In this document: positions 1 through 32,000 of the stretch, piece after piece
Position numbering within the stretch: the first letter of the stretch is position 1
How the letters are laid out: every line of letters starts with the position of its first letter
Assembly (NCBI GenBank): GCA_035515635.1
Contig: DATJBB010000003.1
Span: forward strand, 187,536 to 219,535
Reading direction: 5' to 3'
DNA length: 32,000 bases
Source: Nitrososphaerales archaeon
Lineage (GTDB): Archaea; Thermoproteota; Nitrososphaeria; Nitrososphaerales; Gagatemarchaeaceae
Program-made: the position numbers and the translations under genes
Notes under the pieces: model-generated
Database searches by the model: none
Seen by the model: only the letters and a program-made list of their open reading frames with translations
What the model was told of the DNA's origin: nothing

Positions 1-384
1 CGGCCTCAGGCCCAGCTGCGAGTCGTTCAGGTCGAGCGTGACGTTGAAGGGCCCCCACCTGCCGCCCTGGTAGAGGGTCACCTGGTTCTCCGCTTGGGGG
101 AGGGCGACCGACTCGGTGGCCGTGTTGAGTGTCACCCTGAGTATCTGGGTCTGGCTGTCTATCTTCCAGCCCGACAAGGCGGTTACGTAGACGAAGAGCG
201 TCACGTTGGCCTTGACCCCGGCCTGGATGACCGAAGGGGCAGAGTAGAAGACCGTGTAGTTGCTCGAGTTCTCTGAGACCGCCGCGCCGAAGTCGTAGAC
301 CACGCTCCCCGAGGAGGCGTACGCCCTCGGCGCCGAGGCGAAGACCGTCAGGAAGAGGAGGACGAGGAGGACGGCGGTGCCCAT
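1..384 (-). CDS. Secreted protein of unknown function; N-terminal 128 codons only, the ORF runs off the left edge
   Basis: It is absent from the ORF track because there is no stop in the window. Reading the reverse complement from ATG (384-382) gives MGTAVLLVLLFLTVFASAPRAYASSGS..., a signal-peptide-like start. The frame then stays open to position 1 and contains sequons (NSS, NYT, NVT, NDS). Confidence 0.55.
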   Translation of the reverse strand, partial: MGTAVLLVLLFLTVFASAPRAYASSGSVVYDFGAAVSENSSNYTVFYSAPSVIQAGVKANVTLFVYVTALSGWKIDSQTQILRVTLNTATESVALPQAENQVTLYQGGRWGPFNVTLDLNDSQLGLRP

Positions 385-447
385 CCCCGCGGAACCTCGC
401 CAGGCTCGCATCCAAAGGCCCCCGAGTTCAGTTGGGTTCAACAGAAA

Positions 448-459
448 CATTAAGTTATT
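448..459 (+). promoter_or_regulatory. TATA-like box for the ABC permease operon
   Basis: ATTAAGTTATTG is an AT-rich island in GC-rich DNA. It lies 24-35 nt upstream of GTG 483. Confidence 0.35.
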
Positions 460-482
460 GCGCAGCCGAAAATTCTACACCT

Positions 483-1355
483 GTGGACAGAACCGCCTAC
501 CTCCTCATTTTGCCCCTCGTCGCCATCCTCGCCGCGGTCGAGGTCTATCCCCTGGCCGAAAGCGTCTACCTCAGCCTGACCAACTACGGCGGCGGAGGGG
601 CCTTCGTCGGGCTTGCGAACTTCGCCACGCTCTTCTCCCAGTCCAGTTTCTGGACCGCCATCTCGACCTCTGTCCTCTATTCGAGCGGGAGCGCCGCCCT
701 CTCCACTGCAATAGGAATACTCGCCGCCTACCTCCTGACCCAGGTGAGGAAGGGGAGGGGCTACTTCGAGGCGATATTCCTCATGCCCCTCGCGGCCGCC
801 CCGATCGTCGCCGGGGTGGTGTGGGCGCCCGCGGCCGTCTGGGACGACATCGACACCTTCTGGCACTACATCCTCCACCAGCCGTTCTTCAACATCCTCA
901 GCTACCACCTCTACTTCCCGATAATGATCCTCTCGGACTCGTGGGAGTGGGCACCGATGATGATGCTAGTCGCCCTGAGCATCCTCGCCTCAATCCCAAA
1001 GTCCGTCTACGAGGCGTCCGAGGCGTTCGGCGCCTCAAGGTGGAAGACGTTCACCAGCGTGGGGCTGCCCGCGATACTCAACTCGCCGGTCTTTCACTTC
1101 ATGATAGTCATCCGGTTCATCGACGCGATGAGGGCTTTCGAGATCCCGTTCGCCTGGTCGGGGTGGCTCGCCTACTCGCAGCCAGGCGCCCCGACGGACA
1201 CTCTCAGCCTCTACCTCTTCAAGCTCCTACTCAACCCGGAGACGGACGTCATCCCCCTCCCGCTGATTTCGGCCGCCGCCCTCGTCCTCCTCGCCGTGAC
1301 GATGGCCGCCGCCCTCGTCCTCTTCCGTCTGATGAGGGGGCTGAGGAAGATATGA
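483..1355 (+). CDS. ABC transporter permease, MalF/UgpA-like (CUT1-type sugar uptake family)
   Basis: Same frame as track ORF 432..1355. I prefer GTG 483 because the TATA-like box would otherwise lie inside the ORF, and VDRTAYLLILPLVAIL is a typical family N-terminus. It has multiple hydrophobic spans and the EAA loop EASEAFGASRWKTFTSVGLPAI. Confidence 0.85.
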   Translation: MDRTAYLLILPLVAILAAVEVYPLAESVYLSLTNYGGGGAFVGLANFATLFSQSSFWTAISTSVLYSSGSAALSTAIGILAAYLLTQVRKGRGYFEAIFLMPLAAAPIVAGVVWAPAAVWDDIDTFWHYILHQPFFNILSYHLYFPIMILSDSWEWAPMMMLVALSILASIPKSVYEASEAFGASRWKTFTSVGLPAILNSPVFHFMIVIRFIDAMRAFEIPFAWSGWLAYSQPGAPTDTLSLYLFKLLLNPETDVIPLPLISAAALVLLAVTMAAALVLFRLMRGLRKI

Positions 1356-2224
1356 GCAGGCTCGCAGGCCTTCGGAGGCTCCCTGTGTACGTCGGGCTCC
1401 TCCTCGCGTCGCTCTTCGCGTTCTGGCCGATCATGATCATGGCCTTCGAGGGGGCGGACATCGACCTCGGCCCGCTCTTCTCGGGCAAGGGCATCTCCTA
1501 CGTCTCCGGGGTCCCATACTACAGCGGCGGGTTCTTCCCCACCTGGGCGAACTACCGCGACGCGCTCGCCTGGGGGGACTTCCCCAAGCTCGTCCTCAAC
1601 TCCACGAGCATCGCCCTCCTGAGCATCGCGATTGCCCTCGCCGCGGGGATCCCCGCGGGGTACGTCCTGGCCAGGTCGAAGCTCAAGGGGATGGGCGCGA
1701 TAGGCTTCCTCCTCCTCGCCCTCAGGACCGTCTCGCCGTTCGCGATAGTCCTCCCTCTCTACCTCCTCTACGTCAACGTCGGGCTATTCGACACCACCCT
1801 CGGGATGAGCCTCGCCTACCTGGTCATCGACGTCCCGGTGGTCGTCTGGATGCTCAGCGGGTTCTTCAGCGAGGTCCCTGGGACGGTCTACGAGGCAGCA
1901 GAGTCCGCGGGGGCGACGGAGAGGCAGATCTTCTGGAGGATAGCCGTCCCGTCAGTCGCGGTGGGGATAGCGGCCACAGCAATCTTCGCGTTCATCCTTA
2001 TCTGGAACGAGTTCCTCATGGCAAGCCTCCTCACAGGCGCCGCCACCAAGACGGTGAGCGTGGGCGTCTGGTCCGGCGTGGGCGAGGGCTTCGGGGGGCT
2101 AAAGTCGGCGAACTGGGACGCGATCAACGCCGCGGGTGCGCTCGCGTTCTTCCCGGCGTTCGCGATGATCCTTGTCGTCAGGCGGTACTTGGCGAAGGGC
2201 TTCAGCCTCGCGACCGCGAGCTAG
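1352..2224 (+). CDS. ABC transporter permease, MalG/UgpE-like
   Basis: This is the C-terminal 290 aa of the artefactual track ORF 377..2224. ATG 1352 overlaps the upstream stop (ATGA) and has GAGGAAG just upstream. EAA loop: EAAESAGATERQIFWRIAVPSV. Confidence 0.85.
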   Translation: MSRLAGLRRLPVYVGLLLASLFAFWPIMIMAFEGADIDLGPLFSGKGISYVSGVPYYSGGFFPTWANYRDALAWGDFPKLVLNSTSIALLSIAIALAAGIPAGYVLARSKLKGMGAIGFLLLALRTVSPFAIVLPLYLLYVNVGLFDTTLGMSLAYLVIDVPVVVWMLSGFFSEVPGTVYEAAESAGATERQIFWRIAVPSVAVGIAATAIFAFILIWNEFLMASLLTGAATKTVSVGVWSGVGEGFGGLKSANWDAINAAGALAFFPAFAMILVVRRYLAKGFSLATAS

Positions 2225-2726
2225 CCGCCCGGGCCGCCTTCCTCGGGGAGCGAGACGCCGGCCGCAGGAGGAAGCCCGAGACGCACGCCCCGTAGCGCCC
2301 CTTCACCTCTTCCGGGAGGCGGCTGTAGCTCCCCACCACCTTCCTGCAGGAGCCCGAGCCGCACTTGCACTCCATCGAGAACCCGTCCCAGCCGACGTTG
2401 GTGGAGTAGTCGAAGGTCACCTCCTCGCCTCGAGATATCCTTCTGAGCGCGACGATCCTCGTCCTGCCCATTATCACGCAGTTTGGCTCGCAGGAGTGGT
2501 TCATGAACCACCCCGGCGACCCCCGCTCGGGCAGGACGTATCTGTCGTAGTCGACCTGGAAGCAGTACTGCCAGACCTCTGCGGGTATGTCGTTGATCCA
2601 CCTCTCTTCCCCGCCGTAGTCCCAGACGAGCTCTCCCGACTCTATAATCCTGGCCGCGAAGACCCCCCTCCCCTTCGCCCCGGCGTCTCCTATCTCGAGG
2701 GCGGGGCCCGCGCTCGCCTCCGTCAA
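2202..2726 (-). CDS. SET-domain protein (putative lysine methyltransferase)
   Basis: Motifs GRGVFA, NHSCEPN and EEVTFDY are present, plus a post-SET-like Cys cluster CKCGSGSC. TTG start. The basic S/R-rich tail overlaps the convergent permease 3' end by 23 nt. Confidence 0.8.
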   Translation of the reverse strand: MTEASAGPALEIGDAGAKGRGVFAARIIESGELVWDYGGEERWINDIPAEVWQYCFQVDYDRYVLPERGSPGWFMNHSCEPNCVIMGRTRIVALRRISRGEEVTFDYSTNVGWDGFSMECKCGSGSCRKVVGSYSRLPEEVKGRYGACVSGFLLRPASRSPRKAARAASSRSRG

Positions 2727-2748
2727 ACGCTGCGGCCAGGCCGCCTAG

Positions 2749-2758
2749 CTTTATAGAG
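2749..2758. promoter_or_regulatory. Single TATA-like box shared by two divergent leaderless genes
   Basis: CTTTATAGAG is the only AT-rich element in the 60-nt gap. It is about 27 nt from the SET start (2726, minus) and about 30-34 nt from the regulator start (2787, plus). Confidence 0.4.
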
Positions 2759-2786
2759 GTGCCAGGTTAGAATCATCCGAACCAAT

Positions 2787-3554
2787 GTGGGGCAGCGAGC
2801 CGACCAGATCCTCCAGCCGTCGAAGGGCTGGGTGAGGGACGGAATCCTGTCGCTGCTCGCGAAGGGTCCCGCGACCGCCACCGAGGTAGCCAACAAGCTG
2901 GGGGTGTCGAAGGCCACCGTCTCCTACCACACAAAGGCGCTGATCCGCAGAGACATCATAGAGATCTCCGACATTCAGAGCATCCGCGGCGGGGTCTACA
3001 GCAAGACCTACTCCCTGAGGGGAGCGGGCCCTCCCCTCGCGGGCAGGCGGGGCGAGCAGGAGGGCGCGCTCTCGCACCTCGACGAGATATTCGAGAAGAT
3101 GATGATGACCTGGCACCTCGAGCCCAAGAGGAGGCCCTCCGACGAGATCGAGGTCTTCCTCTACCACCTCTTCAGGATACTCACCGAGGCCGATTCTCTC
3201 GACCGGGCCAGCCTCAACGAGTTCGGACAGCGCGTCGGGAACCTCATGATCTCTCCCGCCCTCAATGTCCCGACGATGAAGAGAGGGCTGAGGGAGCTGG
3301 CGGACTACCTCAGCACGGAGGGGATGGCCGAGGTCTCAGCCGAGGTTGCGAAGGGGCAGGAGGCGAGGCTCGTCTGCATGGGGTGCTTCGAGAACAGGAA
3401 CTACGGCGGACTTGTCTGCTCCTTCACGGAGGGGATGCTCACGGGGGCGATCAGGGCGAAGCACGGCGGGAGGCCGCAGCTTGAAAGGTTGAAACGGGCG
3501 GAGGGCGAGCCTGGCTGCGCATACGTAGTGAAGGTCAGGGGGTCCAGGTCTTGA
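2787..3554 (+). CDS. Transcription regulator: ArsR-like winged HTH plus a C-terminal V4R-like ligand-binding domain
   Basis: N-terminus ILSLLAKGPATATEVANKLGVSKATVSYHTKALIRRDII is a wHTH. C-terminus VCMGCFENRNYGGLVCSFTEGMLTGAIRAKHGG...EPGCAYVVKV fits the Cys/Gly pattern of V4R domains. GTG start. Confidence 0.6.
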   Translation: MGQRADQILQPSKGWVRDGILSLLAKGPATATEVANKLGVSKATVSYHTKALIRRDIIEISDIQSIRGGVYSKTYSLRGAGPPLAGRRGEQEGALSHLDEIFEKMMMTWHLEPKRRPSDEIEVFLYHLFRILTEADSLDRASLNEFGQRVGNLMISPALNVPTMKRGLRELADYLSTEGMAEVSAEVAKGQEARLVCMGCFENRNYGGLVCSFTEGMLTGAIRAKHGGRPQLERLKRAEGEPGCAYVVKVRGSRS

Positions 3555-4333
3555 GCAGGCGGAAGCGCGAGAAGGCCCGGCCCGCCCGCGCCGCGGTCGA
3601 GGGCGTCGGAGACGACAGGCCTCTGGACAAGAGCGCCTTCCTCTCGCTCCTCAAGCGTAGGCTCGAGGGCAAGTACCAGGACAAGCACCCGCTGATGGTC
3701 ATGCTCTACGCCGGAAAGCTCTCGCCCAAGCAGCTGCGCGCGTGGATAATCAACAGGTTCTACCTTCAGAAGAACATCCCTCTCAAAGACGCCGCCATCC
3801 TCTCGAACTGTCCCGAGACCGAGGTGAGGAAGCTGTGGATAGGCAGGATCCTGAAGCGCGAGGGCCTCGGCGGGAGCATCGGCGACGTGGAGGGCTGGCT
3901 GGGCTTCGCCGAGTCGGCGGGCGTCTCGAGGGACGACGTCCTAAGGGCGAGGTGCCTCCCCGGGGTGAGGTTCGCAGTGGACGGGTACGTCAACTTCGCG
4001 AGGAGGGCGGACTGGACTGAGGGGGTCGCCGCGTCACTCATCGAGTACTTCGCCAGGGGCGAGCTGATCAAGAGGATCGAGGCCTTCAAGCGCCACTACC
4101 CGTGGATAGAGCCGGCGGGCTACCGCTTCTTCATGTCGAGGCTGGGCCAACTCGACGAAGCCAACGAGACCACGCTGAGGATAGTCCTCCGCTACTGCGA
4201 AACTATGGAGAAGCAGATGCGGGCGATAGACGCGGCCGTCTCCATGGCGGACATCTACTGGAGCCTCCACGACGCGATATACGTCGCCTACGTCATCCAG
4301 GACAGGCCGCTCGCCGACTCGCTCGCCGGGTAG
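3551..4333 (+). CDS. pqqC: PqqC-family protein (homologue of pyrroloquinoline-quinone synthase) with substituted catalytic residues
   Basis: It is colinear with bacterial PqqC over about 230 aa. Shared blocks are NRFYLQKNIPLKDAAILSNCPE, RKLWIGRIL, LPGVRFAVDGYVNFARR, HYPWIEPAGYRFFMSRL and YWSLHDA. The TTG start overlaps the regulator stop (TTGA). Confidence 0.85.
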   Translation: MSRRKREKARPARAAVEGVGDDRPLDKSAFLSLLKRRLEGKYQDKHPLMVMLYAGKLSPKQLRAWIINRFYLQKNIPLKDAAILSNCPETEVRKLWIGRILKREGLGGSIGDVEGWLGFAESAGVSRDDVLRARCLPGVRFAVDGYVNFARRADWTEGVAASLIEYFARGELIKRIEAFKRHYPWIEPAGYRFFMSRLGQLDEANETTLRIVLRYCETMEKQMRAIDAAVSMADIYWSLHDAIYVAYVIQDRPLADSLAG

Positions 4334-4335
4334 GC

Positions 4336-6237
4336 TCAGGCGCGCTTCGTGGCCCTGCCAAGGGACCTGTTCTCGACCACCAGAAACACGACCACTGCCG
4401 CGAGCAGGCCAGAGGCGACCCAGGGGACGTAGCCCTCCCACGACTGCCCTCCGGGAGCCGAAACGGGCGAGAGCTGGTACGCCATCAGGGCGCCTGGCAC
4501 GGCCCCGGCGAACGCCCCGTACGCCGAAGTCCCCACCAGCTGGAACAGCCTGACCGTCCCGTCCACCCCCGCCCCGACCGTCGGGCTCTCGTAGAGCGGA
4601 GGACCTACGTATATGTCCACGACCTGCACGCCGCTCCCCGCGTCGAGGACGTGGATGCTCCCGTCCAGGCTCCCAGCGAAGATGAGCCCGTTGCTGGCCG
4701 TGAGCCAGCCTCTGTACGGGATGCTCTGCATGAAGTAGCTCCAGTCTACCTTCCCTGTTGACTCGTCGATGGCGTAGATCGTGGTGTTCGCCGTCTGCGC
4801 CTCCGGGCTGAGGCTCGTCACGCCCCAGTACTGGCTACCCTCTGAGCTCACTGAGGTGACCTGGCCGTAGGTGCACAGGTTGTAGGTCGCTACGTAGACC
4901 TTCGAGTAGGCGACGGCGATGTCCGACTCGACCGCCCCGTTCTCGCCGGGACACTGCTTGAACTGCTGTGTCGAGGGGTAGTTTATCCACGGCAGGCTCC
5001 CCGAGTAATTCTGGGTGACCACGTAGTTGGCGTTCCCAGTCAGGTTCCTCTCCACCGTGGGCGGGTCGAAGTACCAGAGGAGCCTCCCGGTCATCGCATC
5101 CAGCGCGTAGAGGTAGCCGTTCTTGCACGCCTTGAACACAGCCTCGTGCCCGTCGACAGCCCCTAGGACCGTGTTCCACCCGCAGTCGAAGTCGTAGAGG
5201 TCGTGGGGGGTCGTCTGATAGAACCAGACCATCCTCCCGTTCGTGACGTTAAGTGCGACAACGGAGTCGGCGTAGAGGTCGGGCCCAGGCCTGTACGTCC
5301 CGTTCCAGTCCGGGGAGGCCTGCGAGGTGGAGACGAAGACCATCCCGTGCCTCTCGTCCACCAGGGGCTCGCCGAAGCTCGGCCCCGCCCCTGCCACGGG
5401 CCCCGCGGAGCCCGGCGGGTTGAGGCTCATGGTCCCCCAGTCCCCGACGACGGGAGCGACGTTACCGTGGCAGGGTGGTGGGCATGACTCCTCGTCCCAG
5501 CTCTGGTTGCCGCCCGCGGCCGGGGTGACGTACCAGCGCCAGAGCAGGGCACCGGTCTGGATGTCGTACGCCGCCACGAAGCCCCTTCCGACATCGGTCC
5601 CCTCGGAGACGGAGCTCGTCCATATCATGGTGTTGCCGTCGAAGACGGGAGGCACCCCCGAGGAGTCGTAGAACCCCCCGTTCCCTGGGATGTCCTTGCA
5701 CAACCCGCCGATCTGCATGACCTGGTCGCCGGTGAGTGCGTTGAGCGCGTGGACGGAGCAGTCGGGCATGCTGACCCAGATGTCCCCCCGGTAGTAGTCG
5801 ATGCCGTGCATGTGCCCCGTCAGGGGCGAGAGCGGGAGGCCGGTTGTGTTGAGGTGGGCGGCGTACGACCAGAGCACCGAGCCCGTCTCGGCGTCCAGGG
5901 CGTAGACGGTGAGGTAGTTGGTGACGAGGTAGACCGTCCCGTTGACCACGAGCGGCGGCGATATCGAGCCCTGCCCTACCACCGCGAGGCCAGGGACGCT
6001 CGGGGCGACCGGGAAGGGGAACGTCCACGCCACCTGGAGGTCCTGGGCGTTCGATGCCCCTATCTGGTCCTGGGCGACGTAGTTCGTCGAGTTGGCGTTC
6101 GAGTTCATCGTCGTCCAGCTCGGCAAGGGTTGGCCGTTCGCCTGCGCGGCCGCGGGAGCCGCCGGCGACCCGAGCCCGACCAGCATCAGCACCAGCGAGG
6201 CCAAGGCGAGGGCCTTCCTTCCCCGGGACCGTTCCAT
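4336..6237 (-). CDS. Surface-anchored 8-bladed beta-propeller of the quinoprotein (PQQ) alcohol/methanol dehydrogenase type, paralogue 1
   Basis: Track ORF 4336..6354 trimmed to ATG 6237 (signal peptide MERSRGRKALALASLVLMLVGLG; a TATA-like box lies about 25-30 nt upstream). Blocks colinear with MxaF/ExaA are AWTFP..PLVVNGTVY..YALDAETGSVLW, SEGTDVGRGFVAAYDIQTGALLWRW, SPDWNGTYRPGPDLYADSVVALNVTNGRMVWFYQTTPHDLYDFDCGWN and KACKNGYLYALDAMTGRLLW. C-terminal TM: ASGLLAAVVVFLVV. Confidence 0.85.
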   Translation of the reverse strand: MERSRGRKALALASLVLMLVGLGSPAAPAAAQANGQPLPSWTTMNSNANSTNYVAQDQIGASNAQDLQVAWTFPFPVAPSVPGLAVVGQGSISPPLVVNGTVYLVTNYLTVYALDAETGSVLWSYAAHLNTTGLPLSPLTGHMHGIDYYRGDIWVSMPDCSVHALNALTGDQVMQIGGLCKDIPGNGGFYDSSGVPPVFDGNTMIWTSSVSEGTDVGRGFVAAYDIQTGALLWRWYVTPAAGGNQSWDEESCPPPCHGNVAPVVGDWGTMSLNPPGSAGPVAGAGPSFGEPLVDERHGMVFVSTSQASPDWNGTYRPGPDLYADSVVALNVTNGRMVWFYQTTPHDLYDFDCGWNTVLGAVDGHEAVFKACKNGYLYALDAMTGRLLWYFDPPTVERNLTGNANYVVTQNYSGSLPWINYPSTQQFKQCPGENGAVESDIAVAYSKVYVATYNLCTYGQVTSVSSEGSQYWGVTSLSPEAQTANTTIYAIDESTGKVDWSYFMQSIPYRGWLTASNGLIFAGSLDGSIHVLDAGSGVQVVDIYVGPPLYESPTVGAGVDGTVRLFQLVGTSAYGAFAGAVPGALMAYQLSPVSAPGGQSWEGYVPWVASGLLAAVVVFLVVENRSLGRATKRA

Positions 6238-6444
6238 TGAGCTCCCTCCCTCCCCGCTCCGCTTTAATCTTAGGCGGGGCCTGCGACGCCTTCCTCGACG
6301 AATAAGATTCCGCCGAGCGGGGGGCAGGTGCAGCCCCATTCCGAGGCGAAACAACCATTGACTATCACAACATCCCGGAGAACCTTACTCCAGGCTTGAC
6401 CCTTTCGGAAAGGTCTTAAGGCGAGAGGCTCCCGCCAGTGAAGA

Positions 6445-7935
6445 TTGGAAGCGCTCGCGAGGCGGCGCAAGTGGTTCTCGCTTTTTGCTGTCAACTTGGG
6501 CAACTTCGCTCCTCCCCTTGACACGGGGATAATGGCGCTAATCCTCCCGACCATAGCGGTCAGCCTAAAGGCGGACGTCCAGCTCGTGCTCTGGGTCCCC
6601 CTCGAGTCGCTGATCGTCACCGCCTGCTTCATGCCGATCTTCGGGAGGTTCTCCGACCGCCACGGGAGGAAGAGGTACTTCATCCTCGGGCTCGCCCTCT
6701 TCTCCCTGGGGTCGTACCTTTCGGGGAACTCCCTGACGATCTACGACCTCCTGATCTACAGGGTGGTACAAGCGCTCGGCGGGGCCTTCATCCTCTCCAA
6801 CGGGAGGGCGCTCATCGTGGACGCCTTCGAGCCCAAACAGAGGGGGTTCGCGCTCGGCACGCACATCTCGGTGATCTACACTGCGACGACCGTGGGGGTC
6901 GCCCTGACCGGGACGGTGATCGGGATAACCCAGGCCGTGGGCTGGAGGTACGTCTTCTATGCCAACGCCGCCATCGCCCTGATATCGATCCCCATCTCGT
7001 ACCTCGCACTGCGGGAGAGCCCGAAGAACGTCAACGTCAAGACAGACTGGCCGGGCGCGATCTTCCTCGCGGGGGCGCTGAGCTCCGCCCTGGTCGCCCT
7101 GACCGCCTACTCGAACGGGACCACCGCGATCAACATGTACATCCAGGACATCTACGTCCCGCTCCTCCACTTCTACATCTACCTGAACTCCGCCTACTCC
7201 ATCCCGGACTACGCGGTGGCTGCGGTTTGCATAGTCTCCACCGTCCTCTTCATCGCGCGCGAGCTCACCGCCCCCCAGCCCCTCATCAACTTCAAGTGGT
7301 TCAGGACTAACTCCATGTTCGCCTCGACCAACTTCTCAGCCCTCTTCGTGTACATGGCTCACTACAGCACGCTGATTCTGCTATCGTTCTACCTCGAGGA
7401 GATCAGGCTCATCTCTCCGTTCAACGCCGGGCTCATCCTCACCATAGAGCCGCTCGCGGTGACGGTCTTCGCCCTCTTCGGCGGCTGGATAGCCAGCAGG
7501 ACTGCCAGCCGGGACCCTGCGGTCGCCGGCCTCGTCATAGTCACCTTCGCTCTCCTCATGCTCAGCACGCTCTCCCAGACCTCCTCCACCTTCCTGATCA
7601 CATTCCTGCTGGGGATGCTCGGGGCTGGCGTCGGGATCTTCGCCCCGAGCAACACCAACGCCAACCTGGCATCCGTCCCGCCGGGCGACCGCGCCCTCGC
7701 CAACGGGATACTCGGGATGATGAGGCACACTGGGCAGGCTGTCAGCCTCGCCATAGGGAGCATAATCATCGGCGTCTTCCTTTTCGGGCTCACCGGGAGC
7801 GGCACCGTCCTCCCGTCTCAGTACATCTCGGCGCTAAGCCTGACTTTCCTTGTGGGCGCGGCGATGGCTGCAGTGGCCGCCGGCTTTGCCTTCCGGGGAA
7901 GGGAGCTCCTGGGCCCTACGCGCGAGGTTGCGTAG
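6445..7935 (+). CDS. MFS transporter, DHA2/EmrB-like (about 14 TM)
   Basis: MFS loop motif FGRFSDRHGRKRYF, with about 14 hydrophobic spans across 496 aa. TTG start, with TCTTAAG 25-31 nt upstream. The 3' end overlaps the convergent paralogue 2 by 20 nt. Confidence 0.85.
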   Translation: MEALARRRKWFSLFAVNLGNFAPPLDTGIMALILPTIAVSLKADVQLVLWVPLESLIVTACFMPIFGRFSDRHGRKRYFILGLALFSLGSYLSGNSLTIYDLLIYRVVQALGGAFILSNGRALIVDAFEPKQRGFALGTHISVIYTATTVGVALTGTVIGITQAVGWRYVFYANAAIALISIPISYLALRESPKNVNVKTDWPGAIFLAGALSSALVALTAYSNGTTAINMYIQDIYVPLLHFYIYLNSAYSIPDYAVAAVCIVSTVLFIARELTAPQPLINFKWFRTNSMFASTNFSALFVYMAHYSTLILLSFYLEEIRLISPFNAGLILTIEPLAVTVFALFGGWIASRTASRDPAVAGLVIVTFALLMLSTLSQTSSTFLITFLLGMLGAGVGIFAPSNTNANLASVPPGDRALANGILGMMRHTGQAVSLAIGSIIIGVFLFGLTGSGTVLPSQYISALSLTFLVGAAMAAVAAGFAFRGRELLGPTREVA

Positions 7936-9865
7936 GGGCCCGTCTCCTGACCAGGATGTACATGGCCAGGACCACCACCACCACCCCGAGGGCGATTATT
8001 ATCGGCTGCTCGAGCCCTGGGCCGAAGATATTCGAGCTGGTCGTCGTGCTAGGCCCTCCCGACCCCGATGTCGTGGTGCCTTGCCCGAGCCAGAACGCGG
8101 TCACGACTCCGGGCGTCGCGTTGGGCAGGTCGCCGCCTCCCGAGGGGGCGAAGAGCATCATGTTCCCGTTGCTGTCTTCCGCTATCGAGACGCCCGCCGC
8201 CCCGAGCCCGCCCAGCTCGTAGCTGCTCAGTAGCGCCCCGGTCGCGGCGTTGAGTTCATAGAGGATCCCCGCCCTGTCGATGGCGTAGAGGACCCCTCCG
8301 CTCACCACGGCCGAGGAGCCCTGGTACCTGTTGGGGATGTTGTAGTGCCAGATCGGCTGGCCGTTCGAGAGGTTGATCGCGTAGACGGTCCCGTTCTGCT
8401 TCGCCGTCGAGTCGCCGGTGTAGACGTAGCCGTTGATGGTCTGGCCCTTGTAGGGGTACGGCCCGGCCGTCATCACGCCGCAGCCGTTCTGTGACGCCAC
8501 GTACAGCGTGTTCCCCACCACCGCGGGTGACATCTCCACTCCGCCGTCTGGCCCGGGGCAGATCCTCTGGTTGTTCCCGAGCGAGGACTGGGACGCCTGC
8601 AGGTTGGCGGTGGTCGTGTTCCCGTCGTTGAGGTTGTTCAGCGCGGGCGCGCCCACAGCGATGGGCGAGTAGACGAGCTTCCCCGTCAGCGCGTTGAGGA
8701 CGTAGACGTGGTTGTCCTTCGAGGCCTGTATGACCACCGGGGTGTTCACCCCGCTTATCGTCGCGTTGGCGAGGGTGACGCTCCACCCGCCTTCGTGCTC
8801 CGTGAGGTCGTGCGAGGTCATCTGGTAGTACCAGAGCATCTTCCCGTCGGTGGTGTTGAGCGCCACGAGGCAATCGGTGTACAGGTTGGGGCCAGGCCTG
8901 AGCGAGGCGTCGTACCCGTCAGACGGGTGGCCAGTCGAGAAGTAGATCACTCCGGTCTTGTTGTTCACCGCCATCAGCCCCCAGGCCGCACCACCCCCGG
9001 CGTAGAACTGGCTCTGCGACGTCGTCCCCCAGTCGCCCTGGTACGGGGTGATGTTCCCCTGCGGCTGGCCGTAGTTGACGGTCGTCCCGTTCGCCAGTAG
9101 GACCTCATCCTGGGAGTCCCAGTTAGTGTCTATCGGGCCGGTCGACGGAGGCGTCGAGTACCACATCCAAGCCAGGCTCCTTGTGTGGATGTTGTACGCG
9201 GCGACGAACCCCCTCCCGCCGTAGTCGGTCGTCGAGGCGCGGACGATGAGGTTGTCCCCGACCAGTATGGGTGCCTTCTCTCCGTAGTAGGTGCCCGTGT
9301 TCCCGGCGATGTTGGCCGCGACCGGGGGTATCGTCCAGTCGATCGTGCCGTTGAGCGCGTTGAAAGCGTAGACCGTCGTGTCAGACGACATCACATAGAG
9401 CGTCTCGTTGTAGAGCGAGATCCCGCTTATCGTGTAGGCCCCGGACCACCACGACTCGCCGATGAACTTGGTCATGTTGATCTGGTAGTTCCAGATCTTG
9501 GCGCCTGTCGTGGTGCTGAGCGCTATGATGTTGTTGTACGGGGTTGCGATGTAGACTATCCCGTTCTCGACGAGGGGTTGGGTCTCTACGCCGAGCGCCG
9601 GCGGGGCCCCTGGGATATTGAACGGGTTGACGGGGATCTGGTAGAACCACCTCAGCCTGAGGTCGGAGACGTTGTTCACGTTGATCACGTTCTGCGGGTC
9701 GCTGTTGGTGTTCTGGAAGTTGTAAGCAGAAGCCGCCCAGTTGGAGTAGGACGCGGTGGCGGCGGAGGCCGACTGCGCATGGGTGATGGCGTTCGCAGAG
9801 CCTCCCGCCGCGAGCATGAGGGCCAGAACGGACAAGGTCGCCACCTTGCTCCGCGAGGACCTCAT
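7916..9865 (-). CDS. Surface-anchored quinoprotein-dehydrogenase-type beta-propeller, paralogue 2 (most divergent)
   Basis: Signal peptide MRSSRSKVATLSVLALMLAAGGSANA. Family blocks are TTDYGGRGFVAAYNIHTRSLAWMWY, GGGAAWG, LRPGPNLYTDCLVALNTTDGKMLWYYQMTSHDLTEHEGGWS and SKDNHVYVLNALTGKLVY. A T/S-rich linker leads to the C-terminal TM IIIALGVVVVVLAMYILV. Confidence 0.85.
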   Translation of the reverse strand: MRSSRSKVATLSVLALMLAAGGSANAITHAQSASAATASYSNWAASAYNFQNTNSDPQNVINVNNVSDLRLRWFYQIPVNPFNIPGAPPALGVETQPLVENGIVYIATPYNNIIALSTTTGAKIWNYQINMTKFIGESWWSGAYTISGISLYNETLYVMSSDTTVYAFNALNGTIDWTIPPVAANIAGNTGTYYGEKAPILVGDNLIVRASTTDYGGRGFVAAYNIHTRSLAWMWYSTPPSTGPIDTNWDSQDEVLLANGTTVNYGQPQGNITPYQGDWGTTSQSQFYAGGGAAWGLMAVNNKTGVIYFSTGHPSDGYDASLRPGPNLYTDCLVALNTTDGKMLWYYQMTSHDLTEHEGGWSVTLANATISGVNTPVVIQASKDNHVYVLNALTGKLVYSPIAVGAPALNNLNDGNTTTANLQASQSSLGNNQRICPGPDGGVEMSPAVVGNTLYVASQNGCGVMTAGPYPYKGQTINGYVYTGDSTAKQNGTVYAINLSNGQPIWHYNIPNRYQGSSAVVSGGVLYAIDRAGILYELNAATGALLSSYELGGLGAAGVSIAEDSNGNMMLFAPSGGGDLPNATPGVVTAFWLGQGTTTSGSGGPSTTTSSNIFGPGLEQPIIIALGVVVVVLAMYILVRRRAPTQPRA

Positions 9866-9960
9866 CGAGCGCGGCTCGACAGATGCCGAGTTAATAAGAG
9901 ATTCTCATATTCGAAGGCCCGAGCAACTTAGCTCGAAACGCCATAGCTGCAAACGGCCAC

Positions 9961-11985
9961 CTAATATCGACGCCTCGAGTAGACCCACCCGACCGCGAGG
10001 ACGACCGCAGCCGCGGCCGCCACGACGGCGACGACTTGGCTCTCGAGGATGACCTGGACCGCCCCTCCATGCTGGGCAGGGATGACGAGCGCCTGGACGA
10101 ACCCCGGGAACGGCGGGCCCCACCTGGTCGACCCCATGTCGGTCAGCACGACCGCCATCCTGCCGTTCGCGTCCTCCCCTATCGAGGGCTGGACGAGGAG
10201 GGACCCCCCGACGTCGATTGTCGAGATGAGCTTCCCCGACCCCTCGTCGAGCATCCTGAGCACGCCGTCCAGGGTCGAGACGTAGACCACACCCGCACTC
10301 ACGGTCAGCCCCCCGCGGTATGGCTGGTCGGGGATCTGGAAGGCCCACTTCACGGCGCCCGTCGAGGCGTCGATGGCGTAGACGGTCGCGTTGACAGGCC
10401 CGAGCGGGTGGATGGTGAGAATCTGCACCCCCCAAGAGAACTCCCAAGAAGTGACGTTCTCCGGGGTCTTGGGAGGCCCTACATCGGAGAAGTTGAAGAG
10501 CTTGGCGTCGTTGTAGACAGCCGCGAAGACAGTGTTCGAGGCGGGGTCGAACGCGAGGTCCGACTCGAGCGCGCCGGTGTCGCTCGGGTTCTGTACGTTT
10601 GGCTTGGCCGACGGGTACCCGGCCCAGTTGTACTTTGTCATCTGGGTCGCGTTGAGTGGGTCGAGGACTGACACGTTCTGGTAGTCGATGGCGGGGGGCT
10701 TGAGGTACCAGAGCATTTTCCCCGTCGTCGCGTCCAGGGCGAAGATGTACCCGCTCTTGCACCCCTTGTACACGACGGGCGTAGACGTCCCCCCTATGGT
10801 GACGTTGGCCAAGACCACGTTCCAAGAGCAGTCGAAGTCCCCGAGGGCGTGGGGCATCGCCTGGAACGCCCATATCACCCTCCCGTTCGTCATGTTCAGC
10901 GCCAGCACGGACGAGCTCCAAAGGTCCGGGCCAGGCCGGTAGGTGGCGTTCCAGTCAGGCCCCGGGACGTTCGTCCCTACGTATGCGACCTTGGTCTTCT
11001 CGTCGATTGCCCAAGCACCTCCCCACCCCGCGCTCGCCCCGGCGAAGCTCGTCGTTCCGTTGAACCCGAAATTCCCCCAGTCTCTCATCAGCATGCTGCT
11101 CAGCTCCGACTGGGGGAGCGACTTGAGGTCGACCGCGCCCGTGCCGTCGAATATGTACGCGTGCGTCATGTTCATGACCGAGTCGAGCGACCAGGCCGGG
11201 TCGCTCCCGTCCTGCGGCGGGATGACGTAGGTCCTCCACATGAAGGAGGGGTGGGGAGAAGAGACGTTCCACGCCTCCAAGAAGCCCCTCCCAGCGCTGT
11301 CGCCTTCGGTCACCGACGGCGAGAACAGGAGCACCCCGTCCCTCTGGTCTATCGCCATGGTCGGGGTGTCGACGTCGTAGAGCCCATAGCTGCCCTGAAT
11401 CCCGGCCTGTCGGTCGTTGATGAACGGGTCGAAGTCGAGTGCGATGTCGCCCGTCGTCGCCTTGATCGCGAACACCTGGTAGGTGTTCGAGACCACCCAG
11501 ACGAGGGGCTCGTCCCACAGCTGCGTCGTGATGAACATCGCATGGTAGTGGCCCAGCGGTATCCCCAGGGGCCCTGGCACCGAGGGCTGGAGGTACTGAG
11601 AGTAGTTGTCCATCAGCGGGAGGTCCCGGTACCACACGACGTCCCCGTTCTCCAGGTTGAGTGCGTAGAGGCGCGACCAGTTTGTTATCGCGTAGACCAC
11701 GCCCTCGTAGATGAGCGGGGTGGCCATCACGCCCTCGGCCATCTGGACCTGCCCGACGGGGGCGGCCGGGACCGGGAAAGTCCAGGCAGCCCCGAGCTGG
11801 CCGACGTTCTGGGCGTTGATGACGGTCTGGTTGTCGCTGCTCCAATTGAGCGGGTAGTTGTTCTCGGGCCCCGTCCAGTCGGCCGAATGCGCGGCCTCCT
11901 GGGCCGAGACGCCTGTCCCGCCCAGAAGCAAGAGCATCATCCCGGCGGCCGCGAAGACGACGGAGGCCGGCCTCGCCTTTCTCAT
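9961..11985 (-). CDS. Surface-anchored quinoprotein-dehydrogenase-type beta-propeller, paralogue 3
   Basis: Track ORF 9961..12060 trimmed to ATG 11985 (MRKARPASVVFAAAGMMLLLLGGTGVSAQEA). Family blocks are TEGDSAGRGFLEAWN, GPDWNATYRPGPDLWSSSVLALNMTNGRVIWAFQAMPHALGDFDCSWN and YKGCKSGYIFALDATTGKMLWY. C-terminal TM: VVAVVAAAAAVVLAVGWVY. Confidence 0.85.
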   Translation of the reverse strand: MRKARPASVVFAAAGMMLLLLGGTGVSAQEAAHSADWTGPENNYPLNWSSDNQTVINAQNVGQLGAAWTFPVPAAPVGQVQMAEGVMATPLIYEGVVYAITNWSRLYALNLENGDVVWYRDLPLMDNYSQYLQPSVPGPLGIPLGHYHAMFITTQLWDEPLVWVVSNTYQVFAIKATTGDIALDFDPFINDRQAGIQGSYGLYDVDTPTMAIDQRDGVLLFSPSVTEGDSAGRGFLEAWNVSSPHPSFMWRTYVIPPQDGSDPAWSLDSVMNMTHAYIFDGTGAVDLKSLPQSELSSMLMRDWGNFGFNGTTSFAGASAGWGGAWAIDEKTKVAYVGTNVPGPDWNATYRPGPDLWSSSVLALNMTNGRVIWAFQAMPHALGDFDCSWNVVLANVTIGGTSTPVVYKGCKSGYIFALDATTGKMLWYLKPPAIDYQNVSVLDPLNATQMTKYNWAGYPSAKPNVQNPSDTGALESDLAFDPASNTVFAAVYNDAKLFNFSDVGPPKTPENVTSWEFSWGVQILTIHPLGPVNATVYAIDASTGAVKWAFQIPDQPYRGGLTVSAGVVYVSTLDGVLRMLDEGSGKLISTIDVGGSLLVQPSIGEDANGRMAVVLTDMGSTRWGPPFPGFVQALVIPAQHGGAVQVILESQVVAVVAAAAAVVLAVGWVYSRRRY

Positions 11986-12093
11986 GCGACCACCACCTAG
12001 AGGCCCAGGTCGTCTCGATTTAGACCCTTTCCTCTCGAACCAATCCACGGAGCACCACACTCGTTAAAAGCCCGCTCCGGGGGCAAAGAATTC

Positions 12094-12840
12094 GTGGACT
12101 TCGCGGAGACAGTGCTCCTCTCGGCGATAATGGGCCTGTCGATCTTCCTCTCCCTCCCGATAGTCCTCCACAAGAACACCGACGCGCGCCGGACCAAGCT
12201 CCTGACCTCGGTGGCGATAGGCATACTGATCTTCCTGATGGGGGACGTCTTCACCGATGCGGCCGCTTCCCTGTACAACGGGTCGCTGTATGGCTACGGA
12301 TCCTCGCCCACGAACGACGTGGTGTTCGTGTCAGCCCTCTTTGCGGGTTTCTTGATACTCTTTGCAGCAGAGAACAGGTCGAAGGAGGGACTCACCCCGA
12401 CCGAGCTTTCGCTTGTCATCGCGGTAGGCATGGGTTTCCAGAACCTCACCGAGGGCCTGGTGTTCGGCTCCCTCGGAGTGGCGTTCGGCCTCTCCGGAGC
12501 CGCCCTCGTCGTACTCGTGGGCTTCATACTCCAGAACATCAGCGAGGGATTCCCAATCGCTTCCCCCTTCCTCGGCAAGGTCCAAGGCAAGACCGGCCTG
12601 ATCGTGGTGCTGTACCTGGTTGGGGGCGTCCCGACGATCATAGGGGGTTCGATAGGGCACTTCTACAACTCGTCGGTCTTCGACCTGGCCTTTGACGGCC
12701 TCGCCATCGGGGCGATCCTCTACGCCATCCTCCCCATGCTCAAGGCGCTCTTCAGGGAGTCCTCGAGGGACCTCCTGCGCCTCACCTATCTGGGGGTCTT
12801 CGTGGGCTTCGTGATAGGCTTCCTGGTGAACCTGCTGTGA
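12094..12840 (+). CDS. ZIP-family (ZupT-like) divalent metal carrier with an atypical metal-site motif
   Basis: About 8 hydrophobic spans. The two ZIP signature helices read GFQNLTEGLVFG and ILQNISEGFPIA, in place of the usual HNxPEG. GTG start, with GTTAAAAG 25-30 nt upstream. Confidence 0.7.
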   Translation: MDFAETVLLSAIMGLSIFLSLPIVLHKNTDARRTKLLTSVAIGILIFLMGDVFTDAAASLYNGSLYGYGSSPTNDVVFVSALFAGFLILFAAENRSKEGLTPTELSLVIAVGMGFQNLTEGLVFGSLGVAFGLSGAALVVLVGFILQNISEGFPIASPFLGKVQGKTGLIVVLYLVGGVPTIIGGSIGHFYNSSVFDLAFDGLAIGAILYAILPMLKALFRESSRDLLRLTYLGVFVGFVIGFLVNLL

Positions 12841-12852
12841 GGGAGGCGAACG

Positions 12853-14646
12853 ATGAACAGGCGTAGATTCATCGAGGTACTGGGCGGCGGGGCAATAGGG
12901 GTGGCTGCGCTCGGGTACGGCGTCTCAAGGCTGCTCCCACCGAAGCACGCCGAGCCATCAGGGAAGCTCGACCCACAGTCCCTGACGAAGTTCGTCGACC
13001 CGCTCCCCATCCCAGCCGTGATGGTTCCCACGGCCCCCGGAGGCACTTACGAGGTGAAGATGACCCAGATCAGCCAGAAGCTCCACGACCAGCTCCCCGC
13101 AACCACCCTGTGGGGGTACAACGGGTCCTCTCCCGGCCCATCCTTCGAGGCGGTCAAGGGGACGCCCATCTCGGTCACCTACCTCAACGAGCTCCCGACG
13201 ACGCACCTCTTCGAGGACGCGATCGACCATACCATCGCCCACGTCCACGGCTACCCGGACGTCCGGACGGTCGTCCACCTCCACGGCGCCGAGGTCAAGG
13301 CGGACAGCGACGGCAACCCGACGGCCTGGTTCTCCTTCGCCTTCGAGACGACGGGGCAGGGGTGGTCGCACCAGACCTACACCTACCCAAACTCGCAGGA
13401 GGCAGCAACCCTCTGGTACCACGACCACGCGATAGGGACGACCCGGCTCAACCTCTGCGCCGGCCTCGCGGGCTTCTACTTCCTCAGGGACCCGACCCTC
13501 CAGTTCGAGGCAAGCCTCCCCGGGGGCTCTGACGACAGGCCGCACGCCGGAGCGGGCCCCTACGAGGTGCCCCTCATGATTCAAGACAGGCTCTTCAACG
13601 CCGACGGCTCGATCCTCTATCCGGACCAGGGGGTCAATCCCGACGTCCATCCGCAGTGGATACCCGAGTACTTCGGGGACACGATCCTCGTCAACGGGAA
13701 GGTCTGGCCCTACCTCGAAGTCGAGCCCCGCAAGTACAGGTTCCGGTTCCTCGACGCGTCGAACGCGCGCTTCTACGACCTCTCGTTCGCGAACAAGCCG
13801 GTGACCATCAACCAGATCGGGACAGACGGCGGCTACCTCCCCGAACCGGTGGCGATCAACGACGTCTTCATCGCCCCGGCGGAGCGGGTCGACGCTGTCG
13901 TCGACTTCTCCGCGATGGAGGTCGGCGACACCGCGGTCCTCTACAACACCGCCCCGGCGCCTTATCCCGGCGGGGACGTCCCAGACCCCGACACCATCGG
14001 CCAGATAATGCAGTTCAGGGTGGTGGAGGCGAAGGGGAAGGACAACAGCGTCCTGCCCACCTCCATGGTGCCAGTGCCCCAGCTCCCGTTCCCCGGGGAG
14101 TCGGTCAGCGCTACGAGGAGCCTCATCCTCATCGAGTACGACACGGACGCCGGGCCGGTCACCGGCCTACTCAACAACGCCGCCTACGACAACACGATAT
14201 CGGAGAACCCCGTCCTCGGCTCGACCGAGATCTGGGAGCTGATCAACCTCACCGAGGATGCCCACCCGATCCACCTCCACCTCGTCCAGTTCCAGATATT
14301 CAACCGACAGGAGTTCGATGCCGACAAGTACCTGGCCGACTACCAGACGGCCAACCCTGACATGTCCCCCGGCTCGGGGCCTGGGACAGTCCTCGACCCC
14401 ACGCCGTACTTCGAGGACGACCCCTTCCTGGTCACACCTCAGGAGGCCGGGTGGAAGGACACCGTCAAGGCCTACCCGGAGGTGATCACCAGGCTGATCG
14501 TCAGGTTCGCCCCGAGGGACGGGACCGACTTCGCCTTCGACGCCACCGCCGCCCCCAACTACATCTGGCACTGCCACATCCTCGAACACGAGGACAACGA
14601 GATGATGAGGCCGTACCAGGTCCTCCCGCGGACAGTGGCCCCCTGA
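12853..14646 (+). CDS. Tat-exported three-domain multicopper oxidase (CotA/bilirubin-oxidase-like laccase)
   Basis: Twin-arginine leader MNRRRFIEVLGGGAIGVAALG. All four copper motifs are present: VHLHG, WYHDHA, HPIHLHL and HCHILEHEDNEMM. GGGAGG lies 6 nt before the ATG. Confidence 0.9.
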   Translation: MNRRRFIEVLGGGAIGVAALGYGVSRLLPPKHAEPSGKLDPQSLTKFVDPLPIPAVMVPTAPGGTYEVKMTQISQKLHDQLPATTLWGYNGSSPGPSFEAVKGTPISVTYLNELPTTHLFEDAIDHTIAHVHGYPDVRTVVHLHGAEVKADSDGNPTAWFSFAFETTGQGWSHQTYTYPNSQEAATLWYHDHAIGTTRLNLCAGLAGFYFLRDPTLQFEASLPGGSDDRPHAGAGPYEVPLMIQDRLFNADGSILYPDQGVNPDVHPQWIPEYFGDTILVNGKVWPYLEVEPRKYRFRFLDASNARFYDLSFANKPVTINQIGTDGGYLPEPVAINDVFIAPAERVDAVVDFSAMEVGDTAVLYNTAPAPYPGGDVPDPDTIGQIMQFRVVEAKGKDNSVLPTSMVPVPQLPFPGESVSATRSLILIEYDTDAGPVTGLLNNAAYDNTISENPVLGSTEIWELINLTEDAHPIHLHLVQFQIFNRQEFDADKYLADYQTANPDMSPGSGPGTVLDPTPYFEDDPFLVTPQEAGWKDTVKAYPEVITRLIVRFAPRDGTDFAFDATAAPNYIWHCHILEHEDNEMMRPYQVLPRTVAP

Positions 14647-14705
14647 CCAGAGGAGAGCCTTCTGTCCCCAACAGAGCCGCCTGCCTCCTGGACCGGGGAG
14701 GGTTC

Positions 14706-16472
14706 CTGACCACGGCCTCGCCGCGCCTCGCTCCGGACCGCCGAACCAGGGCCAAGTCCGCGCTGGCGCTCTGGCTCCTCCTTGTGGCGGGCATCGCGTC
14801 GGCCTCCGTCTCTGTCCGCCACGCCGACGCCTTCCAGGCCAGCGGCCAGTACGCCGCGACGGTCATCGGCCAGGGTAACTTCACCTCCAGAATCGCCGGT
14901 CTCTCGCCGCAGAACCTCTACCAGCCCTTCAGGCCTACCTTCGATTCCTCTGGCGACCTCTGGGTCGGGGACGAGGCAGACCACCGGGTCGTCGAGTTCA
15001 TGCCCCCGCTGACCGACGGAGAGCCTGCATCCCTCGAGATCGGGGAGCTGAACTTCGCGGAAGGGGCGACCAACGGCTCGCTCCCCGCTTCCCAGGACAC
15101 CCTCTTCGGCCCCGTCGCCGTGGCCTTCGACAAGTCGGGAGACCTCTGGGTGGCCGACTTCGTCTACAACCGGGTCACCGAATACAAGCCTCCTTTCGAG
15201 GACGGGATGAACGCCTCCCTGGAGCTCGGCCAGCCTGCGGGAAGCTCGCAGTTCACGAAGCATCCTGCCCAGTCCCCCTCGATGGGCCTGAACGCGCCGG
15301 TCGCTCTGGCCTTCGACTCGGCTGGGGACCTCTGGGTCGTCGACAGGGGGAACAACAGGCTCGTGGAGTACGCCCCTCCCTTCGTCTCGGGGCAGACGCC
15401 CTCACTCGTCGTGGGACAGCCCTCTCTGAACAGCAGCGCAGGTGCCACCACCCAGTCCGGGCTCAACGGCCCTGAGAGCGCGGCCTTCGACTCCTCCGGG
15501 AACCTCTGGGTGGTCGACGAGGGGAACGACCGGGTCCTCGAGTACGGAAACTCTTCCCTTGAGAGCGACGGTCCGCGAGCAGTCCTCGAGCTGGGCCAGC
15601 GCGCAGGTCCCGGCGAGTTCGTCTCCAACGGCTCCGAGGTCTCCCGGTCCACGTTCGGCGCCCCCATGGGAGTGGCCGTCTCTCCCTGGGGCGACCTACT
15701 CGTCTCCGACCGTTCGGGGAACAGAATCCTGGGGTTCGAACCTCCCTTCTCGGACGGGATGAACGCATCCTACGAGATAGGCCAGCATGCCGGCCCCTCC
15801 CAGTTCGCCGCAGCGCCCGCATCCGTCACGCAGAACGGGCTCCACAACCCCCTCGGTCTCGCCTTCGACCCCTCTGGGAACGTCTGGGTGGCCGACCAGT
15901 TGAACGCTCGGGTCCTTGAGTTTAGCTCGCTGGCAGCGGTCACCTCTGGTACGGACGTCTCCGCGACCGCGACGGGCGCTTCTGACAACGAGTCCTCCAC
16001 GACCGGGCTGTCCATGTCGGTGAAGGAGACGTCCTCCGCGTCGGTCAACTTCTACTCGGCGAAGCTCTCCGCGCAGCCTCCCGGGTCGGGCACCCTGCCC
16101 TTGTCCGGGAGTCGGGTCTTCTACCAGGCGAAGGTGTCAGGCGGGAGCGGGGACGTCGCGATCTGCGTCCGCGACCCTCGGGCGTCCAACTCGACGTCGA
16201 TGATGTTCTTCGACGGCGCCTCGTGGATCGGCGCGGGCGACCTCAAGGCAACAAGCGGGGGTTCGATATGCGGCGACGTCCCGAGCGCCACTTTGAGCTC
16301 CCTCACCCTCCTCGCCGTAACCGAGGCGCCCGGCCCGCCCCTAGCTTCGCCTTTGCTCCAGGCGGCGGCCCTCCTGGCCGCTGCAGTCGCGTTGGGCACG
16401 ATATCCTACATCGTCCTGAAGACGCGCCCGGCGGGGTCTAAGACGGGGCAACGACGAGAAATCCTAGTATGA
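14706..16472 (+). CDS. Anchored six-bladed NHL-repeat beta-propeller with a C-terminal beta-rich domain and TM anchor; start codon unresolved
   Basis: Same frame as track ORF 14451..16472. There are six repeats of the type FDSSGNLWVVDEGNDRVLEY. The signal-peptide-like segment is RRTRAKSALALWLLLVAGIASASVSVRHADA and the C-terminal TM is LLQAAALLAAAVALGTISYIVL. No ATG/GTG/TTG occurs between the laccase stop and GTG 14784. The start given is a hypothetical CTG preceded by GGGGAGGG (see findings). Confidence 0.75.
   Translation: MTTASPRLAPDRRTRAKSALALWLLLVAGIASASVSVRHADAFQASGQYAATVIGQGNFTSRIAGLSPQNLYQPFRPTFDSSGDLWVGDEADHRVVEFMPPLTDGEPASLEIGELNFAEGATNGSLPASQDTLFGPVAVAFDKSGDLWVADFVYNRVTEYKPPFEDGMNASLELGQPAGSSQFTKHPAQSPSMGLNAPVALAFDSAGDLWVVDRGNNRLVEYAPPFVSGQTPSLVVGQPSLNSSAGATTQSGLNGPESAAFDSSGNLWVVDEGNDRVLEYGNSSLESDGPRAVLELGQRAGPGEFVSNGSEVSRSTFGAPMGVAVSPWGDLLVSDRSGNRILGFEPPFSDGMNASYEIGQHAGPSQFAAAPASVTQNGLHNPLGLAFDPSGNVWVADQLNARVLEFSSLAAVTSGTDVSATATGASDNESSTTGLSMSVKETSSASVNFYSAKLSAQPPGSGTLPLSGSRVFYQAKVSGGSGDVAICVRDPRASNSTSMMFFDGASWIGAGDLKATSGGSICGDVPSATLSSLTLLAVTEAPGPPLASPLLQAAALLAAAVALGTISYIVLKTRPAGSKTGQRREILV
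14913..15923 (+). repeat. Six tandem NHL-type blades (protein-level repeat, period about 58-64 aa) inside the CDS
   Basis: The core [FV]-D/S-x-S/W-G-[DN]-[LV]-[WL]-V-x-D-x4-R-[VIL]-x-[EG]-[FY] recurs at ORF residues about 159-183, 218-245, 280-307, 338-365, 402-429 and 464-491. Between blades lie PPFxDGMNASxExGQ linkers. Confidence 0.8.
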
Positions 16473-16754
16473 CCTTGGTCATCGACGCGATGGCGTGAAG
16501 AAGAAAGCCGTGGGGACGAGCCCATCGGTGGGCGCAATCGTCCTGATATGGCGCTAGTGGCAGGAAGTCTTGCTTCATCGGACACGGCGGGACGGCCGCG
16601 GCGGCGCCCTTGACAACCACCAGCACGACCACCACGGCGGTCGGCGGCTCGACGAACGGTAGGCGCCCTCGCAGGACGCCAGGGTAGCGCCCCCCGCCTA
16701 GCCGCGCTCCCAAAAAAGGAGAAATACGCCGAAAGCACTCGAGTTCCACTCTTC

Positions 16755-17369
16755 ATGCCTTTGCCAGTCCTGCGGGAGGTGCTCTCGGCGGAGTACAAAG
16801 GCCCCCGGGCCGTATTCTCGGAGGTCCACGTCCTCAAGGCGATACTGTCCATCGGGGACTCTGGCGCGGTGGGCAGGGGCAAGCTCGGCGCCCTCGTCGG
16901 GCTGGGCCAGGGGGAGGTGAGGACGCTCATCAAGCGGATGAAGGGGAACGACTTGATAGTGATCGAGCCGGACGGCTGCAAGCTCAGCCGGAAGGGAGAG
17001 CGCGAGTTCGAGAAGCTGAGGGAGAAGATACCCTGGTCGTCGGCCGTCAACGCCAAGGCGCTGGGAATCGGCGAAAGGTGCTCGGCGGTCCTCGTCAGAG
17101 GGGGGGCCGCCAAGGCCAGGAAGGGCATCGAGCAGCGGGACGCGGCGGTGAGGGTCGGGGCCAGAGGCGCGCTGACCGCGGTCTTCGCCTCCGGAAGGTT
17201 CGCCCTTCCGGGGGAGGGCTCCAGCGCCGAGGTGGACGGCCCGCGGGACCTTTGGTCCAAGGCGAGGGCGGCCGGCCCGCGCGAAGGCGACGCCCTGGTG
17301 GTGGTCGGGGCCGACTCCGATGACCTCGCCGACCTGGGCAGCCTCGCGGCGGCCATCACCCTGTTCTAG
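16755..17369 (+). CDS. Archaeal winged-helix protein with an uncharacterised C-terminal domain (DUF4443-like, from memory)
   Basis: The N-terminus LKAILSIGDSGAVGRGKLGALVGLGQGEVRTLIKRMKGNDLIVIEPDGCKLSRKGE has a wHTH pattern. Codon usage is coding-like. No family motif that I can name with certainty. Confidence 0.55.
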   Translation: MPLPVLREVLSAEYKGPRAVFSEVHVLKAILSIGDSGAVGRGKLGALVGLGQGEVRTLIKRMKGNDLIVIEPDGCKLSRKGEREFEKLREKIPWSSAVNAKALGIGERCSAVLVRGGAAKARKGIEQRDAAVRVGARGALTAVFASGRFALPGEGSSAEVDGPRDLWSKARAAGPREGDALVVVGADSDDLADLGSLAAAITLF

Positions 17370-17414
17370 AGACGCTCGCGTTATTACCTCCTTAACCGGG
17401 GGTTCGGGCCTGCG

Positions 17415-17927
17415 ATGAAGTACACAAGCGTCGTGGTCGACGACAAGGAGCACTGCCTCGAAGTCATGAGGCAGATGGAGGAGGAGTTCAAGAAGGGGAA
17501 CGAGTCGTTCTTCATCAGGGTGATCGAGGACGAGCCCAGCCTCGTCCTGAGGGTCCACGCGGTGACCATACTCGCGGACCTCGGGAGCGAGGCCGCAATC
17601 CCCGCCCTCTCGCTCGTCCTACTGCACGACCCAGACCCGTTGGTAAGACACGAGGCCGCCTTCACGATGGGCCAGATAGGCCTCACCTCGGCTGTCAAGG
17701 CCCTCGAGGCAGCCACCACCAAGGACAAGGACCCCATAGTCAGGCACGAGTCCGCCGCGGCGCTCGGCTCCATCGGGAGCCAGACGGCCAGGAAGACGCT
17801 GGAGGCGGCGCTCAAGGACAAGGACGAGCTTGTGAGCAACTCGGCGGCCGCTTCGCTCTTCAACCTGGAGTTCCTGCGGACCTACTCCGTGGGCGCGACC
17901 GCAAGGGACAGGATGCCCCGCCCCTAG
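17415..17927 (+). CDS. HEAT-repeat protein resembling one half of deoxyhypusine hydroxylase
   Basis: Four HEAT-like repeats. Two His-Glu dyads, LVRHEAAFTMGQIG (H79/E80) and IVRHESAAALGSIG (H111/E112), sit 32 residues apart. A TATA-like TTATTACCTCCTTAAC lies about 20-35 nt upstream. Confidence 0.75.
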   Translation: MKYTSVVVDDKEHCLEVMRQMEEEFKKGNESFFIRVIEDEPSLVLRVHAVTILADLGSEAAIPALSLVLLHDPDPLVRHEAAFTMGQIGLTSAVKALEAATTKDKDPIVRHESAAALGSIGSQTARKTLEAALKDKDELVSNSAAASLFNLEFLRTYSVGATARDRMPRP

Positions 17928-18460
17928 AGCCGTATCCTCGCCACCAGGTACCCCTTCCCCTCCTCGAACTCTGCCTGCGCGAACGCCGACGCCACCACCA
18001 CCCTGAACCCCTCGCTCTTGCTGCCGTGCCTGAAGACCCTCCCCGCCTTCAGGTCCCTAATGTAGACCTCCCCGCCCGGCCTCACCACCCTCGAGACCTC
18101 GGCGAGCGCCTTCGCAGGGTCGGCGAAGTGGTGGAACGACGCCATCGAGATCGCCCTGTCCACCTCCCGGTCGGGTATCTCTCCCATGTCCTCGGCGCCT
18201 GCGACAACAACGACTACGTTCGAGGCGCCGGCCTCCCCTGCCCTCCGCCTGATCTCCGCGGCCCTCTTGGGGTCGGGCTCGACGGCGTAGACCTTGCCCT
18301 CAGGCCCGACGAGCTTGGCAGCTGCGAATGAGTAGTAGCCGTACCCCGCCCCCAGGTCGGCGACCCTCATCCCACTAGCCACGCCGGCCTCGGCCAGCCT
18401 ACCCTCCGGTGGCGCGCTCCGTCGACGGAAGTACTCGACCGCCCGCAGCCAGGCGCCCAT
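17924..18460 (-). CDS. Class I SAM-dependent methyltransferase
   Basis: Track ORF 17924..18574 trimmed to ATG 18460. Motif I is VADLGAGYGYYS, followed by VYAVEP, and motif IV/post-I is RVVRPGGEVYI. It overlaps the convergent HEAT gene by 4 nt. Confidence 0.8.
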   Translation of the reverse strand: MGAWLRAVEYFRRRSAPPEGRLAEAGVASGMRVADLGAGYGYYSFAAAKLVGPEGKVYAVEPDPKRAAEIRRRAGEAGASNVVVVVAGAEDMGEIPDREVDRAISMASFHHFADPAKALAEVSRVVRPGGEVYIRDLKAGRVFRHGSKSEGFRVVVASAFAQAEFEEGKGYLVARIRL

Positions 18461-18485
18461 CTCCCCGGCTTGAGTCCTATCCTGC

Positions 18486-18500
18486 CCTAAAATCCTTAAA
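18486..18500. promoter_or_regulatory. Back-to-back TATA-like boxes in a divergent promoter
   Basis: The sequence is CCTAAAATCCTTAAA. Read on the minus strand, ATTTTAGG is about 26 nt from ATG 18460. Read on the plus strand, CTTAAAG is about 25 nt from TTG 18525. Confidence 0.45.
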
Positions 18501-18524
18501 GTGCCTCCGCGCTCCTTCCCGGAG

Positions 18525-19274
18525 TTGAAGCTCAAGGGCAAGGTGGCCGTCGTGACCGGCTCGACCACAGGCAACGGCGCGGCGATAGCCCGGGCGTTCG
18601 GCCACGAGGGGGCCGACGTGGTGGTCCACTACAACCGCTCGGCCGCCGAGGCGAACAAGGTGGTCTCCGAGATAAGGAAGGCCGGCAGGGACTCGTTCGC
18701 CGCGAAGGCAGACATCTCGGTCCCGGCGGAATGCAAGAGGATGTTCAAGGAGGTCGAGAAGAGGTTCGGCAGGGTCGACGTCCTGGTCAACAACGCCGGC
18801 CTCGCGGACGGGACGATATGGAACTCCCCCATAATGAGCCTCAACAGGGAGATGTGGCTCAGGGTCTTCTCTATCGACGTCTTCGGGGCGTTCGACTGCG
18901 TCCAGGGCGCCCTCCCGCTCATGCGCGGAGGGGGCTCGATAGTCAACGTCTCCTCCACCCCCGCCCTCGCGGGCGACACTCAGGGGCTCGTATACGGCTC
19001 GGCGAAGGGCGCGGTCCTCACGATGACAAAGATGCTCGCCAAGAGCCTCGCCCCGAAGGTCAGGGTGAACTGCATGGTCCTCGGCTCGATAAACACCGGC
19101 TGGCTGAAGTGGTTCGACCAAGGCCAGGTGGAAGCGCTAAAGTCCTACATCCCGATGAAGCGGTTCGGGGAGCCGACGGATGTGGCCAACCTCGCCGTCT
19201 TCCTGGCGAGCGACGACTCCGCCTTCATGACCGGGCAGGGGGTTGTCCTCGACGGCGGAGAGGTCACAGACTGA
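18525..19274 (+). CDS. Short-chain dehydrogenase/reductase (FabG-like)
   Basis: Same frame as track ORF 18501..19274. TTG 18525 gives the classic SDR start MKLKGKVAVVTGSTTGNGAAIA and respects the TATA spacing. NNAG and the catalytic S...YGSAK are present. Confidence 0.85.
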   Translation: MKLKGKVAVVTGSTTGNGAAIARAFGHEGADVVVHYNRSAAEANKVVSEIRKAGRDSFAAKADISVPAECKRMFKEVEKRFGRVDVLVNNAGLADGTIWNSPIMSLNREMWLRVFSIDVFGAFDCVQGALPLMRGGGSIVNVSSTPALAGDTQGLVYGSAKGAVLTMTKMLAKSLAPKVRVNCMVLGSINTGWLKWFDQGQVEALKSYIPMKRFGEPTDVANLAVFLASDDSAFMTGQGVVLDGGEVTD

Positions 19275-19276
19275 CC

Positions 19277-19492
19277 CTAGTCGGCCGCCTGGTAGAGCCC
19301 GCCCGCCCTGTCTATCTTCGAGAGCGCGACGTCCACTTCGTCCCCTTCAGAGACCGTCCCCTTTTCGACGGCCTTGTCCCATAGGTCGATGTAGACCTCC
19401 AGCGCCTCCCTGACGTGCGGCGGCTTGCCCTTCTTCGTCTCCCTCAGCTTCGCAAGGTAGTCCCTGAGGAGGAGCGCCTGACCAGCCGGCAT
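19277..19492 (-). CDS. Small hypothetical protein (71 aa)
   Basis: Last ORF of the minus-strand operon, 27 nt downstream of the decarboxylase-family gene. The composition is balanced (K/E/D-rich), unlike off-frame ORFs. No recognisable family. Confidence 0.5.
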   Translation of the reverse strand: MPAGQALLLRDYLAKLRETKKGKPPHVREALEVYIDLWDKAVEKGTVSEGDEVDVALSKIDRAGGLYQAAD

Positions 19493-19519
19493 CGCTCCCT
19501 ATCAACCGCCAGCGTGTTA

Positions 19520-20494
19520 TTAATCGCCGCTCCTTCCTACGCGGCCTACCCTGGCGCCCTTCCCGACGCCCGAGGTCAGCGTCTTGTAACCCATGTGCGA
19601 GATCGCCCTCCTCACCTTCTCCTCGTCGCCATCGCTGGTGTTGATGAAGACAGAAGGCCCGGTCTGCATCGAGAAGTAGGCCTCCACCGAGTTCGACCTG
19701 AGCTCCCTCACCTTTGTTATCACCCTTATCGTGTCAGGGCTCATCACCACCAATCTGTTGGCGCCTGTCATTGTGATGCTGTGGAGCTCCAGGGTGTCCT
19801 GCTCGACCAGCTCCCCGACCTTCTTCAGGTCGCCGCCCTTGATCGCCTTCTCCATCTCGTCGCACCTCTTCGAGGCCGACTCTATCCTCGCCTTGAAGAA
19901 GGGCGATGACTCCACCTCCCTGTGTGCGTCCTCCGTCTTGACCGAAGACCAGAGCGGAACGATGACCATCCGGAGCGGGAGGTCCTTCTCGTCGGCGAAC
20001 TTCTCCGCATATGTGTCCTCGTACCCCTTCCCGGCGTAGAGCCTTGAGAACCCTCCGACCACCGTCCTCGATGCGGAACCGGCGAACAGCCGCGCGACCC
20101 TCGAGAGCTCGGTGTAGTCCGGCTCGCCGCCGTCCACCGCATGGAACACGGCCATGGTCACCGCGGCCCCGGCGGACGACGAGAAGCCCAGCCCCTTGGC
20201 GTCCACCCTGGGGAAGTTCCGAGAGTCGAAGCGGAGGCCGAGTTCCTCGAACGGCTTGCCGGCGAGCTTCTGGGAGACCGCCTGGATCCGTCTCAGCGCG
20301 TCCTCGTTCCCCTTCCCCTCGACGAGGAGCACTCCCTTGCCACCTTCAGCCTCGCTGACGACCACCTCGCTCCCGAGCGACGTGGTGTTGACCGAGATGC
20401 TGTCGTGATAAGGGAGCCTGAGCTTCCAGTCCTTCAGGCCGTGGTACTTGACCAACGCCTGCATGGTGTTCGCCGTCGACTTGAAAGGAGTCAA
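19520..20494 (-). CDS. GHMP-kinase-fold protein of the mevalonate diphosphate decarboxylase family, non-canonical active site
   Basis: Family blocks are ALVKYHGLKDWKLRLPYHDSISV, GLGFSSSAGAAV and ARLFAGSASRTVVGG. AYFSMQTGPSVFI replaces the canonical ..DAGPN.. block. The TTG start overlaps the upstream stop by 4 nt. Confidence 0.85.
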   Translation of the reverse strand: MTPFKSTANTMQALVKYHGLKDWKLRLPYHDSISVNTTSLGSEVVVSEAEGGKGVLLVEGKGNEDALRRIQAVSQKLAGKPFEELGLRFDSRNFPRVDAKGLGFSSSAGAAVTMAVFHAVDGGEPDYTELSRVARLFAGSASRTVVGGFSRLYAGKGYEDTYAEKFADEKDLPLRMVIVPLWSSVKTEDAHREVESSPFFKARIESASKRCDEMEKAIKGGDLKKVGELVEQDTLELHSITMTGANRLVVMSPDTIRVITKVRELRSNSVEAYFSMQTGPSVFINTSDGDEEKVRRAISHMGYKTLTSGVGKGARVGRVGRSGD

Positions 20495-20934
20495 CCCTCG
20501 ACCTCTATCCTGAGCGTGCCGGGAGCGCCTTGGGATTTCAAACTTCTCACGATTTCTCGGGGGATGTCCACGGCCCCAGATTCGGCCCTGATGGCCAGCG
20601 TGCGCGCGCAGACGAATCCGCTCTTCCTCACCACCATGTCCCTCGGGTCCTCGAGGACCAGGTCCTTGCTCCCGCTCGCCCAGAAAGAGAACACCCCTGC
20701 TGGCGCGACCACGGTCAGCTTCACCCTCGCGCCCTCGGTCTTCAGGGCCGCCTTGAGCTGTGGAGAGAGCTGCGCAACCCCTTTCGAGGCGCCCACCCCC
20801 AAGATGCAGTCGCCCCTTTGAGTAAGATGGGTCTCCGTCGTTATCTCGACGGTCCTCTCGTGAGTCGCGAGCACCATGGGGTGGCCGGTGAACGGGACCA
20901 CTTCCACGACCGAAGCTTCCTCAAGAGCCCTCAT
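20491..20934 (-). CDS. Conserved archaeal protein, DUF371-like (from memory)
   Basis: Track ORF 20491..21156 trimmed to ATG 20934 (147 aa), because the upstream 74 codons are R/P/S/W-rich junk. The core THERTVEITTETHLTQRGDCILGVGA resembles the DUF371 signature. Confidence 0.6.
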   Translation of the reverse strand: MRALEEASVVEVVPFTGHPMVLATHERTVEITTETHLTQRGDCILGVGASKGVAQLSPQLKAALKTEGARVKLTVVAPAGVFSFWASGSKDLVLEDPRDMVVRKSGFVCARTLAIRAESGAVDIPREIVRSLKSQGAPGTLRIEVEG

Positions 20935-20962
20935 GGACGCCGACCGGCCCAGCCTCGCCTGA

Positions 20963-21241
20963 TTAACGATTCGCCTGGGCGACTGAGGCGGTGGGCTGCA
21001 GGCCGTTGCAGTGACCGCACCGTTCGGCCCCGTCCGCGACCAGGGTGGAGCAGAAGACGCAGAACCTGTACCCGGAGGGCGGCTCCACCCTCTCCGTGGA
21101 CTCGGCCACGACGAACCCCGCCACCATCGCGGCCGACCCTCCTGCGATGAGCGCAAGCCACGCCGTCCCGTCCAGCGCGACGAACAGCACGACCCCGGTG
21201 AGGACGATCACACCGCCCGACACGACGAGGCTTGACCGCAC
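20963..21241 (-). CDS. Small membrane protein with a C-terminal zinc ribbon
   Basis: Two hydrophobic spans (VVSGGVIVLTGVVLFVAL and WLALIAGGSAAMVAGFVVA), then CVFC-x12-CGHC. GTG start. It competes with overlapping off-frame ORFs (20931..21524 minus, 21045..21539 plus) that look artefactual in this stretch. Confidence 0.5.
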   Translation of the reverse strand: MRSSLVVSGGVIVLTGVVLFVALDGTAWLALIAGGSAAMVAGFVVAESTERVEPPSGYRFCVFCSTLVADGAERCGHCNGLQPTASVAQANR

Positions 21242-21264
21242 GAGCTTTCAATCCCGTCGATGGG

Positions 21265-21272
21265 TTTATAGA
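21265..21272 (+). promoter_or_regulatory. TATA box
   Basis: TTTATAGA lies 28 nt upstream of TTG 21300. Confidence 0.45.
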
Positions 21273-21299
21273 TTTTGGTCTGTCCGGCCGGCCAGTTCC

Positions 21300-21539
21300 T
21301 TGGTCACCGAGTACGAGCAGCTCCTCGCGGAGATGCTGAAGGAGCGGAGGGGCAAGCTCGAGGCCCTCAAGGCGAAAGGGAAGAAGAAGGATGTCGACGC
21401 CCTCATGTCGGAGATAGGGTTCGTCCAGGCAGAGCTCGAGAGGTACCAGAAAGGGATGACCCTCTTCAGGACGAAGAACCTCCCCAGAGTGGGGCGGTGG
21501 GGCAAGCCCGAGGCCGGGGAGCACCCCGTTGAGCAGTAA
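21300..21539 (+). CDS. Small charged coiled-coil-like protein (79 aa)
   Basis: This is the C-terminal part of track ORF 21045..21539. Only the portion after the TATA box looks coding: VTEYEQLLAEMLKERRGKLEALKAKGKKKDVDALMSEIGFVQAELERYQKG. Leaderless TTG start. Confidence 0.45.
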   Translation: MVTEYEQLLAEMLKERRGKLEALKAKGKKKDVDALMSEIGFVQAELERYQKGMTLFRTKNLPRVGRWGKPEAGEHPVEQ

Positions 21540-21551
21540 GCCTCAAGGGCC

Positions 21552-21559
21552 TTAAATAA
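21552..21559 (+). promoter_or_regulatory. TATA box for the aquaporin/GAF operon
   Basis: TTAAATAA lies 26-33 nt upstream of TTG 21585. Confidence 0.45.
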
Positions 21560-21584
21560 CGAAAACCGTCGACAGAGTCGGGAA

Positions 21585-22307
21585 TTGGAGCGCCCCCTTT
21601 CGAGCCTGATGCTGGCGGAGGCCTACGGCACCTTTCTCCTGACCTTCATAGGCGCGACTTCAATCACGGTGGCCAGCGACGCGAGCATATTCCCCGCTGG
21701 CACGGGCCTCGGGCTGGGGTTCATCGGCCTCGCCCACGGCGTGGCCCTCCTCGCGGGCGTCGCAGCCCTAGGGAGCGTCTCGGGAGCGTTCTTCAACCCC
21801 GCCATAACGATAGGCGCGTTCGCCTCCGGGAGGCTGCCAAGGGCGAAGGTTGCCCCCTACATCGTCGCGCAGTTCGCGGGTGCGATACTCGCGGCCGTGG
21901 TCGAGCTGGGTCTCGTCGGGATGACCGCCGCCTCAGTCCCGGGGGTCGACCTGGGGAGCAACCTCCCCAACACGTCGCTCCCTATCCCGTATTTCTCCGC
22001 AGTCCTCGCCGAGATAGTCGGGACGATGATCCTGACCTTCACCGTCCTGGCCTCTACCGACCCCGATTCCTCGGGCATCTCCTGGGCGAGCTCAAGCATA
22101 GGCCTAGTCCTCGCTGCCTGCATATGGGCTCTGGGCGGGATCTCCGGCGCCGCGCTCAACCCTGCCAGGGCTTTCGGGCCAGCGGTGATCTCGCTCCTCT
22201 TCGACACGACGCCCATGGCGGACTACTGGATCTACCTGGTCGGCCCGATACTCGGAGGCCTCCTCGCGGCGCAGCTCTACAGGACGATCTTCAGGCCGCA
22301 CGGTTAG
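21585..22307 (+). CDS. MIP-family channel (aquaporin/aquaglyceroporin)
   Basis: Both NPA boxes are present (FFNPAITIG and ALNPARAFGP), with six hydrophobic spans. Confidence 0.9.
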   Translation: MERPLSSLMLAEAYGTFLLTFIGATSITVASDASIFPAGTGLGLGFIGLAHGVALLAGVAALGSVSGAFFNPAITIGAFASGRLPRAKVAPYIVAQFAGAILAAVVELGLVGMTAASVPGVDLGSNLPNTSLPIPYFSAVLAEIVGTMILTFTVLASTDPDSSGISWASSSIGLVLAACIWALGGISGAALNPARAFGPAVISLLFDTTPMADYWIYLVGPILGGLLAAQLYRTIFRPHG

Positions 22308-22311
22308 AGCC

Positions 22312-22788
22312 ATGAAGTCCCAGCCGAGGATGAACAGGGAGAGGGCCAAAGAGCTCCTCGCCGAGGTCGACCTTCTCCTCTCTAGGAAGGATCCGGCGCC
22401 TGCGCTGAGGAAGAGCATCGTCCAGCTCCTCAACCTCGAGCCCACCTACAACTGGGTGGGGCTCTACCTCCTCAAGGGAGGGGAGCTACGCCTCGACGCC
22501 TGGAGCGGCCCTGCCCCCACAACCCACACCTCGATCCCCCTGGGGAAGGGGATCTGCGGCCTCGCGGCAAAGTCCGGGAGGACCGAGATAGTCTCCGACG
22601 TCTCGAAGGAGCCGAGGTACCTCCAGTGCTTCGCCAACACAAGGTCAGAGATAGTCGTCCCCATCCACCTCGACGGCAAGGTTGTGGGCGAGATTGACAT
22701 CGACAGCGACGTCCTCAACGCGCACTCCTCCGTCGACAGGGAGTTCCTGGAGGCGGTCGCCTCCAAGATATCAAAGTCTTGCGCCTGA
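22312..22788 (+). CDS. GAF-domain protein of the free methionine-(R)-sulfoxide reductase (fRMsr/YebR) type
   Basis: Family blocks are WVGLYLL, GKGICGLAAKSGRTEIVSDV, YLQCFANTRSEIVVPI and VGEIDIDSD. The two Cys sit at the family's catalytic positions. It starts 5 nt after the aquaporin stop. Confidence 0.75.
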   Translation: MKSQPRMNRERAKELLAEVDLLLSRKDPAPALRKSIVQLLNLEPTYNWVGLYLLKGGELRLDAWSGPAPTTHTSIPLGKGICGLAAKSGRTEIVSDVSKEPRYLQCFANTRSEIVVPIHLDGKVVGEIDIDSDVLNAHSSVDREFLEAVASKISKSCA

Positions 22789-22794
22789 GCCGCC

Positions 22795-24171
22795 TTACTT
22801 GACCTTCGCCCTGCGCCCATACAGGAGGAATGCCAGCCCGGCGACTATCAGGACGACGGACAGGAACCTGAACGCCGCGCCGAAGCTCCCGAAGATCGCT
22901 ATCAACGTCCCCGTCATCACGGCCGCTGTCCCGTAGCCCACGTGCTCGAGCGCGTGGTTGGTCCCCATTATGGCGGCCCTGTTCGTCGGCTTGCTTGCCT
23001 CGGCGAGTATGACCAGCTGGCTCACCCTCACCATCCCCACCGAGAGCCCGAACGCAAGCGCCGCCACGAGGAAAGTGGGGAGGCTGACAGTGAAGAAGAC
23101 GAGGGCGAGCGCGGCCGCTCCCCCGATGAGCCCGAGCACCAGGTAGGGCATCCTCCTGCTCGTCGTGTCCTCGTAGTGCCCGAACGGCACCATGAACAGG
23201 ACGCCCGTGATCGCCATCAGCGAGCCGAAATACCCGTAGAGGTAGGCGAAGGCAGGTACCTGGCTCTGAAGGGTGTGCGCGTAGAGGGGCACGAAGGAGT
23301 AGAAGGCCGAGAACCCTATCGCCCCGACGAGCGTCGTGAGAAGCGCCACCCCGACGATGGGCGTCCTGAACGCGTTGACGTAGTCACCCCACGTCGCGGA
23401 GTGGCTGTGGTCCTGCCCGAGCGCCGAGTGTCCGCCCTCGTTGTGGCCGAGCTCGGCGTCCTCCCCGTGGAAGTGCGGCCCCTCTTCCTCCTCGTGGCCA
23501 CTGGCGTCGTCGGTCTCAGGCCCCGCCTCGACGTGACCGGGGCGTATCTCAGGCATGAAGAGGACGGCGAGGACGGCGGAGATCAGCAGCATCGAGGTGG
23601 ACATCTCGAAGACGGTCGTCCTGCTGGTGAGGAACGCCACAGTGGTCCCCACCGCCGGCCCAAACGCGTACCCGGCGAACTCCGCCCCGTCCACTAGGCC
23701 GTATGCCTTGCCCATCGTCTGGTGCTTCTCTGCCAGGTCTCCCCCGTACGCCAGGGTGCTGGCGGTGTACGTGCCGTGCGCCAGCCCCAGTGCCGTCAGG
23801 GCGACCGCCGTGGCCACAAGGAACTCGGCGAGCGAGGTCAGGTTGTCGGCCAATATCAGCGAGAGAAGCGCGACGGACCCGAGGATGCAGCCCGCAATCA
23901 TCGTCCTCCTCCTCCCGTACTTGTCGGAGAGGTGCCCCATGTAGATGGCGACCAGGCCGGACGCGATGAGGAACGCGCCCGAGATCAGCCCGACGAAGGC
24001 GTAGCCCGTCGCCCCCAGGTCGAAGGTCACCGTGAGCTTGTCCGAGAGATAGACAAGGACTATTATGAAGGCAGCGTACTCCCCCACGTACGTGAGGAAG
24101 CTCATCGCCCCGATGCCAGCGAAGACTCTGAAGAAGCTCTCTGACTTTTCTGGCTTGCCCAGACTCAACAC
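22795..24171 (-). CDS. MFS transporter with a His/acid-rich central loop
   Basis: Motif GHLSDKYGRRRTM. About 12 hydrophobic spans are split 6+6 by the loop at residues 207-263. Confidence 0.85.
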   Translation of the reverse strand: MLSLGKPEKSESFFRVFAGIGAMSFLTYVGEYAAFIIVLVYLSDKLTVTFDLGATGYAFVGLISGAFLIASGLVAIYMGHLSDKYGRRRTMIAGCILGSVALLSLILADNLTSLAEFLVATAVALTALGLAHGTYTASTLAYGGDLAEKHQTMGKAYGLVDGAEFAGYAFGPAVGTTVAFLTSRTTVFEMSTSMLLISAVLAVLFMPEIRPGHVEAGPETDDASGHEEEEGPHFHGEDAELGHNEGGHSALGQDHSHSATWGDYVNAFRTPIVGVALLTTLVGAIGFSAFYSFVPLYAHTLQSQVPAFAYLYGYFGSLMAITGVLFMVPFGHYEDTTSRRMPYLVLGLIGGAAALALVFFTVSLPTFLVAALAFGLSVGMVRVSQLVILAEASKPTNRAAIMGTNHALEHVGYGTAAVMTGTLIAIFGSFGAAFRFLSVVLIVAGLAFLLYGRRAKVK

Positions 24172-24333
24172 CTCGAGGACCTGAGGGCCAAACTGCGCGG
24201 CCGTCCTTGGTTGTGCCTTGTCCGCCTAGGCGGGAAAAGAACGCGGAAGGAAATCCCTCTTCCCCTTGCCGCGACCCCGCATCAATAATAAGGATTCCTC
24301 AACATTCGGCGTTTGCCGCACCGCGGATGCTTG

Positions 24334-24684
24334 TCACCTGCTCGCGGGGAGCTTGTTGACGAGCTTCATCATTTCATCGTAGTGCTCCTTGATGATCGTA
24401 GACCCCTTCTGGCCCATCATGGCCTCGGCGTTGGCCTTGCACTGGGAGATGGCGGAGACTATGCCCTCCTTGGTCGGCTGGTCGAAGCTGGCGCCGCAGC
24501 TCTGGAAGGACCCGGTGACGAACTGCCTGACTTGGGCCTTTAGGACGGCATCTTCGGTCGGCATGTTGAGGACGTGCATGAACTCCTTGTTGGCGTCCTC
24601 GAAGCACTTCAGGAGCTCGTCCCTGACCAAGGTCGGGGTGACCTTGCCCTTTGGCACGTCCGGTGCCTTGTAGTGCCCTGCCAT
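24334..24684 (-). CDS. Hypothetical helical protein (116 aa, 3 Cys)
   Basis: ATG start with ATATTTA (read on the minus strand, TAAATAT) about 21-27 nt upstream. The composition is coding-like. Both overlapping alternative ORFs are R/G/P-rich. No recognisable family. Confidence 0.6.
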   Translation of the reverse strand: MAGHYKAPDVPKGKVTPTLVRDELLKCFEDANKEFMHVLNMPTEDAVLKAQVRQFVTGSFQSCGASFDQPTKEGIVSAISQCKANAEAMMGQKGSTIIKEHYDEMMKLVNKLPASR

Positions 24685-24783
24685 GGGGGGATGCCGCCCC
24701 AGGGATATTTAGGGTGCACTGCTCAACAATTCCGGACACTCTAGCTAGCGTCCGGGCTTTCTCTCGCGGACGCCGCGACCGGA

Positions 24784-24799
24784 TATAACTTAAGTTATA
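24784..24799. promoter_or_regulatory. Perfect 16-bp palindrome abutting the sufC TATA box (candidate operator)
   Basis: TATAACTTAAGTTATA equals its own reverse complement. It ends 3 nt before TTATATAA. Confidence 0.45.
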
Positions 24800-24802
24800 G
24801 AC

Positions 24803-24810
24803 TTATATAA
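24803..24810 (+). promoter_or_regulatory. TATA box of sufC
   Basis: TTATATAA ends 26 nt before ATG 24837 and 20 nt before GTG 24831. Confidence 0.5.
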
Positions 24811-24830
24811 TTACGCGGCCGCGAGCGTCG

Positions 24831-25601
24831 GTGACAATGGGAACGCTAGAGATCCGAGACCTCCACGCCACCGTGGAGGGCACCGAGATACTCAAAGGGG
24901 TAAACCTGACCATCCGCCAGGGCGAGATTCACGCCCTGATGGGCCCGAACGGCTCTGGCAAGAGCACCCTGGCCAACACCCTACTCGGCCACCCAAAGTA
25001 CAAGGTCACAAAGGGCGACATCCTCATCGACGGGGAGAGCGTCATCGACCTCACCCCAGACAAGCGTGCGAAGAAGGGGCTGTTCCTCGCCTTCCAGTAC
25101 CCGGTCGCGGTCCCCGGGGTGACGATGTTCTCCTTCCTGCGGGCGGCCTACAACGCGGTCCACTCGGACGCCAAGAACCAACCCCCCACGATCTTCGAGT
25201 TCAAGGAGACCCTCGCCGAGAGGATGAAGCTCTTGGAGATGGACGAGTCGTTCATGAACAGGTACCTCAACGAGGGCTTCTCGGGCGGGGAGAAGAAGAG
25301 GGCCGAGATACTGCAGCTGGCGATGCTCAAGCCCAAGTTCGCTGTGCTCGACGAGACCGACTCCGGGCTCGACATCGACGCCCTGCGCGTCGTGGCCGAG
25401 GGTGTCACGAAGCTGTCGAGCTCCGAGCTCGGCATACTGGTCATCACCCACTACCAGAGAATCCTAAAGTACATCCGCCCCACTTTCGTCCACGTGATGT
25501 TTGAGGGGAAGATAACCGCCTCCGGCGGACAGGAGCTCTCCCTCAAGCTGGAAGAGAAGGGCTACGGCTGGCTCAAGGAGCAGGCCGGCGTCGTCGTCTA
25601 G
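24831..25601 (+). CDS. sufC: Fe-S cluster assembly ATPase SufC
   Basis: Walker A GPNGSGKST, signature FSGGEKKR, Walker B FAVLDETDSGLD and H-loop ITHY are all present, with N-terminus LEIRDLHATVEG. Given the TATA spacing, the true start may be ATG 24837. Confidence 0.95.
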   Translation: MTMGTLEIRDLHATVEGTEILKGVNLTIRQGEIHALMGPNGSGKSTLANTLLGHPKYKVTKGDILIDGESVIDLTPDKRAKKGLFLAFQYPVAVPGVTMFSFLRAAYNAVHSDAKNQPPTIFEFKETLAERMKLLEMDESFMNRYLNEGFSGGEKKRAEILQLAMLKPKFAVLDETDSGLDIDALRVVAEGVTKLSSSELGILVITHYQRILKYIRPTFVHVMFEGKITASGGQELSLKLEEKGYGWLKEQAGVVV

Positions 25602-25602
25602 C

Positions 25603-26592
25603 CTAGATGTACTCAGAGGGGTCGACGACGTTTCGGGGTGCCTCGCCCCGCAGGAACCTGGCCAGGTTGTCAGTAGCGCTCCGCCCGGGCTCGCCTGTGA
25701 TCGCCGAACTCCCTCCGGCCACGTGAGGCGTCCCGATGAAATTCGGAAGTTTCAAGAGTGGAAACTTGGACGAGTACGACTCCTTCCCCCTCTTGATTTG
25801 CCACACGTCGGTCGCGTAGGTGAACCTCGGGAACCTGGCTAGGTGCTTGTAGAGCGCCTCCTCGTCCACTATCTCCGCCCTCGCGACGTTGACCAGCACG
25901 GCGTCGCCCTTCATGTCGGCGAACTCCGGCCCGGAGATGAGCCCCACGGTCAGCTTTGTCAAGGGGAGCGAGATGACCATGGCGTCGCTCATCCTAAGGA
26001 CCCTCCTCATCCCCTCGCTCCCGTGGTAGACCTTGACGTGCGGGTCGCCGCCGGGGTGCCTCGAGAAGCCGATGACGTTCATCCCGACCGCCCTCGCCAT
26101 CGAGGCGACCTCCCTACCAATCCCGCCGAGCCCCAATATGCCGAGCGTCCTCCCCCTGAGGGGCATGATCTCGTGGACCATCTTCTCCCAGTCTTCCGGT
26201 TTGAACTCTCCAGCCTTGACCGCGTGGTCGAACCTAACGATCCCCTTGGCGGCCGCCAGGACGAGCGCGAAGGCGTACTCAGCGACGCCCACCGAGAAGC
26301 CCCCTGCGTTGCTGCTTACGGTCACCCTTTCGCCCAGCTCCTTGAACGGTATGTGGTTTACGCCGGCCATCCCGGACTGGACGAACCTGAGCCGGGGCAT
26401 CCTCCTTACCCGCTCAGGGGTGAGCGAGTCCGGCCACCACGTCTGGACGAAGACGCAGTCGATGGAAGGCAGGACCTCGTCTAGCGCGGCGTCGTCCAGG
26501 TCGTCCAGCAAGTAGATGTTGGCATATTGCCGGAGGCTGTCGAGCCCGCCCTTGACGAACGAGTTCGTCACCAGCAGGTTCGGCTTGTCCAA
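25603..26592 (-). CDS. D-isomer-specific 2-hydroxyacid dehydrogenase family (NAD-binding)
   Basis: Rossmann motif GILGLGGIGREVA, and catalytic-triad context VNVAR, E and GTPHVAG. TTG start. Its stop lies 1 nt from the sufC stop (convergent). Confidence 0.85.
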   Translation of the reverse strand: MDKPNLLVTNSFVKGGLDSLRQYANIYLLDDLDDAALDEVLPSIDCVFVQTWWPDSLTPERVRRMPRLRFVQSGMAGVNHIPFKELGERVTVSSNAGGFSVGVAEYAFALVLAAAKGIVRFDHAVKAGEFKPEDWEKMVHEIMPLRGRTLGILGLGGIGREVASMARAVGMNVIGFSRHPGGDPHVKVYHGSEGMRRVLRMSDAMVISLPLTKLTVGLISGPEFADMKGDAVLVNVARAEIVDEEALYKHLARFPRFTYATDVWQIKRGKESYSSKFPLLKLPNFIGTPHVAGGSSAITGEPGRSATDNLARFLRGEAPRNVVDPSEYI

Positions 26593-26777
26593 CGGGGCTC
26601 CGCCCCACCAACCCGGCCAGAACTGTATTGAGCTTTTGGAGCGCGACGCTATAGAATATGGAGGCGCAGTCGGCTGAAATGGCGCGACGTGGGAGCCCGG
26701 ACCCGCAGGTCGCTACTGGGTCCCGACGCTATGTCCTTCGGCAAGGATGAAATTCGGTCCAGAGTCTCTCCCAAAAC

Positions 26778-29159
26778 ATGAAAACACGGACGAAACTATC
26801 AATCGTTACACCTCTGATCCTGCTGACGGTGATGTTGACGGCTAACATCGCCGCCAGCGCCAACCCGCCTGGATCGAGCACCGCGACGCCCATAAAGCAC
26901 GTCGTGGTCATCTTCCAGGAGAACGTATCAACCGACCACTACTTCGCGACCTACCCGACGGCGACGAACGCGCCCAACGAGCCGCAGTTCAACGCGGCAC
27001 CAGGCACGCCTAGCGCCAACGGGCTTACAGGTCCGATGCTCACGAGCAACCCCAACGAGCTTGTCACGGGCAACCCATCTGACAATCCAGCGAGGCTCGA
27101 CCGCACACAGGCAGTGACGTGCGACAACGACCACGACTACACCGCGGAGCAGGCGGCGATGAACGGAGGACTGATGAACCAGTTCCCCGAACAGACCAGC
27201 TGCTCCGACGGCCTGGTCATGGACTACTACGATGGGAACACCGTCACAGCCCTGTGGAACTACGCCCAGAACTACGCGCTGAACGACAACGCCTTCGGCA
27301 CGACCTTCGGTCCCTCCACTCCAGGAGCCCTCAACGTGATGTCAGGCCTAGGTGGCCCGGCGCTCGCGTACCTCGGCCCGGAGGGGACGACAACCACCAC
27401 GACCACCGTCCCCGGGACCATCGCCAACGGCCAGATAATCGGCGACGCCGACCCGGTGTATGACGACTGCTCGTACACAAGCGACGGCTCGACGACGACT
27501 CTCGGGTTCGCGACCGGGTCAGGCGCTCCACAGAACGTCGGGACCCTCCTCAACAACGCAGGCGTGACCTGGGGATGGTTCCAGGGCGGCTTCACCCCAA
27601 CCAGCTACACCTCGACGGGGCAGGCGGTATGTGGCTCCTCCGAGGCGCAGGTAGCCGGGACCATCGAGGCTGCATACAGCCCGCACCACGAACCGTTCCA
27701 GTACTTCCAGTCGACCTCCAACCCGCACCACCTATCACCAAGCTCACCTCAGATGATCGGGCAGACCGACCAGGCCAACCACCAGTACGACATCTCGTCC
27801 TTCTGGATAGCCGCAGACTCGGGGAACCTCCCCGCTGTAAGCTACCTAAAGGCGCCGAGGTTCCAGGACGGCCACCCAGGCAACTCTGACCCACTGGACG
27901 AGCAGACATGGCTGGTCAACACGATAAACCAGCTGATGAGCCTGCCGACGTGGAGCAGCACTGCGGTGATCATCAACTGGGACGACTCCGATGGCTGGTA
28001 CGACAGCGTGATGCCTCCGATCGTCAACCCGTCCAGCGACTCTGTCAACGACGTCCTCAACGGGCCGGGAGCCTGCGGAGCAGGAACCCCGCCGCTGGGA
28101 GTCCAGGACAGGTGCGGCTACGGACCACGCATCCCCATCCTCGTCGTCTCGCCCTACGCCAAGTCGAACTTCGTGGACAGCACCCTCGCAAGCCAGACTG
28201 CCATACTCAGCTTCATCGAGTACAACTGGCACCTAGGCAGCGTCGGACCCACATCCTACGACACCATCGCGGGCTCGATAACCAACGCCTTCGACTTCTC
28301 GCACCCACAGCAGGGAGGCGGGAAGCTCTTCCTCAACCCATCGACCGGCGAGCCGGTCCAGAACGGCGGGTTCAACTTCTTCGGACAGCCCCACGCCTCC
28401 GACCAGGGAGACGGCTTCACGCCAGGCACCCCGAACCTCAGCACCACCCAGACTTGCACCGACGCCGACACCAACCCTGACGTCTGCGCGACCGAGAACG
28501 ACCTGAACAACGGCGGCGCCGCCACTGGCAACGTCGTCTGGTTCAGCGCATCGGCAGACATCACGACCCGGGAGTCCTCAGGGACGACCGTCTTCTTCAC
28601 AGGCCAACAGATCAACCTCCAGCTCAAGAGCGGGAACGGAATCCCACTCACCATCCCGGCACCCAACGCCGAAGTCGTCTTCAGCGCCACCGCCACCTCT
28701 GAGACCACGACGATGAACAGCAAGGGAGTCTGGGTGACTACTGTCCCCACAGACTTCACCGGCAACGTCTTCATCGGCGGAGTCGCCTACCAGGTCCCCA
28801 GCGGGGTGAACCTGGCTGGAGCCCAAGCTGACTGGGAAGGAGTCTTCAGCGGAACGACAGTCTCCTTCACCCTCAACTGGCAGTGGGCCGCGGCGGTCTA
28901 CTCGACCCTCGGCACCGGACTGGGCACGACAGCCTTCTACAACGGCCTAGGCATCAAGCCCATCGACGCGAGCACAGGGAGCACATACCTCAACCACGAC
29001 AACGCAGGCACACCAGAGAACTACAAGACCGACTACATCTCCAGCGCGACAGGATACGGCAACGGATACGGGCACGGCCAGCAGGGCTCGAGCCAGTACA
29101 CCGGCCAGTACAACCAGCCAGGCAACGCGTACTACCAGGCGTACCTGCTCAACCAATAG
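26778..29159 (+). CDS. Secreted phosphoesterase-family protein (AcpA / phospholipase C type) with a large C-terminal extension
   Basis: Signal peptide MKTRTKLSIVTPLILLTVMLTANIAASA. Family blocks are IKHVVVIFQENVSTDHYF, FGPSTPGALN, INWDDSDGWYD and GYGPRIPILVVSPYAK. About 260 extra residues and a Q/N/Y/G-rich tail follow. Confidence 0.8.
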   Translation: MKTRTKLSIVTPLILLTVMLTANIAASANPPGSSTATPIKHVVVIFQENVSTDHYFATYPTATNAPNEPQFNAAPGTPSANGLTGPMLTSNPNELVTGNPSDNPARLDRTQAVTCDNDHDYTAEQAAMNGGLMNQFPEQTSCSDGLVMDYYDGNTVTALWNYAQNYALNDNAFGTTFGPSTPGALNVMSGLGGPALAYLGPEGTTTTTTTVPGTIANGQIIGDADPVYDDCSYTSDGSTTTLGFATGSGAPQNVGTLLNNAGVTWGWFQGGFTPTSYTSTGQAVCGSSEAQVAGTIEAAYSPHHEPFQYFQSTSNPHHLSPSSPQMIGQTDQANHQYDISSFWIAADSGNLPAVSYLKAPRFQDGHPGNSDPLDEQTWLVNTINQLMSLPTWSSTAVIINWDDSDGWYDSVMPPIVNPSSDSVNDVLNGPGACGAGTPPLGVQDRCGYGPRIPILVVSPYAKSNFVDSTLASQTAILSFIEYNWHLGSVGPTSYDTIAGSITNAFDFSHPQQGGGKLFLNPSTGEPVQNGGFNFFGQPHASDQGDGFTPGTPNLSTTQTCTDADTNPDVCATENDLNNGGAATGNVVWFSASADITTRESSGTTVFFTGQQINLQLKSGNGIPLTIPAPNAEVVFSATATSETTTMNSKGVWVTTVPTDFTGNVFIGGVAYQVPSGVNLAGAQADWEGVFSGTTVSFTLNWQWAAAVYSTLGTGLGTTAFYNGLGIKPIDASTGSTYLNHDNAGTPENYKTDYISSATGYGNGYGHGQQGSSQYTGQYNQPGNAYYQAYLLNQ

Positions 29160-29458
29160 CGAAAGAGAGGGGGACCGGGCGAGAGCCCGCCTCCCCTCCC
29201 CCACCTTTGTCCTGACAAGAAAGCGCGACCTCTCCCTAGCCAGCGGCGCTTGTGCGGCTCCATCCCCGTCTCTATCCTCACCTCGTTGATAACGATCGCC
29301 GCTCCTTCGCCGAGTATCGAGCGGACCTTGGCCTCGAAGGTGTCGGGGTCGACCTCGCCGACGTAGTACAGGATGGCCTTGGCGGCCGACTCGCCCAGTA
29401 TCGCCTCGAGCGAGCTCTTCACCGTCGACCTGTAGGCCTCCAAGGTTTCGTCGGTCAA
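29132..29458 (-). CDS. Hypothetical protein (108 aa)
   Basis: This is the C-terminal part of track ORF 29132..29800. The TTG start overlaps the stop of the upstream membrane-protein gene (TTGA). The core LEAYRSTVKSSLEAILGESAAKAILYYVGEVDPDTFEAKV looks coding, but the last ~30 codons are G/R/W-rich and overlap the phosphoesterase 3' end. Confidence 0.35.
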   Translation of the reverse strand: MTDETLEAYRSTVKSSLEAILGESAAKAILYYVGEVDPDTFEAKVRSILGEGAAIVINEVRIETGMEPHKRRWLGRGRAFLSGQRWGRGGGLSPGPPLFRYWLSRYAW

Positions 29459-29805
29459 GCCGCGTCGCCTCCCCTCTTCATCGCCGACGGGTTCCACGCA
29501 CGGTAGAACTGGTAGAACCCGACCAACAGGAGCAGAGTCCCAGCAGCCTGGAAGCTCTCTCCTATCGCGTTGACCAGGAACGTCGAGCCGTAGACCGCCT
29601 CGTAGGTCAGAACGAGCTGGTCTACCATGAACATGGGCAGGGAGCTCGCGATGAGCCGCCAGGCGTTCCAGAAGATCCCTCCTTTGAACGTCTTCCTGGT
29701 CTCGTACGCGAAGAACCATGTCGCGAACTCCAGCCCCGCAAGCGTCAGTGTGAACGCGGTCAGCAGCGGTTCGTTCAGCACGACAGTGCCGGGCTCGCAC
29801 CGCAT
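29455..29805 (-). CDS. Small integral membrane protein (116 aa, 3-4 TM)
   Basis: ATG start. Hydrophobic spans are LLTAFTLTLAGLEFATWFFAY, WRLIASSLPMFMV and AGTLLLLVGFYQFY. It is preferred over the overlapping R-rich frame. Confidence 0.55.
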   Translation of the reverse strand: MRCEPGTVVLNEPLLTAFTLTLAGLEFATWFFAYETRKTFKGGIFWNAWRLIASSLPMFMVDQLVLTYEAVYGSTFLVNAIGESFQAAGTLLLLVGFYQFYRAWNPSAMKRGGDAA

Positions 29806-29865
29806 TAAAAGATGCTACTTTCGCAGGTCACCCGGTCTTGGGTTCGTCAATACGGCATCCCACGA

Positions 29866-30096
29866 CTATAGCTGCTCCGTGACGCGCCTTGACCTGACGA
29901 GAGTCACGATGCCCGCGATCAGCATGAAGAAGGCGAGGATGAGCCATGAGAGGGCCAGGGACATGCTGGTCTGGCTGGTGTTCGAAAGGTCCACCTTGGG
30001 ATAGTATATCGCTATCACCACGATGGCGGCGGCAACCATCCCGAGTCCCAGGGTCGTGCCTGGATTGGGCAATCTCGCCCGCCACCAACGGACCAT
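29866..30096 (-). CDS. Small membrane protein (76 aa, 2 TM)
   Basis: Spans LGLGMVAAAIVVIAIYY and LALSWLILAFFMLIAGIVTLV. It lies 60 nt upstream of the next minus-strand gene and is probably co-transcribed with it. Confidence 0.45.
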   Translation of the reverse strand: MVRWWRARLPNPGTTLGLGMVAAAIVVIAIYYPKVDLSNTSQTSMSLALSWLILAFFMLIAGIVTLVRSRRVTEQL

Positions 30097-30158
30097 TTCG
30101 CTATAAAGGGGAGTGAAGAAACGAAAGACGATTTTAGTTTCACAACGCTTATATGAGC

Positions 30159-30215
30159 TCAGCTAGCTGAACTAGCTAGGCAGCTGACGAGATGACCCCG
30201 GCTGAGCTAGCTCAG
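30159..30215. promoter_or_regulatory. Cluster of AGCT-core palindromes around the zinc-finger gene start (candidate operator array)
   Basis: The palindromes are TCAGCTAGCTGA (30159-30170), CTAGCTAG (30172-30179), CAGCTG (30181-30186) and CTGAGCTAGCTCAG (30202-30215). They sit just downstream of TTATAT (30149-30154). Confidence 0.4.
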
Positions 30216-30494
30216 TTCCACTGCAAGTATTGCGGGAAGACCTTCAGCGATGGGAGGCGCCTCGGAGGACACGTTAGGCAGCTCCACCCGGTCGTCAAAC
30301 CCGGCTCGACGACTCACGCGACTGCTCCTCTGGCCGAGGGAGAGACGGCGGCAAGGATCCTCGAGCTCTGGAAGGCCGGCGACGACCCGCTCACGGTGGT
30401 GGCCACCCTCAGGGTCCACCCGCGCTTCGTCAAGGAAGTCCTGAAGGAATACGACGAGCTCATCAACGAGTGGAAGAAGTTCAAGGAAGCCTGA
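30192..30494 (+). CDS. Classical C2H2 zinc-finger protein (100 aa)
   Basis: FHCKYCGKTFSDGRRLGGHVRQLH fits C-x2-C-x3-F-x5-L-x2-H-x4-H exactly. The C-terminal half is helical and charged. Confidence 0.75.
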   Translation: MTPAELAQFHCKYCGKTFSDGRRLGGHVRQLHPVVKPGSTTHATAPLAEGETAARILELWKAGDDPLTVVATLRVHPRFVKEVLKEYDELINEWKKFKEA

Positions 30495-30675
30495 GGGTCC
30501 GACATCGGTTCCTGGCTGGCTGCGCGAATGTTTGGGTCAGCTAACTTGGCATCACCCGAGACACGGAACCAGCCGAGAACGCCCGAATCCAAGTCAAGGG
30601 ATAGAAAGAGTGGCTGACTACCATTCAGAACGCTAGCAAGAATCCATAAATCTACTCGACTCACAATCTTCTCGT

Positions 30676-31098
30676 TTGGACATCGCAGCCAAGCAACAAG
30701 TCCTGAAGGTTGGGGGTGTCCTCCTTATCGTGGCAGGACTGGGCGCTTTGGGCTGGTCTCAGTATCTTCAAGTCTACGCCGCTGATTGTGACTTGGCATC
30801 AAGTAGTCAATGCTATACCAGCACCGTCTTTGCTGAATTATTTGGGGTTCTGATGCTGTGCGTAGGAGGGTTGGCGCAGGTGATATCAAGGCAATTGCCC
30901 AAGCTCGAGAACGATTGGAGCATGCCAAAGGACGTGAGGATGGCCTTGAGGCGAATGCCTCGCGACCAATGGAGAGCGTATTGGAACACCGATGATGACG
31001 AGATGAGGAGGAAACTAATAGACGCCGAATTAGAAAGGGAGCGAAAGTATGAAGAAGAATTTGGATGGCCGAATAAAGAACCGAAGCCATCCCCCTAG
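30676..31098 (+). CDS. Membrane protein (2 TM) with a charged C-terminal tail
   Basis: Spans VLKVGGVLLIVAGLGALGW and FAELFGVLMLCVGGLAQVI. TTG start, with ATAAAT about 26-31 nt upstream. G+C is lower than the surrounding DNA. Confidence 0.5.
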   Translation: MDIAAKQQVLKVGGVLLIVAGLGALGWSQYLQVYAADCDLASSSQCYTSTVFAELFGVLMLCVGGLAQVISRQLPKLENDWSMPKDVRMALRRMPRDQWRAYWNTDDDEMRRKLIDAELERERKYEEEFGWPNKEPKPSP

Positions 31099-31162
31099 AC
31101 TTGACAGGTCAGCAGGGGAGGTCAATCCGCCGAAGACTTGACAGAACCCCGTGCTCGAATCC

Positions 31163-31170
31163 TTTTTATA
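31163..31170 (+). promoter_or_regulatory. TATA box of sufB
   Basis: TTTTTATA ends 28 nt upstream of ATG 31199. Confidence 0.5.
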
Positions 31171-31198
31171 CATAACATAGGTAATACGTAACATCAAA

Positions 31199-32000
31199 AT
31201 GACCGCCGCGGCCGATATCGTCACCGACGACTACAAGACAAAGTACGGCTTCGCTGACTCGACCGACTACCTCGACCAGCGGCTCAAGGGCCTCAGCGAG
31301 GGCGTCGTCAAGGAGATCTCGAGGCTCCGCGACGAGCCGTCGTGGATGGAGGAGTTCAGGCTCAAGGCGTTCCGCGCCTTCCAGGCCAGACCGGTCCCCA
31401 CGTGGGGGGTCGACCTCTCCCCGATAAAGTTCGACGAGTTCTACTATTACGGCCAGCCGGCCAAGCAGACGGCCAAGACCTGGGACGAGGTACCTCCGGA
31501 GATCCGGAACACCTTTGAGAAGCTGGGCATCCCGGAGGCCGAGCGCAAGTTCCTCGCGGGCGTCGGCGCCATCTACGAGAGCCAGGAGGTCTACAACAGC
31601 CTCCAGAAGGAGCTCTCCAAGCAGGGGGTCATCTTCACGAGCGTCGGCAACGCCGTCAAGGAGTACCCAGACCTCATCCGCAAGTACATCGGGACCATAG
31701 TCCCAGCGAACGACAACAAGTTCGCGGCCCTCAACAGCGCCGTCTGGAGCGACGGGCCTTTCATCTACGTCCCCGAGGGCGTCAAGATAACCATGCCACT
31801 CCAATCGTACTTCAGGATCAACGCACAGGGCATGGGGCAGTTCGAGAGGACTCTCATAGTCGCCGAGCCAGACAGCGAGGTCCACTACATCGAGGGTTGC
31901 ACCGCGGCCATGTACCAAAAGTCGATGCTCCATGCGGCCATCGTGGAGCTGGTCGCCAAGAAGGGGGCTAAGATACGCTACATCACGATACAGAACTGGA
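31199..32000 (+). CDS. sufB: Fe-S cluster assembly scaffold SufB, N-terminal 267 codons (runs off the right edge)
   Basis: It is not in the track because there is no stop in the window. The translation from ATG 31199 contains KFAALNSAVWSDGPFIYVPEGVKITMPLQSYFRINAQGMGQFERTLIVAEPDSEVHYIEGCTAAMY...RYITIQNW, which are hallmark SufB blocks. Confidence 0.95.
   Translation, partial: MTAAADIVTDDYKTKYGFADSTDYLDQRLKGLSEGVVKEISRLRDEPSWMEEFRLKAFRAFQARPVPTWGVDLSPIKFDEFYYYGQPAKQTAKTWDEVPPEIRNTFEKLGIPEAERKFLAGVGAIYESQEVYNSLQKELSKQGVIFTSVGNAVKEYPDLIRKYIGTIVPANDNKFAALNSAVWSDGPFIYVPEGVKITMPLQSYFRINAQGMGQFERTLIVAEPDSEVHYIEGCTAAMYQKSMLHAAIVELVAKKGAKIRYITIQNW

Follow-up and report, generated by a model that had tools for sequence, protein, structure and literature searches.

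Anchored PQQ-dehydrogenase-type propellers linked to a variant PqqC-family gene in a Nitrososphaerales archaeon

A 13.7 kb group of genes (positions 2787–16472) within the 32,000-nucleotide stretch of archaeal DNA analysed here, referred to as the window, raises the question of whether it encodes a quinoprotein system that works outside the cell membrane, and which of its genes belong to that system. The original prediction was of a single island of nine genes. The observation itself is confirmed and the interpretation placed on it is partly supported. All nine genes lie at the predicted coordinates, and their lengths match those of an independent gene caller applied to the source contig (ENA ERZ27256514 k141_4624356, 185,782 bp), with 255 aa for the regulator, 260 aa for the PqqC-like protein, 633, 649 and 674 aa for the propellers, 496 aa for the MFS transporter, and 248, 597 and 562 aa for the ZIP-like protein, the multicopper oxidase (MCO) and the NHL propeller, the start of the last being uncertain. 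GC3 is 0.85–0.92 in each open reading frame, the coding signature of a 65% GC genome. The source is a Nitrososphaerales archaeon near the Ca. Gagatemarchaeum (Group I.1c) MAGs, of Gagatemarchaeaceae type and from soil, and AcS1-13, a MAG from a published study of that family (PMC10640624), is syntenic with the window. To the left of the regulator is a SET-domain protein gene (2202–2726, minus strand; PF00856, 59.8 bits), which occupies the same position in loci L001 and L003–L007 at 66–73% identity; it is a left neighbour conserved within the family and probably lies outside the quinoprotein system.

The three propellers are encoded on the minus strand (propeller 1, 4336–6237; propeller 2, 7916–9865; propeller 3, 9961–11985) and match PF01011 at 190, 151 and 132 bits respectively (cutoff 26.7). 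They are old paralogues, about 30% identical to one another, with the 8-bladed fold of the PQQ alcohol and methanol dehydrogenases. As predicted, each has a signal peptide and is held at the outer membrane face by one C-terminal helix; hydropathy and the structure model show the N-terminal signal helix and the C-terminal transmembrane helix, which in propeller 2 (residues 613–643) follows an S/T-rich stalk. Gene calls on the source contig place a fourth propeller about 5 kb (4.7–7 kb) to the left of the window, and propeller 3 is missing from the loci of the close relatives L001, L003 and L006. Structure prediction for propeller 1 gives an AlphaFold (AF2) model (pLDDT 90.9, pTM 0.87) for which the top 30 PDB folds found with Foldseek are all PQQ alcohol or methanol dehydrogenases (E 1.8e-35 to 1e-27), with BamB far below (1e-17 at best, TMq 0.42, covering about half of the protein). 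BamB/YfgL proteins share PQQ-like repeats and weak HMM matches with the propellers, but BamB models score 56–64 bits against cutoffs of 285–423, and the fold search and HMM scores set the propellers apart from BamB-type scaffolds. They group instead with the catalytic MxaF/XoxF/ExaA-type quinoproteins, in agreement with the original prediction.

Among solved structures the closest are XoxF 6DAM, PedH (6ZCV/6ZCW) and the quinohaemoprotein alcohol dehydrogenases. XoxF (6DAM, 4MAE) and PedH are the best matches in both sequence and fold, are likewise 8-bladed and are about 20–24% identical; propeller 2 matches 6DAM at E 1.5e-32 and propeller 3 matches 6ZCW at E 2.8e-20. The RGF block, the RPG(P)D/NLY block and the PHD...D-x-D block are shared. 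The predicted catalytic blocks are present as written and colinear, except that propeller 3 has PHA rather than PHD and the acid equivalent to Glu177 is out of register in propeller 1, in which that position is Thr and acids lie six and three residues before the Arg. The D-x-D lanthanide signature is present as D-F-D in propeller 1 (D349-F-D351) and propeller 3, identical to PedH, and the calcium-type enzymes 1KB0 and 8GY2 have D-Y-T at this position. Propeller 2 differs, with Asp in place of Glu177, His306 in place of Asn261 and E-H-E in place of D-x-D. Alignment bears out the predicted absence of the vicinal Cys-Cys from all three propellers and the Lys at the methanol dehydrogenase (MDH) Arg331 position; an aromatic floor is retained as Phe or Trp at the MxaF Trp243 position. 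Unlike PedH and XoxF, the archaeal proteins carry the C-terminal anchor, have a conserved Cys pair flanking the D-F-D and the Lys, and are without a cytochrome cL/c550 partner. The MxaF Arg109 position is His, Ser and His in propellers 1, 2 and 3, the Asn261 position is Gln, His and a shifted Asn, and the Asn394 position is Glu throughout; TIGR03075 scores of 208, 207 and 137 fall below the cutoff of 480. The pockets are under strong purifying selection: among 74 propeller 1 orthologues H144, H345, D346, F350, K372, E437 and R509 are invariant, and Q306, D349 and D351 are kept in 69, 71 and 73.

The regulator (2787–3554, plus strand) matches HTH_20, HTH_5 and ArsR-type HTH profiles, aligns over its full length, though below threshold, with the V4R regulator MsvR (62.7 bits; cutoff 220) and has a Cys-rich C-terminal domain (Cys197, 200, 211 and 244). 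The gene runs 4 bp (TTGA) into the PqqC-like gene (3551–4333, plus strand), its stop codon overlapping the start codon there. Each archaeal locus compared has a homologous regulator next to its PqqC-like gene, that of Caldarchaeum being 27% identical (E 2e-14). Across related loci the conserved core consists of an MsvR-like regulator gene and, overlapping it, a PqqC-family gene convergent with propeller 1. Regulator, PqqC-like gene and a propeller stand side by side in Gagatemarchaeaceae loci and in two further lineages of Nitrososphaerales, and in Caldarchaeum the regulator adjoins the PqqC-like gene with propellers about 6 kb to either side; the predicted genetic tie between propellers and a PqqC-family gene is kept out to the Caldarchaeales. 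Propeller 1 is the paralogue linked to the PqqC-like gene in a relative with 56% PqqC identity (L002), where its orthologue is 50% identical and again convergent.

The PqqC-like protein (PF03070) has no transmembrane segment or signal peptide in a hydropathy scan, consistent with a cytoplasmic location, and represents an archaeal variant clade scoring 226.5 against TIGR02111, below the cutoff of 240. Its description as a close PqqC homologue holds for the overall sequence, which is about 42–48% identical to bacterial PqqC and aligns with the Klebsiella pneumoniae enzyme (1OTV/1OTW; 208 bits against 1OTW) at about 45% identity over 225 residues without large gaps, but not for the pocket, where five residues that are near-constant in bacteria are replaced. 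The archaeal clade shares six changes (H24Q, Y53L, H84R, T146I, Y175F and K214M), each of them fixed or close to it, whereas full-length bacterial representatives keep H24, Y53, H/Q84, Y175 and K214 with rare exceptions; Y23, R50, Q54, K60, R80, Y128, E147, R157 and R179 are common to both. The nearest bacterial relatives (314–320 bits) sit in pqqB-C-D-E operons, whereas the archaeal gene is outside any such operon.

Among the remaining genes, the MFS transporter (6445–7935, plus strand; MFS_1, 136.7 bits) lies between propellers 1 and 2, and its best NCBIfam match is the predicted EmrB/DHA2 type, though under the cutoff (142.9 bits; cutoff 230). A simple hydropathy scan shows hydrophobic segments along the full length of the protein (496 aa), and the gene is syntenic in L001 and L003–L006 at 66–75% identity. 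The ZIP-like protein (12094–12840, plus strand) has no Pfam match itself, but its homologues are JGI-named ZIP family zinc transporters (ZIP/ZupT), some of which carry PF02535, and the top 10 PDB matches of its AF2 model (pLDDT 70) are all BbZIP. It shares with BbZIP (5TSA) and ZupT the eight-helix fold and two x-N-x-x-E-G motifs on consecutive helices, and differs in being missed by the Pfam ZIP model and in having Gln for the motif histidines (QNLTEG and QNISEG; QNxxEG is invariant in 62 homologues), so that the ligand set is all oxygen/amide. The MCO (12853–14646, plus strand) is a three-domain laccase/CueO/PhsA-like protein with three Cu-oxidase Pfam domains, a Tat motif (RRRF) and the full set of four copper motifs (HLHG, WYHDH, HPIHLH and HCHILEHEDNEM); its PhsA-like (294.6 bits) and CueO (173.9 bits) scores are both below cutoff. 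The NHL-repeat propeller (14706–16472, plus strand; NHL, 94.2 bits) is a secreted protein with a C-terminal transmembrane segment at 519–547 in a hydropathy scan. The gene caller begins it at a GTG at 14784 (14784–16472), which cuts the signal peptide; GGGGAGGG is present at 14695–14702, and there is no ATG, GTG or TTG ahead of 14784. The gap between the MCO and NHL genes is at least 59 bp. The ZIP fold, the Tat signal and copper motifs of the MCO and the membrane anchor of the NHL protein are all confirmed.

The suggestion that this is not a described system does not stand, as archaeal sets of PQQ dehydrogenases with pqqC were published in 2020 (PMC7300363) and 2023 (PMC10640624). [quoted passage not shown] The latter (Sheridan et al.) reports up to eight per genome in Gagatemarchaeaceae, in adjacent pairs or trios, and a gain of pqqC in the mesophilic ancestor. 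These non-ammonia-oxidising Thaumarchaeota belong to the same phylum, and in the 2023 study to the same family, and their clusters resemble the present one in the propeller pairs or trios, signal peptides, transmembrane segments, lack of Cys-Cys, DYD/DXD motifs and single pqqC. A difference is that both papers, in the passages and supplementary files searched, take pqqC to be a functional PQQ synthase. There is no mention in these of the changed PqqC pocket, the missing pqqC partner genes, the core of regulator, PqqC-like gene and propeller 1, the conserved Cys pair of the propellers or the ZIP/MCO/NHL neighbours, and no report was found there of an archaeal 'PqqC' clade under the TIGR02111 cutoff.

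Conservation of the neighbourhood is uneven: the regulator, PqqC-like gene and a nearby propeller recur in distant archaea, and the ZIP-MCO-NHL genes do not. A reading in which the whole 13.7 kb acts as one functional island, with quinoproteins, ZIP, laccase and NHL protein jointly oxidising, for example, phenolic or humic matter and the laccase serving as oxidant or electron sink, draws on the extracytoplasmic or membrane nature of all the products, on the 12 bp ZIP-MCO gap with GGGAGG 6 nt upstream of the MCO ATG, and on the ZIP-like gene following the propellers in L001, L003, L005 and L006, with an MCO after it in L003. However, this synteny is limited to genomes about 65–85% identical and may reflect ancestral gene order. 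In L001 and L006 the ZIP gene is not followed by any MCO match (in L001 the next gene has no Cu-oxidase domain on record), NHL is matched in none of the related loci compared, and distant loci that keep the core lack all three. The ZIP-like family is also widespread (1,238 matches). We regard the single island as highly unlikely; the three genes are merely adjacent to the core.

Two other readings concern the cofactor. Neither the window, as predicted, nor the 10 kb past either end contains a gene for pqqA/B/D/E, cytochrome c, a cupredoxin or another electron acceptor. Archaeal loci totalling 314 kb gave no PqqB/D/E match, and no canonical PqqA peptide or motif was found; pqqC is also the sole entry under PQQ synthesis in the HMT metabolic table. 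The archaeon may make no PQQ, its anchored apo-quinoproteins being loaded at the surface with bacterial PQQ or a late precursor, in the way that E. coli glucose dehydrogenase is loaded, while the PqqC-like protein, regulator, nearby importers and MFS sense, salvage or finish scavenged quinone. The solitary PqqC-like gene, the operon setting of its bacterial relatives, its kept basic residues beside the loss of H24, Y53, H84, Y175 and K214, and the tight hold of PqqC on PQQ (PMC2294125) all favour this, as do ABC importers, which adjoin the PqqC-like gene wherever an archaeal locus has flanking sequence. The scan covered loci rather than whole genomes, however, so that further pqq genes could be present outside them or have diverged beyond recognition; the ABC systems differ in type between lineages, which argues against one shared function, and PQQ used outside the cell needs no import. 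We consider scavenging possible but on the unlikely side. Distinctly unlikely, in our view, is that the propellers are 'empty' homologues that no longer use PQQ (binding proteins, or enzymes relying on a different cofactor or on metal-only chemistry) and that the PqqC-family protein has an unrelated function. In its favour are the replacement of many PQQ and metal contacts, TIGR03075 scores that fall well short of the cutoff, the non-canonical PqqC-like protein and a match to the 'acido-empty-quinoprotein' model (TIGR04528), whose members share the PQQ-like repeats. Yet that match reaches only 98–170 bits against a cutoff of 650, and the catalytic Asp, D-x-D, Lys and aromatic floor are kept and nearly invariant. 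The PqqC-family gene moreover adjoins a propeller down to 56% PqqC identity in Nitrososphaerales and lies about 6 kb away in Caldarchaeales, a linkage across distant lineages for which it is difficult to account unless a quinone is shared.

We therefore favour, as the probable though far from assured reading, a quinoprotein oxidation module working outside the cytoplasmic membrane. The replaced PQQ and metal contacts, the sub-cutoff TIGR03075 scores, the question of cofactor supply and the lack of a nearby acceptor gene weigh against it. In this module each propeller would bind a PQQ-type cofactor over its aromatic floor, with the conserved Asp (Glu in propeller 2) as catalytic base and Lys in place of MDH Arg331. 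With a D-F-D like that of the lanthanide enzyme PedH, propellers 1 and 3 would be lanthanide users, and propeller 2 (Asp/His/Glu-His-Glu) may use another metal. The PqqC-family protein appears to keep a basic pocket for a tricarboxylate quinone (R50, K60, R80, R157 and R179); this pocket, the loss of near-constant residues and the absence of pqqA/B/D/E nearby suggest that the protein finishes, salvages or handles a cofactor rather than acting as a proven canonical PQQ synthase. The MFS transporter may, more speculatively, move cofactor or substrates, and ZIP, Tat-exported MCO and NHL protein would form a neighbouring metal/oxidase unit whose coupling to the quinoproteins is only putative. The substrates of the module would be alcohols, aldehydes or sugars of soil organic matter.

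All nine named genes lie at a GC3 of 0.85-0.92, a mark of real genes in this window of 65% GC. An independent gene caller applied to the ENA contigs of 185,782 and 145,521 bp that bear the window DNA gives identical gene lengths, and the nine genes stand where they were placed. The regulator gene (2787-3554, plus strand; 255 aa) ends in a 4 bp overlap with the start of the PqqC-like gene (3551-4333, plus strand; 260 aa). The three propeller genes, prop1, prop2 and prop3, are transcribed from the minus strand (4336-6237, 7916-9865 and 9961-11985) and encode products of 633, 649 and 674 aa, and the remaining four genes are on the plus strand: an MFS gene (6445-7935; 496 aa, DHA2-like by profile search), a ZIP-like gene (12094-12840; 248 aa), a multicopper oxidase (MCO) gene with three Cu-oxidase domains, PF07732, PF00394 and PF07731 (12853-14646; 597 aa), and a gene with NHL repeats by profile search (14706-16472; 562 aa as called, from 14784). 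Profile searches of each protein upheld most of the labels first given to them.

The best homologues of the PqqC-like protein and of the propellers are all from Nitrososphaerales or Thaumarchaeota MAGs, and a 'Nitrososphaerales archaeon' MAG encodes a protein with 100% identity to the ZIP-like one. A haloarchaeal origin, prompted by the high GC, is ruled out by the identity of the homologues. The closest loci in the species-representative genome set are those of MFD09222 (Nitrososphaerota), palsa_1368 and AcS1-13; the last two are Gagatemarchaeaceae (Group I.1c), and AcS1-13, from acid topsoil and with 62% GC, is listed in Ca. Gagatemarchaeum.

The other genes of the window, annotated with Pfam and NCBIfam, encode ABC permeases, SET, DUF4443, HEAT, methyltransferase, SDR, mevalonate-decarboxylase-like, DUF371, MIP, GAF, MFS, ABC ATPase, 2-hydroxyacid dehydrogenase and phosphoesterase proteins; a scan of the window for tRNA and Rfam families gave no match. 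Two of these genes are unrelated to the finding, the mevalonate-diphosphate-decarboxylase-like gene (19520-20494, minus strand), with a weak match to the mevalonate-3-kinase C-terminal domain, and a 793-aa PF04185 phosphoesterase of the phospholipase C / acid phosphatase family (26778-29159, plus strand). At the left edge (1-430, minus strand) is a secreted-protein gene with the signal peptide MGTAVLLVLLFLTVFASAPRAYA..., which starts near 400, continues past the window end and matches a 226-aa gene without a Pfam family in the DNA to the left (L034). The 10 kb to the right of the window carry Suf genes and genes for a Rieske protein and succinate dehydrogenase. The 10 kb to the left contain a fourth PQQ-type propeller of 762 aa (TIGR03075, 85.9 bits) accompanied by an aldo-keto reductase, a methyltransferase and a Tat-signal solute-binding protein (SBP_bac_1), a group that spans L034 positions 2142-7785 on the same contig, at a distance of about 1.7-7 kb from the left end of the window. 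Because this propeller lies outside the range originally drawn, the propeller cluster is larger than the proposed island.

The three propellers match PF01011 at 190.2, 151.1 and 132.3 bits (prop1, prop2 and prop3; gathering cutoff 26.7), and match the methanol/ethanol family model TIGR03075 at 208.1, 206.9 and 137.2 bits, all under its cutoff of 480; on these scores they are assigned to a distinct branch outside the characterised methanol/ethanol subfamily. Their best solved relatives are the lanthanide enzymes XoxF (6DAM) and PedH (6ZCV/6ZCW) and quinohaemoprotein alcohol dehydrogenases (ADHs). Pairwise identity among the three is about 30%, and each has orthologues in relatives at 65-72%, as would be expected of old paralogues. 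Hydropathy and the structure model bear out an N-terminal signal helix and a single C-terminal transmembrane helix.

An AlphaFold model computed for prop1, from 79 sequences, has eight blades (pLDDT 90.9, pTM 0.87), and the 30 best PDB matches to it are without exception PQQ alcohol, methanol or sorbose dehydrogenases (E 1.8e-35 to 1e-27, TMt 0.61-0.76). A BamB/YfgL-like scaffold, which the original prediction had set against its own reading, is ruled out by the fold search and by HMM scores: the prop1 fold matches are PQQ dehydrogenases, BamB appears only at rank 31 or lower (E 1e-17) and covers less than half of the protein, and the BamB equivalog HMMs score the propellers at 56-64 bits against cutoffs of 285-423. 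The catalytic-type reading is thus upheld by sequence and by the fold of the prop1 model, and as far as these can tell the propellers are catalytic-type proteins. We know of no characterised archaeal enzyme of the PQQ-dehydrogenase fold.

For the pocket, the three propellers were aligned with XoxF, PedH and 107 homologues (positions in methanol dehydrogenase, MxaF, numbering). The proposed colinearity with the catalytic blocks is supported. The RPGP(D/N)L(Y/W) block is kept, the PHD block is kept in prop1 and prop2 and reads PHA in prop3, and the catalytic base at Asp303 is Asp in prop1 (71 of 74 orthologues) and prop3 and Glu in prop2. The floor position Trp243 remains aromatic (Phe, Trp and Trp in prop1, prop2 and prop3), and the alignment confirms Lys at the Arg331 position, as in the type II/III ADHs 1KB0 and 8GY2. 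The metal ligands Glu177 and Asn261 are not conserved as such in any of the three: Glu177 is Thr in prop1, with acids six (Glu) and three (Asp) residues before the Arg, and Asp in prop2 and prop3, and Asn261 is Gln in prop1, His in prop2 and Val in prop3, with Asn one residue earlier in the last. Arg109 is replaced by His, Ser and His respectively, and Asn394 by Glu throughout. The vicinal Cys103-Cys104 pair is missing, as predicted, its place taken by Pro-Leu, Ser-Gly and Ile-Pro.

The D-x-D motif that serves as the lanthanide criterion reads D-F-D in prop1 and prop3, exactly as in PedH, and E-H-E in prop2, where the calcium-type 1KB0 and 8GY2 have D-Y-T. The replacement residues are near-invariant inside each orthologue group; among the 74 prop1 orthologues H144, K372, E437 and R509 are each present in all, Q306 in 69, and D349/F350/D351 in 71-74. 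Such conservation is the pattern expected of a working pocket and not of a decayed one. Two Cys residues (C352 and C371 in prop1, and the same columns in prop3) bracket the catalytic residues: one immediately follows D-F-D and the other immediately precedes the conserved Lys. All 101 D-F-D-type sequences have both, and all 6 of the prop2 type have neither. A disulfide between them is a reasonable inference, and it may stand in for the missing vicinal pair. The predicted metal site of prop2 and its six orthologues, with Asp at Glu177, His at Asn261, E-H-E for D-x-D and no Cys pair, suggests another metal or chemistry than in prop1 and prop3.

The PqqC-like protein matches PF03070, and aligns almost without gaps to Klebsiella pneumoniae PqqC (208 bits, about 45% identity over 225 residues), and in overall sequence it is the close PqqC homologue that was proposed. 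Its TIGR02111 score of 226.5 bits is nonetheless under the equivalog cutoff of 240, whereas the nearest bacterial PqqC proteins, those of Chloroflexota, score 314 and 320 bits and are located in pqqB-C-D-E operons. The label is further weakened by the replacement of five pocket residues. In a table of sixteen pocket positions (K. pneumoniae numbering) across 120 homologues, the window protein has Q, L, R, F and M in place of H24, Y53, H84, Y175 and K214. About 60 archaeal homologues, and at least 59, share a common pattern: H24 is Q, I, V or L, Y53 is L, F or M, H84 is R in all, T146 is I, F or Y, Y175 is F (Ile in two) and K214 is M, L or A. In contrast, nearly all bacterial PqqC keep Y23, H24, R50, Y53, Q54, K60, R80, H84, Y128, T146, E147, R157, Y175, R179 and K214, the exceptions being a few with Tyr at 24 or Gln at 84. 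A second survey, which searched 1.84 billion cluster representatives exhaustively, divided the sequences in the same way and found the R84/F175 pattern in just one full-length sequence (P0362) and one fragment; full-length representatives from bacteria, and those with PqqC fused to PqqD or PqqB, retain H24, Y53, Y175, K214 and either H or Q at 84, apart from a few scattered, divergent ones that lack the R84/F175 pair.

In the work of Klinman and Schwarzenbacher H84 is reportedly central to catalysis and K214 reportedly contacts the cofactor, and the importance we attach to the two is also drawn from their constancy in bacterial sequences. Y175, H154 and R157 are described as shifting into the active site upon substrate binding (PMC2294125). 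The basic carboxylate-binding residues R50, K60, R80, R157 and R179 are all kept in the window protein and R84 is one further basic residue in the archaeal pocket, which makes a polyanionic quinone-like ligand plausible. A heme-oxygenase-like di-iron oxidase of the CADD type was rejected because of the scores (CADD 59.8 bits, PqqC 226.5) and because the substitutions remove His and Tyr and add no metal ligands. Judged by these residues, the protein is a non-canonical PqqC.

The other PQQ-synthesis genes were not found nearby. None is annotated by Pfam or NCBIfam in the rest of the window, and no pqqA, pqqB, pqqD or pqqE was found in the window, in the 10 kb beyond either end or in the archaeal loci (314 kb in total). 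Chloroflexota PqqB, PqqD and PqqE searched by tblastn against the 314 kb of archaeal loci gave no match, and PqqC matched every locus. A PqqA motif scan was negative in every archaeal locus and positive in the proteobacterial controls L012 and L018; it missed the Chloroflexota controls, and its sensitivity is therefore low. The prediction that pqqA/B/D/E are missing from the window thus holds by annotation, tblastn and motif scan. In heterotrophic marine Thaumarchaeota (HMT), 'PQQ synthesis' in the curated metabolic table consists of pqqC alone (PMC7300363); the supplement of PMC10640624 has no per-gene pqq table. In a Chloroflexia control locus (L009, 12563-13900) we note a gene for TnpB, an IS200/IS605-type RNA-guided nuclease, directly after pqqE.

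Comparison of related loci shows which neighbours travel with the PqqC-like gene. The Gagatemarchaeaceae order of ABC permeases (unmatched in L003), SET, regulator, PqqC-like, prop1, MFS and prop2 is retained in L001 and L003-L006 at 65-85% amino-acid identity; the SET-domain, lysine methyltransferase-like gene (2202-2726, minus strand) is the immediate upstream neighbour of the regulator throughout the Gagatemarchaeaceae loci (66-73% identity). L004 and L005 have the prop3 gene, and L001, L003 and L006 do not; the ZIP-like gene comes next in L001, L003, L005 and L006, and the MCO gene follows it in L003. The distant Nitrososphaerales loci L002 (56% PqqC identity) and L031 keep only the regulator, the PqqC-like gene and a convergent propeller, and in Caldarchaeum a homologous regulator (27% identity, E 2e-14) flanks the PqqC-like gene on its opposite side, with propellers about 6 kb away on either side. 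Because they recur in distant archaea, the regulator, the PqqC-like gene and a nearby propeller form the robust unit, and for these the expected conservation of the neighbourhood is seen. It does not extend to the ZIP-like, MCO and NHL genes, which are neighbours whose link is inseparable from inherited synteny. The regulator itself has an ArsR/HTH_20-type HTH by profile search and aligns at full length to NF053755, the model of the V4R-domain redox regulator MsvR (residues 14-247, model positions 12-235 of 236), at 62.7 bits against a cutoff of 220. Pfam V4R was not detected.

ABC importers adjoin the PqqC-like gene in every archaeal locus examined (window 432-2224; L001 5312-8709; L002 12761-16732; L029 3836-7130 and 9561-12515; L031 3320-7107; L032 3306-7150). 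We regard this as a lead only, since their types differ (sugar-type versus PhnS2/PhnU2-like) and a common function is unproven. A small Cupredoxin_1-like gene lies within the ABC operon in L001 and in Caldarchaeum (L029/L030); there is no cupredoxin at the window left edge, where the minus-strand secreted-protein gene is found. DUF929 genes occur near propellers in two lineages (L031 11317-13886; L002 18162-19193). In L031 a gene for a membrane cytochrome b (Ni_hydr_CYTB / formate-dehydrogenase gamma-like) lies with them; electrons might reach quinone by this route, for which the window has no counterpart.

Pfam ZIP (PF02535) does not match the ZIP-like protein, and a sequence search of the PDB gave noise only; its homologues carry ZIP/ZupT names from JGI, and a few have PF02535. 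Its identity came from a fold search, in which an AlphaFold model (pLDDT 70) had only BbZIP structures among its top ten PDB matches. Usual ZIPs have His in the TM4 and TM5 metal motifs, whereas here Gln is found (QNLTEG and QNISEG at residues 116-121 and 147-152, that is QNxxEG twice without His). Both motifs are invariant in 62 homologues of a family of more than 1,200 members, the best from Nitrososphaerales MAGs, and ligands of oxygen and amide type only are a hint that the cargo is a hard cation and not zinc. The MCO is a Tat-exported multicopper oxidase as proposed, its copper domains accompanied by all four copper motifs (HLHG, WYHDH, HPIHLH and HCHILEHEDNEM) and the twin-arginine motif RRRF. 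The anchored NHL propeller is likewise confirmed, with a C-terminal transmembrane segment by hydropathy. The gene caller's NHL start at 14784 cuts the signal peptide, whose n- and h-regions are coded from about 14706, right after GGGGAGGG (14695-14702). Since 14647-14784, from the MCO stop to that start, contains no ATG, GTG or TTG before 14784, the start would be a CTG at 14706 or a GTG at 14451, the latter overlapping the MCO gene by 196 nt.

The set had been put forward as an undescribed system, which is contradicted at the level of genome surveys by PMC7300363 and PMC10640624. Aylward & Santoro (2020) report 21 PQQ-dehydrogenase families in HMT, mostly with a signal peptide and transmembrane domain and all without Cys-Cys, and remark on a 'PQQ synthase' (PMC7300363); Sheridan et al. 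infer a gain of pqqC in the ancestor of mesophilic Thaumarchaeota (PMC10640624), and high expression in the marine group is described once more in a paper of 2026. The searched parts of these papers make no mention of the remodelled PqqC pocket, the sub-threshold PqqC score with missing partner genes, the conserved regulator/PqqC-like/propeller core, the propeller Cys pair or the ZIP-like protein with Gln at both motif His positions. With its non-canonical, orphan PqqC the window exposes a concrete discrepancy in the published surveys, and one that can be tested.

A plausible scenario, and in our judgement the probable one, is that the propellers work as PQQ-type dehydrogenases tethered to the membrane on its extracytoplasmic side, that two of them have a lanthanide-type site, and that they pass electrons to an acceptor encoded elsewhere. 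That they have lost the use of PQQ altogether is improbable; the replaced PQQ and metal contacts can be set on its side, and the near-invariant pocket residues against it. A single island comprising the whole set is a shade less probable again, with synteny among the Gagatemarchaeaceae in its favour and the smaller unit of distant archaea against it; this reading concerns the extent of the system and not the cofactor, and is thus compatible with any reading of the latter.

The source of the cofactor bears on the PqqC-like protein. PQQ or a precursor may come from outside, by surface loading or salvage, a possibility we consider rather unlikely; the lone pqqC and a pocket that keeps its basic residues agree with it. 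It is also unlikely, slightly more so than supply from outside, that the Nitrososphaerota/Caldarchaeales 'PqqC' is not a canonical synthase and instead completes a precursor taken up from elsewhere, or produces or handles a modified quinone cofactor. The archaeal proteins would then form their own clade, its pocket rebuilt (R84, F175, and no K214, H24 or Y53), and would always be paired with an MsvR-like regulator, with anchored propellers adjacent or no more than about 6 kb away. A cofactor or binding mode unlike that of the bacterial enzymes would agree with the co-varying Cys pair and altered PQQ contacts of the propellers.

Acid soils, peat and the dark ocean harbour abundant non-ammonia-oxidising Thaumarchaeota, and published surveys place PQQ-type dehydrogenases at the centre of their predicted energy metabolism. 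The window adds testable detail in the form of the pocket residues, the lanthanide-type signature in two of three enzymes and the conserved regulator/PqqC-like/propeller unit, and it casts concrete doubt on the published assumption that PQQ synthesis follows from a lone pqqC. Should these archaea scavenge their cofactor or use a different one, their dependence on bacterial neighbours and on rare-earth availability changes; and if their 'PqqC' is not a canonical synthase, abundant soil and deep-sea archaea would power their main energy-yielding dehydrogenases by an undescribed cofactor route.

Follow-up and report, generated by a model that had tools for sequence, protein, structure and literature searches.

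The window analysed here, a stretch of 32,000 nucleotides from a Nitrososphaerales archaeon, carries a gene for a PqqC-like protein (PqqCL) that follows the gene of a transcription regulator (REG) and is flanked by genes for PQQ dehydrogenases and transporters. The features to which the text refers are as follows, in window coordinates.

432 to 2224 (432-1355 and 1352-2224), forward strand: two ABC importer permeases, MalFG/GlcTU-like and of the CUT1 type, syntenic in most related loci.
2202 to 2726, reverse strand: gene of a SET-domain protein, oriented divergently to REG and kept in synteny inside the window's subclade.
2750 to 2755, forward strand: TTTATA, resembling an archaeal TATA box, in the promoter of the REG-PqqCL operon; orthologous loci keep it.
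2766 to 2782, forward strand: imperfect palindrome of 17 nt, GTTAGAATCATCCGAAC, located downstream of the TATA box and ahead of the REG start, a candidate autoregulatory operator.
2787 to 3554, forward strand: REG, transcription regulator of 255 aa with an ArsR-type winged HTH and a V4R-like sensor domain.
3551 to 4333, forward strand: PqqCL, 260 aa, with the seven-helix PqqC fold, predicted to be cytoplasmic and without a signal peptide.
4336 to 6354, reverse strand: PQQ-dehydrogenase paralogue 1 (PQQDH1), a XoxF/PedH-like beta-propeller that carries a signal peptide and, at its C terminus, a TM anchor.
6445 to 7935, forward strand: DHA2/EmrB-type MFS efflux transporter, always paired with a PQQDH2 orthologue.
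7916 to 9865, reverse strand: PQQ-dehydrogenase paralogue 2 (PQQDH2), also with a signal peptide and a TM anchor at the C terminus; its D-Y-D position reads E-H-E.
9961 to 12060, reverse strand: PQQ-dehydrogenase paralogue 3 (PQQDH3), with D-F-D at the PedH/XoxF D-x-D site.
12094 to 12840, forward strand: conserved 248-aa protein without a family match, syntenic beside PQQ-dehydrogenase genes.

The PqqCL reading frame runs from a TTG codon at 3551 to the stop at 4333. No start codon other than this TTG precedes the conserved region; the first ~26 residues of the protein show little conservation and have low confidence in the model. A preliminary description had proposed from the letters of the DNA that the frame encodes a PqqC homologue, and this is confirmed by family models, PDB matches and the predicted fold. 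The protein scores 116.3 bits (E 2.1e-33) against Pfam PF03070 (TENA/THI-4/PQQC), above the gathering threshold of 22 bits, and 226.5 bits (E 3e-67, model positions 10-227 of 239) against the PqqC equivalog model TIGR02111 (EC 1.3.3.11), slightly under that model's cut-off of 240 bits. Members of its clade are named ‘hypothetical protein’ by NCBI. Its best PDB matches are the Klebsiella pneumoniae PqqC structures 1otv, 1otw and 3hlx (E about 1e-60), and in the HMMER alignment residues 30-253 pair with K. pneumoniae PqqC with one gap that is a single residue long, giving 43-45% identity across ~225 residues. The AF2 model (pLDDT 93.9) displays the seven-helix PqqC fold, and the top Foldseek matches are the closed, PQQ-bound structures 3hlx and 1otw (TM 0.83, 43% identity), to which the model is closer than to the apo structure 1otv (TM 0.79). 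TenA, CADD, UndA and BesC also appear among the fold matches.

Pocket positions in PqqCL were assigned by alignment to PqqC, and all 14 residue correspondences offered in the preliminary description are reproduced in the HMMER alignment and in two MAFFT alignments, which shows that its register was correct. Following a PqqC=PqqCL numbering, the retained residues are Y23=Y42, R50=R69, K60=K79, R80=R99, Y128=Y146, R157=R175 and R179=R197, and the substitutions are H24Q43, Y53L72, H84R103 (RILDHDG in PqqC becomes RILKREG), T146I164, H154L172, Y175F193 and K214M232. The long identical runs with PqqC reported at the same time, LPGVRFAVD.Y.NFARRA and HYPWI, are both present in PqqCL. In K. pneumoniae PqqC we take residues R50, K60, R80, R157 and R179 to clamp the three carboxylates of AHQQ or PQQ, H84 to be the proposed acid/base, and H154, Y175 and R179 to form the O2/peroxide pocket; the roles of H84, Y175, H154 and R179 reportedly stem from work by Klinman and Schwarzenbacher. 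Residue roles were also drawn from PDB entry titles and from PMC2294125.

Whether archaeal orthologues share the substitutions had been posed as a check, and ~60 clade members do carry the same pattern. Across them R50, K60, R80, R157 and R179 vary little or not at all, whereas eight positions are replaced throughout the clade (H24, H30, Y53, D83, H84, T146, Y175 and K214, with H84 always Arg) that are 89-100% conserved among canonical PqqCs. In PqqCL itself these catalytic, proton-relay or O2-site residues read H24Q, H30M, Y53L, D83K, H84R, T146I, Y175F and K214M. Most of the replacing residues are themselves 88-100% conserved in the clade (R103 100%, M49 100%, L172 100%, F193 97%), and because they are conserved across ~60 members the pattern is not the chance property of one sequence. 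Further differences that had escaped the by-eye comparison are H30 to M49, D83 to K/R102, D85 to E104, G93 to D112 and L222 to H240, and residues D112, E171 and H240 are newly conserved in the clade; the Y23 position, by contrast, is variable inside it. Two of the replaced histidines call for caution. Bona fide PqqCs have M, I or H at position 154, so the loss of H154, which had been counted as informative, is not diagnostic; H84 is Gln in roughly 10% of canonical-type sequences and may therefore be non-essential. A phenylalanine at position 175 is compatible with PQQ binding, since the PDB holds a structure of PqqC Y175F with PQQ bound.

The ~60-protein clade is found in non-ammonia-oxidising soil Thaumarchaeota (Gagatemarchaeaceae/Group I.1c), with the Caldarchaeum homologue as an intermediate. 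PqqCL belongs to a branch of the PqqC family that is specific to this lineage of Nitrososphaeria and locally orphan. Its dN/dS of 0.06-0.17 against close orthologues indicates strongly purifying selection, and hence a functional protein.

A search of the window and 21 variant loci (±10 kb, 386 kb in all) for the PqqA motif and for relatives of PqqB, PqqD and PqqE found none, which bears out the earlier remark that no other pqq gene is adjacent and extends it to about 10 kb on either side of the related genes. In the control loci L021 and L024, pqqA/B/D/E are adjacent to the canonical-type gene, and the relatives P0064 and P0065, which have canonical residues, sit in pqq(A)BCDE clusters. A curated HMT thaumarchaeal annotation contains, among the entries listed, only pqqC (K06137) under PQQ synthesis (PMC7300363). 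The sub-cut-off family score, the eight replaced positions and the local lack of pqqA/B/D/E uphold the earlier judgement that a canonical PQQ synthase is unlikely.

The gene upstream of PqqCL is translationally coupled to it, as the TGA stop of REG and the TTG start of PqqCL share 4 nt (cTTGAg). Co-translation with a V4R regulator had been claimed previously and is supported, although the V4R-like character of the sensor domain had to be argued from the alignment to MsvR, from the fold comparison and from the names given by JGI, because the Pfam V4R model gave no match to the C-terminal 150 aa at E values up to 10. REG aligns over its full length with the MsvR model NF053755 (62.7 bits, 4e-17, against a cut-off of 220 bits), its C-terminal domain alone matches the V4R part of MsvR (1.3e-8), and the fold of that domain matches the V4R-type sensor domain of PoxR (E 7e-4, TM 0.46). 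Homologues in JGI are named ‘predicted hydrocarbon binding protein’, and a phmmer search of PDB sequences returned nothing beyond weak HTH matches. The sensor domain contains four invariant cysteines (C197, C200, C211 and C244). The family comprises 100 matches that are confined to the thaumarchaeal lineage of PqqCL and tied to it. In Caldarchaeum the regulator and PqqC-like genes are convergent rather than co-transcribed, and the 270-aa protein encoded upstream of the Caldarchaeum homologue has neither similarity to REG nor a family match.

In 10 related loci the palindrome of the REG promoter is found in the corresponding position, with no other occurrence in those loci. Scanning all loci with an IUPAC pattern (<=3 mismatches) and a PWM located no further copies near the PQQ-dehydrogenase, MFS or ABC genes, which makes REG less likely as a regulator of the quinoprotein genes. 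The proposal that PqqCL acts as a sensor partner of REG is accordingly unsupported, as the sole conserved operator-like motif is that of REG's own promoter.

PqqCL had been called an orphan. The term is apt with regard to biosynthesis genes but misleading if it implies isolation, since three PQQ-dehydrogenase paralogues, the efflux MFS transporter and ABC permeases flank it in conserved synteny. PQQDH1 is likely to begin at the Met near 6237. It converges on PqqCL, with 2 nt between the stop codons, and the arrangement of REG and PqqCL convergent with a PQQDH1 orthologue recurs in 13 of 14 sufficiently long loci, even where PqqCL identity has dropped to 55%. In PQQDH1 the D-Y-D site of XoxF reads D-F-D. 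This organism very probably uses PQQ, judging from the D-x-D catalytic/lanthanide motif that both PQQDH1 and PQQDH3 retain. Multicopper oxidase and NHL genes also lie nearby. An FbpA/PhnS2-like ABC importer adjoins REG/PqqCL in L003/4, L005, L006, L016 and L020, and in L022 it shares an operon with a near-canonical orphan, P0061; in the window's own subclade this importer is not adjacent, and the sugar-type CUT1 system is found instead. Compared with solved structures, the linked ABC substrate-binding proteins (SBPs) resemble FbpA/HitA/AfuA/P5PA, which are binders of the Fe3+/AfuA/PLP kinds. A role for them as PqqT-like PQQ binders was considered and is unsupported, PqqT being absent from the structure matches.

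To account for these observations, we favor, with a probability of roughly 0.45, a reading in which PqqCL is not an ordinary PQQ synthase but a cytoplasmic protein under regulatory control, whose part in cofactor salvage or handling is to bind PQQ or a related tricarboxylate, or to convert it. PqqCL is read as something other than the AHQQ-to-PQQ synthase that ends a de novo pathway, because its carboxylate clamp is intact but the polar region of the pocket that would shuttle protons is rebuilt, with three His, two Tyr, a Thr, a Lys and an Asp giving way to Met, Leu, Phe, Ile and Arg. In the proposed mechanism, PqqCL would bind externally acquired PQQ or a close tricarboxylated quinoline and then hold or convert it, and this step would supply the membrane-anchored, extracytoplasmic quinoprotein dehydrogenases encoded alongside. 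REG would most likely be a repressor of the two-gene operon to which it belongs, acting at the conserved palindrome, which presumably lies over the transcription start, and binding of a small ligand would release the repression. We infer the ligand of PqqCL and the balance between binding and catalysis, as well as import by the ABC system, export by the MFS transporter and the effector of REG. A cytoplasmic PQQ step is not obviously needed, as the dehydrogenases carry Sec-type signals for export and could acquire PQQ outside the cell. A more elaborate version, which we consider unlikely when taken as a whole, sees these abundant Thaumarchaeota as PQQ auxotrophs: an SBP-dependent ABC system would import bacterial AHQQ, PQQH2 or a PQQ-amino-acid adduct, the PqqCL clamp would bind this compound and convert it to PQQ by non-canonical chemistry, the DHA2 pump would return PQQ to surface-anchored, probably lanthanide-type dehydrogenases, and the V4R regulator would induce the operon with substrate. 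Such an archaeal PQQ salvage route would be previously undescribed.

Other explanations of the same pattern have to be weighed against this reading. PqqCL could still be a PQQ synthase that converts AHQQ or a near analogue to PQQ through other residues, such as R103, E171, D112 and H240, together with the intrinsic O2 reactivity of the substrate, with genes at other places in the genome or analogues that escape recognition, rSAM or MBL proteins for instance, supplying the upstream steps, or with import of the precursor making these steps unnecessary, and with PQQ leaving via the DHA2 pump. The close identity to PqqC and common fold, the retention of every carboxylate-binding Arg/Lys, and the variation of H154 and in part of H84 among genuine PqqCs are consistent with this idea, as are the efflux transporter conserved in the island, the assumption of this function in genome papers, and the archaeal orphan P0061, which keeps H24, Y53, H84, Y175 and K214 in an operon with an ABC importer near PQQ dehydrogenases and an MFS gene. 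We nevertheless regard it as doubtful, as all eight clade-wide replacements, each at a position at least 89% conserved in canonical PqqCs, occur jointly, the TIGR02111 score falls under the equivalog cut-off, none of the 21 loci has pqqA/B/D/E near the gene where canonical controls have them adjacent, and an arginine at position 84 cannot serve as a general base at physiological pH. The same remodelled pocket, with its newly conserved D112, E171, H240 and K/R102-R103, would suit a protein neofunctionalised for an anionic aromatic metabolite unrelated to PQQ, and D112, E171 and H240 might together make up a new catalytic centre for such a substrate; its place in the island would then reflect a shared catabolic pathway and not cofactor supply. 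The phenolic-sensing structural relatives of the operon's V4R-type regulator, the sugar-type ABC, multicopper oxidase and NHL genes nearby, and the functional diversity of a superfamily that includes TenA, CADD, UndA and BesC are all compatible with this account. It seems quite unlikely, however, because the five binders of the PQQ/AHQQ carboxylates persist across the clade, the linkage to PQQ-dehydrogenase genes is specific and reaches as far as Caldarchaeum, and no gain of a diiron ligand set is evident. A diiron-oxidase reading of PqqCL is rejected on its CADD family score (59.8 bits vs 200).

Translational coupling to REG, proximity to PQQ-dehydrogenase genes, and the combination of lost catalytic and kept binding residues would also fit a non-catalytic PQQ sensor that works as a co-regulator with REG, so that genes for apo-quinoproteins are switched on only when PQQ is available. 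Such a role is improbable, given that REG has a ligand-binding domain of its own, that the operator-like motif is conserved at the REG promoter and at none of the dehydrogenase, MFS or ABC genes, and that the Caldarchaeum genes are not co-transcribed. Finally, the local orphan status and the missing catalytic residues might be taken as signs of a decaying, functionless remnant of a lost pqq operon. This pseudogene or relic reading is effectively refuted by the purifying selection on PqqCL, and the conservation of the replacing residues, of synteny and promoter across lineages, and the confident AF2 model argue against it as well.

The distinction bears on published work, as this gene serves as evidence about PQQ supply in genome studies of marine heterotrophic Thaumarchaeota and of Gagatemarchaeaceae from soil; one calls PQQ production likely, and the other finds that the gain of pqqC matches the expansion of PQQ dehydrogenases (PMC7300363, PMC10640624). 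These claims of self-supply need checking, because PqqCL is without most of the catalytic residues and without partner genes nearby. If these archaea have no pqq gene but this variant without the canonical catalytic set, they probably rely on bacteria for PQQ or a late precursor, and such dependence, if true, alters how their carbon metabolism and ecological dependencies are modeled and what their cultivation requires. The clade is also a natural experiment on the cofactor-less oxidase PqqC, in which the clamp is kept and the proposed proton and O2 machinery is exchanged.

Among known systems, PqqC itself is the closest, sharing with PqqCL the seven-helix heme-oxygenase-like fold, both conserved sequence runs and the five carboxylate-binding Arg/Lys residues. 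PqqCL differs from it at the eight replaced positions, in scoring 226.5 bits against the cut-off of 240, and in being co-transcribed with a regulator among PQQ-dehydrogenase genes instead of lying beside pqqA/B/D/E. The archaeal proteins P0060/P0061, P0062/P0063 (Caldarchaeum) and P0080 are, like PqqCL, locally orphan and of archaeal type. P0061 and the Caldarchaeum proteins are encoded beside PQQ dehydrogenases and an FbpA/PhnS2-like ABC importer, with an MFS gene also present for P0061. The Caldarchaeum protein has H84R, Y175F and the loss of K214 in common with PqqCL but keeps Y53, whereas P0061 retains H24, Y53, H84, Y175 and K214 and has only R50 changed, to Met; P0080 is different again, with R50W and R179L, and adjoins Topo VI genes. 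The CADD/heme-oxygenase-like diiron oxidases (TIGR04305; 1RCW, 8VA9) adopt the same fold and are the second-best structural family (TM about 0.70-0.73), but identity is 18%, the score lies far under the cut-off, and there is no evident gain of a His/carboxylate metal-ligand set, as the PqqCL clade loses three His and gains one. REG shares with MsvR, the redox-sensitive wHTH-V4R regulator of methanogens, its two-domain layout and a conserved CxxC plus two further Cys; it is lineage-restricted and tied to PqqCL, and its score of 62.7 bits against a cut-off of 220 shows that it is not an MsvR equivalog. Quinoprotein organisms without PQQ synthesis take PQQ from outside through the TonB-dependent PqqU and the periplasmic SBP PqqT, and an SBP-dependent route has been suggested to carry PQQ towards the cytosol (PMC12124388, PMC11331073). 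No sequence relationship to PqqU or PqqT was detected in the island, and archaea lack both an outer membrane and a TonB system. TenA (thiaminase II, PF03070) has the superfamily fold of PqqCL, and TenA structures are among the fold matches, but with 11-17% identity, other active-site residues and another substrate, it leaves PqqCL clearly on the PqqC branch. TenA is a cytoplasmic cofactor-salvage enzyme whose substrate, a fragment of a degraded cofactor, enters through an ABC importer, and by analogy it may serve as a model for a salvage role of PqqCL.

The preliminary description noted that no other pqq gene adjoins the PqqC-like gene; this holds for biosynthesis genes, but the gene lies amid a quinoprotein island, arranged as follows.

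Upstream of the regulator: two CUT1-type ABC permeases
2202-2726, minus strand: SET-domain protein, putative lysine methyltransferase, divergent from the regulator
2750-2755: TATA box TTTATA, upstream of the regulator
2766-2782: 17-nt imperfect palindrome GTTAGAATCATCCGAAC, 10 nt past TTTATA and ending 4 nt before the regulator's GTG start
2787-3554, plus strand: regulator, 255 aa, ArsR-type winged HTH
3551-4333, plus strand: PqqC-like gene, 260 aa, TTG start
4336-6354, minus strand: PQQ dehydrogenase PQQDH1, 672-aa beta-propeller bearing a signal peptide and, at its C-terminus, a membrane anchor, convergent with the PqqC-like gene
6445-7935, plus strand: DHA2/EmrB-type efflux MFS, between two PQQ-dehydrogenase genes
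7916-9865, minus strand: PQQDH2, a paralogue beyond the MFS gene
9961-12060, minus strand: PQQDH3, a paralogue beyond the MFS gene
12094-12840, plus strand: 248-aa protein unmatched in Pfam and NCBIfam, beside the PQQ-dehydrogenase genes

No start codon other than the TTG at 3551 precedes the conserved part of the PqqC-like protein; within cTTGAg this TTG shares bases with the TGA stop codon of the regulator gene, making translational coupling of the two genes plausible. At its other end, the PqqC-like gene is separated from PQQDH1 by stop ends 2 nt apart (4333-4336), leaving no space for terminators; the scan found no intrinsic terminator between the two genes, its sole site (4387-4402, minus strand) lying inside PQQDH1, and the 3' ends of the two transcripts must overlap. 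At the D-Y-D site of the lanthanide-dependent XoxF and PedH enzymes, PQQDH1 and PQQDH3 carry D-F-D. PQQDH2 carries E-H-E at this catalytic and lanthanide site of XoxF and may use another metal or be inactive. A multicopper oxidase and a large NHL-repeat protein come after the quinoprotein genes (12853-16472), and a mevalonate-3-kinase/diphosphomevalonate-decarboxylase-like gene lies farther along (19520-20494). At the left end, a minus-strand gene (1-385, start near 383) that extends past the window encodes a clear signal peptide, MGTAVLLVLLFLTVFASAPRAYA.

The PqqC-like protein matches the Pfam TENA/THI-4/PQQC family at 2e-33, and its score of 226.5 bits against TIGR02111, the NCBIfam PqqC equivalog, falls slightly below the 240-bit cut-off. 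Its top solved relatives are structures of K. pneumoniae PqqC (1otv, 1otw and 3hlx; E ~1e-60), and the alignment to this enzyme spans residues 30-253 with one gap of a single residue. An AlphaFold2 model, computed from an input alignment of 63 sequences, has a mean pLDDT of 93.9, with uncertainty confined to the first ~26 residues. It superimposes best on closed, PQQ-bound PqqC (3hlx and 1otw; TM 0.83) and more poorly on the open apo form (1otv; TM 0.79); lower-ranked structural matches include M. extorquens PqqC, CADD, TenA, UndA and BesC.

All residue mappings in the preliminary description were reproduced by a HMMER alignment and two MAFFT alignments. With K. pneumoniae PqqC numbering first and that of the window protein second, the pocket residues Y23=Y42, R50=R69, K60=K79, R80=R99, Y128=Y146, R157=R175 and R179=R197 are kept, whereas H24 is replaced by Q43, Y53 by L72, H84 by R103, T146 by I164, H154 by L172, Y175 by F193 and K214 by M232. 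Archaeal orthologues share these substitutions, which form a clade-wide pattern that is not limited to the window sequence. Across the 59 database proteins nearest to the window protein (49-88% identity), R50, K60, R80, R157 and R179 show little or no variation; position 84 is always Arg, position 154 always Leu, and position 175 Phe or, rarely, Ile. The remaining sites vary (H24 to Q/I/L/V, Y53 to L/F/M, T146 to I/F/Y and K214 to M/L/A), and Y23 is variable inside the clade. Comparing each alignment column between the clade and 56 canonical-type sequences revealed further positions that are conserved within each group yet group-specific: H30 (M49), D83 (K/R102), D85 (E104), G93 (D112) and L222 (H240). 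Loss of H154, listed in the preliminary description as part of the O2/peroxide pocket, is not diagnostic, as genuine PqqCs have M, I or H at this position. Comparison with close orthologues gave a dN/dS of 0.06-0.17 for the PqqC-like gene, indicating strong purifying selection and excluding its reading as a relic.

The related loci derive from Thaumarchaeota/Nitrososphaerota MAGs, including palsa_1368 as well as AcS1-13 and SubAcS15-57 from the study of Gagatemarchaeaceae (Group I.1c). In a neighbour-joining tree, the thaumarchaeal proteins and two Candidatus Caldarchaeum sequences form one clade separate from bacterial PqqCs; the Caldarchaeum proteins are intermediate, with H84R, Y175F, K214N and H24F present and Y53 retained. 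Among 1.84 billion cluster representatives searched with a profile, almost every other full-length relative carried the canonical signature Y-H-R-Y-K-R-H-Y-T-x-R-Y-R-K, and only a few other deviant types were found. The related archaeal-type orphan P0061 (locus L022) retains H24, Y53, H84, Y175 and K214, its sole pocket change being R50M. Its gene heads an operon (L022 2741-8629) encoding an FbpA/PhnS2-like SBP, a fused permease, a second SBP and an ATPase, which is flanked by PQQ-dehydrogenase genes and adjoined by an MFS gene; P0061 may catalyse the last step of PQQ synthesis, coupled to import. Another deviant orphan, P0080 (L023 6001-6729, an archaeal contig), has R50W and R179L and has lost K214, as have P0122 and P0139; its gene adjoins Topo VI genes, and no PQQ dehydrogenase occurs within 6 kb of it in L023.

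Synteny was surveyed by tblastn across 20 related loci. The regulator directly precedes the PqqC-like gene in every thaumarchaeal locus with a readable region, 13 of the 14 loci reaching far enough have a convergent PQQDH1 orthologue downstream, and this three-gene arrangement persists down to 55% PqqC-like identity. The MFS-PQQDH2 pair recurs in most related loci, ABC permeases recur too, the SET-domain gene is syntenic across the window's subclade, and the 248-aa protein is conserved at 57-78% identity next to PQQ-dehydrogenase genes in eight related loci. In a deeper subclade (L005, L006, L016 and L020), an FbpA/PhnS2-like SBP and a fused permease directly adjoin the regulator, and the Caldarchaeum loci L003 and L004 show the same arrangement. 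A small cupredoxin-like protein encoded inside the island's CUT1-type ABC importer cluster (L001 6492-6932, L003 8651-9130) could be an electron acceptor of the quinoproteins.

As controls, we inspected two relatives that carry the canonical residues and rank among the closest. P0064 lies within a pqqA-B-C-D-E cluster, whose PqqA peptide (...SMEVTAYVNN) was located by motif, and P0065 is accompanied by PqqB, PqqE and PqqD next to a XoxF-type cluster. Searches with the PqqB, PqqD and PqqE proteins of locus L021 and the PqqA motif found no PqqA, PqqB, PqqD or PqqE in the window or in any of the 21 variant loci outside L021; with L021 counted, the search covered 386 kb.

The regulator aligns to the MsvR model at 4e-17 over its full length and at 1.3e-8 when the C-terminal 150 aa alone are aligned to the V4R part, and the Pfam V4R model gives no match to this domain. 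The domain contains four invariant Cys residues and, in an AlphaFold2 model (pLDDT 81), resembles the PoxR phenol-sensor domain, Bet3 and H-NOX; several homologues are named 'predicted hydrocarbon binding protein' by JGI. The motif GTTAGAATWAWCYGAAC is exact and at the same position in 10 orthologous loci, despite synonymous divergence of 0.6-1.2 in the coding sequence, and has no further copies in those loci or in the window. Sitting over the expected start of transcription, the palindrome is placed as an autorepressor site would be. The dehydrogenase, MFS and ABC genes have no related site ahead of them, so the visible regulon is the regulator/PqqC-like pair, which argues against a PqqC-like co-sensor that switches on the dehydrogenases. 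The sensor partnership suggested in the preliminary description is thus disfavoured, and the PqqC-like protein fits better as a regulated output; a pure sensor role is unlikely.

We favour, with a probability of roughly 0.45, a role in cofactor salvage or handling, in which the protein would bind or convert PQQ or a related compound in the cytoplasm. The ligand is probably still PQQ or very similar, as none of the five basic clamp residues varies, the protein folds like PQQ-bound PqqC, a Y175F-PQQ complex has been solved, and linkage to PQQ-dependent dehydrogenases persists across lineages; an unrelated substrate is improbable. The recurring SBP-dependent importers, DHA2 exporter and surface-anchored dehydrogenases point to, though they do not demonstrate, a route in which PQQ or a related compound would be taken up by the importers, handled by the PqqC-like protein and exported by the DHA2 transporter to the dehydrogenases. 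A real weakness of this salvage or handling role is that the dehydrogenases, being Sec-exported, could acquire their PQQ externally, which leaves the need for a cytoplasmic step unexplained. Its main rival, which we consider unlikely, is that the protein has kept its PQQ-forming activity by means of other residues, an idea kept alive by the near-canonical orphan P0061 and by natural variability at H154 and at H84, the latter being Gln in about one-tenth of canonical-type sequences. The earlier judgement that a canonical PQQ synthase is unlikely stands: a role as the usual last enzyme of de novo PQQ synthesis is disfavoured because replacements affect eight positions that scarcely vary in PqqC, the score lies under the equivalog cut-off, and the pqq partners present beside the canonical controls are absent locally.

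Both genome papers interpret the gene as a PQQ synthase (PMC7300363, PMC10640624). The literature bears indirectly on pqq genes elsewhere in the genomes: in the portion of the curated annotation of marine heterotrophic Thaumarchaeota consulted, K06137 (pqqC) is the sole entry under PQQ synthesis (PMC7300363), and the Gagatemarchaeaceae paper reports the gain of pqqC alone (PMC10640624). The family, the fold and the annotation of the gene as pqqC in thaumarchaeal genomes are already known. Our literature search found no published description of the residue changes, and no earlier account of the clade-wide pocket remodelling, the orphan status relative to controls or the conserved regulator operon. 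The finding undercuts the inference that these abundant archaea synthesise their own PQQ, and, set against canonical PqqC, the clade provides a natural variant for dissecting the chemistry of this enzyme.

Follow-up and report, generated by a model that had tools for sequence, protein, structure and literature searches.

A half-size HEAT-repeat protein of Nitrososphaerota as a candidate deoxyhypusine hydroxylase

Hypusine on translation factor 5A is essential in eukaryotes. The modification is completed by an iron enzyme, deoxyhypusine hydroxylase (DOHH), described for human (PDB 4d4z and 4d50) and yeast (Lia1), in which a single chain of about 300 residues contains eight HEAT-type repeats and four His-Glu (HE) dyads, two in each half. 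The iron ligands of the human enzyme are H56, H89, E90, H207, H240, and E241 (PMC3306375). Archaea are said in the literature to lack this enzyme, with no archaeal DOHH known to papers of 2012, 2016, and 2018 or to a 2021 review (PMC3306375, PMC5178350, PMC6105217, PMC8153317), and hypusine was chemically reported decades ago in archaea, among them the Crenarchaeota Sulfolobus, Thermoproteus, Pyrodictium, and Acidianus (PMC5178350). The HEAT_PBS/HEAT_2 type of repeat is found in DOHH and also in CpcE/CpcF, NblB, E. coli YibA, and alphaRep proteins, and it implies no function.

The window analyzed here is a stretch of 32,000 nucleotides from a Nitrososphaerales archaeon, and the relevant features are collected in Table 1. 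On balance, we favor the reading that the gene under study encodes a half-size deoxyhypusine hydroxylase, a probable homodimeric variant of DOHH. The earlier note had described an open reading frame with four HEAT repeats at this position, and both the sequence and an AlphaFold (AF2) model agreed with that description. The product scored above the gathering thresholds of two Pfam families, HEAT_2 (E 6e-32, 110 bits) and HEAT_PBS (47 bits), and the model (pLDDT 94.8) was an all-helical solenoid in which an N-terminal cap hairpin is followed by four HEAT hairpins. Homologues with E<=1e-5 numbered 710, and the best 120 of these 710 were 153-174 residues long, nearly all of them 169-170.

Table 1. 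Positions in the window of the candidate gene, elements of its product, and adjacent features
Feature	Position	Strand	Remarks
TATA-like box TTATTA	17381..17386	+	29 nt 5' of the start codon; read from the sequence
Gene for half-size DOHH-like HEAT-repeat protein	17415..17927	+	ATG to TAG, stop codon included; 170 aa
N-terminal cap hairpin, residues 11-39	17445..17531	+	Helices 11-26 and 30-39 (DSSP, AF2 model)
His-Glu dyad 1, H79/E80 in L-V-R-H-E-A-A-F-x-x-G-Q	17649..17654	+	Equivalent to human H56/E57 and H207/E208
His-Glu dyad 2, H111/E112 in V-R-H-E-S-A-A-A-L-G-S-I-G	17745..17750	+	Equivalent to human H89/E90 and H240/E241
Fourth HEAT repeat, helix A, residues 138-154 LVSNSAAASLFNLEFL	17826..17876	+	Unit alignment and conservation
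C-terminal tail, G160-P170, ...GATARDRMPRP	17892..17924	+	Conserved
Short-chain dehydrogenase (SDR) gene, downstream syntenic neighbor	18501..19274	+	Pfam adh_short_C2, E 1e-58

An element reading GTTATTA or GTTTATAG lies at an equal distance 5' of the gene in 17 related loci. The sequence leads us to infer a separate promoter for this gene and an mRNA with a short leader or none. The gene appears to carry its own TATA-like promoter and does not share an operon with the hypusine pathway.

The motifs and residue numbers of human DOHH on which the earlier note had relied were found to be correct when compared with the sequence of PDB 4d4z over residues 1-289. Its claim of colinearity with one half of DOHH also held up, as BLASTP aligned the reading frame to both human halves (33% and 27% identity) with HE placed on HE, and the flanking repeats that it had quoted occupied the same alignment columns in the archaeal and human proteins. 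In the unit alignment helix A of the fourth repeat, LVSNSAAASLFNLEFL, was colinear with human VAETCQLAVRRLEW and VRESCEVALDMYEH, and the fourth-repeat pattern is common to DOHH and the window protein. Also shared are the two dyads, which are 32-33 residues apart in each half (32 residues in the window protein), and the contexts L-[VLF]-[RK]-H-E-x-[AG]-[FY]-x-x-G-Q and V-R-H-E-[AS]-A-x-A-L-G in which they occur in DOHH and the window protein. The sequence comparison supports the view that the window protein is conserved, corresponds colinearly to one half of DOHH, and carries the two dyads of the metal site. The eight repeats and four dyads of a full DOHH chain were not present, the window protein being a single four-repeat unit with an N-terminal cap and two dyads. 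Unlike DOHH, it has 170 residues rather than about 300 and two dyads per chain instead of four, and a di-iron site would require dimerization. It also has an additional helix at the N terminus and a conserved tail at the C terminus, and its host is an archaeon. The cap helix (residues 11-26) has no counterpart in a human DOHH half.

The earlier note had proposed a survey of the dyads in orthologues. Both were kept in all 158 near-full-length thaumarchaeal loci, from both thaumarchaeal clades, together with G86 and Q87; these orthologous loci are 37-85% identical and include Nitrosopumilus, Nitrosopelagicus, and Nitrosotalea. The dyads were likewise invariant in 120 of 120 close homologues. In an alignment of the eukaryotic, DPANN, and L081 two-unit proteins (see below), ten columns per half were invariant (H, E, A+2, G+6, L, V, H, E, G+6, and G+9), and all ten matched residues conserved in the family at >=98% across 159 sequences. 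The residues equivalent to every iron ligand of one DOHH half are strictly conserved in the family. Elsewhere in the protein, M21, E22, and F33 of the cap hairpin fell among the columns conserved at >=98% in the same 159 sequences, and conservation was also seen for V140, S143, A144, N150, and F153 of the fourth repeat. The tail residues A163, R166, P168, R169, and P170 were invariant in alignment A1, and the tail is replaced by ...FAKLTGG in the AOA-type clade; model confidence was low at this end of the window protein, where the 10-residue blocks from residue 151 averaged pLDDT values of 85 and 66.

The comparison with DOHH at the level of whole sequences, also suggested in the earlier note, and of folds gave a divided answer. 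Human DOHH (4d4z) was the best natural sequence match in the PDB, with E values of 3.5e-20 for the single sequence and 1.1e-29 for the family profile; outside the alphaRep entries it was followed, in the profile search, by a designed HEAT homotrimer (6veh, 3.6e-24) and by CpcE (1.5e-6). Foldseek superposed the model on 4d4z_A with an rmsd of 1.8 Å over 127 columns, one of the lowest values of all listed matches and the lowest among those of more than 100 columns. The top PDB matches overall were consensus-designed alphaRep binders, with DOHH the closest natural structure. The overall profile, on the other hand, showed no preference for DOHH over generic HEAT repeats. The family scored 79.3 bits with an HMM of DOHH halves versus 79.5 bits with a generic HEAT HMM, and the window unit scored 77.8 versus 83.7 bits. 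For the DPANN two-unit proteins the DOHH-half HMM led by 35 bits, and for generic units the generic HMM led by 79 bits. The mean identity of the family was higher to consensus-like generic units (37%) than to eukaryotic halves (32%). Global similarity was therefore dropped as a criterion for membership of DOHH, since neither identity nor HMM log-odds separated the family from generic HEAT proteins.

The window protein shares with the generic HEAT_PBS/HEAT_2 proteins a repeat of 31 residues and the framework D-x-x-x-x-V-R-x-x-A-A-x-A-L-G-x-I-G, and differs from them in carrying HE at the variable concave positions. The earlier assertion that generic PBS-type repeats normally lack HE was sound: among the 1805 repeats that 147 generic HEAT_PBS-type proteins contain, four (0.2%) had HE at the two variable positions after V-R, and no two consecutive repeats did.

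Two sets of fused relatives bear on how a half-size protein might work. The first consists of DPANN ('Nanoarchaeota') proteins of ~280 residues (P0281, P0297, P0302, P0304, P0292, P0299, and P0290). These are archaeal, as is the window protein, and share with it the dyad-1 motif E-[LI]-V-R-H-E-A-A-F, but unlike it they are full-size single chains with four HE dyads. Their second dyads have the sequences V-[KI]-H-E-C and V-[IL]-H-E-[GA], they are about 28-30% identical to the unit of the window protein, and they cluster with eukaryotic DOHH at 90% bootstrap. Genes for a NOG1-type GTPase and for PCNA are found in their neighborhoods, and genes for DHS (deoxyhypusine synthase) or aIF5A are absent there. 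The second is P0146, encoded on the DPANN contig L081. A profile search of the representative library was dominated by long multi-repeat HEAT proteins through their summed scores, and the useful matches were P0140, P0146, and P0264. As called, P0146 has 363 residues and contains two units in tandem, each with both dyads and an N-terminal cap helix, the cap element 'EMEKxFxxKNxxYF' opening each half. Its true start may be M53, the first 45 residues being hydrophobic or of low confidence.

The halves of P0146 are 45-48% identical to thaumarchaeal units, and 63-64% identical to the best AOA-type loci, and they group with the thaumarchaeal single units at 68% bootstrap. Database matches to P0146 were single-unit archaeal proteins, followed by a group that includes bona fide eukaryotic DOHHs (E about 1e-24). 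Its model superposed on the whole of human DOHH with a TM score of 0.82-0.83 over about 300 columns, versus <=0.52 for the other whole-length matches listed; the alignment behind this model contained eukaryotic DOHHs, so the DOHH-like arrangement of the lobes is not independent evidence. Taken together, the two-unit eukaryotic DOHHs, the DPANN proteins, and P0146 lend indirect support to the idea that the half-size protein may act as a homodimer.

The surroundings of P0146 also distinguish it from the window protein. On L081 it follows, on the same strand, a gene for DHS and three genes of the polyamine pathway (an Orn/Arg decarboxylase, a CN_hydrolase similar to N-carbamoylputrescine amidase, and an agmatine deiminase), and the cluster is flanked by two IF5A-N-like reading frames, one of which scores above the Pfam cutoff, with KAGKHGGPK as its loop. 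Linkage of a dyad-bearing HEAT gene to DHS was seen on this one contig; close DHS loci of Woesearchaeota conserve the pair of DS and Orn/Arg decarboxylase with no HEAT gene, making the L081 arrangement so far unique. A viral origin of L081 was considered and rejected, as searches of IMG/VR gave nothing relevant and the DHS of the contig resembles those of DPANN, with 65-77% identity to the DHS of Woesearchaeota and Nanoarchaeota.

In Thaumarchaeota, tblastn searches of 160 loci found no DHS or aIF5A gene within 8-10 kb of the HEAT gene except at locus L039, where a canonical aIF5A gene lies 280 bp away in convergent orientation; neither gene is present in the window. An SDR gene on the same strand lies 3' of the HEAT gene in most of 63 of the 80 species-representative loci, and it is best taken as context. 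The conserved neighbors in this clade are the SDR gene, a 71-residue reading frame, an MVD-like gene, and DUF371. A convergent Rad50-like (SMC-type) reading frame, for which the equivalent in L085 has SMC_N/AAA Pfam matches, takes the 3' position in the AOA-type clade, and Mre11-like (metallophosphoesterase), HerA-like, thioredoxin-like, and ribosomal-protein-L15e-like frames are also found there. The conserved neighbors of either clade give no clue to a pathway.

Invariant dyads at loci that mostly lack pathway linkage could also be those of a metalloprotein that is related to DOHH and does another job. Such a protein would bind iron or another metal and act on a substrate other than aIF5A, for example a polyamine or a side chain of some other protein, or it would be a sensor or carrier of metal or O2. 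The change of neighbors from SDR in one clade to Rad50-like and thioredoxin-like frames in the other points in the same direction, as do an overall sequence no nearer to DOHH than to generic HEAT proteins and a cap helix and conserved C-terminal tail with no clear DOHH counterpart. We nevertheless consider this rather unlikely. We know of no HEAT-repeat protein other than DOHH with such dyads, the likeness extends beyond the ligands to the G-Q that follows dyad 1 and to the fourth-repeat pattern, and the company kept by P0146 (DHS, polyamine, and IF5A-like genes) and by the gene at L039 (aIF5A) argues against another job.

That the protein is a non-catalytic HEAT adaptor of the PBS-lyase type, a small helical-repeat binding module using its His-Glu pairs for protein–protein contacts, is harder to reconcile with dyads in consecutive repeats that were absent from the 1805 generic repeats and yet are invariant across a phylum, and it would leave unexplained both the repeated fusion to two-unit proteins and the DHS context. 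Pfam does recognize only HEAT_2 and HEAT_PBS, the top PDB matches are designed binders, and the generic HMM equals the DOHH-half HMM in score. The weak NCBIfam matches that would suit an adaptor all missed their equivalog cutoffs (NblB 50.5 vs 300 bits, CpcE 22.9 vs 330, and CpcF 15.9 vs 220); unlike CpcE/CpcF and NblB, the window protein belongs to a host without phycobiliproteins, and phycobilisomes are, to our knowledge, absent from archaea. An adaptor is judged improbable. Less credible still would be a partner or regulator that lacks catalytic activity and serves the hypusine pathway by binding aIF5A or DHS, for example to protect the reversible deoxyhypusine intermediate without hydroxylating it. 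The linkage at L081 and L039 would be compatible with binding alone, and each chain of half size offers a single iron site, but a binder would not need the iron-ligand residues of one DOHH half that are all strictly conserved here (PMC3306375).

If the protein is a half-size hydroxylase, as favored above, two copies would pair about a two-fold axis in imitation of the pseudo-symmetric N and C lobes of the eukaryotic enzyme. H79, H111, and E112 of each protomer would hold one iron of a non-haem di-iron centre at the interface, and E80 of each protomer, by analogy with human E57 and E208, would help to hold the deoxyhypusine side chain by its terminal amine. The substrate would be supplied by DHS, which would make deoxyhypusine on the Lys of the K-P-G-K-H-G loop of aIF5A; the di-iron centre would bind O2 as a peroxo-diiron(III) species and hydroxylate the aminobutyl chain to give hypusine. 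The host lineage is presumably aerobic, which would make an O2-dependent step feasible. A wider reading, which we put forward only tentatively, is that Thaumarchaeota, abundant ammonia oxidizers among them, make true hypusine with a homodimeric half-size di-iron hydroxylase resembling the ancestral DOHH, that duplication and fusion of such a unit gave the two-lobed enzyme at least three separate times (in eukaryotes, in the DPANN ~280-residue proteins, and in the L081 lineage), and that the complete hypusine pathway is of archaeal and not eukaryotic origin.

If true, the proposal would allow a concrete and cheap test of the archaeal hypusine question, as the hosts are cultured and their aIF5A can be analyzed by mass spectrometry. 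It would also supply a model, minimal and symmetric, for di-iron oxygenases built of HEAT repeats, and it would be relevant to the way in which archaeal components were put together into the eukaryotic translation apparatus. An O2-dependent enzyme could not work for Thermoproteus and Pyrodictium, which are anaerobes, and a half-size DOHH alone would not account for the hypusine of anaerobic Crenarchaeota. To call the protein a candidate for 'the missing archaeal DOHH', as had been done, was too broad, since chemically identified hypusine comes from Crenarchaeota and the family was found only in Nitrososphaerota, with fused forms in DPANN, in a comparison that had the Sulfolobales and Thermoproteales genomes outside it.

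Searches of the literature on DOHH or hypusine with Thaumarchaeota, DPANN, or Asgard returned no paper making a link to a half-size HEAT protein, and the literature searched gave no chemical data on hypusine versus deoxyhypusine for Thaumarchaeota. The statement that no archaeal DOHH has been assigned agrees with the publications consulted (PMC5178350, PMC6105217, PMC8153317, PMC3306375), but not with database labels. Many members are named 'deoxyhypusine monooxygenase' in IMG, UniRef A0A075GMQ9 is labeled 'HEAT repeat-containing PBS lyase (DOHH)', and KO-type automatic annotation already makes a DOHH call for some members. If the function is confirmed, the label 'HEAT repeat domain-containing protein' on thaumarchaeal genomes would need revision.

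The open reading frame singled out in the earlier note was recovered with its 170 residues and with both His-Glu (HE) dyads in the contexts quoted there. Pfam assigned the protein to HEAT_2 (E 6e-32) and HEAT_PBS, while no NCBIfam equivalog was attained, the top match being NblB at 50 bits against a cutoff of 300. The AlphaFold2 model (pLDDT 94.8, pTM 0.90) comprised an N-terminal cap hairpin, four HEAT hairpins, in agreement with the four HEAT-like repeats first noticed, and a mostly non-helical C-terminal tail of lower confidence. A TATA-like box conserved among related loci lies 27-35 nt 5' of the start codon, which suggests that the gene may have a promoter of its own, and in the closest clade a conserved CAGGGGGT motif stands between this element and the ATG.

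Features of the window and of the related loci (L-numbers)
Feature	Position	Strand	Remarks
Half-size DOHH-like gene	window 17415-17927	+	ATG-to-TAG ORF, 170 aa
Dyad H79/E80	window 17649-17654	+	in the same ORF
Dyad H111/E112	window 17745-17750	+	in the same ORF, 32 residues from H79/E80
TATA-like element	window 17381-17386; equivalent position in L001-L053		GTTATTA or GTTTATAG; conserved
Class I SAM methyltransferase	window 17924-18574	-	Methyltransf_11/25/31; between HEAT and SDR genes
71-aa ORF	window 19277-19492	-	conserved in 66/80 related loci
Diphosphomevalonate-decarboxylase-like gene, then DUF371 gene	window 19520-21156	-	MVD-like_N, MDD_C, M3K_C
Multicopper oxidase, then large NHL-repeat protein	window 12853-16472	+	oxidase 597 aa
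Five-gene module	L081 2857-9902	one strand	DHS (PF01916), Orn/Arg decarboxylase, CN_hydrolase (N-carbamoylputrescine-amidase type), agmatine deiminase (PAD_porph), fused HE-HEAT gene; Logan SRR21363124 contig, DPANN-like
Canonical aIF5A	L039 2089-2484	-	Pfam IF5A-like_N + eIF-5a
DPANN ('Nanoarchaeota') full-size DOHH-like genes	L087:10001-10849; L169:6001-6849; L171:6001-6849		~280 aa, four His-Glu dyads

The two positions that follow V-R vary among PBS-type HEAT repeats of the generic kind. In a set of 1805 repeats drawn from 147 generic HEAT proteins, those with the greatest similarity to the family profile, HE occupied these two positions in four (0.2%) and never in two consecutive repeats, which bears out the assertion that such repeats normally lack the dyad. 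The survey of orthologues proposed as a check showed both dyads to be invariant in the best 120 homologues and in 158 of 158 near-full-length loci, which share 37-85% identity with the window protein. Conserved along with the dyads in these loci were L76, V77, A81, F83, G86, Q87, V109 and R110, and further A114, G118, G121, S143, A144, N150 and F153.

The relationship to deoxyhypusine hydroxylase (DOHH) was studied with a human sequence identical to PDB 4d4z over residues 1-289, and the human motifs and numbering cited in the earlier note are therefore correct. BLASTP placed the window ORF colinearly on the C half (33% identity) and the N half (27%), HE on HE. Thaumarchaeal units (four repeats with two dyads), eukaryotic N and C halves and other two-unit proteins were then aligned unit by unit, and all were colinear across the four repeats; the proposed colinearity with one DOHH half thus held in both comparisons. 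The colinear features include G-Q after the first dyad and the pattern V-x-[ENDS]-[ST]-[AC] ... L-[ED]-aromatic in repeat 4, and in an alignment of two-unit proteins 10 of 10 per-half invariant columns matched residues conserved in at least 98% of thaumarchaeal sequences.

Consensus-designed alphaRep proteins headed every PDB match list, as is expected for any PBS-type HEAT protein. The best match outside designed proteins was human DOHH (E 3.5e-20 for the single sequence and 1.1e-29 for the family profile), and the next non-alphaRep entries were 6veh, a computationally designed HEAT homotrimer (3.6e-24), and CpcE (1.5e-6). Foldseek superposed the window model on human DOHH with an rmsd of 1.8 Å over 127 columns, among the lowest listed. 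Mean identity of the family was 32% to eukaryotic halves versus 37% to consensus-like generic units, and a DOHH-half HMM and a generic four-repeat HMM scored the family equally, at ~79 bits each; with the same pair, the generic model won by 79 bits for generic units and the DOHH model by 35 bits for DPANN doubles. At the sequence level, global similarity does not discriminate between DOHH and generic HEAT proteins for this family. On these comparisons the family is intermediate, with DOHH-specific positions carried on a generic PBS-HEAT framework. The window protein lacks a defining feature of DOHH, namely eight repeats and four dyads in one chain, and for this reason is classed as a variant of the DOHH kind rather than a plain member.

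Each chain holds one DOHH-like half. In human DOHH, described as 'a symmetrical dyad' (PMC8153317, PMC3306375), the iron ligands of one half are H56, H89 and E90, or H207, H240 and E241 (PMC3306375), and the residues equivalent to one such set are strictly conserved in the family. The window protein is somewhat favored as a homodimeric di-iron enzyme that would hydroxylate deoxyhypusine on aIF5A. A two-fold homodimer would recreate the pseudo-symmetric dyad of DOHH, with H79, H111 and E112 of each chain binding one iron and E80 helping to place the deoxyhypusine amine; the di-iron centre would then activate O2 for the hydroxylation. The same ligand set could also belong to a related metalloprotein that acts on a different substrate or serves as a sensor, a less probable reading, and the thaumarchaeal gene neighborhoods, considered below, are uninformative on the pathway. 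With a framework as generic as this one, a non-catalytic HEAT adaptor may be envisaged, but it is improbable beside the invariant dyads. A catalytically inactive partner of the pathway is the least likely of these readings.

Two-unit relatives bear on the proposed pairing of units. A representative search yielded P0146, a 363-aa protein with two tandem unit copies, each with its own N-cap helix and both dyads. Its nearest relatives were single-unit archaeal proteins (46-56% identity), followed by bona fide eukaryotic DOHHs (Galdieria, plants, yeasts; E ~1e-24, 30-34% identity over ~75% of the length), with which DPANN proteins of ~280 aa and four dyads interleaved. In a neighbor-joining tree, which is short and of limited resolution, the P0146 halves grouped with the single units of Thaumarchaeota (68% bootstrap), the N and C halves of the DPANN proteins paired with each other (100%), and so did the eukaryotic halves (78%). 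This grouping by lineage suggests that single units may have been duplicated and fused more than once, as would be expected if two units together form the working enzyme. The P0146 model matched whole human DOHH with a TM of 0.82-0.83 over ~300 columns, all other listed whole-length matches reaching at most 0.52; because the model's alignment included eukaryotic DOHHs, the superposition indicates compatibility with DOHH and is not independent proof. The DPANN full-size proteins clustered with eukaryotic DOHH (90% bootstrap), favored the DOHH-half HMM by ~35 bits, and themselves look like archaeal DOHH candidates that have gone unrecognised. In L087, L169 and L170 their gene runs into the end of a NOG1-type GTPase gene in convergent orientation; in L171 the GTPase gene lies ~3 kb away.

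The P0146 gene is the last of five co-directional genes in L081, a cluster reported here as a side observation that may represent a compact archaeal 'hypusine module'. The deoxyhypusine synthase (DHS) is 65-77% identical to those of Woesearchaeota and Nanoarchaeota, pointing to a DPANN archaeon as the source of the contig. The cluster is flanked by two divergent ORFs that carry an IF5A N-domain, one above the Pfam threshold with the loop KAGKHGGPK and the other reading ...KRAKTGKQGHIKINLEGTNIITG with the loop KTGKQGHIK; the canonical C-terminal OB domain was not recognised by Pfam in either. At the N terminus both have a long acidic extension that appears to be disordered. The DS-decarboxylase pair is also present in related Woesearchaeota, where the HEAT gene is missing, which makes L081 a striking but isolated case. 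Of the 160 thaumarchaeal loci, one had a pathway gene nearby, L039 (JAKAPW010000012.1, a thaumarchaeal MAG; region 1302-2484), where aIF5A and the half-size DOHH-like gene are convergent and 280 bp apart; the other neighbors were clade-specific and uninformative on the pathway.

The nearest homologues are 169-170-aa proteins of Thaumarchaeota/Nitrososphaerota MAGs. When one genome was scanned for each GTDB species, 80 loci emerged, by their titles from Nitrososphaerota, Thaumarchaeota, Nitrososphaerales or unclassified-archaeon MAGs, Candidatus Gagatemarchaeum among them, one locus being labelled 'bacterium'. A second, AT-richer clade of 162-aa proteins (>526 relatives, 80 loci used) is abundant in marine and soil metagenomes, and exact-sequence matches assign it to Nitrosopumilus, Marine Group I, Ca. 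Nitrosopelagicus and Ca. Nitrosotalea; the family thus has a broad distribution in the phylum that takes in the ammonia oxidisers. This clade (P0519-P0610; L088-L167) has an invariant-looking C terminus, ...F-A-K-[LM]-T-G-G, in place of which the window's clade ends ...R-D-R-x-P-R-P. In the homologue P0301 the C-terminal tail DRKSTRLNSSHSQISYAVFCLKKK precedes unrelated sequence, an arrangement that looks like an assembly or contamination chimera rather than a real domain.

Some Crenarchaeota with chemically reported hypusine are anaerobes. The evidence bears out the broad claim of 'the missing archaeal DOHH' only in part: a conserved DOHH-half counterpart exists in Thaumarchaeota, whereas the chemical evidence for hypusine comes from Crenarchaeota (PMC5178350). 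That no archaeal DOHH had been assigned agrees with four publications, according to which no orthologue is known (PMC3306375, PMC5178350, PMC6105217, PMC8153317), and no paper was found linking DOHH or hypusine with Thaumarchaeota, DPANN or Asgard, but it does not agree with database labels: IMG calls many members 'deoxyhypusine monooxygenase' and UniRef A0A075GMQ9 is a 'HEAT repeat-containing PBS lyase (DOHH)'. The idea was thus latent in automatic annotation, as far as can be seen without published discussion or test.

The gene order of the window is identical in peat or soil metagenome contigs. At E<=1e-8 the 80 related species loci contained no match to the multicopper oxidase or to the NHL-repeat gene; the NHL-repeat protein, 673 aa as a maximal ORF and 562 aa as called, has a hydrophobic C-terminal stretch. 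The methyltransferase occurs in only 14 of 80 related loci, and where it is absent the SDR gene mostly follows the HEAT gene directly. An apparent 74-nt methyltransferase/SDR overlap was dismissed as an artefact that arises from taking the maximal ORF, as the lengths given by gene callers are 148-178 aa. The 71-aa ORF, without a Pfam match, always lies on the minus strand between the SDR and MVD-like genes. The MVD-like and DUF371 pair is syntenic in >60 of 80 loci and may be part of an archaeal mevalonate-pathway variant.
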